In this document: piece by piece, positions 1 through 64,000 of the stretch
Layout: each line of letters starts with the position of its first letter
Position numbering within the stretch: the stretch's first letter is position 1
Translations under genes and position numbers: made by a program
The notes under the pieces: generated by a model
What the model saw: the letters and a program-made list of their open reading frames with translations, nothing else
Databases searched by the model: none
Told to the model about the DNA's origin: nothing
Source of the DNA: Hypanus sabinus
Taxonomy: Eukaryota
Length of the DNA stretch: 64,000 nt
Direction: 5' to 3'
NCBI RefSeq assembly: GCF_030144855.1
Contig: NC_082708.1
Coordinates: 133,300,001 to 133,364,000, forward strand

Positions 1-445
1 ACCTGTGATCGTCTGGGCTGTATAATTATTTCTTGTAGGCTTTTCCATTCAAGGGTATCGGTGTTTCCGTACCAGGCTGTGATGCAATCAGTCAGTATAC
101 GCTCCACCACACATCTTTAGAAGTTTGTTAGTTTTAGGTGACATGTTGAATCTTTGCAAACTTCTAAGAAAGTAGGGGTGCTACCATGTTTTCTCTCTAA
201 CATTGCGTGCTGGACCCAGGACCCATCCTTTGAAATGATCATGCTGAGGATGTTAAAAGTTGTTGACTTCCTCCACCTCTGATCACCGATGAGTGTTGTG
301 GACACCCAGTTTCTTAGTTGTGCAGACAAGATGGTTGTTGTGGCACCGTTCAGCCAGATTTTGCTGATTCGTCACCACGTTTGGTTCAGCCAACAGCAGT
401 GGTGTCATCAGCAAACAAATATGGCATTAGAACTGTACTTAAGCA
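1..445 (-). mobile_element. Rex1/Babar-type LINE fragment (degraded)
   Basis: Resembles the other Rex1/Babar-like pieces at 25030-25705 and 48350-49000. Confidence 0.5.
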
Positions 446-3138
446 CTTCCCACAGGCTGTTATCTTCCCACATTTAACGCTTCAAAGGCATTCCCCTGTG
501 TTACCTAATAGATGTTAATCCAAAATACTGCCTGCATTTTAAGTCCTACCCACCCATTGCCTCTGAGCTGCTGAGCTACAGTGAATCCCTATCAAATAAT
601 TCTTCACATTTTAAAATCTGCAGGTTTATTTTCATATCTTTACATTTAGTTATACCTTTATTATTTCTGGCATTAAAATCATCACCTGAGCTCTCTAACA
701 TGCCTTCCCCAAATTTAATTATAACTGTATTGGGGTCTGTGCATTCAATTGCCAAGGTATTCAGTTCTGGAACTCTCTCCTTTAACCTCCCTGCCTGTGT
801 CCATCTCCCTTTGACTCTCTTTTTGTCCATCTGCTCTAATTTTCCTTTATGCGACATAGTGTCATAGTTTGGATATAGAGTGTAGTACCCTGGGATCTAT
901 ACGTCAAAGGTTCTTTATAGATTCGAGTTATCTTGCTGCAGTTAAGTTGTTGGCATCGGGGAGATACCTGAGTGGTGTGGTTTAGCCGCCAGGTCCCAAA
1001 GATGTCTGGTTAGGGTTAGTCAGTTGTGGGCATGCCGTGTTGACACTGGAAGCATGGCAACACTTGTGGGTTGCCCCCAGCACCATCCTCATTGATGCAA
1101 ATGACACATTTCATTGTGTATATGATAAATAAAGCTAATCTTCATATATTTCTGCCATGACACATGCTTCAGAATTTATGGTTCCTAGTCTTCTCCGGCC
1201 TTGTTACTGCTTCTAGTGTTTTTTTTTACTGATGGACCTTCCAACACCTACTCTGTGATCTCTGTGTGGAGTTGAGAGAAACATAAACTGATGGACATTT
1301 TCATTGTTTCTTTCTGACATCTATTTGGAAGTATCTCATTCAAAGTAAATTCCTTGAAGCTGTTTCAGCTGCTTGTTCAGAAGCTACTAACCCTCTTGTC
1401 CTGTGTGCAAGCATAAGCCAAAGAGGCTATTTTGCACTGACTATATTTGTAATCCTTTTGATTCTTAAAATATTGTGGGAGATCTGTTGTTTTTTTAAGA
1501 AAAGTTGATGGGAGATTTTGTTTACCATGGGGGTGTAACAAAAAAGAGTTTGTGAAAAAAAAAATCATAATGTGATCATAAAATTAGAACCAGGCCATTC
1601 AAGGGTGGTGTCAAGAATACTCCTTCACAAGGGTTAGTTGAAATCTGGAACAGTTCTCTCCTAAAACCTGGAAGCCATATCACTAGAGATTAATAATACT
1701 CATGTTAAATGTTATGGAACCAAGGCAGGAATATAGATTTAAAATATGGATTGCATGGTGTGATTGAATAACATCATGTGTGATGACTTAATCTTGTTGC
1801 TAGATTCTCACTATCTGCAGTATTTGTTCCAGGTAGTGCTGTCAGCAAGTGTAAGCTTTCAGTGGAGCAGGTGGCATAGCTTGAGGCCAGCTTTCCAGCC
1901 GTCGTGATGTTGGACGTTAGCACCACGCACCCAGTCAGTCACACAGCCGTAACCATGGATGCTGCTACTATTGCTCTGAATTCTGATCTCATGACCATCT
2001 GGGATAACTTGGCTACCAATGGGGGTTATCTACTGCTTACATCTTCTAGGGAGTGGAAACCAATACAATTAGGGATTTTCCCACATTGCGAGTACATCCT
2101 AATACAGTGTACTTGTTGCCTCTTTCCTCCCTCACTACACTTGTGAAACGGTTAACTAGAATTTAATTATTCCAGTAACTAAATTCACATCCTCAGGACT
2201 TTGCTGCTGAACAAGCAGATTTTTTAGAATGTTGGATGTTACTTGCATTAGTCCCCCAACATACTTTTAATACTCACTTTTTGTGTGTTGCCTGAGAGTA
2301 TAATAAATGTTATAGCGAACCCTGTGACTTAAAGGGAAATGGGACTCCAATGTGATTAAGTGAAATAAAGACCTGGTGAGGTTACAGGAACATAAAGGGC
2401 CTGTGATAAGAGGAAAAGGAATAGGGGTAATGGAGACCCTTTTATTTAAAGGGAAAGTGGGAAACAGCTGGAAATGGTACTAAGTGAGCTGCCTACTGAA
2501 CCCTCAGAATTCTCACACAATGGTTCAGCATCCTTTATGAAGCAATGCAATGGGAATTTTTCTGTTTGACCGTGAAAGTTGCTACAGTGGAGAGCTTTCC
2601 TCTCCATCTTCAGTGTCCACTTCTGATGGGTCAGCTGGAACAAACCCTGACTGTTTTGTCTCTGTCTACTCTATAATGTGGCCTTTGTGGGTTACTCATT
2701 GTGTTAGGGATTAATTATTTTGGGACAGGTTATGATTGATTCTTCCAAGGGTTTAAAAGCCAATGTTCATGTTGGGTTCTGCATTCATCAGTAGAAGTGT
2801 TGGAAACTTATAGCTTTCTCAAAATCATTTCAGAACTGGTGATGAACTGTCGAATGGAATAGCCTGTCTCTATGCGGTAAATATGATATTCATTATATAT
2901 TATGTGATTTTTGAAAGTGTTATACTATGTTGGAAAAAGAACTTTATCTGTTATGCTAAGAGAATATAGCAAGTGTATCCGATAAAAGGATCAAGAGTGA
3001 CAGGATGTTTGTGATTGAGGTGGAAAAAACAATAGAGATGGTGCCAGGGTATCATGTTCTCTGTGACTCTTTTCTCTTTTTTTGAAAAGTGTGCCAGTGG
3101 AATTTTTATATCTATCTAAAACTATAGATAGAGCATGG

Positions 3139-3263
3139 ACACGAGGAAATCTGCAGATGCTGGAAATTCAAGCAACACACACAAAATGCTGGTGGAACGC
3201 AGCAGGCCGGGCAGCATCTATAGGAAGAAACTCTGTCGACGTTTCAGGCTGAGACCCTTCATC
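3139..3263 (-). mobile_element. Short Penelope-derived insert with hammerhead core, 13-bp TSD
   Basis: AGATAGAGCATGG at 3126-3138 and 3264-3276; minus strand CTGATGA-A-GGGTCTCAGCCT-GAAA-CGTC-GAC. Confidence 0.8.
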
Positions 3264-3741
3264 AGATAGAGCATGGGCTTGTGTTCCCATCTGAAATTGG
3301 CACCAGCAAAATTTCCTTAGCACTGTACTAGAATATCACTTACTTTGCTGGTTTTTGCCTGAATTGAAACTGTAATGTTAAGATGCAGAGAGAAGAATAC
3401 TCCTCCTTGCACCATAGCTGTCATTGGAAACTGAAATTTGCCCTTGCTCTATTCACTTTGCACTGGTGGATTTTGACATTTCGTCCCCGTTTATGTATTT
3501 GCTTACTGTTTTGGAACCGTTTTTGTGTGTAATTGGTTGTAGCTAACTTTGTAAAAGCAAAAGCGGGGAAGATGCATCAGTTATTTCAAGAATGACATCT
3601 ATGTATACAGCTGATGACTATTATGACATAATCTGGATGAATATTTAATGCCACTCCACCAGCCATTCCTGCAGTCAGAACCAGTCTCTTGAGGACGGGG
3701 AAGTGGAGTGTGTCTCATTATGCATTCTCTTTAATATTTAG

Positions 3742-3943
3742 CACACTGGAAGGAAATTGCATTGATGATGCTTTGCAAGGTCAAGCTGTATACACCTACG
3801 AGGATGGAAGCAGCCTTCATGGTACCTACATTGATGGAGAATTGAATGGCATTGCTCAGGAATATGACTCGGAAGGACGTTTGACCTTCAGGGGTCAGTA
3901 CAGGGACAATGTTCGATGGGGTGTTTGCTGGATGTATTTTCTG
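3742..3943 (+). CDS. SETD7: SETD7 (SET7/9 lysine monomethyltransferase), internal coding exon with MORN repeats; upstream exons lie before the window
   Basis: AG at 3740-41, GT at 3944; translates TLEGNCIDDALQGQAVYTYEDGSSLHGTYIDGELNGIAQEYDSEGRLTFRGQYRDNVRWGVCWMYFL, matching SETD7 MORN repeats. Confidence 0.95.
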
Positions 3944-4494
3944 GTAAGTTTCATCTGAATGACCAGTGTGCTTCAAATCCTCTCTTTGATCCTGTTGGAT
4001 TGCCAAAGGAATGGAGTGTTTTTTTTATCTTGGGGTCTCAATAGGTAGAAGGAAAAATAATTTTCATTTTCCCTTCCTGTAGTATTAAAAAAAACTGCAG
4101 TGTTTGAATATACCTAATGGTAAAATACTCTGCCAGTGGCTGGACGTTTGTTTAGGAATTGAGTAATAATTTGAGTAGAGTTTAGGATGACTAGTAGGCC
4201 CACCAGCAATTACTGTCTTCAGGCAAAAGTTGTATAAAAGTTGATGTGCAGTCGGGGTTGCATAATGATAAGTGGTTCCTTCATGTAGTTTCTCACACTA
4301 GCAAAGGATTTCATCAGCTGCTTTTATAACTTTACCAGAAGTGACGCAGTTGTATATAGAAAGCAAGCTTTGGAGACATTACAGTGAAATTACATTGAGA
4401 TGCATGAGGAACTCTGATATTAACAGCCCAATACCTTTGCTTGGGCAAACAGCAAAACATTGTCATACTGATGACTAATGATCTTGTTTGACAG

Positions 4495-4684
4495 GATGGA
4501 GGCTGCCTTGTAGGTGAGGTGAATGAAGATGGTGAGATGACTGGTGATAAAATAGCATATGTTTACCCCGAGGGCAGGATGGCATTGCTTGGAAAATTTG
4601 TCGATGGGGAGTTTATCGAAGGACACCTAGCAACTCTGAAGTGTGTAACTGAAGGGAAACCTCAGTTTGAACTGGTACCAGATG
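4495..4684 (+). CDS. SETD7: SETD7 coding exon
   Basis: acag|GAT...GATG|gtaaga; [43 protein letters not shown]...; phases compatible with flanking exons. Confidence 0.95.
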
Positions 4685-6156
4685 GTAAGACATTTTTAAG
4701 TTACGTAACCTAACAATGCCACCTATGCTTTCAGTAGACTACATGCTTTGTGAAAATTCCAAGCCTTTATGAAAAGACATTAAAATCTAGAATATGACAT
4801 TAAAATCAAAAACTTTTATTTAAAAAATGACATATTTGACAACTTTACCAGATACGGAGTTGTGTGATGATTCAAGCATCACATATTGGGGGGAGAATGG
4901 AGAAGATATGCTGATGATAATTAGGGAGCGAAGGAGCATGATGTTGTTGGTTTGACCCATGGTATCAATGGTAATTGACTTTAATTTTCTACCTCCAGTT
5001 ACAGCACTAAAATACATGACAGTATAGCACTGCTCAGGCCATCTGACCCATGAATGTTTCTTTCCTTTTGGTTGTGTGCAGTTTCTATTGAATTTGCTGC
5101 GTTTGTTTGCATCTGTTGTGAATGCCCCCAAGAAAATGGATCTCCACGGTAGTATATGGTATATATGTACGTTGATGATTAATTTACTCTGAGCTTTGAT
5201 GTTCTGCTGATCTTTTTGCTAATTTAGTTAAACCCTCCTGTGTAGCACTTGCAAGTCTCCAGGCAAGGATATAGGTTTCCTTCCAGTTTAGATACAAACT
5301 GTCTTGTTCGTACAGATATCAATTGCTTTGGACCAATGATCTCAACACATTAATCTGCAGTAGCATCTTAGCCATATATTGAACTGCACTATGAATCTAT
5401 TTCTCACCTCACTATCACGTAGCACAAGTAGAAATCTTGAGACAGCAACCCTGGTAGTCCCGCTCTTTTTAATTTTCTACCTAACTCTCCAAACTCACTT
5501 TCCAGGACCTTATCCCTACTCCTGCTTATAATCAATATAGTTAATTGATTTTCATGAGACATTTTCCCACATATAAACCATAAGATGACAGACTGAGGAA
5601 AAGGTGGTAGAATGGGGTGAGAGGGAAAATAAGTCAGTCTTAATTGAATGGCCGAGCAAACTCAATGGATCAAATGACCTAATGCTGCTTCCATGTCTTG
5701 TGATGTTATGGACTGGCACGTGCTGCATTTTCCATGATTATCTTACTCACACACATCACACTTTGGCTTATGTATTTATTTATTGACTACGTCTTGGTCT
5801 GTTTTCAATGGTGCAAAGAATATGGTCCCAAAGAGTGCTGCTCATGAACTGCCAGACTCCAAATATTTTTATTTGATGTTGAGTTCACAGCCAAAGGGCT
5901 GTAATGAATAAACAGTGGATCAAGTGCTATGGTCACTGTGTGCAAAAGAATTCTAAACTTTGTAGACCTAACTTAAAGTTGTTAACTGAGATGTATCAGC
6001 CTGTTTCATTTTGTATACCACCATTTAGAAAGGAATTCGTAAATGTACTTTGGTATCCTGGAAATGTATGGCAACGAAGTAGGCCATTTGGTCTATCCAT
6101 TAATGATGGTTAAACATGGACCCTTGTAATTCCACTTTCAAACTCAACCCATGATC

Positions 6157-6379
6157 ACAAGCAAAAGAAAATCTGTAGATGCTGGAAATCCGAGCAACAC
6201 ACACAAAATGTTGGAGGAGCTCAGCAGGCCAGGCAGCTTCTATGGAAAAGAGTACAGTTGACGCTTTGGGCCGAGACCTTTCATCAGGACTGGAGGAAAA
6301 AATGAGAAGGAATCAGAGTTAGAAGGTGTGTGGGGGTGGTGTTAGGGGAGGAAGAAATACAAGGTGATTGGTGAAACTG
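6157..6379 (-). mobile_element. Penelope-derived 3' terminal fragment
   Basis: Same terminal sequence as 3139-3263 and 22060-22190, degenerate hammerhead at 6255-6292, purine-rich tract. Confidence 0.7.
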
Positions 6380-7292
6380 CCTGGGAGCAAGATATAAATA
6401 CTTCAATGTCAGAGGAGGTATGGGATGAAGTCCTCAAATTAGTTAACTCAGCCTCTTTTATGTGCCCACCACTGCCTGTCACAGTTCAAGGTCGTACACA
6501 GGGCCCATATGTCTAAAACTAAATTATCTCGCATTTACCCAGATGTTAATCCCTGTTGCGACAAATGCAAAAGGAGCGAGGCTTCCCTTATTCACATGTA
6601 CTGGACATGTCCTAGCTTGGGAAAATACTGGAAACATGTCTTCCAAACTCTATCCCAAATACTTAATTTCAATCTGGAACCTAACCCTTTGATTACCCTT
6701 TTCGGCAACTCCGGAGAGGGGAACACGTACATAAGTCCCACTAAACATCGCACACTGTCTTTTGCCTCTCTTTTGGCCAGGTGTGCAGTTTTGCTCAGGT
6801 GAAGGGATGCTGCCCCACCCACCCACGTTCAGTGGCTCAGGGACATCATGTCCAGTCTATACCTTGAGAAGATCCACTACTCAATCCTCAAATTGGAAAT
6901 AAAGTTCCAAAAAGGGTGGGGACCCTTTCTTGAATATTTTCAAAATTCACAGCCAGACTAAAGGTTCCATTCTTTCTCCCTTTCCTCAGTACATTATTCC
7001 CTGACCTCCAGCATTTTCTGGTAAATCTTTTCGGTCTCAGATTTGTTATCATACAACAGCCTTTGCATTAGAAAAATACACCTTCTCTTTACCAATGCAG
7101 CTCTGTGGGGACAAAGGTTCTGTTTAACCCTTTTTGCCAATGCATTGATGGCTTGAAGTTGGAGACTGGGAGGGGTGGGGTAATGATATTTGTACTATCT
7201 CTTCTGTGAATGTGAATTGTACATTTGTTACATCTGTTATGCACTGCACAATTCTCCTTTACGCTGTGTTCTGTTTATTTAAAAAAACAGTA
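6380..7292 (+). mobile_element. L1-clade LINE 3' fragment (ORF2 C-terminal CCHC region plus 3'UTR)
   Basis: DVNPCCDKCKRSEASLIHMYWTCPSLGKYW (C-x2-C-x8-H-x4-C knuckle typical of L1 ORF2); ends in A-rich tail. Confidence 0.75.
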
Positions 7293-7770
7293 AAAATATG
7301 TGAAGAATGTGTGAAAACAGAAGAAGAAATGCGAAGGAACAGTTTCAAATTGTGGATATTTAAGTGCAAAGCTTCACTGAAAATGTAGAGATCTTCAGGT
7401 CTGTGGTGTGGCGTATAGAGATAGAAAAGAGTGAAGCCATTGAAGGAATCTGCAACAAAGAATTTCACAATTAAGATTTTGCTGGGTGCCAGTTTAGGTC
7501 AATAAGCACAGGGATGATGGAAGAATGGGACCTGGTATGAGGTAGGAGATGGGAAGTGGTGTTCTGCGTGAAACAAATGTGTGCAGATTATTGGGTAGAA
7601 AATTGGTCAATAGACAATAAAAATATTCAGTGAGAAAATTAGATTCTCAATGAAATTACCTTAATAGGCATTTTTAAATTAAATACAGATTGTTGACATA
7701 TATGAAAAATATGACATATTGCCATCAAACCTGATCAACTGTCATATTTAATACTCTCTTTTTACAACAG

Positions 7771-7852
7771 GCCCAGTCTACAGCTTGGACAAGTCCACTC
7801 CGTTTTGCATTTCCACTAAATGTCTCCTGGCTGACCCTTATGAAAATGAGAG
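7771..7852 (+). CDS. SETD7: SETD7 coding exon
   Basis: caacag|GC...AG|gt; (G)PVYSLDKSTPFCISTKCLLADPYENE(R). Confidence 0.92.
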
Positions 7853-8858
7853 GTTATTCAAATTTCTTCTTTCTTTTATCGTTCTAATGAAATTATTTAT
7901 TCTTAAGGAAAATATTGGTGAATGATTTTTAATTTAATGAGACAGAGAAACAAATTTTTCCACCCAGATTTTTAAATACTCGGTGTTCAGCAACATCTGA
8001 CAAAAAAAGCATTTCTTGGTTTAATACGTTTAACTAGTGTGCTTTAATCTTCATATATAAGTGTATAGGTTACGTATTTTGTTTCTGAATGTATTCTCTT
8101 TGAGGTTATGCCTCTTTCTACCTTTTGGGTCAGTCTTCTGTTTTCTGTTCATTTGTGGGAAGAAATTAATTCCTTTGCTTCCATTTCCTCTTGGGAAGAG
8201 GCATATTTTAAGATATCTTCCTGCAAATTTCTGTGTGCATAATTCCTCTTTCTTTCTGTTCTTGTAATCCTTCTTAACTATCTACTCAACTTCACTTAGT
8301 ACTTTGTTTCAACTAACTCAGTTTTTATTAAATATATTGAAATTCTTGACAAAGTTGGGAAAGGCACAAAAATCACTTCATTGGTGTATTAAGTATCTTC
8401 ACGGTATTGTAATGAATAGTGTCAAACAATACTGATGAGAAAGAACAATTACTAAAGATGGAGAGGAAGTTGCAACTTCTATTCATAGGAATGAGCGTGT
8501 GAACATACATCAGATTTTTGAATTTGGTAATATTATGGAAGTTTGTTCATACGAGTGTCTGGCATTGTCAGACATTGTAACCCAGGGACAGCCTGTATTA
8601 TGAAAAGTAGTATGGAAATTATTAGTTATCATTCACTTCACTTATGAATTTGGACCACTGAATTCAGAAGCGATGGTTTTCCTTTTCATGTCTTTCAACA
8701 TAGTATGTACACAGAATATTTAAGCTGAAAGTCAGCCACAAAACTGAAGCTTTGTCAGAGTTGCCATCTACCAACTCTATTAGCTACCTTTTTGAGGCTT
8801 GGTTTTGTCTGTTGTGGTTATAGCTGTGCAATCCCTTTTTACTGGGTGTCTCTAAGGT

Positions 8859-9505
8859 TGTAACTCGTTAGCCCCTCACTAACAGCCACTGGACTCAGTG
8901 GTGAGAAAACTACCTTCCTCTAGGCTCCATACGTCTAGAATTGATATGACTAGGGGTCGCATCAAACCTGGGAAGTTGGAATGTCTCGTCCACCTGAATC
9001 CCAATCGGTGTGAAGACTGTGTAATTATTGCTCCCATGCAATTGCCTGTCAGCAAGAAATAACAGATGCTGTATACAATTATAAAGAAAGTGTATTTATG
9101 AATGTTAACTTAGCCAAACCATTATTAAAGAAGAAAGGAAAAAACAAAAGGACCCATCATAATTAAAAGTCAAATATGCACAAGGTTGGAGCTGAAATTG
9201 CACATTCCAGTTGCATCGAATCCTACAGCCGATCTTCTCAAGCTTCTTCTCTCTCCATCTCCTGCCTAAAGGACCTCAACCTGCTCAAAGTCTGTCACAA
9301 GAACCTCTACTCCTAGATTCTGTAGAACCTTATCTCAATTCCACCTTCCTGATTGGATGACACAACATTCCCAAGAATGAACATCACAACTCCGTATCGT
9401 TATTGGTAACCCAAACACTACCAGCAGAACACACTACTTCTATGGAACACCATTAAATGAAATACCCTATAGTATTAACAGTAAAGTCCTAACCAGTGCG
9501 TTACA
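8859..9505. mobile_element. Possible solo LTR
   Basis: TGTAAC...GTTACA termini; no clear TSD. Confidence 0.35.
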
Positions 9506-9796
9506 ACTGCAAGAAGTAGATGAGTGTAACTAAATGGTTACATGGCCAGAATATTACCCTCAATAGTCCCAAATACCAGAAACTTAAAGCTGCACTATTA
9601 TGCATTTAGCAGGGCAGGTAAAGGATGAATTGCAGGCAAGAGCTTTTACATTCCTGTCCTCATAGTTCCTTTTTACAAGTAGGCTGTTTGTAAACAAATA
9701 ATTGTAAACCATTATAATTATAATTTGAATGTTGAAGCAATTGTTATATTTTTGACAAAGAGCATGTGTAAATGTTTCTTGTTTCTCCTGAAATAG

Positions 9797-9914
9797 GGTA
9801 TATGTTGCTGAATCACTTATCCCTAATGCTGGGGAAGGTTTGTTTGCAAAAATAGCAGCAGAACCTGACACAGTCATGGCTTTCTATAATGGAGTACGGA
9901 TAACACATGAGGAG
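9797..9914 (+). CDS. SETD7: SETD7 coding exon (start of SET domain)
   Basis: aatag|G...GAG|gtaaga; VYVAESLIPNAGEGLFAKIAAEPDTVMAFYNGVRITHEE (GxGLF and FYNG motifs). Confidence 0.95.
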
Positions 9915-10021
9915 GTAAGAGGCGGTCATGCAGCCTTCTAGTGAAGAGATAAGTCTGCTTAAGAAAATAGCAGGTTAATTTGTATAAAGTTAATTCATAT
10001 AAAGTAAATTCACCTAAATGT

Positions 10022-10231
10022 TGAATGAACTTTTCTTGGGCTTCCAGCAGGATACAGTTGTTGATTATAACCAATTTCAATGACAAATGCTGCCATCTTC
10101 AAGTATCATTCCAGAAGAAGATGGCAGAGTTTGCCATCAAAACGTTGGTTATAATTGATACCAGTACCTGGCCAGAAGCCTGAGAAGAATTTATTTGTCA
10201 TATAAGCCGGGAAGTCACTAGATCTTTTTTT
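10022..10231. mobile_element. Inverted-repeat insert (second Penelope-like family) with 13-bp TSD in SETD7 intron
   Basis: TTCACCTAAATGT at 10009-10021 and 10232-10244; internal inverted repeat; hammerhead-like GATGGCA/TGCCATC stem. Confidence 0.7.
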
Positions 10232-10257
10232 TTCACCTAAATGTGTTTTCTTACCAG

Positions 10258-10415
10258 GTAGATTCTAGAGACTGGTCACTGAATAGCAATACCATATCAC
10301 TTGATGATGATACTGTGATTGATGTCCCTGAGCCTTATAACAGTACAAAGCAGTACTGTGCATCATTGGGGCACAAAGCAAATCACTCCTTTACTCCCAA
10401 TTGTATTTATGCCAC
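10258..10415 (+). CDS. SETD7: SETD7 coding exon (SET domain, NHS motif)
   Basis: ccag|GTA...AC|gtaagt; VDSRDWSLNSNTISLDDDTVIDVPEPYNSTKQYCASLGHKANHSFTPNCIYA. Confidence 0.95.
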
Positions 10416-11793
10416 GTAAGTAGTCATGTCTCAGTAATTGATTGTTACTGGATGTGGGAAGGGAAGGCTGCTAATGCACAATATGCATTTGTTAATTTAT
10501 CATCTCAAGGAGAGAGGGCAATTAAATTATACTGTACATTAGAAAAATTCTAATGGCATGACCTATAGATTTGTGCACAACTTTGTCAAAGTATGTTCAA
10601 TTGCAGTCCCATACCTGATTCTACACTTGAAAACAGATGTCTCATTATATATTGAATCAGTTACAGCATTGAATGCTCTGACTCCACCTTGAACACCATC
10701 TCCACCCCAATCCAGTTAGACCATGCTTTGGTCTGCTGATGGCTGCTCTTTGTAAAAGAGTGTATATAGCCTCTCCTTCTGGCCTTCGCAGCAGTACTGC
10801 AGCCTGCTGGCCTTACTTACAAACTCTGTAAACCCCCAGCTTTTATCTAAATGTATCTTTTATATAAATTTTCTCTGCCCCAGTTGGTTGAGTTGCATTG
10901 GTTGGTTCGTGAAATAAGACTAGGGTTTAAGCCTGATGGTCTTTAAGTGTGTGTTCTACGTAAACTTCTGCTTCTGAAGAATTGTAGAACATAAGCACGG
11001 TGTTTTATGGATCTCCCTTATTATCCTCAATTGGTGAATCCTGGATGCTGAATATGGGGAGAAATAGAACTCTAGAAGGAACAGGCCCTCCTCAGTTTAT
11101 CAACACCTGACAAATGTACAGCTCATACACACGAGCGAACATTTGGGAGACTGCTGTATGGATATGCTGGCTTCTGCAGGGCTGGAGAGAACTTCTGCCG
11201 TCAAGTAACTCAGTTCATGACTTGCCAACTGTTTTGGTTGTGAACAGTTCAACAGGAATGGAACCCTGTGATAACCTGGAAGCCAGCAAGTCAGGCATCA
11301 TTTGTGAAGGGGAGAAAACAGTTGACATCAATGTTTTTGGCCACAGCTCTGCATCAGGACTGGGGAAGGGTCTCAGCCCAAAACATTGTCTGTTTATTCC
11401 CCTCTACAGATACTACCTGACCTGGATTTTGTGTATGTTGCTTAAGATTGTTCGCAGAGTCTCCTGGAAATAACTTGTATAAAAGTGGGGTTGGGGGCAT
11501 GTTTAGGGTTTGATTGATTGAAAAAGCAACTTTACTATACTATTTTGAATTTGACCTATTTATAAATTGGATTCAAAATAGATGAAAGCTCCGTTGACTG
11601 AAATTGCACACTTTCACGAACAGCATTGTGATTTCTACATTTTAGATATTCTGAAATAAAAGTCAATACAGCAATTTTCCATCAAAATAATTTTCAGTTT
11701 AATTGTTTTAGAGATTCTGATAATTTTGTGGTATACTTAAGTAAAATATTCAGATAAAAATTATTATTTCTGAGACTTTTTTTTTAAATTAAG

Positions 11794-11974
11794 GTTTATT
11801 CATCCTCGGTTTGGACCTGTTAAATGCATCCGTACTATCCGGGCAGTCCAGAGGGATGAAGAACTGACAGTAGATTATGGGTACGATCATTATTCTGCAG
11901 GCAAGGGTGGTCCAGAAGCTCCTGACTGGTACAAGATTGAACTGCAGGCCTTCCAACATAATCAGCGGAAATGA
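11794..11974 (+). CDS. SETD7: SETD7 last coding exon
   Basis: aag|G TTT ATT CAT CCT CGG...; FIHPRFGPVKCIRTIRAVQRDEELTVDYGYDH...PEAPDWYKIELQAFQHNQRK*; TGA at 11972-74, followed by AT-rich 3'UTR with AATAAA near 13112 and 13789. Confidence 0.95.
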
Positions 11975-14900
11975 AATTTATGCAGCTTTCTCATTAAGCA
12001 AGAAGCAAAAGCAGAAGCAGCTATGCACTAGAGCTACATGGAACTGCCAGATTAGAAACTTCCAAATCCTCTGTTCTGTGAAGTATTATTCAATGCATTT
12101 AAATTATTCAAACTTAATTCTTGTGAAATACATTATACAAGGCTTTTGAACAAGCAGATATACATTTGCCATAAGCACATGAAATTTGCCATTTAGAAGT
12201 AAAGACTAACAAAATTAATATACTATAAAGCTTGCCTTCGTACCAGTCTTATAAGCAGCAAATACTTTACTAAATCTGTTAATGGACAGTTCTGTGTTCT
12301 TTGGTCATTTTTTGTGTCTCTATTTCAAATTAATAGGAATTACTCTGGCTTTTAAGTTACTTCCAACACTTCACAATCTGTTCATTGATTTGTAGTTATC
12401 AGCTCTTATCGATTAAAGGTGTTACATTTTTAGCTAATCTGATTAGTGATCACATTAATTGACATTTTTCAGTGTTGCCACTGGGGTGAGTGAAGTCTAA
12501 CGTGCCAGTGTAAATTTTGTATCCTGTCCATTGTAATTGTGAAAAAAAATTAGCACAATAAGTTAGAAATTGAAAGAATTTTTGTTTGGAGGAAGCACTT
12601 TGAATTGCATATCAAGTAACACTTGAAAGAAGTACAGGTATTAATCTTTTACTAGTGATAGTTAAAGATAAGTTTTTTTTTGAATAACCAAGTGCATTAG
12701 CTTGCTTGTGATTTCTCCTCTGCTTTCATGGTATTAAGTATTTGTAGCATTTGCTCTCTTAACATTTTGCATACGGCGTCTTAATCTGACTAGAATGATT
12801 TTTGTTAAGTGCGAAAGTTTTCTTTTCCTGGTGTTCTCTACACTGAGTAATCAATGCTAGAAACACTGAGGAAAGTAATGTTATCCAAATACAGTGTTCA
12901 TGTGCTATGTGGCAATATCACTTCAAATAATATTTAATCTTGCATCAGGTGTTAAGCTATAATATTGGCCATGTGTAAGTAGTTTTTTAAAGATGGGTAG
13001 CACAATCTACGCTCTTGTGTTTTAATACAGTGGCTTTCCCAAAAGGGTCTCTAGTTGAGCTATTGTTTCATCACTGCCATAGCAGACAGAGTAGAAATTA
13101 TGATTTTTGCTAATAAAACTGAAGAACTGATACTGAGAGAATGGAGTTGTCCCAAAATTTTACAGATTTTCAGATTGAGTTTTTTTGATGTGTGTATGCT
13201 CTTTCAGTGTAGTAAATGAAAAATGTGTGCATTTTATAAGAGTGTCTGGGTAAGCATGAGAATTGTTTTGGTTACTGGAGGTGCGATAAAATTTATGATG
13301 TTTTAATTTTTGACCATCTGAATTATGATGTACTTAATTTATGAAGTTAACTTAGCACAGGGGAAGAAAACCTGTTTTCTAGTGGTCCTTTAAACGTGGT
13401 AAATTATGAATACAATGGATTTTTACCAGAAAGACAAACATTGAGAATAATTATGGATCTAATTGATTTAAATATGTAATATATGAATATTTTAATAATT
13501 CTGTGCATGGTGTGCTCTGAAAAATGAAATGCCTGTTCATTTTAAACCCTGTCTTTGTTATTCTTCTGCTTTGATTCAGTTTAATTTGATTGCAAGTGAA
13601 AATGAGGGAAGGGTTACAGCATTTGGGAAAAAGTGTAAATGTACATTTTGATCTTTCTATGGCATTGTAGTACTTTATACATCACTAATGGCCTTTGTGC
13701 ACTTGTCAACTTATTGAATATAAAAACTTGATGCAGAAATTCTGCGTAACTGAGTAAATTTGTATCATAGCAGTAGGTCGTCAATGGCAATAAAAAGCTT
13801 AAAACTACCAACTGACTGGACCATTTTCTATTTTCACCATTAAAGACTCTGTGTAGCCAATGTTCTTGCTTTCAAAGTTACGTGCAGTTGTTATTGGCTT
13901 TTGGGGAGGACATTTGGCACATGTGAAATGGAGCTCTGCAAACATTGGAGAACCAGTTCTTGGTTTAAAAGTAAATAAACGAGCTGAAGAACTCAACCTG
14001 CTGGGCAGCGTCAGTGGAGAGTCTGTGTTGTGTTGGTTGATCTCAGCAGATATGTAAGTAGAGCTCGGCGGTAATATTTATCAATGAATATGATTGGATG
14101 TAAGGTGGGTGCTAAAAGAAAGGGTATACTGCAGGAAATTCTCTCCCTATCAGACAAAAATGAAACTAGAGACTGATTTAGGGTGAAGGGTGAGAGATTA
14201 TTTGAGGGGTACCTTTGTCACCTGGAGAGTGGAGAGTCTGACAGTGTGCTGAAGCAGAGGCACTGGGAACATAGAAGAGGTGTCTGCTGAACATTTAAAT
14301 CCCAACAGGTGAAGTGTTGTAAGATGAGATCAGTACAGATAGGTAACCCTTATCAGCTACCTGATGCCGTTCTTATTTCTGGTACTGTAATATCTTTAAT
14401 CTGTAGTGATTTTGTTTTTTAATGGACACTATGTAGGCATTTAGTTGGTTGTAAATACATCTTACCTCTTGGCTTTTGTGGCCCCTCATATCTGGTCTAG
14501 AAAAACCCTTGTGTTTGCTTTAATTGTAAACAATTTCCTGTCAAGATACATGAAATGACAGTATTCATTACTCTACAAATGATAGTGAAATTAAATCATT
14601 TCACTCTAATTGTGTTGTCCATTGAACTGCTGGTCAGTAGAGCTTCATTTGGCAAAGCTGACCTGATTTGGTTCTACTACAGGAACTAACAGACCTTCAT
14701 CAAGACTGGAAAAGAAAGGGGCAGAAGCCAGAATAAAATGATAATTTCTAGCATCTGTAGAATCTCTTGCGTCTATATTTGCTGAATCTTGGACGTGACG
14801 ACAATCCAGAATATCGTTTTATCCTAGACACCTACAAGGAAAACACTAAATATTTGTCTAAATTTTTATTCATAGAACCTCGACAAATCGCCATAATTAT

Positions 14901-15049
14901 ATATAAAATGTGTGGGTGGTTAGAGATTTTCTACTTGTGAACCTCCCGGTAGTCAGAATTGGGGCAAATCGGTGTAGGTCAACTGTGGTGTTAACAGGAA
15001 AGGAAATGAGCAAAGCCTCAATTAGTAACATTGTGATAAACTGGGAGCA

Positions 15050-15570
15050 AGTTAAAAAGCAGCAGCAACAGGTTTGTTGGTTCCTTCTTGTGGCCGTGCT
15101 CGTGCGTGGGTTGGACAGGGTTAATGAGGTGTTCCTGCTGAGCTCTGGGAGCTGGAGTTACAGGAAGAGCCTGGTACAGGAGACCGTGCCGAGAGAGAGA
15201 GAGAGAGAAAGTGGATCCTGAAAAAAAAATGAGGCAAGCTATGTTCTACAGCTTCTCCAAAAGGAACATGTAAAAACTATATAACTCGTTGAAGTTTAGG
15301 AGGAAGTAAACATTGCTTAAATAGCAGGTAAGTGAAGCACCTGTGCCGGCCGAATTTCCTGGAGGCGGCGGGCGAGTGTGGACGTGAGGCATTTTTGTTC
15401 CAGCTGGGGGAGGGCGCGATTTTCAGTCACCTTAAGGAATATCAGGTGGGGATGCCTTGTTAAAGGCACTGGGTGAATAACATTTTAAAATAAACATGAG
15501 GCTTCTCTTAGGAACCAGGACGATGGCTTGTTTTTGCAGCTTCACAATCGGTCCAAACGTAAGTATTACG
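15050..15570 (+). promoter_or_regulatory. Small CpG-rich region and probable non-coding first exon(s) of the tetraspan gene
   Basis: Local CpG/GC enrichment about 15090-15420 (GGCGGG boxes); donor-like cag|gtaagt at 15328 and aac|gtaagt at 15559; acceptor tcctag at 18669 upstream of the ATG. Confidence 0.45.
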
Positions 15571-16248
15571 AAACCTGCCCGTCTTGAGTTTTTTTAATAT
15601 TTATTGAATGATGTTAGGAAAGGTCTATCATGTTTTTTTATATACGACAGCAGACGATCGGGTTTACTGGAGAGTTGTAGCTGTTACGACTTCCTTCCAT
15701 TTCCCAACATCCATTGGGAACCAGATGTAAATACTGTAATTAACATCACACACAAGTTACGAGGAAGAATAGTTTGTCCTTTCAAACCTACTCCATATAT
15801 CTGACAAAAACCCCAAATCCAGATTCAGTAGCATTGTCAAGTATCTACTGTCTCTGCTTTAAATTAATCACTTTGTTCCCATTGTCCGTTGAGGAAGACA
15901 GTTCCAAAGGTTTGCAGCCCTCTGATAATTTTTTTCCTCTATCCGTCTTAAATTGAAAACCTTTGTAAGATTCTCCCACATCTTGTCAAAACCTCTCAGG
16001 ATGATATATCTTTCAATCACACCCTCTTTCACTCTTCTGGAGATCGGTAGATACAAGGATGGTCTATCAAAACTACCCTCACAGGAAAACATGCACATTA
16101 GAGCTGTAAACCTTCACCAAACTGCTTCCAATGCATTACTGTTCTTCCCTAACTAAGGAGACCAATACTAAAGAGAGTACTCCACTGTACAACCCTGTCC
16201 CTTCATAGTTTAGCTATAACCTCTCTGACACTCAGTTCCTGAGCAATA

Positions 16249-16542
16249 CAGGTCATCCCTGGGGAATGAACAGATTCTGTTTTTACAGATGATGGGATGA
16301 ATTTGTCCATATTCTGGAAAATACACAAAAAACTATTCCATTCGGTAGACAGTGTTGTGATGAATACACAAGAAAGAACTATTTCAAAAAGTGGAGAGAG
16401 AGCGAGAGAGAGAGGAAACTAGTTTCCACTGGCTGTAGTAGTGAAATCAATATGCTTGTCAGACTTTTGAATTTAATAATGTGGGTGCTGGGTCTTGTAT
16501 AGAGTGTCCATAAGTTGGGTGTTCATAACTTGGGATGGCCTG
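16249..16542. mobile_element. Tigger/pogo-like MITE
   Basis: TIR CAGGTCATCCC / GGGATGGCCTG (10/11) flanked by TA on both sides. Confidence 0.65.
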
Positions 16543-18761
16543 TAAACGATAATAGTCAAACTAGTTTTGTTTTTGCTTCATGGAGATATACTGTTTTCTG
16601 TTTGCTTGCTGAATCCACATACGTTTGCAAATCACAATAGAAAGTACAGATTCTTCTGCATCTGAGAGGGCTGAATCTCCATCATTCAGATAATTCACTT
16701 GTACATTATTTAAATTTTCTTGCTAAAATGGAATACTTATATTTTCTCTCATTACACACTGTTTGCTGGATCTTAGCTCGATCACTACCTGTACCAATAT
16801 CCTTTGTGGTCTCTTTGCGTCCTCCTAACTTACTTTCCTGCCTATCTTTGCATCCTCAGCAAATTTATCAATAACACTTTCAGTGCCTTCATCAAATGCA
16901 TTCATAGACATTGTTAATAAGTTAAGCACCATCCCCTGTGACATGCATCTTTCCATTCAGGAAAAGGCCCATTTATGTCTTTGTTTCTGGTTTTCTAAGA
17001 TATTACAGTTTGGACTTTGGGGAATAAAAACACACACACGATACAATATTTAGATTCTTTTCTGTTTTGTAACTATATTAGGGGATATTTAGCCTATCTT
17101 GTAACTGATAGAGCAGGAGATTGTTCATCATTCAGTTTTTGGTGGGTTATGTTTGCGAAGTGTTTGGGATGTGTCAGCATCACAATAAATGTACTGTATA
17201 ATGCAATTGCTTTTTAAATCTTGGTTCTGTAACATGATCTGTAGAGAATGTTTCAGGTTATAAATGTTTGGTACTGCCATTACCAGAGAAAGGCAGGCAT
17301 TGCTATTGCATAGTGCATTTGGTTGCAAATCATAATATAGCAAAGAACTACACAGTCATCTTCACATGAAAAGATTTATCAATACAGCTTGCCAGAGAAG
17401 ACAATGTTTAATGTCCCATCTAATTTCTAACAATGCTGCAGGTGCTCAGTTCTAAAATGAAGCTTCAGTCCACAAGCTGGGGAACTTTTGAAAACAAGCA
17501 AGCAAGCCAAGGAGGAAAGGTTGCAAAATGGTTGGCTGTTTCTTTCAGCAGTCCTTAATTATCTCTGATGATCAGCTATGGCTTTGGCAGGACAGTGAGA
17601 GGAGAAAACACTTGCTATAACCTTGAAAGTTCAAATAAAAATCTTAATGATATTGGCTTTCATATTGGATTTTGGACAAAAGTTAAATTTTATGCTGTGT
17701 GAAGACATATTCTCCAAATTGTTCTTTTTCAAGTGATTGTCCAATTGCTTGGTAATTCATGAGTCAAGAGCAATTTGCACCACCAGTTTGCTCGCACCTG
17801 CAAGACGTAAATGCTCTCTATTCCTTGACTGCAAATCCCATTGGAAATTAAACCTGTCTAACAAAAATCTGCAGTAAAGCTTTTGAAATGCACTGTTCCT
17901 AGCTAATTTATGTCCTCGGGTATGAAAATAGCAAAATGCTTAATCTCCACTTTTAAATACATGAGTTTAATTTAAGACAGAATACTACAGGAATTTTTAC
18001 TATCTGTCTATGGCCACCAGCTTTAAGTTAGGTACTGACATTGTTTCAGAGATTGGAGGTGAGAGATCGTAGCCAAGCGAAGCCTAAGAGCAACACACAC
18101 AAAATGCTGGAGGACCCCAGACAGTCTTGTGTTCAGGAAAGCTTTGATTTTGAGCTGTTAAAATCATATAGAATTTGGAGTAAATAAAAAGAATGTTTTG
18201 TGTCAGAATGGTTGATAATCAAAGGGTATAAATTTAAACTGATTACCAAAGAAACCCAAGGTGAAGAAAGGAAATAGTTTGTTTGCATAATGAGTGGTTG
18301 GGTGTGGAATTCATATCAAGTGTCAAAAGCAGAATCAGTGATGGCCTTCAAAAGAGAATTGCAAACACATTTGGAGATGCAGTTGCAAAGACCTGGGAAA
18401 TAGCCAAGAGATTTTTGGTAAATTAGATTGTTGTTTAAGAGTCAACATAGACTGGATGGAATGAAGAGTTATTCTTCTTTGCTTTGAAGTCCACATCTGA
18501 TATTTAGTTTTGTAGGAATGTGATTGAGGATACTTTACTGCAGGTCACTTCAGACTTGCATCTCCATGTTAAATTGTGGTGGATTATAACTATATTCCTT
18601 GTGACAGAAGAATTTAACATACAAGCAGATGTGAATGATGCATAACCCTTTTTTTCCTTTTCCTCCTAGTGAGTTGAAGAGAACTTTGCTTTCAACCTCC
18701 AGATGTTATTGACTTAATAAGGTTTTTTATGAAGGTTCTCCCACCTTTATAAGCTCCAGCA

Positions 18762-18926
18762 ATGTCACGTTATAGATACTTCATATTTAACCAGCGTGGT
18801 ATGATTCCACTGGGAATTCTGCAGATAGCTTGTTCTACTGTCTGTGTGGTGTGTGGCTTCATAGATGGATCAGTGAGGAAGGATTCGGTACTTCGCCGGA
18901 CTAGAATACCCATCTGGACGGGCATG
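18762..18926 (+). CDS. Uncharacterised four-TM CD20/MS4A-like protein, coding exon 1
   Basis: gcaATGtca; MSRYRYFIFNQRGMIPLGILQIACSTVCVVCGFIDGSVRKDSVLRRTRIPIWTGM|gtaaac, phase 0; LGxLQI and PxWxG motifs. Confidence 0.85.
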
Positions 18927-19008
18927 GTAAACCTAAATGATTTAAATCTCTTTAATGTGCTTTTATATTTATTCATTAAACTAATGGTATATTTGCTTGC
19001 TGTTTCAG

Positions 19009-19068
19009 GTTATGGCATTTCCAGGAGTTTTGGCATTATTTTCTGCTCAGAAAAAAAGTCCCATTCTT
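19009..19068 (+). CDS. Uncharacterised four-TM protein, coding exon 2
   Basis: tttcag|GTT...CTT|gtaagt; VMAFPGVLALFSAQKKSPIL, phase 0/0. Confidence 0.85.
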
Positions 19069-19734
19069 GTAAGTCACTTGCATCTAATACTACCTTTGTA
19101 TCAGGAAAAATAATCTAACTGGTTTATTAAATGAAATGTGTCTAACAAGTAGCACTTATTTTGGCTAAGGGGGTCGGGTGACTTGATCATTTGATCTTTG
19201 TGCATAGCCAGTTAAGAGTTTTGTCTTTCTCCTGGTCTAAAATTTCTAAACCCCATGAACTGAGCATATTTAGGAGGGATCAGCTGATACTTTTCCCAAA
19301 TATGGTAACAGATTTGTCAAGTACTTGGTTGGTCTTGAGGTAGGTTCAAAGTAGACTATAATACTGTTTTGTAAAGTTCATTTTTGGAATCTTAAACAAA
19401 AGCTCAGGCAATGCCAGTTTCATGCAGTCATTTTGTGGTTGCCTTCAGAGAATTAAGATAATATCTTGCTGTGGATTAAGTCATATTACGCATCTTTACT
19501 GAAACACCAGGGTCAGTCTTGAATATATAATGCTCTCCAGAATAGTTTCCTATGTTCTGAAGTATGGGAAGCCCACTTAATAGCATTAAGAAATATTATG
19601 TGTGAGTATTGACCAGAAGAGCCTGTCTTGTCGCTTTGTGCATTGCACATGTATATGTACATCAGTGACATTGTCAAGATCTTCCAAGACTGGTAAAAGA
19701 AATGTGGAAAAATTCAAGACTGAAGAAGCTTGCT

Positions 19735-20635
19735 TACCATCTATATCAACAACCTGGATGATATTGTAGTAAACTGGATTAGCTCCCTTGCAGATGACAC
19801 CAAGTTTTTGGGTGTAGTGGACAGCAAGGAAGACTATTAAAGCTTGTAGTGGAATCTGGACCAGCTGGAAAAATGGGCTGAAAATGGCAGATTGACTTTA
19901 ATGCAGAAAAGTGTCATATGTTCCACTTCGGGAGGGCAAACCAGAATAGGACTTACCCAGTGATTAGTAGCACACTGCGGAGTGCAGTATAACAGAAGGA
20001 TCAGGGAATACAGATCCATAATCTTTGAAAGTGGCCTCACAGGTAGATAGATTGTAAGAAGAGCTTTTGGCACATTGGCCATCATAAATCAAAGTACTGC
20101 AACAGGGAGTTGGGATGTTATGTTGAAATTATATAAGACATTGGTGAGACCTAATTTGGAGTATTGTCTGCAATTTTGATCATCTACCTATTTCATTAAG
20201 AGTGCAGAGCATATTTACAAGGATGTTGCCAGAACCTGAGCTGAGTTGTAGGGAAATTTTGAATAGTTTAGGACTTTATTCCCTAATGTATAGGAAAATG
20301 AGGATAGATATGATGGAGGGGTATAGGTAGGGTAAATACAAACAGCCTTTTTCCACTGAGGTTGGATGAGACTAAAACTAGAGGCCACGGGTTAATGATG
20401 AAATGTAAAATGTTTGAGGGGGACAGGAGGGGGATCTTTTTCAGTCAGAAGGTTGTGAGAGTATGGAACAAACTGAGCAGAAATGCTGAATGTGGGTTCA
20501 ATTACAGTATTTAAGAAAAAATTGAATAGGTACTTGGATAGGAGTGGTATGGAGAATTGTGGTCGATGGAATTAGGCAGAATAAAAGTTTGGTATTGACT
20601 AGATGGACTGAAGGACGTGTTTCTGTGATTTCTAA
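19735..20635 (+). mobile_element. CR1 LINE 3' fragment
   Basis: Degraded RT C-terminus (ADDTK, LVRPNLEYCLQF) and CR1-type 3' tail. Confidence 0.8.
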
Positions 20636-21011
20636 TATGGGTGTGACAGTTTTCAATTGCTTTCCCATGCACTTTCAAGTGTCATTACATGTGTGTTAAA
20701 TAAACTTCAATACTTAGTATGAGCCTGAAGTAATTCTAAATTTTTATTTCAGCAAAAAGTAAAATGCCAGACAAACATTTGTGTAATTTGTAAACAGCAT
20801 ACGCAAGATGATACTCGAGGCAATGAAACAAATCTCTTTACGAATGCTATTGAATCACAAACAATGTGGTAAATTCAGAATGGAAGTGACATTCTCGTAT
20901 GCTGTGAATCAATCCCTGTCTAACTATATTTCCGTGACCGCCTACTAAAGCAAAACTAACAGGAAAAGCCAAGTGAATAAGTTTCACAAAGATTGGTTTT
21001 AATATCAGTAC

Positions 21012-21296
21012 AGTAGGTCGCAGTTAGCATGACACTATTGCAGCTTAACGTTCACCGTTCAATCCCAGCGTTTTCTGTAAGGAGTCTCCCCATAGGAAGT
21101 AAGTGTTTTCTCCGGGTGCTCCAGTTTCCTCCCACAGTCCAAAGATGTACCGGTTAGTAGGTTACTTGGTCATAGTAAATTGTCCCGTGATTAGGCTAGA
21201 GTAAATCGGGGCTGGCAGGGGTTGTGGGGTGGCACAGCTCAAAGGACTAGAAGGGCCTATTCTGCGCTGTATCTCTAAATAATAAATAAAAAAAAT
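21012..21296 (+). mobile_element. V-SINE / HE1-like tRNA-derived SINE
   Basis: GTTCAATCCC B-box; V-domain-like TCCGGGTGCTCCAGTTTCCTCCCACAGTCCAAAGA; tail ending (AAT)n/A-rich. Confidence 0.7.
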
Positions 21297-21402
21297 CAAA
21301 TGCCAGCTCTGTATTAAAACCGTCAATAATGTAATGCTATTTAGTGGTGTTTGAATTTGTTACACTATTTCATTATCACATTATTATACATTCTACGTTT
21401 AG

Positions 21403-21540
21403 GTGCATGCTATGGTTGGATCAGCTATACTATCTTGGTTAACCACAACTGTTTTAATAATATATGCGGCATTGACATTGAGTTATGGTGAAGATGATGA
21501 TGAAGTGTTCCAACATAAACCCAGCGATGTCATACACATG
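21403..21540 (+). CDS. Uncharacterised four-TM protein, coding exon 3
   Basis: tttag|GTG...ATG|gtaagc; VHAMVGSAILSWLTTTVLIIYAALTLSYGEDDDEVFQHKPSDVIHM, phase 0/0. Confidence 0.85.
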
Positions 21541-22059
21541 GTAAGCTTTTTTGAATTTCTTTTTATTGCGGTGTTTTTTCTCTGCTGATCACAAGCTTCA
21601 AAACTCTGTGATGTTCAAACGTATTAAATGATTGTGTGCCATTATTTTCCTATGCAAAACACTGTTAGGTAGGGAATTTCTACATTGCACAACAATGCAA
21701 AACTTATAATCAGTCTAGCTGTGGAGTTGCATAAAAGAATGATATGCAAAAACTGGAGGAGAAGACTTCCTGAAGTTTCGGGGGTGGAAAAAAAAAGGAC
21801 AAGAAATTTTAGTTTACCCATTTTATATTTTTCATTATTTTCTTACGACTTATAAAGTTGACAACCCCCTTTTTTGTTTAAACCCCAAGGAAGTCCATTT
21901 AGAAACATGCCAAATGTGCAATCTTCATGCAGACTGCACATTTTAATGCTTGTAGTCTTTTGTTTTCTGTTTAAATGAAACACTGTTGATGATTTTGGCC
22001 ACTTTCTTAGATTTTTTTTTGGATGAGATTGAAGAGAACTAATTGCCTGTCTTCGAAGG

Positions 22060-24150
22060 CAACGCGAGTGAATCTGCAGATGCTGGAAATAAATAAAAAC
22101 ACAAAATGCTGGCAGAACTCAGCAGGCCAGACAGCATCTATGGGAGAAGGTAGTGACGGCATTTTGGGCCGAAACCCTTCATCAGGAGTGAAGTAACATA
22201 GGATGATCGAAGAAGTGGGGGGAGGGATGAAGTAGAGAGCTGCGAAGTGATAGGCTGAAGGGAAATGGGCTGGGGGAAGGTGGAGAATTAAGGGAAATAA
22301 AAGAGAAAGAAAGGTAGGGCTGGGGGGAGATTATGGGGGGGGAAGGAGAGAGAAAAAGAATTGCTGGAGGACAGAGCGCCGGTGTTCGGCGAAACAGTCT
22401 CCCAGTCTGTGGCGGGTCTTGCCAATGTATAAATGGCCACATCGGGAGCATCGGATACAGTATATCACCCCAGTTGACTCGCAGGTGAAGTGGTGCCTCA
22501 CCTGAAAGGACTGTCTGGGGCCTAGGATGGTGGTGAGGGAAGAAGTGCGGGGGCAGGTGTAGCACTTCTTCCGTCTGCAGGGATGAGAGCCCGGAGGGAG
22601 GTTGGTGGGGAGGGATGGGGGGGATGAATGGACAAGGGAGTCATGTAGGGAACGATCCCTGCGGAAAGCTGAGAGGGGGGAGGAGGGAAAGATGTGTTTG
22701 GTGGTGGGATCCCGTAGGAGGTGGCGGAAGTTACGGAGGATTATACGTTGGATCTGTAGGCTGGTAGGGTGATAGGTGAGGACCAGGGGGACTCTATCCC
22801 TGGTGGGCTGGTGGGGGGATGGGGTAAGGGCAGAGGTGCGTGAAATACGGGAGACACGATGGAGGGCAGAGTTGATAGTGGACAAAGGGAAGCCCCTTTC
22901 TTTAAAAAAGGAAGACATCTCCTTTGTCCTAGAATGAAAGGCCTCATCCTGAGAGCAGATGCGGTGGAGGTGGAGGAATTGAGAGGAAGGGGTAGCATTT
23001 TTGCAGGAGACAGGGTGGGAGGAGGAATAGTCTAGGTAGCTGTGAGAGTCTGTAGGTTTGTAGTAGACGTCGGTGGATAGGCAGTCTCCAGAGATAGAAA
23101 CAGAGAGATCTAGAAAGGGGAGGGAGGTGTCAGAAATAGACCAGGTGAATTTGAGGGCAGGGTGAAAGTTGGAGGCGAAGTTAATGAAGTCGACGAGCTC
23201 AGCATGTGTGCAGGAAGCAGCACCGATGCAGTCGTTGATATAATGCAAGAAAAGAGGAGGACAGATACCGGTGTAGGCTTGGAACATAGATTGCTCCACG
23301 TGGCCGACAAAACGGCAGGCATAGCTAGGACCCATGTAGGTGCCCATGGCTACACCTTTAGTTTGGAGGAAGTGGGAGGAGCCAAAGAAGAAATTGTTAA
23401 GGGTGAGGACTAATTCCGCGAGGCAGAGAAGAGTGGTGGTAGAGGGTGACTGGCTGGGTCTGGAATCCAGGAAGAAACGGAGAGCTTGGAGACCCTGGTG
23501 GGAGATAGAGGTGTATAGGGACTGGACGTCCATGGTGAAAATGAGGCGGTGGGGGCCAGGGAACTTGAAATCTTTGAAGAGATGTAAAGCATGGGAAGTA
23601 TCACGGACATAGGTGGGAAGGGATTGAACAAGGGGAGATAAAACAGAGTCGAGATAGGCAGAAATGAGTTCAGTGAGGCAGGAGCAAGCAGAGACAATGG
23701 GTCTGCCTGAACAGACAGGTTTGTGAATCTTGGGTAGGAGGTAGAAACGGAAGTGCGGGGTGTGTGAACTATACGTTTGGTGGCCGTGGATGGGAGATCT
23801 CCTGAGCTGATGAAATCGGAAATGGTTTGGGAGACAATGGACTGGTGCTCCCTAGTGGGGTAATGTTCCAGGGGTAGATAAGGGGAGGTGTCAGTGAGTT
23901 GTCGTCTTGCCTCCGCTATGTACAGGTCAGTGCGCCAGACGACAACAGCACCCCCCCCCCCCCCCCCTTATCAGTGGGTTTGATGATAAGGTTGGGATTG
24001 TTGCAGAGAGAATGGAGAGCAGAGCGTTCAGAGGGGTTAGAATTCGAGCAAGGGGTGATGAAGTCGAGATGGTTAATGTCCCGATGGCAATTAGAGATAA
24101 ACGGATCCAGGGCGGGTAGTTCTGGGCGGGGAGTCCATGAGGAGGAGGAG
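22060..24150 (-). mobile_element. Penelope-like retroelement (RT plus GIY-YIG endonuclease), 5'-truncated and inactive
   Basis: ORF 22331-23533: MDVQSLYTSI, QTKGVAMGTYMGPSYA, YIND (YIDD mutated), GVIYCIRCSRCGHLYIGKT (GIY-YIG); pyrimidine-rich 3'UTR and terminal hammerhead-like motif 22150-22190. Confidence 0.92.
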
Positions 24151-25029
24151 GGTTGGAGACAGGTCTTAGTGTTTTATTTGAAAGAAACATACGGCTGTTG
24201 TTCAATTGGTTCACTTGCAGAGGGAGTGATATAGAAATAGAAGAATGAAATTTACAGGAAAATGGAGATTTTGTTGAATGATGGATAATTATTTAAAATA
24301 AGATTGCTAAGGAAGAAGCAATACTATTTTTTTGGAAAAAAAAGTTAGTGTATTAAAGGACCTAATCTAAATTACTTCACTTTTGGGGCATAGTGTAGGG
24401 ACCTGCCACACATGAAATCATCAATCTCATTTATCAGTTTGCCAGTCTGCATACTAATCTGGGGAATGTAGGGTAAAAAGGAAGGGAAATGTAAATTTAT
24501 GTATTTAGTTCACTTTTTTAATTAATAAGAATTCTGAAATGATTACTCCCCCTCAGGTTTTCATGAGCAAACACATGAGCAATGTGTCCTTCCCAGATGG
24601 TTAACCAAGGTAAAATTAATGACTTTGCTATAAATTAGGTGGAAGTCTTGAGGCTTTAAAAGCTTAATAAATCTCAATGGATGGAAGGTATTCCAGAATC
24701 CTGAAAGAAACCAGACAGAAAATTTGCAATGCACAACTTCTTAAGGAGGGAGCTAGTCAAATTGGTAACTCTAAGAAGTACCACCAAATTAGAAGCAGAT
24801 TAATGTGCCGCTGGATATTATGCATCAAAGTGTGCACTTACAATATCTCTTGGGACTTGCTTCAGTTTTGTCCAAGCAATTAAGTTAATTGTTGGGGGTA
24901 ACTTTGAGGATTTTCTGTACATTAATAGCATAGTAAATTGCATTCACCATGATATCAGTGGTGATCTTCCTATGTAATAAACTACCTGGGCTTTAGGGGT
25001 GATAAAATAACTCTAATGAATCCGGAGAA

Positions 25030-25705
25030 ATTCCACGACATGGTGGAATCATGGTGCCCGTGATTGAGCTGACTGAGTCTATAACCCTCTACTACTCCTT
25101 GAAATACCAGGCACTTGAGTCTCCATACTAGGATATGATGTCAAAGTGCTGTCCACCATACATCTATAAAAAAGAGTTTTTGATGATATAACAAATCTCC
25201 TCAGACTCCTAAAACAAAAGCAGAGCACTGGTTTGCCGCCTTTGTGCATGCATCAAGATCCTAGGAACTTGAAGCTGCTCACCTTTTCCATTGCTAATCC
25301 CTCATTGAGGACTGGTACAGTACATGTGCTCTTGACTTCCCTTCCTGAAGTCTGCAATCAATTCCTTGGTCCTGCTGATGTGGAGTGTGTGGTTGTTGCA
25401 ACACCACACAACTAACCAATCCGTCTCACTTCTTTATGCTGCCTTGTTGTTATCCGAGATTATACCAACAGTGATGTCATCTGAGAATTATAAATAGTAT
25501 TTAAGCTGTGCTTAGCCACACGGTCATGAGAGTAGAGCAGTGGGTTGAGTGCGCATCCTTGAGGTGTGCCAGTGTTGATTGTCAGCAAGCTGGATATGAT
25601 ACCTCTGATGTGTATTGACTGTGGTTTTCTGATGAGGATCCAGTTACAGAGGGAGGTATGGAGGCCCTTGTTTTAGAGCCTGGTGATTAACACCGAGGGG
25701 ATGGT
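25030..25705 (-). mobile_element. Rex1/Babar-type LINE fragment
   Basis: Degraded RT-like sequence similar to 48350-49000. Confidence 0.55.
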
Positions 25706-26154
25706 AATTTCTTTCCTCATATCCTATGTTTTCAGTAAAATCCAAAAAATCTCTTTGTCTCAGTCTTGTGCCTACTCAACAACTGAGAGTTACTGGGCCT
25801 CTGTGTAGAGAATTCCTAAGTTTTGCACCTTGCTGGTGAAGAAATTCAACCTTACTTCTGTCCAAAACATTAACTGCTTCTCCTGAGGCTATAACTCAGG
25901 ATTAGGAGTTAGATTCTGAATGTTCAATCCAGGGGAAATGACATCTCAGAATCGAGCCTCTCAAATCTCTGGTATATATTGTTCCTCTGAGATTATCTCT
26001 CAGATTTCTCAATCCCAGAGACCATAGACCCAGCCTACTCAGTCTTTAATCATCAGACAGCGTCCACCTCAGTTTTCAATGCAGTGCAATAAAACTGACA
26101 ATGCAGCAGACGTGGGACACTGGTGCAAGCTGAGAGATTTGCTGGACTAAAGAT

Positions 26155-26626
26155 AGAAACATAGAAAACCTACAGCACAATACAGGCCCTTTGGCCCACA
26201 AAGCTGTGCCAAACATGTCCTTACCTTGGAAATTACCTAGGGTTACCCATAACCCTCTATTTTTCTGAGCTCCATGTACCTGTCCAGGAGCTTCTTAAAA
26301 GACCCTATCGTATCCACCTCCACCACTGTCGCTGTCAGTCCATTCCACACACTGTGTAAAAAGAAAACTTACTCTTGACATCTCCTCTGTACCAACTTCC
26401 AAACACCTTAAAACTGTGCCCTCTCATACTAGCCATTCCAGCCCTGGGAAAAGCCTCTGACTATCCACACAATCAATGCCTCTCATCATCTTTTCACCCC
26501 TATCAGGTCACCTCTCATCCTCTGTAGCTCCAGGGAAAAAAGGCCAAGTTCACTCAACCTATTCTCATAAGGCATGCTCCCCAATCTGGGCAACATCCTT
26601 GTAAATCTCTTCTGCACCCTTTCTAT
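26155..26626 (-). mobile_element. CR1 LINE 3' part (host element interrupted by the ERV)
   Basis: CR1 3' tail; sequence continues seamlessly at 32560 after the CTAT duplication. Confidence 0.85.
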
Positions 26627-27075
26627 TGTCAAACGTTCCTTCTAATTATTACCCGTTACCCGATGCAAGAACAGACAGTACTACAGAAGGTAAAGCAACT
26701 GCTTTTTTTATTAGTAGCTTGCTACTGGAGAGAGCTCTCTCTAGGCCCACAGCAGCCCGTTCCGAGGGTCTCCCTACCCGCACACAGATACAGAGTCTTT
26801 TTTATACCCTTTCTGCCATGCAGCAGGAAACAATTTTCTGGCTACCCCTACAGTCATATGCCCAGCAACAATGGTATTTTAATACAAAGGCCCTTTGGTT
26901 GCCTTAATAGGCCAAAGGTCATCAACCACAGACAATGTGCATGATGAGATCATCTCTCGTAGTTCTTTTGTACGGTATTACCATATTGCATTCTGCAGGT
27001 GCACAAGCCAGCAGAGCTTAGCTTGAAATCTAATTTTTACCTGTCAGCAGAACAAATTAACCCTTTACTACCTCA
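26627..27075 (-). repeat. ERV 3' LTR (449 bp)
   Basis: Direct repeat of 32104-32559 (about 19 substitutions and 2 indels by eye); minus-strand TATAAA near 26806 and AATAAA near 26712; preceded by PPT AAAAAGGAGGGAA (27076-27088). Confidence 0.95.
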
Positions 27076-27103
27076 TTCCCTCCTTTTTATCATATGATAA
27101 CAA

Positions 27104-28470
27104 TTAAATTGGGGCTGAAAACAGTGCCGCTAATTTGGTAGGGAAAGCCTTGCAGCACGTGTTTAAACAGGTCAACAGTACACAACACACAATGATAATC
27201 ACAACAAGAATGACTAACCCATGTAGGAAATAAGAGGCCCATGATCCCCCTAGCAACTAGCTGAGCCACCCTTCTCCTCCCGGCAGACCCTTGCCTAAAA
27301 CTATCTAACTGAATCTGAATTTTCTGAATCTCTAGAATCGCGTACGAGATGTTATGGGACTCGTCCCTGACATGGGTGTTGCACTTATCTCCAACTATGG
27401 CACACACCCCTCCCTGCTGGGCTAACTGGTAGTCCACAACATACCGGGTCTGCAGAGCGTAAAGTCGAAGTTCTGCCATTTCTTGGTTGATTGCCTCCAT
27501 TGTGCTGTTCCCCAATGCTGTCAGCCCACAGACGAGGTAGTTTCGATTCCCAGCTATGGCCCCTGCAGATCCGCCGAGGGAGAAAGTGCTGAGCCAGCCT
27601 TAGCCCACCGCCGATCCCAGAGTGGTCAGGTCCTTATAATCCGCACATAATTCCTTACTGATGGATCAAGCCACCAGTCGTCGTCAAACGGGAGCTTCCT
27701 GCAGGCCAGGAACGGTGATCGTTCCAACGGCGAATGGTGGAGGCAGAGCATTAGGACCCGTAGTGTAAGAGGAACACGTATCCGCTCTTTGCCCAGTAGC
27801 ATGTGGAACTGTCAGAAAATGTTTTCTGATACCAGATATTTTCAGCACGGTATATTGGGGCGAAAGCCAGCTGACATTTTCCCTCTAGAAACGTGGGTCC
27901 CATTACAATGACCACACACGTACTGATTCCCTTCGGGTAGGACAACACACCTTTCTCGAGTACAGGTACATGAAAACTTACTGCTTTTTATTCCACAATC
28001 ATGATTCAGACAGTGCCTTTCAATGCTGGGGATGTTCTTAGGGACTTTAACAATTACACACACCCATCCTATTCCTCGGAAATAGAAAGGGCAGCCGTGG
28101 GTGCCCCTACAGATAGTTCCATTTCCAGACTGTCATTCTGTTGCCTCTGTGCGTTTAGCCAGGACTGAGTTCCCCAGCTCTTGGATCACCCATTCTCAGA
28201 ACTCCACCCTAAAGTGCTGTTCAAACTTTCCACACACTGTCCCATACTCGCTCTTGTAAACCTTCCCTTATCACCTTTACGCTCTCTGCCTGACGTATCC
28301 TCTTCCACTAACTCCTCCCAATTCCTTTCAGTTGGGTTAGCCACGAATAGTGCCTCTACAAGGGGTAACATACAGTTCTGTTACCATATAATTGCATATG
28401 CATTTCATAAAAGAGATTACTTTCCAAAGCATCTGTAAATACATAAAGAGTCCAAGTCCAACAACAATCG
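27104..28470 (-). pseudogene. env: ERV env (SU plus TM) with stops and frameshifts
   Basis: SNLFYEMHMQLYGNRTVCYP N-terminus; TM LC...LVCGLTALGNST...LQTRYVVDYQLAQQGGVCAIVGDKC; anchor LHGLVILVVIIIVCCVLLTC after a frameshift. Confidence 0.9.
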
Positions 28471-28471
28471 C

Positions 28472-28551
28472 TAGTCCTGACGAAGGGTCTCGGCCCGAAA
28501 CCACGGATGCTGCCCGACTTGCTGAGTTCCTCCAACGTGTTTGTACGTGTT
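28472..28551 (+). mobile_element. Penelope-derived 80-bp insert inside the ERV at the pol/env boundary
   Basis: AGTC-CTGACGA-A-GGGTCTCGGCCC-GAAA; TSD AACAATC(G/A)C at 28463-71 and 28552-60. Confidence 0.8.
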
Positions 28552-28556
28552 AACAA

Positions 28557-30162
28557 TCACGTTTCGTCCGGCGACCCTCGCTTATAATCACTCAGGTGAA
28601 TCCAACGGTTGTGACCTTGTACTTTTACTGCAGTCGGCATCTGGAGAAGGATCTGAAAAGGTCCTTTCCACCGGGGTCCAAGCTTGGGGTGCTCCCAATC
28701 CCTTACCAGTACCGAATCCCCAACTTTCAAATCCGGACACTCCGCTTCTGGTTTTTCCTGTGGTTTAAATGCCTCCTGCACCTGAGAATGAAGGAACTTT
28801 AGAGAGGATGTTAACTGCCTGAAATACCTTTGCAATTCACCCCCCCCCCCCATAACATTAAGGTCAACTTGGGTGGGAGGCTGTGTATTGACATCCCACG
28901 GGGTCCTTCCGGGACGTCCATAAATAATTTCAGCCGCTGATACTGTGGTAGTGGAATGGGGAGGAATCATCATATGATACAAAGCTAACAGAAGGACCTT
29001 CAGCCAGTTCAGTCCAGTTTCAGACATTAACTTAGCCAGCTTATTTTTCAAGGTGCCGTTAGCCCATTCCACTATTCCTGCAGCCTTCGGGTGCTGGACA
29101 CAGTGGAATCGCTGTTGAATGTGCAGCACCTCGCATAGTTCTTTATTTATTTTTCCCACAACATGAGGACAATTGTGCGAACTTGTCTGTCTGGGTAAGC
29201 CGAATCTTGGTATAATCTCTGTAAGTAACACCCTTACCACCATGGAGGCTTTATTATTGGTGGTCAGAAAGGCTTCAGTCCATCTGCTAAGCACATCTAC
29301 AATCACTAAACAATACCTATAACAGTGTACACGCGGTAGTTCGATAAAATCAAGCTGAATAAATTCAAAAGGACCCCTTGGCAAGGGGATTTTTCCTCGG
29401 GCACACTTTATTCCTCTTCCCGCATTTATTTGTTGGCATATCAGACATGATCGTATTTTCTCTTGTGCCGCCTCTTCCAATCTAGGGTGCCACCAGGTGC
29501 GTAGTAAAATGTTACTCATTCCCTCCTTGCCAAGATGCGTATCAGTATGCAGGCAATCAATAAGCATTGGTAACAAAGCATCAGGTATACAAACTTGGCC
29601 AACTGGTGTGAGCCAGAGGCTCTCGGACGCAGAGTGCAAACACCCATGTGACTTCCAGATTAGTTTTTCTGAATCGGGGCGTCCCCCTGTAGTTGTCCAT
29701 GTCTGGAAAACCCTTTGCTGTTGTGGTTGGCCAGCAGGCCAAGGCCAATTTCTCTGCCGTGGAGACAATATAAATGGCAGTCTGTGCCGCTAATTTGGCT
29801 TCTCTGTCCGCCCGATGATTACCTTGGGTAACGAGAGGAGTCGGAGAGATGCGCTGAGCACTTAATTGTTTTGAAAGGAGGATGGCACTGAGGAGGTTCT
29901 TTATGTATGAGGCATTCTGGATAGGGGTCCCTGTGGAAGCGAGGAATCCTCGATGGGCCTATAGCTGGCCGAAGTCATGAGCCAGCCCAAAAGCGTAACG
30001 GGAGTCAGTAAAAATATTGGCCACTTCATCCTTGGTCAATATACAGGCTCTTGTCAAGGCAAATAGTTCTGCCCTTTGTGCTGAGACAGGAGGTGGTAAG
30101 GATGCTGACTCGACCACAGCCGAGTCATTCACAATGGCGTAGCTACTAAGGCGGGTTCCAGT
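28557..30162 (-). pseudogene. pol: ERV pol remnant: RNase H plus integrase
   Basis: SAQRAELFALTRAC, NIFTDSRYAFG (RNase H); H-x3-H...C-x2-C, QLDF, SSHNCPH (second catalytic D changed to H), GIVE, WKGPF (integrase ORF 28557-29768). Confidence 0.93.
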
Positions 30163-31601
30163 AAAAAAAAGAGTGCTCGCTTCATCTGGGGTCACCAGTT
30201 ATCCGACTAGTTCATATTGTTGGTCCTAATGGCAGCATCAATATTCTCAGGGATACATTGCACAAGAATAGCATTAAACTGGGGCGAGAGATTACCAGCA
30301 TTAAAGGCGGTATCCCCGGCATAGGTTGCATAGGTGGAGCAGAAACGGTCCTAAAAGTCAGTACCGTCTTTTCTTTCCTTAGGTTTACATTCTAAGACTT
30401 TGCTCATGTCAACAAGCTGATGCAGGGTCGTCTTAAGGGCTCGTTTAATCTTGTCTACCTGTTCTGTTGGGTCTGGGTTCACTGTCAAAAATGCCTGCCA
30501 ATTATTGTGATTATTTAGTCCCTGATACCATTTAGTCTGTTCATCCTGAGTGAGGGCCGTACAGCACAGACTGAAAAGATCTTGGAGAGTAGCCTGATAC
30601 ACTTGAATGATGCTTATTATATAGCGTATAAAATCGTCCAGATTCGTTTTATGGTTAGGTGCGGTGCTCATCATCATGCGCATTTCATGAGCTTTCCATG
30701 GGGTATAAATGCGCAGAGTGGGTTCATCGGCGTTCCCGTGGGGATCGGGGCAATTCCGGTCAGGAGTAAACGTGGAGTGTGTGCATCCGGGGCCACAGTT
30801 TCAAAGGGGTCATTTTCATCACACTCCTCATCAGGGTCAATCAAAGGGCAGTCCCCCTATTAAACTGTTTCTCTTGAGAATTGCATTTTTGCGTTTCGGC
30901 CGCGGGGTAGATTTTTTTCAGTGGCTTCAGTTCCAGCTGCAACGGGATCACTAAATTGTTCTGGCCCATGTCTCCGCTCCCGTTCCTGAGCTGTGTAAGG
31001 AGGTGATGGTTGGGATGCCTGCTTGCTGAAGGAGTGGAGGGTAAACTGGGGCCGTGGGGCGAACTAGTCAATCCTCCTCAGTTTCATCTGTATCATCAGT
31101 CTCATTTTGGAACAACATCGGTAAACCAGACTTGTCCGGAGGTACCTCCATTTTACCCTGGTAATTAACAACCTCACGTCCCCGTCCAGTTCCTTCTCCT
31201 GTTTTTTCCCTCCTTTTCTGTCCTTTATCATGCTCCTCGCTGTTACTTCAACACTTCCCATGGCTTGGGTTTGCCTTCCCTATCACATACACTAATCCCT
31301 CTTCTAGATGCATTGTGTTCCCAACTACTTTGTCTAGACTTATTGGTTAATTCCTCGGCCGTTTTTCTCCATGTTGACATTAAGATTTTCCATTTCCCCC
31401 CTGAATTCCGCTTCCACATTGTCTTTTCTGCATTAATGAATTTCTGCACATTTCAGGTTCCCCCTAATGGCCACGTTCCATTTCCAGTTTCTTATTTAAT
31501 GAGTCAGATAATTTACAAAAATCATTTCCGTCCCTGGGAGTCTCCTTACAAATTTTGAACAAGGGGGTATCCGTTCCTGACTTATCAAGGGTCTGACCCA
31601 T
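30163..31601 (-). pseudogene. gag: ERV gag remnant (MA, Pro-rich region, CA); NC absent
   Basis: ATG at 31601 gives MGQTLDK (myristoylation-type MG start); WPLGGT MA motif; MHR-like KVLECKPKERKDGTDF*DRF; several frameshifts. Confidence 0.85.
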
Positions 31602-32082
31602 TTTCCTTTAATCCGTTAATTTTGTGCTGTGCCTCTCTGCACCCACTTCAGGGTACTGACCTTCACATGGGGGATTTTCCCTCTTAACAACCGGTCTAAG
31701 GCAGGGTGTCTGAGACAGGCAGATTATTGTAAACTCACTGTAGTGAATCCTCTAACTATTATCCCAGTGAATCCTCTAACTGTTATCTGGGACGAATCCT
31801 CAATCCCACACTTCTTGTACCTGGGCGAATCCTCAACCCCACTTTTTTAACACCTGGGCGAATCCTCAAGCCCCCCTCCAACCCCTTCTTACCGTAGTAC
31901 TCGGGCAACCTTAATGATTCTTCAGGAGTCTGTCCAAGGAATGCCCGTAGACGAAGGGGTCGACAAGGTACACAACTAATGAGAGAGATCAAGGTAAATC
32001 TTACCTTGTGGACCCATCTGTCTCGGGTCGTTGCCACCGAGCCGATCACTGATGCCGCCTCACGGAGCTGCCTCGTCTTGGA

Positions 32083-32100
32083 CTCCTGGTTGGCTCATCA
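32083..32100 (-). promoter_or_regulatory. ERV primer-binding site, tRNA-Arg(ACG)
   Basis: Minus strand TGATGAGCCAACCAGGAG, 15/18 to TGGCGAGCCAGCCAGGAG, 3 nt downstream of the 5' LTR. Confidence 0.8.
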
Positions 32101-32103
32101 AAT

Positions 32104-32559
32104 TGTCAAACGTTCCTTCTAATTATTACCCGTTACCGGATGCAAGAACACTCAGTACTACGGAAGATAAAGCAACTGCTTTTTTTATTAGAAGCTTGCT
32201 ACTGGAGAGAGCTCTCTCTAGGCCCACAGCAGCCCGTTCCGAGGGTCTCCCTACCCGCACACAGATACAGAGACTTTTTTTATACCCTTTCTGCCACGTA
32301 GCAGGAAACAATTTTCTGGCTACCCCCACAGTCATATGCCCAGCAACAGTGGTATTTTAAGACAAAGACCCTTTGGTTGCCTTAATAGGCCAAAGGTCAT
32401 CAACCACAGACAATATGCATGATGAGTTCATCTCTCGTAGCTCCACATTTTTTGTACGGTATTACCGTATTGCGTTCTGCAGGTGCACAAGCCAGCAGAG
32501 CTTAGCTTGAAATCTAATTTTTACCTGTCAGCAGAACAAATTAACCCTTTACTATCTCA
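32104..32559 (-). repeat. ERV 5' LTR (456 bp)
   Basis: Direct repeat of 26627-27075, TG...CA ends. Confidence 0.95.
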
Positions 32560-34155
32560 CTATGGTTTCCACATCGTTCCTATAGTGAGGCGACCAGAAC
32601 TGAGCACAGTACTCCAAGTGGGGTCTGACCAGGGTCCTATATAGCTGGAACATTACGTCTCGGCTCCTGCACTCAGTCCCACAATTGATGAAGGCTAATG
32701 CACCGTATGCTTTCTTAACCACAGAGTCAAACTGCACAGCAGCTTTGAGAGTCCTACGGACTCAGACACCAAGGTCCCTCTGCTCCTCCACACTGCCAAG
32801 AATCTTACCATTAGTACTCTATTCTGCCATCATATTTGACCTACCAAAATGAACCACCTCACACTTATCTGTGTTGAACTCCATTTGCCACTTCTCAGCC
32901 CAGTTTTGCATCCTAACAATGTCCTGCTGTAACCTCTGACAGCCCTCCACACTATCCACAACACTCCAACCTTTGTGTCATCAGCAAGTTTACTAACCCA
33001 TCCCTCCACTTCTTTTATCCACGTCACTTATGAAAATCATGAAGAGTAGGGGGTCCCAGAACAGATCCCTGAGGCACACCATTGGTCACTGGCCTCCATG
33101 CAGAATATGACCCATCTACAATCACTCTTTGCCTTCTGTGGGCAAGCCAATTCTGGATCCACAAAGCAAGGTCCCCTTGGATCCCATGCCTCCTTACTTT
33201 CTCAATAAGCCTTGTATGGGGTACCTTATCAAATGCCTTGCTGAAATCCATATACACTACATCTACGGCTCTACTTTCATCAATGTGTTTCGTCATATCC
33301 TCAAGAAATTAAATCAGGCTCATAAGGCATGACCTGTCTTTCACAAAGACTATTCCTAATCATATTATGCCTCTCCAAATGTTCATAAATCCTGCCTCTC
33401 AGGATCTTCTCCATCAACTTGCCAACCACTGAGGTAAGACGCACTGGTCTTGGGCTATCTCTACTTCCTTTCTTGAATAATGAAACAACATCCACAACAC
33501 TTCAATCTTCTGGAACCTCTCCCATCCTCATTGATGATGCAAAGATCTTTGCCAAAGGCTCAGCAATCACAGTAGGCTGGGGTACATCCTGTCCGGTCCT
33601 GGTGACCTATTCAATTTAATGCTTTCCAAAAGCTCCAGCACATCCTCTTCCGTAATATCTACATGCTCAAGCTTTACAGTCCACAGTAAATCATCCCTAC
33701 AATGGCCAAAATCCTTTTCCATAGAGAACACTGAAGCAAAGTGCAGATTGAGTGCATCCCTTCTCTATCACCTGCCTATCCTCCCTCTTGCACTGTCTCC
33801 AAGCTTTCTTTATTTGTGAGCCAACCGCCTCTTCCTCCATCTTTTCGGTTCACTTCCCACCCCCCAGCAATCCTAGTTTAAACTCTCCCCAATAGCCTTA
33901 GCAAACCTCCCCGCCAGGATATTGGTCCCCTTTGAATTCAAGTGCAACCTGTCCTTTTTGTAAAGGTCACTCCTGCCCCAAAAGAAGTCCCATTGATTCA
34001 GAAATCTGAATCCCTGCCCCCCGCTCCAATCCCTCAGCCAAGCATTTATCCTCCACTTCATTCTATTCCTATACTGACTGTTGCGTGGCACAGGCAGTAA
34101 TCCCGAGATTACTACTTTTATGGTCCTGCTTCTCAACTTCCTTCCTAACTCCCTG
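32560..34155 (-). mobile_element. CR1 LINE (RT fragments and SGNH-esterase-like ORF1), internally deleted
   Basis: VVYMDFSKAFDKVPH, GVPQGSVLGP, ADDTK, LVRPHLEYCAQFW; ORF1 VVISGLLPVPR...DRLHLNSKG. Confidence 0.88.
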
Positions 34156-34339
34156 ATATTATTGGATTATTGGATGTTATTCCAACAAAATTTTAATTCT
34201 CTTTTTGAAAATGTTACACAGTATTATAATAAATGTCTCCAGTGAATTGGGTAAATTTAAAGGCAGTGTGGGTATTGTGGTTCTGATGAGTTTGAAAAGG
34301 GTGTGGAAAACTTTGTTTAGGAGCCAGATGTTGGATCAG

Positions 34340-35010
34340 CAGCAACATTCACAAAACGCTAGAGGAACTCAGCAGGTCAGGCAGCATCTGTGGAGGGGAA
34401 TGAACCATCAGCCTTTTAGGCCAAGACCCTGCACCAGCACTGAGAGGAAGGGAACCAGAATCAGCAGGTGGAGCAGGGGGAGGAGAAAGAGTACGACCTG
34501 CGCCGGGCCAGTGAAGGGGAAGGTGGGTGGGTGAGGGAGGGAAGGATGATGTGAGAAGCTGGGAGGCGATGGAAGAGGTAAAGGGCTAAGGAAGAATGAA
34601 ACTAATAGGAGAGGACAGTAGACCATGGAGTGGAGTGGAGGGAAGGAGGTGGGGAGAGATAAAGGGCTGTTTATGCGTCGAAGAGGAGATGAGAAATAGT
34701 GAGAGGGTAACCACAATGGGGAATAGAAAAAGTGAAGAATGGGAAGGGGGGATAAACCAGGGGAGTGATTACTAGAAGTTAGAGGAATCAAGGTTCATGC
34801 ACCCCTACCTGCCAGCTTGTACCTCTCCCCCTTTCCCTCGCCTTCTTATTCTGGCTTCTGTCCCCTTCCTTTCCAGTCCTGATGCAGAGACTCAGCCTGA
34901 AATGTCAACTGTTGATTTCCCTTTATTAATGTTGCCTGACTTGCTGAGATCCTCCAGCATTTTGAGTACGTTGCTCAAGATTTCCAGCATCTGCAAAATC
35001 TCTTGTATGC
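34340..35010. mobile_element. Head-to-head inverted pair of Penelope 3' ends
   Basis: Minus copy 34340-34790 and plus copy 34797-35010, each with the terminal motif. Confidence 0.75.
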
Positions 35011-35269
35011 TGAATCAGTGGGTTTTCTGTAATTATCAGATTTTACAGTAAATAGACAATTTTATTTAATATTTCTTACTTTGATGAGAGGGAGACTCTC
35101 ATTACTAGGTCAGGGAGACTAAAATTGTACACAATACTCTGGGTATGTTTTTTGCAAAATGTTCTATGATTACGGCAGAATTCTTTCATATGTTATTTAC
35201 CTTATTAATTGCTTGTTATATCTGGCTGTTAATTACTAAAAGAACAACACCTCTTATCCTCTCTGGTTA

Positions 35270-35820
35270 GCATACAACCCAACAGCATGAACATTGAATT
35301 CTACAGTTTCAGGTAACTTGCTGTCCCTGCCTCTTTCTCTCACCTTCTGATCTACCCAAGTCATCCTACACACACCGCACTCCTACTATGTAGTTTCTTT
35401 CCAACTCCTCCACCTACTCCATCATCCACACAATTGCCCACTGCATTCCTACCCCCCCCAACTGTCCCCATCTCCCCACCTTTTCTTAGTGATTTGGTTC
35501 CACACTCCACTGTCCTTTCCCATCATTATGCATCATCTGTAGCCGAGTTGTCTTCACCTACTTCGCAGCCTCTGTTGTTATCTTCACCCTTCCCTCCACC
35601 ACCTGACTTCATTTGCGTATAGCCCCTCCTTACCTGAATCTGCCTATCAGTTACCAGTTTTTTCCCCACTCCTTCACCTTACTTACTTACTTTATACCAG
35701 CCATTGCCCCTCTAATATTTCAGTCCCGATGAAGGGTCTCAATCTGAAACATCGACTGTCTGTGTATGCTGCATCCCTACTAGTTTTACACCTGGTTCGA
35801 TCACCTGCAGTCTTGTGTCT
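35270..35820 (+). mobile_element. Penelope 3' fragment
   Basis: QPNSMNIEFYSFR* ORF end, pyrimidine tract, CAGTC-CCGATGA...GAAA-CATC-GACTG at 35721-35758. Confidence 0.7.
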
Positions 35821-36125
35821 GCTAGGTATTAATTTTCTGATTTCTATGTGAGTTATCTTGTTTTCAGATAGTCATTGTTATTTCTTGTCATTGCTCTTCC
35901 CAAGTGGGCAGAATACCCAGTGAGCCTGATGCCTTCTCCCCTGAAGTCACATGGAATAATTTCCAAAGATAGCTGTCTAAACATTAAGTAGGACCATGGC
36001 TGGTCACTTAGCCTGCAATTGCTTGCCAAATGAATATAGAACATGGGTCTTCAGTCTGAGAATTTTACCAGTATCCTGTTCTTTTACCAAAATTGGAGAT
36101 GAAATGCATATCTCTTTCATTGCAG

Positions 36126-36272
36126 GAATATTTACTCAGTAGACTTGTTCAAGGAGTCAATATGACTATACTACTGGCATCTGTGGTTGGTATTCTGATG
36201 ACAACCATCCTAGTGTATCTTGGTTGTAGAAGCCTCCCCATCTGTGGCTGTTTTGACAATACAACTGGAATG
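36126..36272 (+). CDS. Uncharacterised four-TM protein, coding exon 4
   Basis: ttgcag|GAA...ATG|gtaagt; EYLLSRLVQGVNMTILLASVVGILMTTILVYLGCRSLPICGCFDNTTGM, phase 0/0. Confidence 0.85.
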
Positions 36273-37500
36273 GTAAGTTTATTGCTCAGTCATAGTTCTC
36301 CAAATTGTTGTTCCTCTGTGTGTTGTGGCCCATCAGGCAGCAACCTTGCAGTTTCTTTAGTATTTGTTTTTATTTTATGAGACCGAGTTAATAGCTCGAC
36401 ACTCAATCCTGCATGGATGGGACGTGTGCAAGGTGCCGGCCAGATTTGAACTCAGGACCACTCACCTTGAAGCCTAGTGTGGATACCTTAACACCACCAG
36501 CCAGCTAGTTATCAAAATTACTTGTGTTTATTTAAAATGGCTTGTTGTGCTCTGAATGATAAATCCAAGAATGCATACTAGTTAATTTCTTTCATGTTCT
36601 AATCTACAAATTGAATAATTTAAAAGTATTATTTGGTTATTCAACAGCAGGACATCAAAATGCATTTCAGCTTTGTAGTCCTTGTACAATGTCTTTGCAG
36701 ACATTTCCAGCAATGATTGGTATGGGCAATGCTGACAGACTTTAATAGATTAAGTTTACTCTAGTCAGTCATGGTTCTAATCTTATTTGCCATATCCCTT
36801 TAAAACCCTTGTAGATATTGTCATCCAACTTGATAAGCACCTTCAAAATATTTATTTGATGTAATGCCGTTTCTTAGCTTTTTCAGAAAATATGAATTTT
36901 AACTTTATAGGTGTTTTCACACCAAATCAAGTTTCAAAATGAGTAGGTTATCCAAGTGCAAAAGTATTTAAAATCTCTTACTCGTTTGGGCAACAATAAT
37001 TAAAGCAAATTTATGAGAAAATGCTTTGTGTAATGAACACCTGAGATGGGAGAACGCCAAAGTGCTGAAGGTCATTAAAAGTGCATGAAGAGGACAAGTG
37101 TGCTGAGTCTACGGTAGGGAGATGGGGCAATTGAATGTTCAACTAGATATCGGACATTTTGAGAAAGGGCTGCTGTGGCACAACTGGTTCCATAACCACC
37201 TTTTGTGCTGCAAAATTCCATGAATTTCTCAGCACTGAAATCTTAAAGCAAACCTCACACCTGAATCCCATGCTCTGACCTGGTCTTAAATAGAAACAAA
37301 AACTGCTGGAAAGATTGAGCCACATCTGCTTGAACACACAATTATCTTTTCAGATTGATGACCACTGAAAATAGAAAAGAAAGGCATTTTGGTGGTGTGG
37401 AGTGGTATGCAAGGATAGTGATCAGTATGAATTTTTGAAGGTAATGAAATAACTTGGCTATGTTCCTGAGGAAAGCAAAAGAGGGACTTCTACTGATACT

Positions 37501-38235
37501 CAACATTCCCACTAAAGTGTGTGTGTGCATACATCTTTTGCTATTAGAGCACAAAGGAATTTAAACTGCACACAAATGGTTGTCGCCCTCTACCTTGTTG
37601 GCATGTTAAGTATATTTCGCACTCATACACAATCACATTTCCTTTTCCAGTTTCTGATGCAGACGGTGTTGACAACATGGAGTTTATGATGATTTGTCTG
37701 CAGATTTTAGAACTGTCTTATATCTACTATTTTTATTGAAGAAATTATTAATTCACTATGCCAAATTCCAAAGAAGCAACGCGCGTGAAGCGCAAAAGAA
37801 CTGCTTGTTCATTTAAGGCAAAATGGCTTAATGGAACAGTAGAAACTGCAATACTGAAAGCTCATAAGCTACGAGAAAAATTTATGTACAATACAGAAAC
37901 TGGTATTCCCTGTGTGCATTGTTACGATGCAAAAGTTGCTGGAGAATTTGCAAGTGGGAAGAAGTGGAATGATATTTTGAAACTAATTAGCAAGCAAATC
38001 ACATATGGATGGTATGCAAAACCTCCAGCAGGAAAATCCTTCATTACATGTCACAGGCCTGCTACATATGTTTTGTGAGAGTCCACATGAACATGAGAGG
38101 AAAAGATCAAACGCAGAGGAGATCAAAGTTCTTATTGACAGTGTAGTAACAGTGCACACGTTGTCACTGGGCAAAAAAATGGCACAGTACAAGATTTATG
38201 CACGCACTGGTCATTACAAATTAGAGGGAACATTG
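37501..38235 (+). mobile_element. Non-autonomous hAT (Tip100/ZNF862-like) element
   Basis: TIR CAACATTCCCACTAA / TTAGAGGGAACATTG; 8-bp TSD CTGATACT / CTGGTACT; N-terminal transposase remnant with FxxxW and CxxC (37758-38078). Confidence 0.75.
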
Positions 38236-38441
38236 CTGGTACTATGAGTTTTGTTTCTCCCCCTCAACTATTACTGCCAAGAGCAGTATTCTAGTGATTT
38301 ATTTACTTTGCCTTTGGGATCTTTGACTGTGACATTGATCAGTTGAATTGACTGAATATGAGCTGAGTGATTACTGTATAAATGCAACTTCTGTTTTGTA
38401 ATGGGACAAATCAGACTGAATAATAGCATTTCTCATTGCAG

Positions 38442-38502
38442 CAGCCATTGATGACAGAAGACCATCAACCTCAGATGATTGAGTTAATCAGTGTCCGGAA
38501 AA
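38442..38502 (+). CDS. Uncharacterised four-TM protein, coding exon 5
   Basis: ttgcag|CAG (NAGNAG acceptor)...AA|gtaagt; QPLMTEDHQPQMIELISVRK, phase 0/1. Confidence 0.65.
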
Positions 38503-38859
38503 GTAAGTTTATAAATCTATTAATGGATCAAACACTAGTGTTGACATTTACAGTAGGTCTTTTGACAGGTAAAATGTGTTCATGCCTCATTTATGTTTTC
38601 ATTTAAACTTGCATTCCTATGATGAATCCCTGTCCCAACCATTCCACATAAAGCATGATTGCCCCTCATTTCACCACCTTAGAAGTTTACTGTTCCAGCC
38701 ACCACAAGTTCATTATGGCTGCGATGTGCGTGTGATCATCATGGTAACTTACTAAGACCTCTGTGGAGGACAATGGGAATGGTACTGAAGACTGTGCCAC
38801 AAACTAATTTGCAGAGATAATCTCAAGTAGCAAGTTTTAATATGATTAGAAAGTGGTTG

Positions 38860-39230
38860 GGAAACTCAGCAGATCAGACAGCATCAATAGAAAGGAATAA
38901 AAGGTCGATGTTTAGGGCAGACACATCAATCAGGACTGGAAATGAAGGGAGAAGTGTCAACTCTTTATTCCTTTCCATAAATGCTGCCTGACCTGCTGAG
39001 TTCCTCCAGCATTTTGTATGTGTTACTCTGAATTCCTACCATCTGCAGAATCTCTGTGTTTAGAAAATATTAGGAGTACTTGGCAGATCAGGCCATATCT
39101 GTGGGAGAAACAGAAACGGAACTTTACTCAGAACGTGGTTTTAATGAAGGGTCTTTGAACTGGAACATAAACTTTGTTTCCTTTCTCACACAATCTGCCT
39201 GACCTGATGCATATTTTCAGCATTTTCTTT
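38860..39230. mobile_element. Two adjacent inverted-repeat Penelope-derived inserts
   Basis: Each is a minus plus plus copy of the CTGCCTGACCTG(C/A)TG-containing terminus. Confidence 0.6.
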
Positions 39231-40359
39231 TTGTTTTTATTTTATTCAAGAGCCATCTCAGGCACAATTCTTTTGCCTGGTGAGATTCCGCAATTGAAGT
39301 TGAATTAAGGAATTACTGTCCAGTGGGGTTTACCATGTATTAATCTAATTCTATTAAAGTGAATATTTAATAGGAAGCATCTTTTGCTACCTCTGTGTTT
39401 GTTTTATAAACCCAGTGGCAAGATTGGATAAATGTCTTTATCTGCTATACCTTGTTCTGCTTGCCCTGAAATCCAATATTGTTTGCTGGGGCTCTTGACT
39501 TAGACCTGCAGAACCATTGTTAAGCATCTCAGATTAACAGATTACCAGTGTAGTTCAAAATAATTGGCTCCCACTTGCTAACTAATTTTTCAGAAAGTTT
39601 GAAATCCAGACATTTGATGGGATTTTGTCCTACCTCTGTCCAATGATTAATTTGGATATGGGCTCCTGGGCACCAGCTCAGATGTGATCAAGAGCTAATG
39701 GGGTTCAATTCTACAATCGTGAAGGATTGAACTAATCAATCAACCTCTGCCATTCTGGTGTAGTGTTTCTGTTTCCCATAAACCTTTGCATACTTTAGTA
39801 TCTAAATAGCCTGCTCTAATATTAAGATAACACTTTCTTCTTGTAGATTCCAACATTAGATATAGTTTTTGTTGATCAACCCAAATCTCCTGTATCACTT
39901 TGAAGACCTGAACTGCATCACTCTGTCAGCCTTGTATATGCAAGTGTACAGAACACACTGCCTTGGGTGACGGTAGGGGCAGATACATTAGGGGCACTTA
40001 AGAGAGTTTTGGATAGGCACATGGATGAAAGAGAAAAAATAATCGAGGACTTTGTGGGAGGGGAGGGTTAGATTGATCTTGAAGTAGGTTAAAAGGTCAG
40101 CACAACATTGCGACCGAAGGGCCTGAACTGTGCTGTACTTGCAACAGAAAGCAAGTTTATGCCACTTGTCCTTGGTGATCAATGAGTGAAGCTTTACAAT
40201 AGTTTTCTGTTCCAGCCAATGCAGGTAAAGGCCAGATCCTTTACTTTTTTGATTCAGAACTATAGCGTTGCTGATGGTTAAAATTGCTGTATCATTTCTG
40301 AGAGCAATTAAGTTCATATTCATTTAGGAGGGCAAAAAAATGCTGGCGCTACCTGTGAT

Positions 40360-40710
40360 CCTGGGTCTGTGTGGATGTGGAGAGGATGTTTCATATGGTG
40401 TGGGTATCCAGAACTACAGGGCACAGCCTCAAAATTGAGAGGCAACCTTTTAGAATGGAGGTAAGGAATTTTTTTTTGCCATAGAATGGTGAATCTGTGG
40501 AGTGCTCTGCCACAGTCTGCGATGGAGGCCAAGTCCATAGGTATATTTAAGGCGGAAGTTAATTCCTCATCAGTCTGGGCATCAAAGGATATGACGAGAA
40601 GGCAGGTGTATGGGAGTGAGTGGGTTCTGGGATCAACCATGATGGAATGGCAGAGCAGACTCGATGGGTTCAATGGCCTAATTCTGCTCTCATGTCTTTA
40701 TTGGTCTTTT
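40360..40710 (+). mobile_element. CR1 LINE 3' end
   Basis: RMVNLWSALPQSAMEAKSIGIFK and CR1-type tail. Confidence 0.7.
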
Positions 40711-41063
40711 GAAGAAAAATCCCTTTTTGTGCAATCTCTGTTCTCACCCTTAAGAACATTTCTTAACTGTGTACAAATTGGCTGATCTCCTTACTTTATC
40801 ATATTTTCTGCCAGAGAGAACCTAATTGATTGGGTAGATCTATGACTGGCTATTTCAGTCCTGTTACTTGCATTATGATCTGGACAGAGCAATTTACCAG
40901 AGATCATTGGTTGGTATCAGTTATCCATTGGCTATACAGTGGAATCTTTTTAGGCAATGTATTTGGCAGAGCTATCCATGCTAATTTAATTGAGGCATTC
41001 TTTGCATAATTATTAATATGCTTCTACCTTTACTAACTTGATATGAATTTCTCTTAAAACAAG

Positions 41064-41176
41064 ATGGCAGTGCTCAGCGAATCCTAAATGATCCAGTACT
41101 GAATGATGGGAATGGAGAGAAAGAAGAGGCAGAGCTGATGTCAAAGTCAACAGCACCCTACATGCTATTTACTTAA
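41064..41176 (+). CDS. Uncharacterised four-TM protein, probable last coding exon
   Basis: aacaag|AT...TAA; phase-1 join gives NGSAQRILNDPVLNDGNGEKEEAELMSKSTAPYMLFT*; acceptor is weak. Confidence 0.55.
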
Positions 41177-41639
41177 AATCAACTTTAATCACTTGTGGTT
41201 GCCTTACTTGATAGACAAATGGAAGATGGTTTCCTTTTATTGGACTTCATTGACAAGAATTTGAATCCGAGGAAAACTTAAGAAGTTTACCAATATTTTC
41301 CTCAGCTTGGAATAGTTTTTGTACAAATCACTTTTATGGCAGTCATTGCTAAGAGTTAACATTAGCACTGAGTATATTAAAAAAAATCAATTGAATAACC
41401 AGATAATTTGCCACCTTAATCTTTTTATATAATTGTACGGCTGTGATAGGTGATGTGATTTTCAGTGGCTACCGTGTTACTGTTTAGTGAGCAATGAAAA
41501 AGTATTGTTACATCTATTTTGACCAAAGAGCAGTTGAAGTGTTAACATTAAAAAAAAATAAATTACAGTCTTAAAATGCATATGTATTTTAAAAATTTAC
41601 TCCACAAAATGTTTCAAAACTTACTGTAGAGGTTATTGT

Positions 41640-41945
41640 GAACTCAAGAAAATATGCACATGTTGGAAATCCAACCCAACACACACACAAAGTGCTGTAG
41701 GAAATCAGCAGGCCAGGCAGCATCAATGGAAATGAATAAATAGTTGACGTTTCTAGTTGTGACCCTTCTTCAGCACTGAAAAGGAAGGGGAAGGCAACAG
41801 AATAAAAAGGCGGGGGGAGGGGATAGCTAGAAGATGATAGTTGAAGCCTGATGGGTAGGAAAGACAAAGGCCTGGAGAGGAAAGAATCTGATAGGAGAGT
41901 GAACCATAGGAAAAATGGAAGGAAGGGGCCAGGGGATCCTCTGGA
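41640..41945 (-). mobile_element. Penelope-derived 3' fragment
   Basis: Terminal motif plus CTGAAGA...GAAA-CGTC at 41741-41778, purine-rich tract. Confidence 0.7.
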
Positions 41946-44139
41946 GGGGGTCCATGTCTAAAGCCACTCTCTCCCCCTCTATTGCAACATTTCTCCAAAA
42001 CATGCACAGGTAACGCTGTTCTTTTTACATCTTAGGGTACCAGAAGTTGAGAACAGATATTTTTAACTTCGTGACACTCTGAAATGTAATGGGTAATTTT
42101 GCCAGTAATCATAAATTTGCAGTATCTTTAGACTAGGTCATGTTTCCCTTTTTCAGCAGGACTTCAGTTTTTTTTCTTGAATCATCCTGTTCATTAGAAT
42201 TTTAGTTTGAAATCTGGATGCAGCATTGAGCAACACTTCTCTAGTGACTCCCACCACACACAGCTTTTGTTACCTTTCCACCCTTGTCAAAGGACTTCAG
42301 ATCAAAAGCCTCTTGGATTCAGCAATTTTAAAAATATAAATTACTAGACACCATGGATATGAATCCAGAGTTTCCAAGTGGAGGGGCCAGGAAGGATTTG
42401 CACTGGGATTATAGAGAATAGCATTTTTGTTTAGCACTAAACTTTGCAATGAAATGGGAAGCTATCAGAATTATACACATACTGAAATGTTCTTTGGTCA
42501 GGAGAATAACTTACTCTGAAACAGATTGATTCTGTGCCGATATCAAGTGCTTGGATGATGTGCCATGTAACCAAGAATAGCTTGAAGCATTTAAAGATTC
42601 AGAATCATTTACAAAAATAACCACTTCAGCTAGACAGGCAGAAGACTGTTTAAGTGGAAAGCAAAGTAGGTTTTATTAATTAACTGTGTTCTTTCAAAAT
42701 CAATACAGACATCAACGAAGACTTAAAATATGCAGATAATGCAAATCTAAAAGATTGGAACAAACAGAATTAAGTTTGTAATTTTTTAATATTTAAAATT
42801 GATTGTTTTAGTGCAAATTTAATAAACTAATGAAGCTATTCTTGATAATGGATTAAGTATGACAATTAATGATTTATTTTCAGCTCGCTCATTACAATGG
42901 TGAATTATTGGAAATCCAACCATCATCTGCAATTCTGGATAGATTACGCATTAAAACTCAGCCCCTCATCTTTCATCAGTGGTTACTATTAATACATGCA
43001 TTTTTAGTCAATGATGAATAAATTGCTTGATAGTTCAGAGTGCAGTCAGTAAGTACCTTATTGCTGCATTGATACAAACAAAAGGAGACAGAATGAATGA
43101 TTCTGACATTCTTGCATGTCTTCTCTCATGATGTTTCTCCCCATTTTACTGAGGGAAGATTTGGAAAACGTTTGTTCAGAAGCACCTGCAATCATTTCCT
43201 TTGTCAGAGCCAGCTTTCATGTCCAGGAATAAATGCACACACTGGCTCTTCCTGTCCTCTTACCTTGAGAAAAAAACTTAAACAATTAAAGCCTTACATG
43301 TTTTAGTTTAGACCTTGCTAGTCAAATTTAATTAAATCACTTAAAATGTATACTTTCGTATTAGCCAAATCACAGAAGTACAAGTTACAATTCAGCAACA
43401 CCTGTCTGCATGTTGTTTGGCAAAACTGAATGCAAATTGGTGCACTAATACTTTAAAAATAAAATCTTCAATCTTCCCTCCTTTTCCCCATCAACATTCA
43501 ATATCTTTTGCATGATAGTTACTTTAATCAAGTCACCACTTTTCCTATGCAGGTCCAAAAATTTAACCCAACTAACACAGGCATCATGATATTTCCAAGT
43601 ATGCTAGAAGCACATTTGGTTCCCACCGAAAATGAAGAGTTAAGATTAATAAAAATGACCAACTGCTGCTCTGGTCCGAATTTACTAACAGCGTGGAGAT
43701 CTTCCTGCTCCTAGACACTCAGCTATTTGCTGTTAACCAACTAAACAACTGAGGGGGTTTCAAAGACCAAGATGCCCAATTTCAAGATGGAATAGAAAAG
43801 ATTAAGGAAAAGCTAAGAAAAGGACAAGGAAGTATAAAATGACATTAACTGAATAAAATATATAGATACTTCTCTTGTATGTTGAGGTACAAAATTAATG
43901 ACTGATAACCAATACCAGAAAATGGACGCTTTTCAATTCTGGACTGTCCGCTGACTTCATTTTCAGTCAGTATTCGCCAGGATGAATCCTCGTTCTTGTT
44001 CAACCACATTTCCTATGATGGATGGCAACAAGATCTGCCATAGTCAGAGAACTCATTGCAGCCTTGTCCACACTCTACACAGTACTTAGCAGCAAAGCAC
44101 TTTTCATTTTGTTTCAAATGGAAAACAAATAATTTCTCT

Positions 44140-44586
44140 TTAACAGTAACACTCCACACTTGGCTTTGGTTCAGATTCCAGCTCAACTTTGTACTGATCT
44201 ACTTGCAGTTGGCTAAGCATCATGGACTTGTGGTTCTTTAGCTTATGAGCCAAAGTCATGAAAATGGCTTCTACGTGATCGTTATCGTTTGGGTTCTTAG
44301 CCGAGGTCTCAAACAGCGGCATGTTTTGAGTATCAGCAAATTTTTGAGCAAGGTCAGTTTTAATTTTGGTGGAGTCTTTCAGGTCACACTTATTTCCCAC
44401 TAGGATGCGTGGAATTTCTCCACCTAGTGAGTGCTGTTTGCATTCTTCAATCCAGGCTGGAAGGCTCTGGAAGCTAACAGGGTTAGTCACATCGTACACA
44501 AAGACAACAGCATGGACGTTCCTGTAGTAGTGCTGCACCATGCTCTTCCGAAAACGTTCCTGGCCAGCTGTGTCCCAAAGCTGAAT
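44140..44586 (-). CDS. RAB33B: RAB33B exon 2
   Basis: tttttttaag|ATT; [32 protein letters not shown]...GNKCD...[25 protein letters not shown]...CYC* (CxC prenylation); convergent with SETD7 as in human 4q31. Confidence 0.96.
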
Positions 44587-45085
44587 CTTAAAAAAAGGTA
44601 AAAACAAAATTACAATCACCTTACAACATCTTAACTGCCGTTGAAATAATTATTCACGTGTAGGCAAATTTTCACCGAAATTATGAAGGGAGCAGGAAGA
44701 ATTATAACTATATTTACCAAGTGGAGCAAGTGCTACACCTGCTCCCTCACTACCATTCAGGGCCCCAGACAGTCCTTCCAGTGAAGCGCCACTTCACGTG
44801 TGAATCTGTTGTGGTCATCTACTGTACCAGTGCTCCTGTAGAGACCCAATGTCTTTAAGAGTTGTCCCAAGTAACCAGCTGCGCTGATTAACCGATGGCA
44901 CAATTAACCAGAATCCACTGTATTTCAACTCTTGACGAAAAGAGAATAAGTGCTTTGGCTAACGTAGGCTGTGGGGTAATGTAAATAATAAGACAAAGAG
45001 GATAGAAATATTACAAAACAATGGAATTCAATGGGAAGTATGAGCTTTGTCATCTTTGTGGGAGGCATAGTGGGAACCTATAGGG

Positions 45086-47963
45086 CAGGGGTCAGCAACC
45101 TTTACCACTGAAAGAGCCACTTGGACCCGTTTCCCACAGAAAAGAAAACACTGGGAGCCGCAAAACCCGTTTGACATTTAAAATGAAATAACACTGCATA
45201 CAACGTTTTTTTTTGCCTTTATGCTATGTATAAACAAACTATAATGTGTTGCATTTATGAAATTGATGAACTCCTGCAGAGAAAACGAAATTACATTTCT
45301 GCATGCAACAAAAACATTTTGAACTCCGAAAAAAAGACGTTGGGTTGAAGGTTACTTTTAAGTAAAATACTCAATGTCTATTTGAGTCCTTCTTGTATTT
45401 ATGAAAAACGCCGAACTTAAATTTTCCGCCAGCAGCAAACCAAAAATATCAGCCAGCTGTCAGCCTGAAAAATTAAAGGACTATTTCACTGAACAATGAA
45501 AAAATATGAATATACGTAAAATAATAGGCAATTAAAATATTTATCATACTTGGTTAATGGGATTTCTGCTCCTGGACCTCAGCGCACAGCGTCTGCACAT
45601 CAGGGCTGTATGACGTCACCTTCATCTTTACACAGGATCGCAAGCTGTCATCTGTGAGGCGTGCGCGATGTTTGTTTTTAATAAAGTTCATGTTGGAGAA
45701 CACCTGCTCACATACATATGTGGATCCAAAGATCGACAGGACTCCAAGCGCATACTTTTTCATGTTTACATAAATGTCGGGCATAGCATTCCATGTTTCG
45801 AACACAAGTTTGTCCGGTTTTGGAAGGTTTTCAATATCACTCCATTTGTGATTCTGAGCAAGAACGGCCTTCTGACGGGCAACATCTTCAAGGTCTGCTG
45901 TCAAGCGTCTAAACTTGGACACCCATATGTCTTTGTCGGCTATGTCGGCCAGTTCCATCTCAAGATCAGGTTGACTCACACCTGCCAATGCAGTCGTATT
46001 CAGTAGGGAAGGATCGATGCTTAAGGGAGTGACCGGGAAGGATAATGTGTTTTTTTCCTCTCTGAACTCACAGAAGCGTTTCCCAAACGATGTTTGCATT
46101 GCGATGATTGCAGAATGTAAATACTCCGAAATTATCATGTCGTGACCTTGTTTGAACTCTTGTCAAATTGGGGAAGTGAGACAATGTGCCTTTCTGTAAA
46201 TCTCTGGCAAGCACTGTCAACTTGCGCTCGAATGCCAAAACATCCTCCAACATGTGCAGGGCTGTACGTCCTTACCCCTGAAGAGCTGTGTTCAGCGTGT
46301 TCAGGTGTGCTGTCATGTCTACCATGAAGTGTAGCTTTTCCAGCCACTCTGGCTGTTCCAGCTCAGGAAAGGTGAGCCCTTTGCTGCCCAGGAAAGTTTT
46401 CACTTCTTCCAGACACGCGACAAAGCGTTTCAGCACCTCCCCTTTGGACAGCCACCGGACTTTGTTGTGCAGCAGGAGATCAGAATATGCGCTTTCCAGC
46501 TAGTCCAGTAACAAACGGAATTGACGGTGATTTAAATTTTTTGCCATTATTTTATTGACAATCTGAATGACAACATCCATTACTTCTGTGCATTCCGGAG
46601 GAAATGTTTGAGCGCACAATGCCTCTTGGTGCAAGATGCAGTGAAAAGTCAGCAGCTTTCTGTCCAGCGACTTCTGCAGTAAAGCCACAAATCCCTTGTG
46701 CGTTCCCGTCATATTCGGCGCCCCATCAGTAGCTACTGACACCAGATGGGTGGTCTTTATTCCTTTGGCTCTTAAACAATTCAAGACAGCCTCACAGATG
46801 TCCTCCCCCCGTGTTTGGTCTTTTAGAGGTATCAACTCAATCAGTTCTTCCTGTGGCCCGGCAGAGTTTACATACCGGCAGAACAACGCTATTTGTTCAA
46901 TATCACCTTTGTCTTTAGACTCGTCATAGGCAATCGAGTAGGCCACAGCTGAATTGATGTCTTTAATTTGCTGTCTTGTGATGTCTTCTGCCATTTTTAT
47001 GGTTCTGTCTTTGACAGTCTTTGCAGAGAGGGGCATATCCCTGATTTTCTGCACAATTTCACTCTTGTTTTTAAAGTCCGTGAATAGATGTTCTGAAATC
47101 TTAATGAAAGATTCTTTTATATATTCACCATCTGTAAACTGCTTCCCGTGCCTGACTATTTCCTGAGCGGCAATATAACTGGCGTATGTCATTGATTTTC
47201 CAGACTTCATCCATTTCTGGAAATGATTTTTGCTCAGATCAACCTTCCGCATCAGTTCCGAAACGGCTTTTTTTTCTCTCATCTCCATCCGGATATTTTT
47301 GAGCAAAGGCTGCGTGTTTATTCTGGAAATGCCTTGCGACATTTGACTTTTTGTTGTTTGCTAGTTTCTCATTGCATATTAAGCATACCGGTAAACCAGT
47401 CTCGTCAACAGTGAAAGCAAATGAATCTGTCCACGTATCATTAAACGTTCTGTTTTCTTCAGTCACTTTTCTTTTTTTAGAATTCTCCATAGTTGGCTTA
47501 CCTTGGATCGAAAAATTAAAGAAATCGCGCACTGGCGGGTGTCAGGTATTGGCAGTGGTGACGTATATTAATAGCGATAAAAACACGTTGTAGCGGTGTG
47601 CTCACGCAGTCAGTAAACTGCAGTCGAATAACTTTATTCGAACTAAACAGCCTTGCTTTTAAGCCTCCCTCAACCCAGCCCCCATGGACGCAGATGCTGC
47701 AAAAGACGCGTACTCACAAACCCCCGTAGGCTATCTCCCTTAGCCGGAATGCTGGCTAATTGTGAGGAAATGTGTCGCCACACTTAGATTGTACAAGATC
47801 ACCATAATCTTCAAATTTAGAATTACATTTCAAAAGCTAACAAACTAACATAAAATACATTTTAATTAAATACTGACCAATTATTTCCCAAAGCCACAGG
47901 GAGCCGCAGCACAGAGGTGAAAGAGCCACAAATGGCTCGGGAGCCGCAGGTTGCCGACCCCCG
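45086..47963 (-). mobile_element. Full-length hAT (Buster/Charlie/SPIN-like) DNA transposon, 2878 bp
   Basis: TIR CAGGGGTCAGCAACCT / AGGTTGCCGACCCCCG; perfect 8-bp TSD CTATAGGG (45078-85, 47964-71). Confidence 0.95.
45554..47490 (-). pseudogene. hAT transposase (GTF2IRD2/EPM2AIP1-like) with 2 frameshifts and 2 nonsense codons
   Basis: BED finger CLIC...H..NKH; DES, TDGA, HCILH, RW, STYVCEQVFS motifs; stops at 46500-02 and 46272-74; frameshifts near 47270 and 46160. Confidence 0.9.
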
Positions 47964-48099
47964 CTATAGGGGAATAAATGAATATTTACATCATTGCAGT
48001 TTGATATAAACATTTGTGGCCAAATACAAAATTCTTTTAGAAATGTGACATAGCTGTTTAATAAATCCATTGAGAAAGACATGAACTTTAATTTTATAC

Positions 48100-48183
48100 A
48101 CTGTTCTTTTGTTTATCAACTGAAGAGACTGTTCTTTTGTTTATCAACTGAAGAGACTGTTCTTTTGTTTATCAACTGAAGAG
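48100..48183. repeat. Tandem repeat, 3 x 28 bp
   Basis: ACTGTTCTTTTGTTTATCAACTGAAGAG x3, perfect. Confidence 0.9.
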
Positions 48184-48349
48184 TCTCTAGTTAAGTATTG
48201 TTTTCTAGTGTGGATGTTCCATTTCAGAGAATACATGGACACTTTCCATGAATGAGAACAACACTTAAGAAAGGGTGGAAAAGAGCTGTACTTCTTGGAA
48301 CTGGGACAAAGTTCATTTTGTGTCCTCAGAATTTATAAACCACTCCATA

Positions 48350-49005
48350 ATTGGAATCAGGTTTAATATCACTGGCATGTGTCATGAAACATGTTCTGCT
48401 GAAGCAGTAGACTGCAATATGCAAAAAACTATATTTACAATATGATATAAAATTAGTCCAGAAAACAAAAAAAGGGGTAACAAAAAAGGTAGTGTACATG
48501 TGTTCATTGTCCAGTCAGAAATCTGATGGTGGAGGGGAAGAAGCTGTTCCTAAAACATTGTGTCTGTCTTCAGGCTCCTGTATCAACCCCTTGATGGAAA
48601 CAATGAGAAAAGGCCATGTCCTGGATGATGGGGGCCCTCAACAACAGATACCGTCTTTTTGAAGATGTCCTCAGTGCCGGGGAAGCTAGAGCCCGTGATG
48701 GAGCTGGCCAAGTTTACAACTTTCTGCAGCTTTTTCCAATCCTGTGCAGTGGCCCCTCCATACCAAACGGCGATGCAACCACCATGGTACATTTGTAGAA
48801 ATCTGCAAGAGTCTTTGGTGGCATACCAAGTCCTAATGAAATATGGTAGCTGTTGTGCCTTTTTTGTAATTGTATCAATAAGTTCAGCCCAGGACAGATC
48901 TTCAGAGATGTTGACATCCAGGAACTTGAAACTGCTACCCTTTCCACTGCTGATCCTTCGATAAGGACTGATGTGTGTTTCTCAACTTCTCCTTCCTGAA
49001 GTCCA
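48350..49005 (-). mobile_element. Rex1/Babar-type LINE 3' fragment
   Basis: CIAVWYGGATAQDWKKLQKVV...HPGHGLFSLFPS (Rex1-type C-terminus). Confidence 0.75.
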
Positions 49006-50478
49006 GAGGAACTCGTACAGGCAGCATCTATGCAAACGAATACATTTCTCTAGCATTTTATGTGTGGTACTCTAGATCTCCAGCATCTGCAAAATCATTT
49101 GTGTCCATGACAATGACACACATTGCGTTGCCCTTAAGGCATTTATTTAGTTTATTATATTTTCGCTTTAGTAATTCATTTGTAATCGTTTTCTAGTTAA
49201 AGTTAAGGTTGTTGAAAGTAAATTTATTGTCTGTGATATATCGCGGCATGCGATGACGTCACACCCAATTTCACTGCGTCTTGTGTGAAAATACCAGTTT
49301 GGAGAAATGGGAAGGAGGGGGCTTGTGTCTGCAGGATCAGCGTGAGAAAAGTTTTCTTTCCACGCACTAGAAACATCATAGAAGCAACGCCGTAAGTTCA
49401 TAAGATAATCGATATGTTGAAGTAAAAATGTTGACGCTGATTCTGTTAAAAGTAATGACAGATGATAAAGTTTATGTTCTTTGTTATTTAAAGAGTTGCG
49501 GATAGTTTGTGTTGAAGTATTTAAAGCAGTTGATGGTGTAGGTAGATTCTGACTGTATGTCGTATTTCAATGTAATATAGTTTGTTGTAGTTTTATTTTT
49601 GGAAGTATTTATGATGTAAATGTGATGCCAAGAAAGAAACAAATACTGTATATATTTTGTGTTGTTTTATCAACAGTTTTCACCATACGTTAATGTGGAA
49701 GAGTGAACAGTAAATGGTTAATCTTACTGGGATCACACCTCATGGACTCTGGTTTATACTTGGTGTTTAGTTCAGAGTTTTTACACCTGTGCGAGAACTG
49801 TCTTGCACAATACTGCTGCCATAAAAATATTTCACTAAACTTGATTTTGATTAAAATAGGTAAGAAATTTCCGATTACACAAACTTGCATGCTTTAAATA
49901 TTTCAGACAGCCCTTCCCCTGCTCCCAAAATAAACAATTAACTTGCTATTTTGGCAACAGTTCGAAACATAAAGTGAAGATAAAGCAGAGGCAGCTTGAG
50001 ATAACTCTACAAATATTATGTCTTCACCGTGGGAGAGAAAAGATGGCACTTTTTCATTTCCTCCCAAAGAAAAATCTTTGCCAAACAGCTTATTTAAAGG
50101 AGCAAAGTAAAATTGCTGAATCATAGCGCTGCAGCTGACCATTTTACACATGTACTCCATCTGATATCTTGGGGGTTATAAGGACAGTATCAGATCACCA
50201 AGATACAAAACAAAGTAGTATGGACACATTTGTCATTTGAGAATGCAAGAGGACACCAAAATTAAAATGGCAAAGAAACTTAAAGCATAGCTCAATTTAT
50301 ATTCAGTAAAATATCCTGTTAACTCTGGAGCAAATTTTAATCATTCACCTCTCAACCTTCCTCCACAATTTAGCTACATCATGGTGATCTGAAGGTAAAT
50401 CTTAATTACTGACCTATGATTATATAATTACTTCACAAAAGAAGCCATGCTCTTTAGCTTAAAAGTTTTCATTTAGCA

Positions 50479-51434
50479 CAGTGGTACCCAACCACTGGGC
50501 TGCGGACCAGTACCGGGCCACGGGGAAACGATATGATTTGGCGATATGAAACGATATGAGTCAGCTGCACCTTTCCTCATTCCCTGCCATGCCCATTGTT
50601 GAACTTGAATGCACTCGAGGTCATCAGTCAGTATGAGTAAAAAACAAATGATTCTCACAACTGATGCACGATCACCTAACTTCGCTTCTGACAAAATTCG
50701 AGCATTACTTCCCAACCACAAATGATCCAAGAAGTGTAAAGGAATGGGTCCGCGACCCATCTGTGAATGTCCCTGGTGAATCATCCATGTCAGCACGGGA
50801 AGGTCAACTCCTCAAGCTTGCAAATGACGGTGGGCTGAAAAGTATGTTTTTATCATAATATCTCTGCCGGCATTCTGGATCAAAGTCAAGGCTGAATATC
50901 CTGAGATAGCCACAAAAGCACTGAAAACGTTGCTTCCATTTCCAACATCATATCTCTGCAAAGCAGGGCTTTCTATAATGAATGCAACAAAAACTAAATT
51001 GCTAATAGACGGGACATAAGGAACCCCTTTCAAGTATTGCTGTCTCACATCACCCCTCGATGGGACCGTCTTGTTGCAGGGAAACAAGCCCAAGGCTTGC
51101 ACTGATTCACCGATATTGGTGTCTTGCAATGATTTTACATGTTCATAAGAGGAAAATATGCGCTGTGTTTAATATCCAAACGTTACTTAAAATTTTATGA
51201 TGCTATTGACTTACAACTATATTCACACGAGGAAAATATGCGCTGTGTGTTTAACATTAAATTTGTTAGATAAACCCTTTTAGAAATGGAATTGAGTGTA
51301 TTAGCCACTTATAAGTGATTTAAAGTTTCACCTATATTCCAGTCATGATTAACACCCCCACCCCCCGTTGGCTAGTCCGCAAGAATCAATATTAAATCGG
51401 TCCAAAGAAGTGCAAAGAAGGTTAGGGACCCCTG
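50479..51434 (+). mobile_element. Internally deleted hAT (Buster/Charlie) element
   Basis: TIR CAGTGGTACCCAACC / GGTTAGGGACCCCTG; perfect TSD ATTTAGCA; C-terminal transposase remnant FWIKVKAEYPEIATKALKTLLPFPTSYLC. Confidence 0.88.
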
Positions 51435-52689
51435 ATTTAGCAGAGCACCACAAAAATTCTTTTCAAAATCATTCCTAAATGGTATTTCAAACCATCCAAA
51501 TGCAAAAAGTTCCAATAATCCACTATCCATTTAGAAATCTTTATGATTCTGTGTCTAGCTTACTAGGTAATGTTTACCATACTCATTTTCCTCTTACCTA
51601 GTTCACTGGAAAGATTCATTACTGTGCATCATATATTAAAAAAAACTGAACTAAAACAGTTAAGATCCAATTGCTTGGAAGATCTGCTAGTCTGGCATCT
51701 GAAGTCCCAAGCATGCCAGAACAGAGTTTTACTGCCTGTGCACAATGTATAAGGAAAAGCACAGCCAGGAGCAGAAAAGTTCTTGACGTTGTATCATCAT
51801 TAATACCTACAATTGCAAAGGTCCCAATAACAAAATGCCAGACAGAATCCAGTTCAGTGAATGAAATATGAGAGTTGTCCACCATAAAACAATTGGAGAA
51901 AAAGGCAACAGGCTTTTTCTGAAGTCTACTGCTACGGGAGATACTCTCTTTATTCATCTAAAGTTCATGTTGAAATGTTAATGCTTTCCTCTTTCTACTC
52001 AATATTGATCCCTCTCATGAGCTTACTCTTAAAACTATGTTTTCCTGATCATAAGAAATACCACTAAATGTCAATACATTAATTTCCTTGAAGCAATCAG
52101 TGTCACACAGCAGAACTACATTTTTGGTGTGGTATCAACAGAGAACCCGACATGAACTCTGCGTACCTCAAAACTCAATCTTAGCTTGTGCATGGCACAG
52201 AGTTATACATAACTTGGACAAGAAGGGGAAAAACATCAGTGAAGGATGCTTCCAACCTGACTAGTCCACCACTATTTACTTTCACATCACTTGTAGTTTA
52301 CTTGTAGAAGATACCTGCCCACACAGACAATGCCCGAGGTCACTGACATGAAACATTAATACTGCTTTTTTTCCCCTGGCTTTTATATATAAAAAAAAAT
52401 CACAGATAGTTACAGGAAGTAGGTTGAGGTGGGGGACACTAGTGATTTTACAAATAACGAATCATGGACAATTTACAATGAGGCCATTTGGCCTATTGTG
52501 TCTCTGTAAAACAGTAACTGCCTAACTTAATCCTACATTTTAACACTTTTTGGGAAATCCTAGATTATAGTTCTCAAACTGTATACCCAAGAACCCGTTA
52601 ACTGTGATAGTTTGTTCTGCCTTGACCACCCAAAATTCAGCTCAGCTCACTACTTAAAATTAATTCAGGTTAGGTTATTATCATATACC

Positions 52690-53975
52690 ATCACAGAAAT
52701 AAACCAGACAGTCTATGCCAAAACCATTTAAACTGCCTAATCCCATTGACCTGCACTGGAACTATAGCCCTCCATACCCCTACCATCCATGTACCTATCC
52801 AAACTTGACTTAAATGTTGAAATCGAGCTCGCGTGCATCACTTGTGCTGGCAGCTCATTCCACACTCTCCCTCACAATCTTCTGAGTGAAGTTTCCTCTC
52901 ACGTTCACCTTAAACTTTAAACCTTTCACCCTTAACCCATGACCTCTGGTTGTAGTCTCAGTGGAAAAACCTTGCAGATACCCTATCTATACCCCTCAAT
53001 ATTGTATACCTCTATTAAATCTCCTCTCAATCTTCTACATTCTAAGGAATTACGTCCTAAACTATTCAATCTTTCCTTATAACTCAGGTCTTCCAAACCC
53101 AGCAAAATTCTTGAAAATTTTCTCTGTACTCTTTTAACCTTGTTTACACCTTTCCTATAGGTAGGTAACCAAAAAACACACACACAATATTCCAAATTAG
53201 GCCTCACCAACATCTCATACAACTTCAGCTTAACATCCCATCTTCTGTACTCAATACATTGATTTATGAAAGTCAATGTGCCCAAAGCTTTCTTTACAAC
53301 TCTATCTACCTGTGACTGCACTTTCAAAGAATTTTGGACCTGTATTCCCAGGTCCCATTGTCCTAAGACACTCAATGCCCTCCTGTTCACTGTGTAAGAC
53401 CTACCCTGGTTGAACCTACAGAAGGGCATTATATTCCACCTGCCATTTTTCAGCCCATTGTTCCAGCTGATGCAGATCCCTCTGCAAACCATGATAGTCT
53501 TCCTCTCCACAACCTCAAATCTGGGTGTCATCCACAAATTTGCTGATCCAGTTGACCACATTATCATCAACAAAACGCAACAGAACATCAGCAGGTGCTG
53601 GAAATCCAGATAAACACACACAAAATGCTGGACGAACTGAGCAAGCCAGGCACCATCTATGGAAAAGAGTAAACAGCTGAAACATTCACTGTTAACGCTT
53701 TTTCATTGATGCTGCCTGGCCTGCTGAGTTCCTCCAGCTTTGGGTGTGCATTGCTCTTATCATCCAGATCACCGATATGGATGACAAATAACAATAGACC
53801 TAGCACTGAACCCCACGACAGAGGCCTCCTAGTCGGTGAGGCAACTATCCACAATTCCCTGACTTCTTCCACAAAGCCAATCTCTAATCCAATTTTCTAC
53901 CTAATCTTGAATGCCGAGCGACTGAGCAACCTTGTCAAATACCTTGCCAAAGTTCACATCGACAACATTCACTAA
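52690..53975 (-). mobile_element. CR1 LINE 3' fragment
   Basis: DLGIQVQNSLK, LVRPNLEYC, RRLRGDLIEVY. Confidence 0.8.
53569..53756. mobile_element. Inverted-repeat Penelope-derived insert in CR1, 8-bp TSD
   Basis: TTATCATC at 53561-68 and 53757-64. Confidence 0.75.
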
Positions 53976-54157
53976 TTTGCATTCATTCACCTTGCCGGTA
54001 ACTTCCTCGAAAAGCTCGTACACACATAGTGTAAGATTCTTCGCCTGTGTATGCGGTAATAATTAACACAGCAAAAGAGCAAATCATCGGAGCGATGCCC
54101 TTTACCTATCGAGTGGGGAGAGGGCAATTGGTGGTGGAGGCGGGATTTCGGCGTTAC

Positions 54158-54415
54158 CTTTATTTTTTCTCCGTCTATCTCCACCGTCTTCTCTCGGAAA
54201 TCCACCCCGATGGTGGCTTCAGTCTTATCGGGGAACTTGCCAGCGCAGAAGCGGTAGGTCAGACAAGTTTTGCCTACGCCTGAGTCGCCGATGACGATGA
54301 TCTTGTAGATCCTGGAACGGGGCGGCGCGGTGAACATCAGCGAGCCTGCTGGGGGAGCGCCGTGCGCCGGCGAGTCTATGGCCGACGCCCCCTCCTTTCC
54401 TCCCCTAATGGACAT
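54158..54415 (-). CDS. RAB33B: RAB33B exon 1
   Basis: [54 protein letters not shown]|gtaacg; phase 0, total protein 234 aa. Confidence 0.95.
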
Positions 54416-54445
54416 AACTCCGAGAAAAAGGGAGGTCCTGTCCCG

Positions 54446-54900
54446 TCGCCGCAGCCGGCCGCTGTCCGCGCTCCAGCTCGAGCCTCAGCCGGCCGCTCAG
54501 CGTCCCGGAGCCACGTCGCCTCAGCCGGCCGCTGTCCGCGCTCCAGCTCAAGCCTCAGCCCCGCCGCTCAGCGTCCCGGAGCCACGTCGCCTCAGCCGGC
54601 CGCTGTCCGCGCTCCAGCTCGAGCCTCAGCCCTGCCGCTCAGCGTCCCGGAGCCACGTCGCCTCAGCCGGCCGCTGCCCGCGCTCCAGCTCGAGCCTCAG
54701 CCGGCCGCTCAGCGTCCCGGAGCCACGTCGCCTCAGCCGGCCGCTGTCCGCGCTCCAGCTCGAGCCTCAGCCCCGCCGCTCAGCGTCCCGGAGCCACGTC
54801 GCCTCAGCCGGCCGCTGTCCGCGCTCCAGCTCGAGCCTCAGCCTCAGCCCCAGCCCCGCCGCTCAGCGTCCCGGAACCACGTCGCCTCAGCCGGCCGCTG
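54446..54900. repeat. GC-rich 70-71-bp minisatellite (about 6.5 copies) in the RAB33B CpG island / 5' region
   Basis: Core GCTCAGCGTCCCGGAGCCACGTCGCCTCAGCCGGCCGCTG starts at 54495, 54566, 54637, 54707, 54778, 54861. Confidence 0.95.
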
Positions 54901-57869
54901 TTCTCCCTCCACACATCACCCACCCCCTGATCTGCTGAATGGAAGAAGGAAAAGCACGAGTCCCGAGAAAGTATCGCGAGAGCGCCCCTATTATTCCCCC
55001 AGAAAAGTACCAGTCTTTCCTTAAATGCTCAGAAGCCGATATTTCTTTCTCTGCAGTATTTGTTTTAAATCGACGATTTTGCAACAGTTTTTTTTACTGG
55101 TTGGGGTTTTCCGTAAATCTGGACAGAGTATATACTTTTATTTCGTTCGTATGCGAAAGTTGCCTCAGGTTACCTGGGAGCTAATGGTAAACGGGAGAAA
55201 TTGCTTACTCCTTCTGCTAGAGATGGTGAATAATTTGTATTTCGATTCTGGAAGAGTAATTTATATTCTGCTAAAATAATTTCACGTTAGAAATATTATC
55301 AGTTTGTAATATTACTAAGTACACATAGTTAAGGCTGATAGTTCTGAAGCGGCTTCCAAGCAGTATAATTCTGTTGATATGTGTATATTTAAAAGCCAGT
55401 TGCTAAAATTGTTTTGGAAAGACACACTAAAGCTCACATATTTACGTCACTTCATCCTGAGATATTCCATCTGTGTTATCCATCTATCCTCAACCCTCCA
55501 TATAAGGTTAAAATTAATGTTATCTCTTTTTACCCCAGTTCTGGCATAAGGTCCTTATGAAAACTTAACTTTTTTTCTCTCTCCACGTGTGCTGCCTGAC
55601 TTGCAAAGTACTTGCAGTACTCTCTGCCTTTGTTTTGGATATTCAGCAACTTCAGATTTTGATTTTTGATTTACTGTATCAGATGTGATGCCTATGCAGT
55701 TAGAGTTGAATGAACACGATGCATATGTAATAGCAGTTCCCTTTGTCTTTCTATGTTTTTCAATATACCTTCTGTGCTTGTGTGCTATACCCTGCTATCA
55801 CATATGTTTCAATGAAGCAAAGAGCAGCAATTTGAACACAAAATATCCCAAACAGCAAAGTAAAATAGCCGGAACATTTGTTTAGGTGATGTTGGTTTGG
55901 TGGTTTGGTGGTGAATATTGGCAAGGATGCTGGAGAGAGTATTCTTGTACTTATTCAGAATAATGCCATCAAATCTTTGACAGTCCCATCAGAAGACAAC
56001 TTTGATTATACAACAACAATTATCTGCATGCCAGATAGATGTTCAGCCCAATGTCACTCGATCGCATAGTGCTGAGTCACTTTCTTAAGGGGGACCTATT
56101 GTTTGACCTGCTTCCACTCTGTTATACAGACTGTTGGGTGACCAATATGGAAAGTGTTGACTCATCTGAAGAAGGGGAAAAAGCTGGCTGGTGGAACCAG
56201 TGAATGGGTAGTCTATGAGGTGGTATGAACCTTTTGCAATATGCAAATGGTTTCTGAGTCCTGTTGATGCAAAGACTTAAGGTTCTGTATAACCATCCTG
56301 AACGCTCTTCTCCATTTTTGGCAATCACGGGCCAGTGATGTTGCATTTTTTTCAAGGAGGCTTTGTGCACATTCTTGAATCTATACCTTTGTACATCATT
56401 AATTACTTCCCATGTCTCCGCTCAAAATAGAGTGTCTGTTTCACAAGTCTGTTATGGAGCATTCAAATGATGTGCCCTTCAAAACTAGCTAGGATCTCTT
56501 GAATTCTGGAAAAGGATATTGACATTGGTTTGCTTGTCTTTCCAGTACCTTGGTGACGTCTTTCTCATGTCTTGAAAGAACAGCTACAGATAGTCTAGCT
56601 GTCAGAAGTTTATTGGAGGGAAGAGATTACTGCTGCCTTGTAAATTGTGTTGTTTGCAAGGTCTGTGTCATTGATGTCCAAACACCCTTTTCTTCGGTCA
56701 ACCAAAAGCAGAGTTGGTGCATAGCAAGTAATGGTCGATTTCATCATCAATGCCTGTCGTCATTGAGGGAAGGTTTATGAGATGTGGGAAGTCATCCATA
56801 TTTTCCAGAGTCATTCATTATTTGAACCTTTATTGTTGGTGGGGGTGAGGTGTGATTTGATCCAATTGGGATGGGTGGTGAAGGACCATCTATCTTGTGG
56901 ATGCTCATTCTCTCATATGTCTTGGTGAATGATATTCATTTATCGTTTTCATGTGTACTGAGGATCAGTGGAAAGCTTTTGTTTTGTGTACCAACCTGAT
57001 AGTTCATGCCATACATTAGTACATTGATGTAATAAAAAGAAAACAGATTGCAGAAGACAGTGTAGTTGCAAAGAAAGTACAGTACAGAGTGAGAAATAAA
57101 TTGGGAGATCAAGAGTTCACAAGTTCATCTTTTAGCATAAAAGAAGTCTGTTCAGCAGTCGGATAACAGTGGGACGAAAGCTTTCCTTGAGTCTGGTGCT
57201 TTGTGCAATCAGGCTTTTGTACCTTTTTCCCAACGGGATAGGGAAGAAGAAAGAATGACCAAGATGGCAGAGGCCTTGTAGGTCGCTTCCCCGAGGCTGC
57301 GGGAGGTATATATAGAATCAATGGAGGTTCGCATGATGGACTGAGCTGAATCCAGAACTCTCTGCAGTTTTGTGTGGTCCTGGGAAGAGCGGTTGCTGTG
57401 ACATGCAATGGACTGGAACTTGGGTTTTGAATGCGAGTAAATGCAAGCGCCTTCAACTGTAGAGATTAGTTCTGGAGGTTAGACGCCATAAGTTGAATAA
57501 TTCTATGTAAGTTCTGAAGATTAGCTTCAGTCCAACAAAAAGGTTATTGGAGGTGAGGTACAGCTTTCCAGTGAGAAAAACTGGAAGAAGTATTGGGGCA
57601 AATTTGAAGCCTTGTTTGACAACAGTCTTCACTGAGATTGTCTCTGCTGTAGACACAGGGGCCATTGCTTCTGTGCTGTCATGATACTTATGTAAGATGG
57701 AGGCAGGTTTTGAATTTGAGGAGAATGTTGCACAGTTCCTCATGGCTGATGCGAGCTTGAAAAAGACCATCTAAAGTGGCTGTTATTGCTCCCTGCAATT
57801 TTCTAAAAGTTGTTGCATTGTGAAATTCATGTCCATTGTGTTGCTGCACCTTGATGACCATCAGCTCGT

Positions 57870-58830
57870 ATGGGAGAGCAAGGATGTAGTTGACGGACTA
57901 AAGGAAGTAGTCACCCCTAAGTTGCAGGAGGCAGGTACACAGGTAATTGTCGGGAGAGGGAAAGTGAAGAGGTAGCCAATGCTGAATACCCCTTTGGCCA
58001 TTCCCCTCAATAATAAGTATAGCACTTTGGATACTAATGGGGGAATAACTTACCAGGGGAAAGCTTCAGCGAGCTGTTCTCTGGCACTGCATCTGGCTCT
58101 GTAGTTCAGTAGGGAATGGGGGAAGAAGAAGATTGCAGTAATGATAGTTAAAGGAACAGTCAGGAGATTCCGTGGATGTGAAAGAGACACTGGATGTGTA
58201 TGTTGTCACAGTTAGAGATGTCTTGGATCGGGCCCACTGCGGTCTAAAGAGTGAACTGCCAGAAGTCGTGGTACATATTGGTACCACTGGCAGAGGCAAG
58301 AAAAGTTATAAGGTCCTGTGCCACAGCTCAGTGAAGGTTAAAGTAGGATGAAGAGGCAGATGAATGTGTGGTTGAGAAATTGGTGCAGAGGACAGAGTTT
58401 CAGATTATTGGGTCTTTGGAATCTCTTCTGCAGAAGATATGACATATACAAAAAGGACGAGTTGTACCTGAACTCAAGGGAGACCAGTATTCATGCATGT
58501 ATGTTTGTTAGAGCTGCTTGGGAAGGTTTAAACTAATTTGGCAGTAGGATGGGAACCAGAGTGTTAGGGCAGAGGATGGGGTAGTTGGTATACAAGTAAA
58601 TGCAGTGTGTAGTGAGAGTGTGAATAATTGAAGGGGCAAAATTGCAGTCAGTGGGATGGGTTGAAGTGTAACTTGGGGCAAAATTGAAAAGGGTGACAAA
58701 TACAGGACTGAAGGTGTTATATTTGAATGCATGTAGTATACGGAACAAAGTAGATGATCTTGTGGTGCAGTTAGAGATTGGCAGATAAGATGTTGTGGGC
58801 ATCAATGAATTGTATCTAAAAGAGGATTAT
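57870..58830 (+). mobile_element. CR1 5' fragment (SGNH-like ORF1 and start of ORF2)
   Basis: EVVVHIGT, NVWLRNWCRGQSFRLL, KVLYLNACSIRNKVDDL. Confidence 0.75.
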
Positions 58831-60498
58831 AGTTGGGGGCAAATTAAATCCTTTCCAGTCAAGATGGTGCCAATATACAACACTCCCTCGGTCGACATCT
58901 TCGAGATAGCAAATGAAATTAGCTTTTTTACTTCTTCTATGTCTGCTTTTCTCCTTAAATGAGTTTCTGGGACTGTGAGGGCCTGCGATTTACAGGTGGA
59001 GATTGTTTGAGTGATCCAGCACTTTACTGGCTTCAAAAAGATCCTAGGAAGCGACGCGTACTCGGATGTGTATCTCTCTTATTTCCTGGGTCTCAGACCC
59101 GAAATAATAGCGATCTTGCGATTCTCAAAAAGGAGGGGGGTGGCTTTGCACCCTTCGGCCCCTCAGAGTTGCTCCACATTCGTAACACTACCCTTCCACC
59201 TATCTTCTTATCTGCAAAACCATCAATTCCATCATCTAAATCATTGACATATAGTATAAAAAGAATCAACCCCAATGCAGATCCCTGTGGAACACCATTA
59301 GTTACAAGTAGCAAACCAGAAAAGGTTCTTTTTATTCCCACTCTTTGCATCCTGCTATTCAGGCACTACTTTATCCACGCTAGAATCTCTCCTGTAATAC
59401 CATGGACTTGTAGGCTGTTAAGCAGCCTTGTGTGTAGCACCTTGTCAAGGGTCTTCTGAAAATCCAAGTACACAACATCATCTGATTCTCCTTTGTCTAT
59501 CCTGGTTGTTATTTCTTCAAACCATTCCAACAGATATGTCAGAAAAGATTTCCAGCCACTGAAGTCAGACTAAATGGTCTATAGTCTCCCTTCTTGAAGA
59601 GTGGAGTGACATTTGCAATTTTCCAGTCTTCCCGAACCATTCCAGAATCTAGTGATTCTTAAAAGATCATTACTAATGCTTCCACAATTTCATTAGCCAC
59701 CTCTTTCACAACCCTAGGTGTACACCATCTGGTCCAGGTGACTCATCTACCTTCACACTTTTCAGTTTCTCAAGAATCTTCTCTCTAGTTATGGTAACTT
59801 CACACACTTTATGCCCCCTGGCACCTGGCATCGTACTGTTACAGTCTTCCACAATGAAGACTGATGCAAAACACTTACTCAGTTTGTCTGCTATTTTGAT
59901 TTTCCCTATTACTACCTCTTCAGCATTGTTTTCCAGTGGCCCGAAATCCATTCTCACTTCTCTTTTACACTTTATGTATCAAAAGAAACTTTTGGTATCC
60001 TCTTTTAAAGTATTGGCTAGCTTACTTTTGTATTCTATCTTAACCTTCTTAATGACTTTTTAGTTGCTTTCTGTTGGTTTTTAAAAACTTCCCAATCCTC
60101 TAACTTTCCAATAGCTCCACACTCATCAGGATCCCTGATACCTGGAAATGTCACTGTACTATGGGTGTCTTCCACAGTGAAGACTGATGCAAAATACTTA
60201 TTCAGTTCATCTGCCATTTGCTTGTCCCCCATTACTACCACTCCAGCATCGATATCCAGCAGTCTGATATCCACTTATGTCTCTCATTTACACCTTGTGT
60301 ATCTGAAGAAACTTTTGGTATGCAGTTTAATATTATTGGCTATCTTACTTTCATTTCCCATTGTTACCTTATTGATGATTTTTTTAGTTGTCTTCTGTTC
60401 ATTTTTAAAAGCTTCCCAATCTTTTAACTTCCCACTAGTTTTTGTTCTATGATATGCCTTCTCTGGCTTTTATGTTGGCTTTACTTCTCTTGTTAACA

Positions 60499-60738
60499 CC
60501 GAGCGTCATAGGAAGTCATTCCTACCTGTGGCCATCAAACTTTACAACTCCTCCCTCAGAGTGTCAGACACCCTGAGCCAATAGGCTGGTCCTGGACTTA
60601 TTTCCACTGGGCATGATTAACTTATTATTATTTAATTATTTATGGTTTTATATTGCTATATTTCTTCACTATTCTTGGTGGGTGTGGCTGTAACAAAACC
60701 CAATTTCCCTTGGGATCAATAAAGCATGTCTGTCTGTC
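60499..60738 (+). mobile_element. Rex1/Babar 3' end inserted in CR1
   Basis: TSD TGTTAACA (60491-98, 60739-46); RKSFLPVAIKLYN; GGGATCAATAAAG followed by (TGTC)n tail. Confidence 0.75.
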
Positions 60739-61426
60739 TGTTAACATGATTGCATCATCTTTCCTTTAGAATACTTATTCCTCTGGGATGTATATACCCG
60801 GTACCTTCTGTATTGCTTCCAGAAATTCCAGCCAGTACTGCTCTACCAACATCCCTGCCAGTGTTCTTTTCCAATCAGTTCTGGCCAACTCCTCTGACAT
60901 GCCTTTGTAATTCCCTGTGCTCCATTGTAATATTGATACATCTGACTTTAGCTTCTCCTTCTCAAATTTCAAGGTGAATTCGATCATATTTTGATTACTT
61001 GCCCCTTAAGGTTCGTTTACCTTAAACTCTCAAATTAATTCTGGATCATTGCACAACACCTAGTCCAGAAAAGCTGATCCCATTGTGGGCTGAGCTGTGA
61101 ACTGCTCTAGAAAGGCCATCTCATAGGCACTCTAGAAATTCCCCTCCTGGAATCCAGCAGCAATCTGATTCTTAGTCTACCTGCATATTGAAATTCCCCA
61201 TGACGATTGTAGCATTGCCCTTATGGCATGCATTTTCTATCTCCTATTGTAATTTGTAGACCACATCCTTACTACTGGTTGGGGGCCTATATCAATTCTC
61301 ATCAGGGTATTTTTACCCTTGCAGTTCCTTAGCTCTATCCACAATGATTCAATACCCTCCAATCCTGTGTAACCTCTTTCTAATGATTTGATTTAATTTT
61401 ATTACCAACAGAGCAATGCTGCCCCC

Positions 61427-61619
61427 TGTGGTAAACTATGTATACCTGTCTGGACACACCCCTCTGCTGACTGCTCCTGTGGCTCCTCCCACAGAGCCCT
61501 GTATAAAGGCGATTGGGGCACTGCTCCTCCCTCTGTCTCTGAGATGTCGTGGCCCCTTTTTCTGCTAATAAAAGCCTATCGTTCACTTCCTGTCTCCGAG
61601 AGTTATTGATGGTGCATCA
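61427..61619 (+). mobile_element. Solo LTR (193 bp)
   Basis: TG...CA, internal TATAAA and AATAAA in order, CCCCC on both sides, interrupts CR1. Confidence 0.8.
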
Positions 61620-62589
61620 CCCCCTCTTCCTTCCTGCCTGTCCTTTCAATACAATGTGTATCCTTGAACATTAAGCTCCCAGCTACAATCTTCTCTCAGC
61701 TGTGATTCAGTGATGCCTGCAACATCTTACCTGCCAATCTGCAACTGTGCTACAAGTTCATCTACCTTATTCTGTATACTGTGCACATTCAAATATAACA
61801 CCTTCAGTCCTGTATTCACCCTTTTTGATTTTGTCTGCCTGTTATCTTGCAGCTCATCCTGTTGACTGCAGTTTTGCCCCATCAACAGCCTCTCCTCACT
61901 ACACATTGCCTCTGTTGTAAACCAGCTACCTTATCTTCAGCACAATTATCCACATTTCCCACAATACTACTTGCATTGAAATATACACAGCTCAGGACGC
62001 TAGTTGCACCATGCTCAACCCTTTGATTCCTAACTTTGTCTGAGGTCTTACCAACATCTGCCTCCACAACCTCTCCACTAACTGTTGTGACACTCTGGTT
62101 CCCATCCCCCTGCAACTCTAGTATGAACCCCACCGTGCAGCATTAACAAACTTTCCTGTTAGGATATTAGTCCCCCTCCAGTTCAGGTGCAAACTGTCCC
62201 AACTATACAGGTCCCACCTTCCCTGGAATAGAACCCAATGATTCAAAAATCTTTTGCCCTTTCTCCTACACCAACTACTTAGCCATATATTAAACTGTAT
62301 AATCTTCCTAGTTCTGGCCTCAACAGCACATGGCATAGGTAGCAATCCTGAGATCACAACCCTGGAGGTCCTGCCCTTTAACTTAGCACCTAACTCCCGG
62401 AACTCCCTTTGCAGAAACTCATCACCTGTCTTATACATGTCATGGACCACACCTCTAGCTATTCACCCTCTCATTTAAGAACAGAGGACTCCATGAGATG
62501 TCCCAGACCCTGGCACCAAGGAGGCAATGGAATCTTGTTCTGTCCCCTTTCACCTCAATGTGCCCTTTCTGCCCACCATTCCCTTCTGA

Positions 62590-62950
62590 GTCACATCCCA
62601 AGCACATCGCAAAGTGGAAGAAGTAATCTAAAGTGAGGATGAGGCCACTGTGGCTGACAAGAGAAATCAAAGACAGCATAAAAGCCAAAGAGAGAGCATA
62701 TAATATAGCAAAAATTATTGAGGAGTTAGAGGATTAGGAAGCTTTTAAAAATGAATAGAAGGCAACTAAAAAATTATAAGGAGCAAAAATATTAAATATG
62801 AAGGTAAGCTAGCTAATAATATAAAAGAGGATGCTGAAAGATTTTTCAGATATATAAAGAGTAAAAGAGGATAGAGTGGACATCAGACCACTGGAAAATG
62901 ATGCTGGCGAACTAGTAATGGGGGACAAAGAAATGGCAGACAAACCTAAT
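62590..62950 (+). mobile_element. CR1 fragment, inverted relative to 59900-60490
   Basis: Reverse-complement similarity to 59880-60110 and 60200-60490. Confidence 0.65.
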
Positions 62951-62955
62951 ATGGA

Positions 62956-64000
62956 CAGTGCCTTGAAAAAAATTTTCAGCCTCCAACCTTTTGTTCACAT
63001 AATTACAACCAAGGATTTTGATCAACTTAACTGAGAAATTTTATTTGTGAATCATATACAGTATTCCATTTTTTTCACAGTAGAGTCCCAAACAGCAGGG
63101 ACAATTGTAAAGCAGGAAAAACTGAAATGTCAGCAGTTCAAAAGTATTCAACCCCCTTTGTTAAGTAGTTAGTTGAATTTCCTCTCACAACTATGACAGC
63201 CAGTACTCTTTTGGATAAATCTCTATTAGCTTTGCACAATGTGATGCAGCAAGATTTGCCCATTCCTCCTTGCAAAATTGGTTAAGCTGCATCAGGTTAG
63301 TTGGGGATGCAGCAGTAGACAGCAATCTTCAGGTCTTGCCGGAGATGTTTGATCAGATTAAGGTCAGGACTCTGACTGGGTCACTCAAGGACATCGTGAA
63401 GCCAGTCCATGGTTGCTCTGGGAGTGTGTTTTCCTCCTCAGTTTAAGAGTTCAGGCAGAGGTTAGCAAATTTTTATCCAGGATCTCTTTGTATTTAGCAG
63501 CATTCATCTTCCAATCAATCCTGACAGGATTTCCAGTCTCTGCTGCTGAAAAGCATAATGCTACATCCACCACACTTTACAATAGGGATGGTTTTATCTG
63601 GCAGTTTTACAATAGGGATGGTTTTATCTGGCAGTTTTACAATAGGGATGGTGTTATCTGGCAGTTTTAGATCTCCACCACATTTACTGCTTAGTGGCGA
63701 GGCCATCAAGTTCCACTTCAGTCTCATCCGAGCACAGGATTTTCTTCCGTATTGCTGTAGTATCTTCTAAGTGGCATTTTGCAAAGCCTTTATGAGTAAG
63801 GATATGCTTTTTTTAAAGCCAGAGCTTCTTCCTTGCCACTCTTCCATAAGTACCCTTTTTGTACAAGGCTTTAGAGATTGTGGAGCCATGAACTTCACCT
63901 CCAGTTGCAGCCACTGACTTCTGCAGCTTACTCTGAGTGACTGTCGGTGTCACAGTCGCCTCTCTGACAAGTGTTATTCTTTTCTAGTGACTAAGTTTAG
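62956..64000 (-). mobile_element. Tc1-family DNA transposon (IR/DR type), degraded, runs off the window
   Basis: End CAGTGCCTTGAAAAAA..TTCAGC with inner direct repeat near 63134; minus strand DETEVEL, KCGGCSIML, PSQSPDLNLIKHL; in-frame 30-bp triplication 63576-63665. Confidence 0.85.

What the first reader, a model, noticed from the sequence alone, without database searches (positions are those of the whole stretch)
18762..41176. Uncharacterised 227-aa CD20/MS4A-like tetraspan gene between SETD7 and RAB33B
Seen: six GT-AG exons (18762-18926, 19009-19068, 21403-21540, 36126-36272, 38442-38502, 41064-41176) join in frame without stops. They encode four hydrophobic segments, LGILQI and PIWTG motifs, an acidic second loop (YGEDDDE), a juxtamembrane Cys cluster (GCRSLPICGC) and a terminal YxxPhi (YMLF). 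The ORF track shows only fragments of it. Known: LGxxQI and PxWG-like motifs mark the CD20/MS4A/TMEM176 superfamily, and human SETD7 and RAB33B have no coding gene between them. Inference: an old vertebrate membrane protein, possibly palmitoylated and endosomally sorted, lost in the lineage leading to humans.
Basis: partly seen in the sequence, partly recalled or inferred. Interest (0 to 1): 0.72.

Follow-up and report, generated by a model that had tools for sequence, protein, structure and literature searches.

The report
Stingray CD20-like gene zgc:113425 orthologue
The six exons are a real, correctly spliced gene for a small four-helix membrane protein of the CD20 family; it is already predicted in public databases but unstudied, occurs from sharks to birds, and is apparently missing in mammals.

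Summary
Six GT-AG exons on the + strand join into a 227-codon frame. The product is 227/227 identical to RefSeq XP_059821172.1, "uncharacterized protein zgc:113425 isoform X2" of the Atlantic stingray Hypanus sabinus. The gene model is therefore not new.

It is a CD20-like tetraspan: Pfam PF04103 at 75.9 bits, and the best fold matches are FcεRI β, CD20 and a chain of the dystrophin-glycoprotein complex. It lies between the 3' ends of SETD7 (+) and RAB33B (-). The same triple occurs in manta ray, red stingray and a teleost, and two birds have SETD7 directly upstream. Skate RNA-derived contigs carry the same spliced CDS with identical exon sizes.

Orthologues span cartilaginous fishes, ray-finned fishes, coelacanth, lungfish, amphibians, reptiles and birds. 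No mammal appears among the listed hits. The membrane core is under purifying selection (dN/dS about 0.15-0.2).

The family's C-terminus is PPPYxRL, a PPxY motif overlapping YxxΦ. Rays keep only YxxΦ.

Most likely role, by inference: an accessory tetraspan whose tail controls endocytic sorting or turnover. Function is untested.

The parts
15191..15269 (+). Putative 5' non-coding first exon with the promoter region nearby (inferred, not shown by RNA from this species)
   Evidence: 77.5% identical (E 1e-10) to the first non-coding exon of little-skate transcripts, including a (GA)n run. A GT donor follows 15269. CpG observed/expected is 0.56-0.82 at 15.0-15.75 kb, against 0-0.3 in most other 500-nt windows of 14-19 kb.
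18670..18926 (+). First coding exon: 92 nt of 5'UTR (18670-18761), then the ATG at 18762 and codons 1-55 (N-terminal RYRYFIFNQ peptide, TM1 with LGILQI, basic loop 1, PIWTG)
   Evidence: A pyrimidine tract plus AG lies at 18668-18669. Bases 18670-18715 are 82.6% identical to the skate 5'UTR starting exactly at the skate acceptor. The coding part alone hits Pfam CD20 at 30.4 bits. GT donor.
19009..19068 (+). Coding exon 2, codons 56-75 (TM2 and the short QKKSP loop)
   Evidence: AG/GT boundaries, phase 0. The same 60-nt exon occurs in skate, and an intron falls at the same protein position in eagle and crow.
21403..21540 (+). Coding exon 3, codons 76-121 (TM3 and the acidic loop YGEDDDE)
   Evidence: AG/GT boundaries, phase 0. 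The same 138-nt exon occurs in skate. Y103, G104 and E105 are (near-)invariant.
36126..36272 (+). Coding exon 4, codons 122-170 (TM4 and the juxtamembrane GCRSLPxCxC-D cluster)
   Evidence: AG/GT boundaries, phase 0. The same 147-nt exon occurs in skate, eagle and tetra. G154, C155, R156, L158 and C161 are 90% or more conserved, and S157, P159, C163 and D165 are invariant.
38442..38502 (+). Coding exon 5 (61 nt, ends in phase 1). A tandem acceptor 15 nt upstream (38427) would add HFSLQ.
   Evidence: The 5-residue insertion is present in the 232-aa isoform X1 of Hemitrygon, and the same letters lie upstream of the acceptor here.
40327..40464 (+). Alternative terminal exon of predicted isoform X1 (235 aa, P0243); its tail is not conserved
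   Evidence: tblastn with the X1 tail. Acceptor tttag|GA and stop TAA at 40462-40464. The tail ending is unique among 160 family members.
41064..41176 (+). Last coding exon: disordered acidic tail, terminal APYMLFT (YxxΦ), stop TAA at 41174-41176
   Evidence: Y223 is invariant and P222 is 90% or more conserved. YxxΦ lies in the last 12 residues of 154 of 160 family members.
41177..41806 (+). Probable 3'UTR (extent uncertain)
   Evidence: Bases 41688-41777 are 74% identical to the skate 3'UTR. AATAAA at 41735 and 41801.
10252..11974 (+). Upstream neighbour: the last two coding exons of SETD7 (about 10252-10416 and about 11792-11974, including the stop)
   Evidence: NHSFTPNC and TVDYGYDH motifs. 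E 4.9e-27 to solved SETD7 chains, aligned to their C-terminus.
44140..54415 (-). Downstream neighbour, convergent: RAB33B. Exon 2 lies inside ORF 44140-44619 and exon 1 inside ORF 53987-54415. hAT transposon remnants sit in its intron.
   Evidence: Pfam Ras 2e-32 and 2.4e-15. E 2.4e-71 to Rab-33B chains.

Best explanation
This is the Atlantic stingray orthologue of zebrafish zgc:113425. It is a single-copy, expressed gene for a 227-residue tetraspan of the CD20-like superfamily, conserved across jawed vertebrates. It sits at a fixed address, downstream of SETD7 and tail-to-tail with RAB33B.

Shown: the gene model, the orthology, the synteny, the CD20-like four-helix fold, and purifying selection on the membrane core.

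Inferred mechanism: like its structural relatives FcεRI β, CD20 and sarcospan, it is probably not an enzyme. It most likely works as an accessory or scaffolding subunit that packs through its helix bundle against itself or against other membrane proteins. Both termini would then face the cytosol, by analogy with CD20. On the outer side, a conserved basic loop 1 and a conserved acidic helical extension (YGEDDDE) would sit next to each other. Three conserved cysteines after TM4 (C155, C161, C163) are candidate S-acylation sites that would pin the start of the tail to the membrane. The disordered tail carries conserved short motifs and ends in a tyrosine signal. That signal would bind clathrin adaptors (YxxΦ) and, in most vertebrates, NEDD4-type ubiquitin ligases (PPxY or LPxY). 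The tail would thus set the endocytosis and turnover of the protein and of whatever it is bound to. In rays the PPxY half has decayed, so only the YxxΦ half can act.
For: Identity: the spliced product equals XP_059821172.1 at 227/227 residues. It is 96% identical to the 227-aa isoform of Hemitrygon (8 differences), 88.5% to Mobula, 74% to skates, about 70% to sharks, 63% to Callorhinchus and about 42-55% to bony vertebrates, over the full length.

Expression and splicing: at least 10 short contigs from at least 5 sequencing runs of little skate hold the uninterrupted 684-nt CDS. They map to the skate genome as coding exons of 165/60/138/147/61/113 nt, the same sizes as here. A largemouth-bass contig holds an uninterrupted 222-codon CDS. 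The intron positions recovered in eagle, crow and tetra fall at the same places.

Synteny: SETD7(+), then the gene(+), then Rab(-) in Astyanax, Mobula and Hemitrygon. In eagle and crow SETD7(+) lies 8 kb upstream.

Fold: Pfam CD20 E 4.9e-21, covering profile positions 2-156 of 156. In the AF2 model the helices have pLDDT mostly 83-95, the two connecting loops 60-78, and the tail below 50. Foldseek top hits are FcεRI β (TM 0.74, rmsd 3.6 Å), CD20 (0.69) and a chain of the dystrophin-glycoprotein complex that I take to be sarcospan (0.61).

Constraint: dN/dS against skate is 0.27-0.32 overall and 0.15-0.20 for residues 1-165. There are 28 invariant columns across 42 species, including R5, Y6, F9, N10, P50, W52, E105, S157, P159, C163, D165 and Y223.

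Tail motif census: YxxΦ in 154 of 160 members, strict PPxY in 89, and about 19 more with LPPY by my count from the tail list. An overlapping PY/YxxΦ signal controls the turnover of another four-helix membrane protein, connexin 43 (PMC3771946).
Against: No experiment on any member was found: no paper in the library mentions zgc:113425 or XB5734924 in its main text. No partner protein is known. Loop 1 is strongly basic (5 K/R), which by the positive-inside rule fits poorly with an outward-facing loop, so the CD20-like orientation is assumed, not shown. In the stingray-skate pair the tail (61 codons) evolves at dN/dS of about 1, and rays have lost the PPxY prolines. The tail may therefore matter less in this lineage than elsewhere. 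Palmitoylation, adaptor binding and ligase binding are all motif-based guesses. Sequence similarity to any studied relative is marginal (E 0.011 to FcεRI β).
Confidence: 0.5

Rival explanations
1. It is itself an ion-conducting protein, a cation channel or channel component as has been proposed for TMEM176B, CD20 and MS4A12. The conserved acidic outer loop would attract cations, and polar residues inside the helices (Q21, N133) would line a path.
For: It is a member of the same superfamily. The acidic stretch YGEDDDE is conserved, and Q21 (90% or more) and N133 (invariant) are conserved polar residues in TM1 and TM4. Papers in the library describe TMEM176B as an intracellular cation channel and MS4A12 as linked to Ca2+ entry (abstracts listed).
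Against: A single four-helix bundle has no pore, and the model shows a tight bundle. From general knowledge, the CD20 cryo-EM structures (6vja, 6y90, both among the hits) showed a compact dimer without an obvious pore. The conserved sorting-type tail and Cys cluster are not explained by a channel role.
Confidence: 0.15
2. It is a ligand-sensing receptor, like the MS4A chemoreceptors of mouse olfactory necklace neurons, with the outer loop 2 as the binding site.
For: Same superfamily. Loop 2 is the largest exposed element.
Against: The gene is single-copy in nearly all species, and the gene tree follows the species tree. The outer loop is among the most conserved parts, rather than diversified as expected for a chemoreceptor repertoire. 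There are no tandem arrays at the locus.
Confidence: 0.05
3. It is an annotation artefact or a decaying pseudogene in the stingray: a chance open frame, or a gene that is no longer used.
For: The tail shows dN/dS of about 1 against skate, and the PPxY motif is lost in rays. No RNA data from this species could be examined (one search found nothing on record).
Against: The frame is intact, and all splice sites are canonical. The core has dN/dS of 0.15-0.2. There are only 8 substitutions against Hemitrygon and 26 against Mobula, with no indels. Skate transcripts have the same structure. The terminal Tyr and the Φ position are kept even in rays.
Confidence: 0.02

Closest known systems
zgc:113425 orthologous group (zebrafish zgc:113425; Xenopus XB5734924; 'uncharacterized protein LOC...' in birds and reptiles)
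   Same: This gene is a member. It is identical to the RefSeq Hypanus sabinus model. It aligns over the full length, and it shares the six coding exons, the SETD7/RAB33B neighbourhood and the Pfam CD20 assignment.
   Different: Rays have replaced the consensus C-terminal PPPYIRLA by xAPY(M/V)(L/Q)F or ASYMLL. The gene is stretched to about 22-26 kb by transposon and retroelement insertions, against 3-4 kb in tetra and eagle.
FcεRI β chain (MS4A2)
   Same: It is the closest solved structure (TM-score 0.72-0.74, rmsd 3.3-3.7 Å) and the only family found by sequence in the PDB (E 0.011 with the single sequence, 8.6e-4 with the profile). It has the same TM1 LGxxQI-type and TM2 PxWG-type motifs. 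It works as an accessory subunit of a receptor complex, which is the model adopted here.
   Different: Only 17-19% identity. There is no ITAM, because the tail has a single Tyr. The N-terminus is much shorter. The genomic location differs.
CD20 (MS4A1)
   Same: Same Pfam family and four-helix fold (TM-score 0.69). The largest outer loop lies between TM3 and TM4.
   Different: About 15% identity. Loop 2 is short, acidic, helical and free of cysteine, whereas CD20 has a long disulphide-bonded loop (general knowledge). The tail carries PPxY/YxxΦ and a Cys cluster.
Sarcospan and TMEM176A/B (other CD20-like tetraspans)
   Same: The third structural neighbour is a chain of the dystrophin-glycoprotein complex (9c3c_n, TM-score 0.61) that I take to be sarcospan; the hit table names only the complex. 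Sarcospan is again a non-enzymatic accessory subunit of a membrane complex. TMEM176 proteins are endomembrane CD20-like proteins (abstracts).
   Different: No detectable pairwise sequence similarity was found in the searches run. TMEM176 could not be compared directly because no reference sequence was on hand.
Overlapping PY/YxxΦ turnover signals (connexin 43 SPPGYKLV; ENaC PPPxYxxL from general knowledge)
   Same: The family consensus PPPY(I/V)R(L/M/F) has the same layout: one Tyr serves both a WW-domain ligand and a clathrin-adaptor signal in the cytosolic tail of a four-helix membrane protein (PMC3771946).
   Different: This is an analogy of a short motif only, with no homology. In the stingray protein the PPxY half is not met (TAPY).

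Membership tests
CD20-like family (Pfam PF04103) | Profile score above the curated gathering cut-off, over the whole domain | tested here: met
   75.9 bits against 27.9, E 4.9e-21, residues 17-155 on profile positions 2-156 of 156. Exon 1 alone scores 30.4 bits.
CD20-like family (Pfam PF04103) | Four transmembrane helices in a compact bundle, with a fold match to solved members | tested here: met
   AF2 helices 11-38, 49-69, 73-110 and 116-157, with helix pLDDT mostly 83-95. Foldseek: FcεRI β TM 0.74, CD20 0.69. Four hydrophobic peaks.
CD20-like family (Pfam PF04103) | Both termini cytosolic | not testable with these tools
   Assumed by analogy. The basic loop 1 (5 K/R) is at odds with a simple positive-inside reading.
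zgc:113425 orthologous group | Full-length best matches, shared exon structure and shared gene neighbourhood | tested here: met
   Identical to XP_059821172.1. Exon sizes are identical in skate. Recovered intron positions are the same in birds and a teleost. SETD7 and Rab33B are neighbours here and in other species.
MS4A subfamily proper (MS4A1-MS4A18) | Clear sequence similarity to MS4A members | tested here: inconclusive
   There are only marginal hits to FcεRI β (E 0.011 and 8.6e-4) and none to CD20 by sequence. The exhaustive exon-1 search found orthologues only, plus three spurious repeat proteins.
MS4A subfamily proper (MS4A1-MS4A18) | Residence in the tandem MS4A gene cluster | tested here: not met
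   It is a single gene between SETD7 and RAB33B in every locus examined. That MS4A genes are clustered is taken from PMC2826416 and general knowledge.
FcεRI β-type signalling subunit | Cytoplasmic ITAM (two spaced YxxL/I) | tested here: not met
   The tail holds a single Tyr, Y223.
PPxY-bearing NEDD4-ligase adaptors or substrates | A cytosolic [PL]PxY motif | tested here: not met
   The stingray tail ends TAPYMLFT. The motif is met in the family at large: strict PPxY in 89 of 160 members, plus about 19 LPPY by my count from that list. WW-domain binding is not testable here.
Tyrosine-based (YxxΦ) sorting signals | YxxΦ in an accessible cytosolic segment | tested here: met
   YMLF at 223-226 lies in a segment with pLDDT below 50. 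YxxΦ is present in 154 of 160 members. Adaptor binding and the orientation of the tail are not testable here.
S-acylated tetraspans | Conserved cysteines at the cytosolic membrane boundary | tested here: met
   C155 and C161 are 90% or more conserved and C163 is invariant, directly after TM4. The modification itself is not testable here.
TMEM176 family | Sequence similarity to TMEM176A/B | not tested
   No TMEM176 reference sequence was available from the tools. None appeared in any search.

The most novel reading that the evidence does not exclude
zgc:113425 proteins form a separate, ancient branch of the CD20 superfamily. They would act as a membrane-embedded trafficking and degradation adaptor. 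The helix bundle would hold an as yet unknown partner, either a receptor or a channel. The palmitoylated, PPxY/YxxΦ-ended tail would deliver that partner to clathrin adaptors and NEDD4-type ligases. The gene would have been lost once in the mammalian stem, and its ligase-binding half would have been lost independently in rays.
Probability: 0.25. Interest if true: 0.5.

Novelty: already known. Interest (0 to 1): 0.3.

Why it matters
The result confirms that raw-sequence reading recovered a complete six-exon vertebrate gene exactly. Biologically, the gene belongs to the large set of conserved vertebrate genes that nobody has studied, partly because humans and mice seem to lack them. It is a single-copy relative of CD20 and FcεRI β with a fixed chromosomal address for over 400 million years (age from general knowledge of the shark-bony vertebrate split). 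It has an invariant N-terminal peptide, an acidic outer loop, a cysteine cluster and a turnover-type tail. It would be an easy knockout target in zebrafish or Xenopus, and it could show what a basal CD20-fold protein does outside the immune system. The 2010 survey of MS4A and TMEM176 genes reported none in elephant shark (PMC2826416). This family shows that the CD20 fold is present there (P0062).

Tried and rejected
- Pfam on exons 2-4 separately gave nothing, because the pieces are too short. NCBIfam gave nothing, as expected for a prokaryote-oriented library.
- Three long proteins hit by the exon-1 search (P0013, P0041, P0043) looked like possible multi-domain relatives. They are ankyrin, MucBP and other repeat proteins, so the hits are spurious.
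- Cluster look-ups of fragmentary exon-1 hits returned unnamed Logan/ENA contigs. By BLAST most sit next to snake, lizard, bird or teleost orthologues, some match only other unnamed contigs, and none could be assigned to a mammal.
- An exact-protein look-up of the stingray protein and of the Xenopus protein found nothing on record.
dN/dS against close relatives was therefore impossible, and skate was used instead.
- Literature searches for zgc:113425, XB5734924 and the run accessions found nothing relevant. The one hit was a PubMed-id coincidence.
- The third protein-database search was not spent. Only the best 120 hits are listed, and orthologues fill that list, so it could show neither weaker mammalian hits nor paralogues.
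- I rejected reading the TATAA 12 nt before the ATG as the promoter. Skate transcripts and an acceptor at 18669/18670 point to an upstream non-coding exon.

Full report
**Observation.** Each intron begins GT and ends AG, mostly behind a pyrimidine-rich tract. The exon lengths are 165, 60, 138, 147, 61 and 113 nt. Joined, they give 684 nt from ATG to TAA with no internal stop, which is 227 residues. A hydropathy scan gives four hydrophobic segments. The mechanical ORF list shows only two fragments of the gene. The window has no N.

**Identity.** Exon 1 alone (55 aa) passes the Pfam CD20 gathering score (30.4 against 27.9 bits). An exhaustive HMMER search of 1.84 billion representatives with exon 1 gave 44 hits, 38 of them below 1e-10. 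The named ones are "uncharacterized protein zgc:113425" from sharks and teleosts and "uncharacterized protein LOC..." from birds. The full spliced product aligns end to end with these. One member of the nearest cluster is identical at all 227 positions: XP_059821172.1, [quoted passage not shown]. XP_ accessions are computed models, by general knowledge. The 227-aa isoform of Hemitrygon akajei differs at 8 residues and Mobula at 26, without indels.

**Evidence that the model is transcribed and spliced as proposed.** No stingray RNA could be examined, and nothing is on record for the exact protein. The little skate orthologue (74% identical) is carried by a genomic locus and by at least ten 1.0-1.3 kb contigs, with five separate sequencing runs among the loci shown. 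Each contig holds the uninterrupted 684-nt CDS. Mapped on the skate genome, such a contig breaks into coding exons of 165/60/138/147/61/113 nt, the same as in the window. A largemouth-bass contig likewise holds an uninterrupted 222-codon CDS. The intron positions recovered in golden eagle, American crow and Mexican tetra fall at the same places in the protein.

**True extent of the gene.** Skate transcripts begin with a non-coding exon that starts in a (GA)n run. Some include a 65-nt repeat-derived cassette. They then enter the first coding exon 95 nt before the ATG. In the window, 18670-18715 matches that UTR at 82.6% and starts right after a pyrimidine tract plus AG (18668-18669). Bases 15191-15269 match the skate first exon at 77.5% (E 1e-10), contain the (GA)n run and are followed by GT. 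CpG observed/expected rises to 0.56-0.82 around 15.0-15.75 kb. The gene thus probably starts near 15.19 kb, about 3.2 kb past the SETD7 stop codon. This is inferred. Two predicted variants can also be placed. An alternative terminal exon at 40327-40464 gives the 235-aa isoform X1, whose tail is not conserved. A tandem acceptor 15 nt before exon 5 would add HFSLQ, as in Hemitrygon isoform X1.

**Neighbourhood.** On the + strand upstream lie the last two coding exons of SETD7, with E 4.9e-27 to solved SETD7 chains, aligned to their C-terminus. Downstream on the - strand lies RAB33B. Its exon 2 is in 44140-44619 and its exon 1 in 53987-54415. It scores E 2.4e-71 to Rab-33B, against 3e-30 for the next best Rab. 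The same order, SETD7(+), CD20-like(+), Rab(-), is recorded in Astyanax, Mobula birostris and Hemitrygon. In eagle and crow SETD7 lies 8 kb upstream on the same strand. A frog orthologue is even mis-named "SET domain containing 7" in UniRef.

**Family and fold.** The full protein matches Pfam CD20 over the entire profile (75.9 bits, E 4.9e-21), and so do orthologues from coelacanth, turtle, eagle and tetra. Sequence similarity to anything solved is marginal: FcεRI β at E 0.011, or 8.6e-4 with a 42-species profile, and no hit to CD20 itself. An AlphaFold2 model built on the 42-species alignment has four long helices with pLDDT mostly 83-95, connecting loops at 60-78, and a tail (162-227) below 50. 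Its best structural matches are FcεRI β (TM 0.72-0.74), CD20 (0.69) and a chain of the dystrophin-glycoprotein complex that I take to be sarcospan (0.61). The gene is a bona fide member of the CD20-like superfamily. It is not demonstrably a member of the MS4A subfamily. It lies outside any MS4A cluster and lacks the ITAM of MS4A2.

**Distribution.** A shark query returned 224 hits and a turtle query 290. The 120 best of each come from chimaera, sharks, rays, bichir, sturgeon and paddlefish, gar, bowfin, teleosts, coelacanth, lungfish, caecilians, salamanders, frogs, turtles, crocodilians, tuatara, lizards, snakes and birds. All but one carry PF04103. No mammal is listed, although with the turtle query amphibians (61-68% identity) and even sharks (56-58%) are. 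A mammalian orthologue under similar constraint should have ranked among them. This supports loss in the mammalian stem, or at least the absence of a conserved annotated copy. It does not prove loss, because the unlisted hits and mammalian genomes could not be inspected. That the human SETD7-RAB33B interval has no coding gene is my general knowledge, not a test. A maximum-likelihood tree of 42 orthologues follows the species tree: chondrichthyans, batoids, actinopterygians and tetrapods are each recovered, and only the lungfish is misplaced. This indicates a single-copy, vertically inherited gene.

**Constraint.** Across 42 species, 28 columns are invariant and 37 more are at least 90% conserved. 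The conserved elements are:
- the N-terminal peptide M-D-R-Y-R-Y-F-I-F-N-Q;
- G18 and Q21 in TM1;
- P50, W52 and G54 at the start of TM2;
- Y-G-E at the start of the acidic loop;
- N133 in TM4;
- G-C-R-S-L-P-x-C-x-C-(Y/F)-D right after TM4;
- T-G-M-x-x-L, E184, and N-x-P in the tail;
- P222 and Y223 at the end.

Against skate, dN/dS is 0.27-0.32 overall (dS about 0.5) and 0.15-0.20 for residues 1-165, but about 1 for the last 61 codons.

**The C-terminus.** In the family at large the ending is (K/R)PPPY(I/V)R(L/M/F)x, a PPxY motif that shares its Tyr with a YxxΦ signal. Of 160 full-length members, 154 have YxxΦ in the last 12 residues and 89 have strict PPxY; about 19 more have LPPY by my count from the tail list. 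Batoids have xAPY or ASY, and several sharks PAPY. The ligase-type half is therefore degenerate in this lineage, while the Tyr and the Φ position persist. The same overlapping layout (SPPGYKLV) controls endocytosis and Nedd4-dependent turnover of connexin 43, another four-helix membrane protein (PMC3771946).

**Mechanism (inferred).** The three closest structural relatives are non-enzymatic accessory subunits of membrane complexes. The most economical reading is that this protein is one too: a small oligomerising tetraspan that associates with other membrane proteins. The juxtamembrane cysteines are candidates for S-acylation. The disordered tail with conserved short motifs and a terminal tyrosine signal would govern its cycling and degradation. 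Rival readings are weaker. A stand-alone cation channel would fit the conserved acidic loop and the polar residues in the helices, but a single tight four-helix bundle offers no pore. A chemoreceptor is unlikely, because the gene is single-copy and the outer loop is among the most conserved parts. A decaying gene is contradicted by the intact frame and the constrained core. One unexplained point remains: loop 1 carries five basic residues, which is unusual for an outward-facing loop. It may pair with the acidic loop 2, or the orientation may differ from CD20.

**Known or new.** The gene model, its name and its Pfam assignment are already public, so the finding is already known as an annotation. 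No functional study was found in the searchable literature. The 2010 survey of MS4A and TMEM176 genes does not list it and reported no such genes in elephant shark, whereas this family is present there (P0062).
- the taxonomic pattern, all jawed-vertebrate classes except mammals;
- the conserved micro-synteny;
- the PPxY/YxxΦ tail and its decay in rays;
- the likely upstream non-coding exon.

**Other content of the interval.** The gene is 22-26 kb long here, against 3-4 kb in tetra and eagle, because of insertions. Intron 3 holds an LTR-flanked retrovirus-like element and a reverse-transcriptase-type ORF. The RAB33B intron holds hAT transposase remnants.

Noticed in passing
window 26625-32559 (- strand element, inside intron 3): A retrovirus-like LTR element. 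The direct repeats 26625-27075 and 32102-32559 are 95-97% identical and lie 5.48 kb apart. They flank a 403-codon ORF (28557-29768, -) with integrase zinc-finger, core and MLV-type C-terminal domains. It was only described; its other genes were not examined.
   Followed up: partly
window 22331-23533 (-), inside intron 3: A 400-codon ORF with no Pfam hit, in an unusually G+C-rich stretch with strong GC skew (GC 0.52, skew 0.43 at 22-24 kb). By eye its end looks like a GIY-YIG-type nuclease motif. That would suggest a Penelope-like retroelement, but this was not tested.
   Followed up: partly
window 45554-47342 (-), inside the RAB33B intron: Two ORFs carry a hAT dimerisation domain and DUF4371. 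They are remnants of a hAT DNA transposon.
   Followed up: partly
residues 166-227 of the protein (window exons 4-6); skate L006: Between stingray and skate the cytoplasmic tail evolves at dN/dS of about 1, with a low dS (0.25 against 0.56 in the core). Yet the tail holds motifs conserved across vertebrates. The sample is small (61 codons), and the pattern is not explained.
   Followed up: partly
residues 37-49 (window 18870-18908): Loop 1, expected to face outward by analogy with CD20, carries five Arg/Lys (conserved R39, R48). The other outward loop carries seven Asp/Glu. The two loops may pair, or the topology may be different.
   Followed up: no
database names of orthologues P0072 (Leptobrachium) and P0166 (Varanus): Two orthologues carry plainly wrong names in public sources: 'SET domain containing 7, histone lysine methyltransferase' and '50S ribosomal protein L23, chloroplastic'.
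   Followed up: no
L006-L010 (little skate transcript contigs), 5' ends: Skate 5'UTRs come in two forms, with and without a 65-nt cassette exon that resembles dispersed repeats elsewhere in the skate locus.
   Followed up: partly
window 62118-62450 (-): A 110-codon ORF has a weak GDSL-lipase-like hit below the cut-off (E 0.0038, 18 bits against 32.9). It is probably chance. The region beyond RAB33B (55-64 kb) was otherwise not resolved.
   Followed up: no

Follow-up and report, generated by a model that had tools for sequence, protein, structure and literature searches.

The window (the whole stretch of 64,000 nucleotides of Hypanus sabinus DNA analysed here) contains the dead env of a class I cartilaginous-fish ERV, whose product is predicted to have acted in the manner of filovirus GP and of the ASLV envelope, likely without a covalent link between SU and TM; we give this reading a probability of roughly 0.8. 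In such an envelope, an internal fusion loop would likely be closed by a disulphide bond between its two Cys. After cleavage about seven residues ahead of the first of them, the loop would pack on the trimer, its Gly-rich hydrophobic middle would go into the target membrane, and the collapse of HR1 and HR2 would give a six-helix bundle. Less firmly, the lone N-terminal Cys of SU may pair with a C-terminal SU Cys (in the motif VPCP) and not with TM, SU may be held on TM by terminal strands alone, and one subfamily (family A) may be cut by SKI-1/S1P at R-X-V-(T/A) and its sister (family B) by furin.

The provirus and its TM reading

The provirus lies on the minus strand and measures 5.93 kb from LTR to LTR (Table 1), the env region being the stretch under study, and the two LTRs differ by 19 substitutions in 444 columns (K2P 0.044). 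The primer-binding site presumably resembles the 3' end of a tRNA-Arg, and ARAGORN found no tRNA gene in the 8 of its 20 genome matches examined. The gag region gave no match in a Pfam search, protease and RT are deleted near 30150, between the gag region and RNase H, and for the segment at the pol-env junction blastn found no counterpart in the other copies compared. Several copies (L082, L087 and that of the window, at 30150) seem alike in having lost protease and RT, gag now adjoining RNase H, which suggests a non-autonomous subfamily.

Table 1. Features of the provirus, in window coordinates and in the order in which the minus strand is read.
Feature	Position	Strand	Remarks
5' LTR (TG...CA)	32104..32559	-	ATAG, 4-base target-site duplication, adjoining at 32560-32563
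Primer-binding site	32081..32100	-	
gag region, decayed	30154..31720	-	blastn vs copies L087, L088, L096
RNase H remnant and integrase	28557..30154	-	open frame 28557-29789; MLV-type C-terminal domain
pol-env junction segment, ~80 bases	28470..28551	-	blastn gap vs L082, L087, L096
env SU	27690..28430	-	stops and four frame changes; tblastn with P0002
R-L-V-A, fitting the SKI-1/S1P rule R-X-aliphatic-Z	27669..27680	-	two stops in flanking region
Internal fusion loop, Cys-flanked	27528..27647	-	38 residues between Cys; one stop at 27602-27600
HR1, N-glycan site (Asn 27509-07), ISD-like stretch	27405..27527	-	
CX6C motif, Asn at third-Cys position	27378..27404	-	other copies Ile or Val
HR2; frame change near 27290; Trp-rich membrane-proximal region, anchor, short tail (other frame)	27107..27377	-	
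Polypurine tract	27076..27088	-	
3' LTR	26627..27075	-	then ATAG at 26626-26623

The class of pol is provided by the RT of the sister copy L096, the window having none. This RT is nearest to MLV (E 7.5e-45), followed by foamy virus (4.7e-27) and HERV-K (2e-11), and the pol of the window is 74.6% identical to L096 across 1628 nt; judged by this RT, the pol is of class I. The integrase has Pfam matches to MLVIN_C (E 2.1e-14) and rve (E 2.4e-10) and is ambiguous when taken alone in a PDB search, where foamy integrase ranked first. The pairing of a class I pol with a filovirus/ASLV-type envelope, put forward in the initial annotation, is borne out by the RT of L096 and by the best match of the TM, filovirus GP2. 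The pol of family A also holds an insert between protease and RT (L096:5166-5480 (-), G000:C40), whose two H-x-T motifs suggest a 2H phosphoesterase; its Pfam match to Acb1 is weak (E 0.07), and a PDB search gave no match. Inserts of this kind occur in fish ERVs. At L099:4054-6632 (+), an env of another family (family C, with CX6CC) adjoins a pol with RT, RNase H and rve matches, the motifs of which we take to be class III-like. Chen et al. (bioRxiv 10.1101/2021.11.23.469661) describe pairings like this one.

With X standing for stops (at 27686, 27668 and 27602), the minus-strand TM frame reads X-RRLVA-X-SISKEL-C-ADYKDLTTLGSAVG-X-GWLSTFSLGGSAGAIAGNRNYLV-C-GLTALG-NST-MEAINQEMAELRLYALQTRYVVDYQLAQQGGV-C-AIVGDK-C-N. 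This reading, together with the positions given earlier for the loop Cys pair (codons 27647-45 and 27530-28), could be reproduced from the letters. The glycan site (Asn codon 27509-07) comes seven residues past the second loop Cys, and the loop described as Gly-rich and 38 residues long does have that length; 7 of its residues are Gly and none is Pro. The Cys codons of CX6C lie at 27404-02 and 27383-81, and the third position (27380-78) is AAC, for Asn. The tail of the open reading frame first taken for the TM (27090-27515) does not belong to the TM frame: near 27290 the open frame 27090-27599 departs from the true one, and the membrane anchor stands in another. Intact relatives have a loop of 39 residues and an HR1 three residues longer; the private losses of this copy include one loop codon, three HR1 codons and the family's C-terminal SU Cys (VPCP). 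The alignment of its env with an intact natural relative falls into six pieces and so implies five changes of frame, in addition to the stops; therefore the copy is dead and makes no protein of the proposed kind.

Elsewhere in the window there are a Penelope-like element with RT and GIY-YIG matches (22331-23851 (-)) and, within a GC-rich island, the first coding exon of a Rab33B-like host gene (54158-54415 (-)), which has the same strand as the provirus and a tandem repeat upstream.

Conservation and kinship of the TM

Searches of the source genome gave 40 scored matches with DNA and 150 with protein, and the 60 loci taken came down to 40 distinct other places once overlaps were removed, several of them near-duplicates. 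Among the readable copies, the first loop Cys is kept in 37 of 38, the second in 33 of 39 and both in 31 of 38, and the glycan Asn in 37 of 38. The initial annotation had read CX6CN in place of CX6CC, and this holds as far as the absence of the third Cys is concerned, but the Asn is private to the window copy: in the 38 readable copies this position is Ile in 34, Val in 4 and Cys in none, and all family proteins have CX6C followed by I, V, M or T. The relatives that bear a species name are from sawshark, horn shark, whale shark, manta and epaulette shark, in keeping with a cartilaginous-fish host. The comparison of genomic copies proposed at that stage has thus been carried out, with the flanking Cys conserved and CX6CC in no copy. 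In a protein library clustered at 50% identity, where the loop was scored only if enough upstream sequence existed, a Cys pair at the loop spacing is present in 3/77 CX6CC proteins (all three of them filovirus GPs) and in 17/21 proteins without the third Cys, and because of this difference the pair is not attributable to chance. The N-glycan after the loop, regarded at first as a filovirus/ASLV hallmark, is present in the window, but it is not diagnostic because 61 of 74 ordinary, loop-less CX6CC Envs carry one in HR1.

The same genome holds two further envelope families. Family B has the furin motif R-Y-K-R with a Cys seven residues on, the loop, the glycan and CX6C-I, and its env copies L061/L089 and L062/L090 have largely open frames of 520 and 555 codons; no whole env frame was found in the family-A copies examined. 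Family C env is an ordinary CX6CC Env with no loop, and in L063, L065, L067, L075, L076 and L099 its HR1 is tandemly repeated with a unit of ~31 residues, of which L063 has many; the repeats keep the reading frame open. A 646-aa member of the family under study, P0015, has an extra Cys-containing N-terminal domain of ~150 residues ahead of the SU core.

As to kinship, a search with the TM gave filovirus GP2 at E 1.5e-9 and retroviral TMs at 0.002 or weaker, and the family profile matched filovirus GP at 1e-21, CAS virus at 4e-11, syncytin-2 at 1e-10 and ASLV at 0.005. The similarity to GP2 starts only with the second stem of the loop, whose middle part is unaligned and without the central Pro. 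The description of the envelope as filovirus/ASLV-like holds, but the TM sequence is much farther from ASLV TM than from GP2. In a tree of 139 rows, computed from 96 TM-core columns, the shark clade (94/83) is joined to the mammalian filoviruses at 89/78 (unstarred), with Tapajos virus outside; in a subsample of 48 rows the support for shark plus mammalian filoviruses is 64/42. These sequences set the family apart from ordinary gamma-type Envs, and its sister relation to filoviruses is weakly supported.

Two other explanations bear on these data. According to the first, the loop Cys pair would be a chance occurrence in an ordinary but decayed gamma-type Env that had lost its third Cys by a private mutation; the window copy does have private losses, as listed above, but the pattern is conserved over copies and species, its conservation among the readable genome copies rules this explanation out, and family C, with CX6CC in the same genome, is loop-less, all of which leaves it a negligible probability. 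Much more serious, albeit still doubtful, is the idea that the family stands nearest to Tapajos virus GP and to squamate ERV Envs instead of mammalian filovirus GP, the third Cys, which all of these lack, having been lost once. Tapajos GP has CX7C-L, the loop pair and a VECP Cys, its HHalign alignment extends over 194 columns that include the SU end (99.5%, vs 115 columns and 98.3% for dianlovirus-type GP), and an AU test does not reject a clade of all proteins lacking the third Cys (p 0.695), which is 2.9 log units better. On the other side, the 139-row tree unites the shark and mammalian-filovirus rows, as does the tree of PMC11521997 (posterior 0.83), and the Tapajos and Ahaetulla rows are both long branches. 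The protein of the snake Ahaetulla prasina (P0135), an ERV-type Env, reads CX7C-A and has a Cys lying 45 residues upstream; it is likewise without the third Cys.

Cleavage and the SU-TM association

The cleavage rules for S1P and for convertases ((K/R)-Xn-(K/R)) were taken from PMC8310232. The cleavage region had been described as devoid of a canonical furin motif R-x-K/R-R, and indeed RxxR occurs in none of the 13 family-A-type proteins, all of which have a basic-X-aliphatic-small motif (11 with Arg). Its aliphatic P2 is kept in 27 of 28 readable copies and its small P1 in 33 of 33, and the basic residue can be read as Arg in 17 of 32 decayed copies. From these motifs, cleavage of family A by SKI-1/S1P is a tentative proposal, to which we grant slightly less than an even chance. 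An ordinary basic-residue convertase, for which P1 and P6 would be basic, has about even odds: the looser rule also fits 10 of the 13 proteins, the family-A site lines up with the furin site of family B, and PMC8310232 both describes the cutting of P1/P6 sites by PC5A, PACE4 or furin and lists retroviral Envs as furin substrates. Nonetheless, P0010, with an intact frame of 468 aa, fits the S1P rule alone, and the constancy of P2 and P1 also speaks against the convertase. The other point in dispute is whether, contrary to the non-covalent association preferred here, SU and TM would still be bonded through a different Cys pair, involving for instance the VPCP Cys or the spare Cys of a mid-SU C-G-x-C. 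The Cys count of family-A SU is odd (17 or 15) in 6/9, therefore a spare Cys could still bond elsewhere; each Cys of the conserved CxxC is present in 30 of 31 readable copies, and an unpaired SU Cys of ALV is required for infection (Hotzel 2023). Since the CxxC is missing in P0010, P0015 and family B, and the four TM ectodomain Cys correspond to two known pairs, we deem this arrangement improbable.

The non-covalent association is suggested by the Cys themselves. In ASLV and filoviruses a Cys pair closes the internal fusion loop and the third Cys bonds the N-terminal SU Cys (PMC3758190, PMC9967133, Hotzel 2023). The family has exactly four Cys in its TM ectodomain, hence both pairs would be internal, with no bond from SU to TM. 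The N-terminal SU Cys (VCYP) is present in 25/29 readable copies, CWxC in 0/10 proteins with VPCP, and the C-terminal SU Cys in 10 of the 14 long proteins that lack the third Cys and in none of the 58 that have it, a correlation that comprises one clade plus Tapajos virus only. In the model, both SU Cys ends correspond to the ends of GP1, which favours an intramolecular SU bond, and we consider the bond between the N-terminal and VPCP Cys a little better than an even bet.

The SU is predicted to fold like the base and head of GP1. The modelled SU of a relative maps to GP1 33-190, and the SU ends within ~15 residues of the equivalent of GP1-189; the Foldseek E-values of this model are 0.002 or weaker, its TM-score by query is 0.31 for a predicted RSV Env, equal to that for GP1, with no ASLV SU among the PDB matches, and a GP1-like fold is common to retroviral SUs generally (Hotzel 2021). 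The full-length model is poor (pLDDT 55.5, pTM 0.32, loop pLDDT < 50).

Known envelopes and the meaning of the family

Cys-flanked fusion peptides were not known beyond birds according to Henzy and Johnson 2013, and later work has described alpha-like Envs from lizards, mammals and bats. With these Envs (ASLV, Mab-Env3/4, mammalian alpha-like, bat CHIRalphaEnv) the family has in common the Cys-flanked internal fusion peptide, the lone N-terminal SU Cys, the ISD, the HR1 glycan and the lack of a CWLC-type CXXC; it differs in having no third Cys (0/38 readable copies), an extra C-terminal SU Cys, a class I instead of a class II pol and, in family A, no furin site. With Ebola, Marburg and related GP1,2 it shares a second loop Cys placed exactly 45 residues ahead of CX6C, the stem N-x-N-x-L-(I/V)-C and the glycan position, as well as the predicted SU likeness to GP1 33-190. 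Unlike filovirus GP, its loop has 39 residues instead of 44 and no central Pro, CX6C stands in place of CX6CC, the SU stops right after the core, without glycan cap or mucin region, and the env sits between integrase and 3' LTR (with PPT, PBS and target-site duplication) and not in a negative-strand genome. The GP of Tapajos virus, a snake filovirus (P0126), resembles it in the absent third Cys, the loop pair, the C-terminal V-x-C-P Cys and a similar length, but has CX7C and an RxxR site, and the middle of the SU is unalignable. The env of the family is thus predicted to act as an alpha-like/filovirus fusogen that departs on the third Cys and, in subfamily A, on the furin site.

Reptarenavirus GP2 is another filovirus-like TM (PMC3419519; profile match E 4e-11), which keeps the third Cys in C-X7-CC (PMC6722660). 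A beta-type Env (CXnC, no ISD, long membrane-proximal region) would share CX6C and is excluded by the ISD-like stretch and the gamma-type/GP2 matches. Chen et al. 2021 reported three novel fusion peptides among ERVs of fish and amphibians, as well as gamma-type env paired with epsilon-related pol, cartilaginous fish included; their anamniote gamma-type classes comprise CXnC subtypes, as here, and the family may be among them. The text consulted on the CXnC class makes no mention of a Cys-clamped loop.

In the tree of Nino Barreat and Katzourakis 2024 (PMC11521997), ectodomains of cartilaginous-fish ERVs form the sister group of mammalian filovirus GP2 (posterior 0.83), the hosts of their Fig. 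6 clade being Amblyraja, Leucoraja, Scyliorhinus and Chiloscyllium. The family agrees with those elements in host group, retroviral context, sister position, best viral matches (Ebola, Marburg, dianlovirus, Tapajos, CAS virus) and length (5.8-6.35 kb from LTR to LTR there), and the agreement in size, hosts, best matches and tree position suggests that it may be the same lineage. Of the bearing on shared fusogen ancestry claimed in the initial annotation, the filovirus link holds, but it was probably already published in 2024, and the sister relation is the weakly supported one described above. Cysteines, the fusion loop, cleavage and SU go unmentioned in the main text of that paper, and a literature search on the features compared here, the S1P point apart, found no paper joining them.

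What is added to the published work is a probable non-covalent association of SU and TM, an SU predicted to be GP1-like and a possible S1P site. The published idea of a retroviral origin of the filovirus spike would gain detail, in that the modelled SU too looks GP1-like. A bolder version, which we regard as rather unlikely, is that these shark and ray retroviruses are the closest known relative of the filovirus spike in SU and TM together and represent a third kind of gamma-lineage envelope, with an N-/C-terminal SU bond (also in Tapajos virus), no SU-TM disulphide and S1P cleavage in one subfamily, the filoviruses having captured the whole env, beyond the TM ectodomain. The family would also break the working rule by which an ISD implies CX6CC and a covalent SU-TM link (PMC9967133), which makes it a natural system for asking about the role of the SU-TM bond. 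Furthermore, as the cleavage motif differs between two sister subfamilies of one genome, a switch from furin to S1P may be put to the test.
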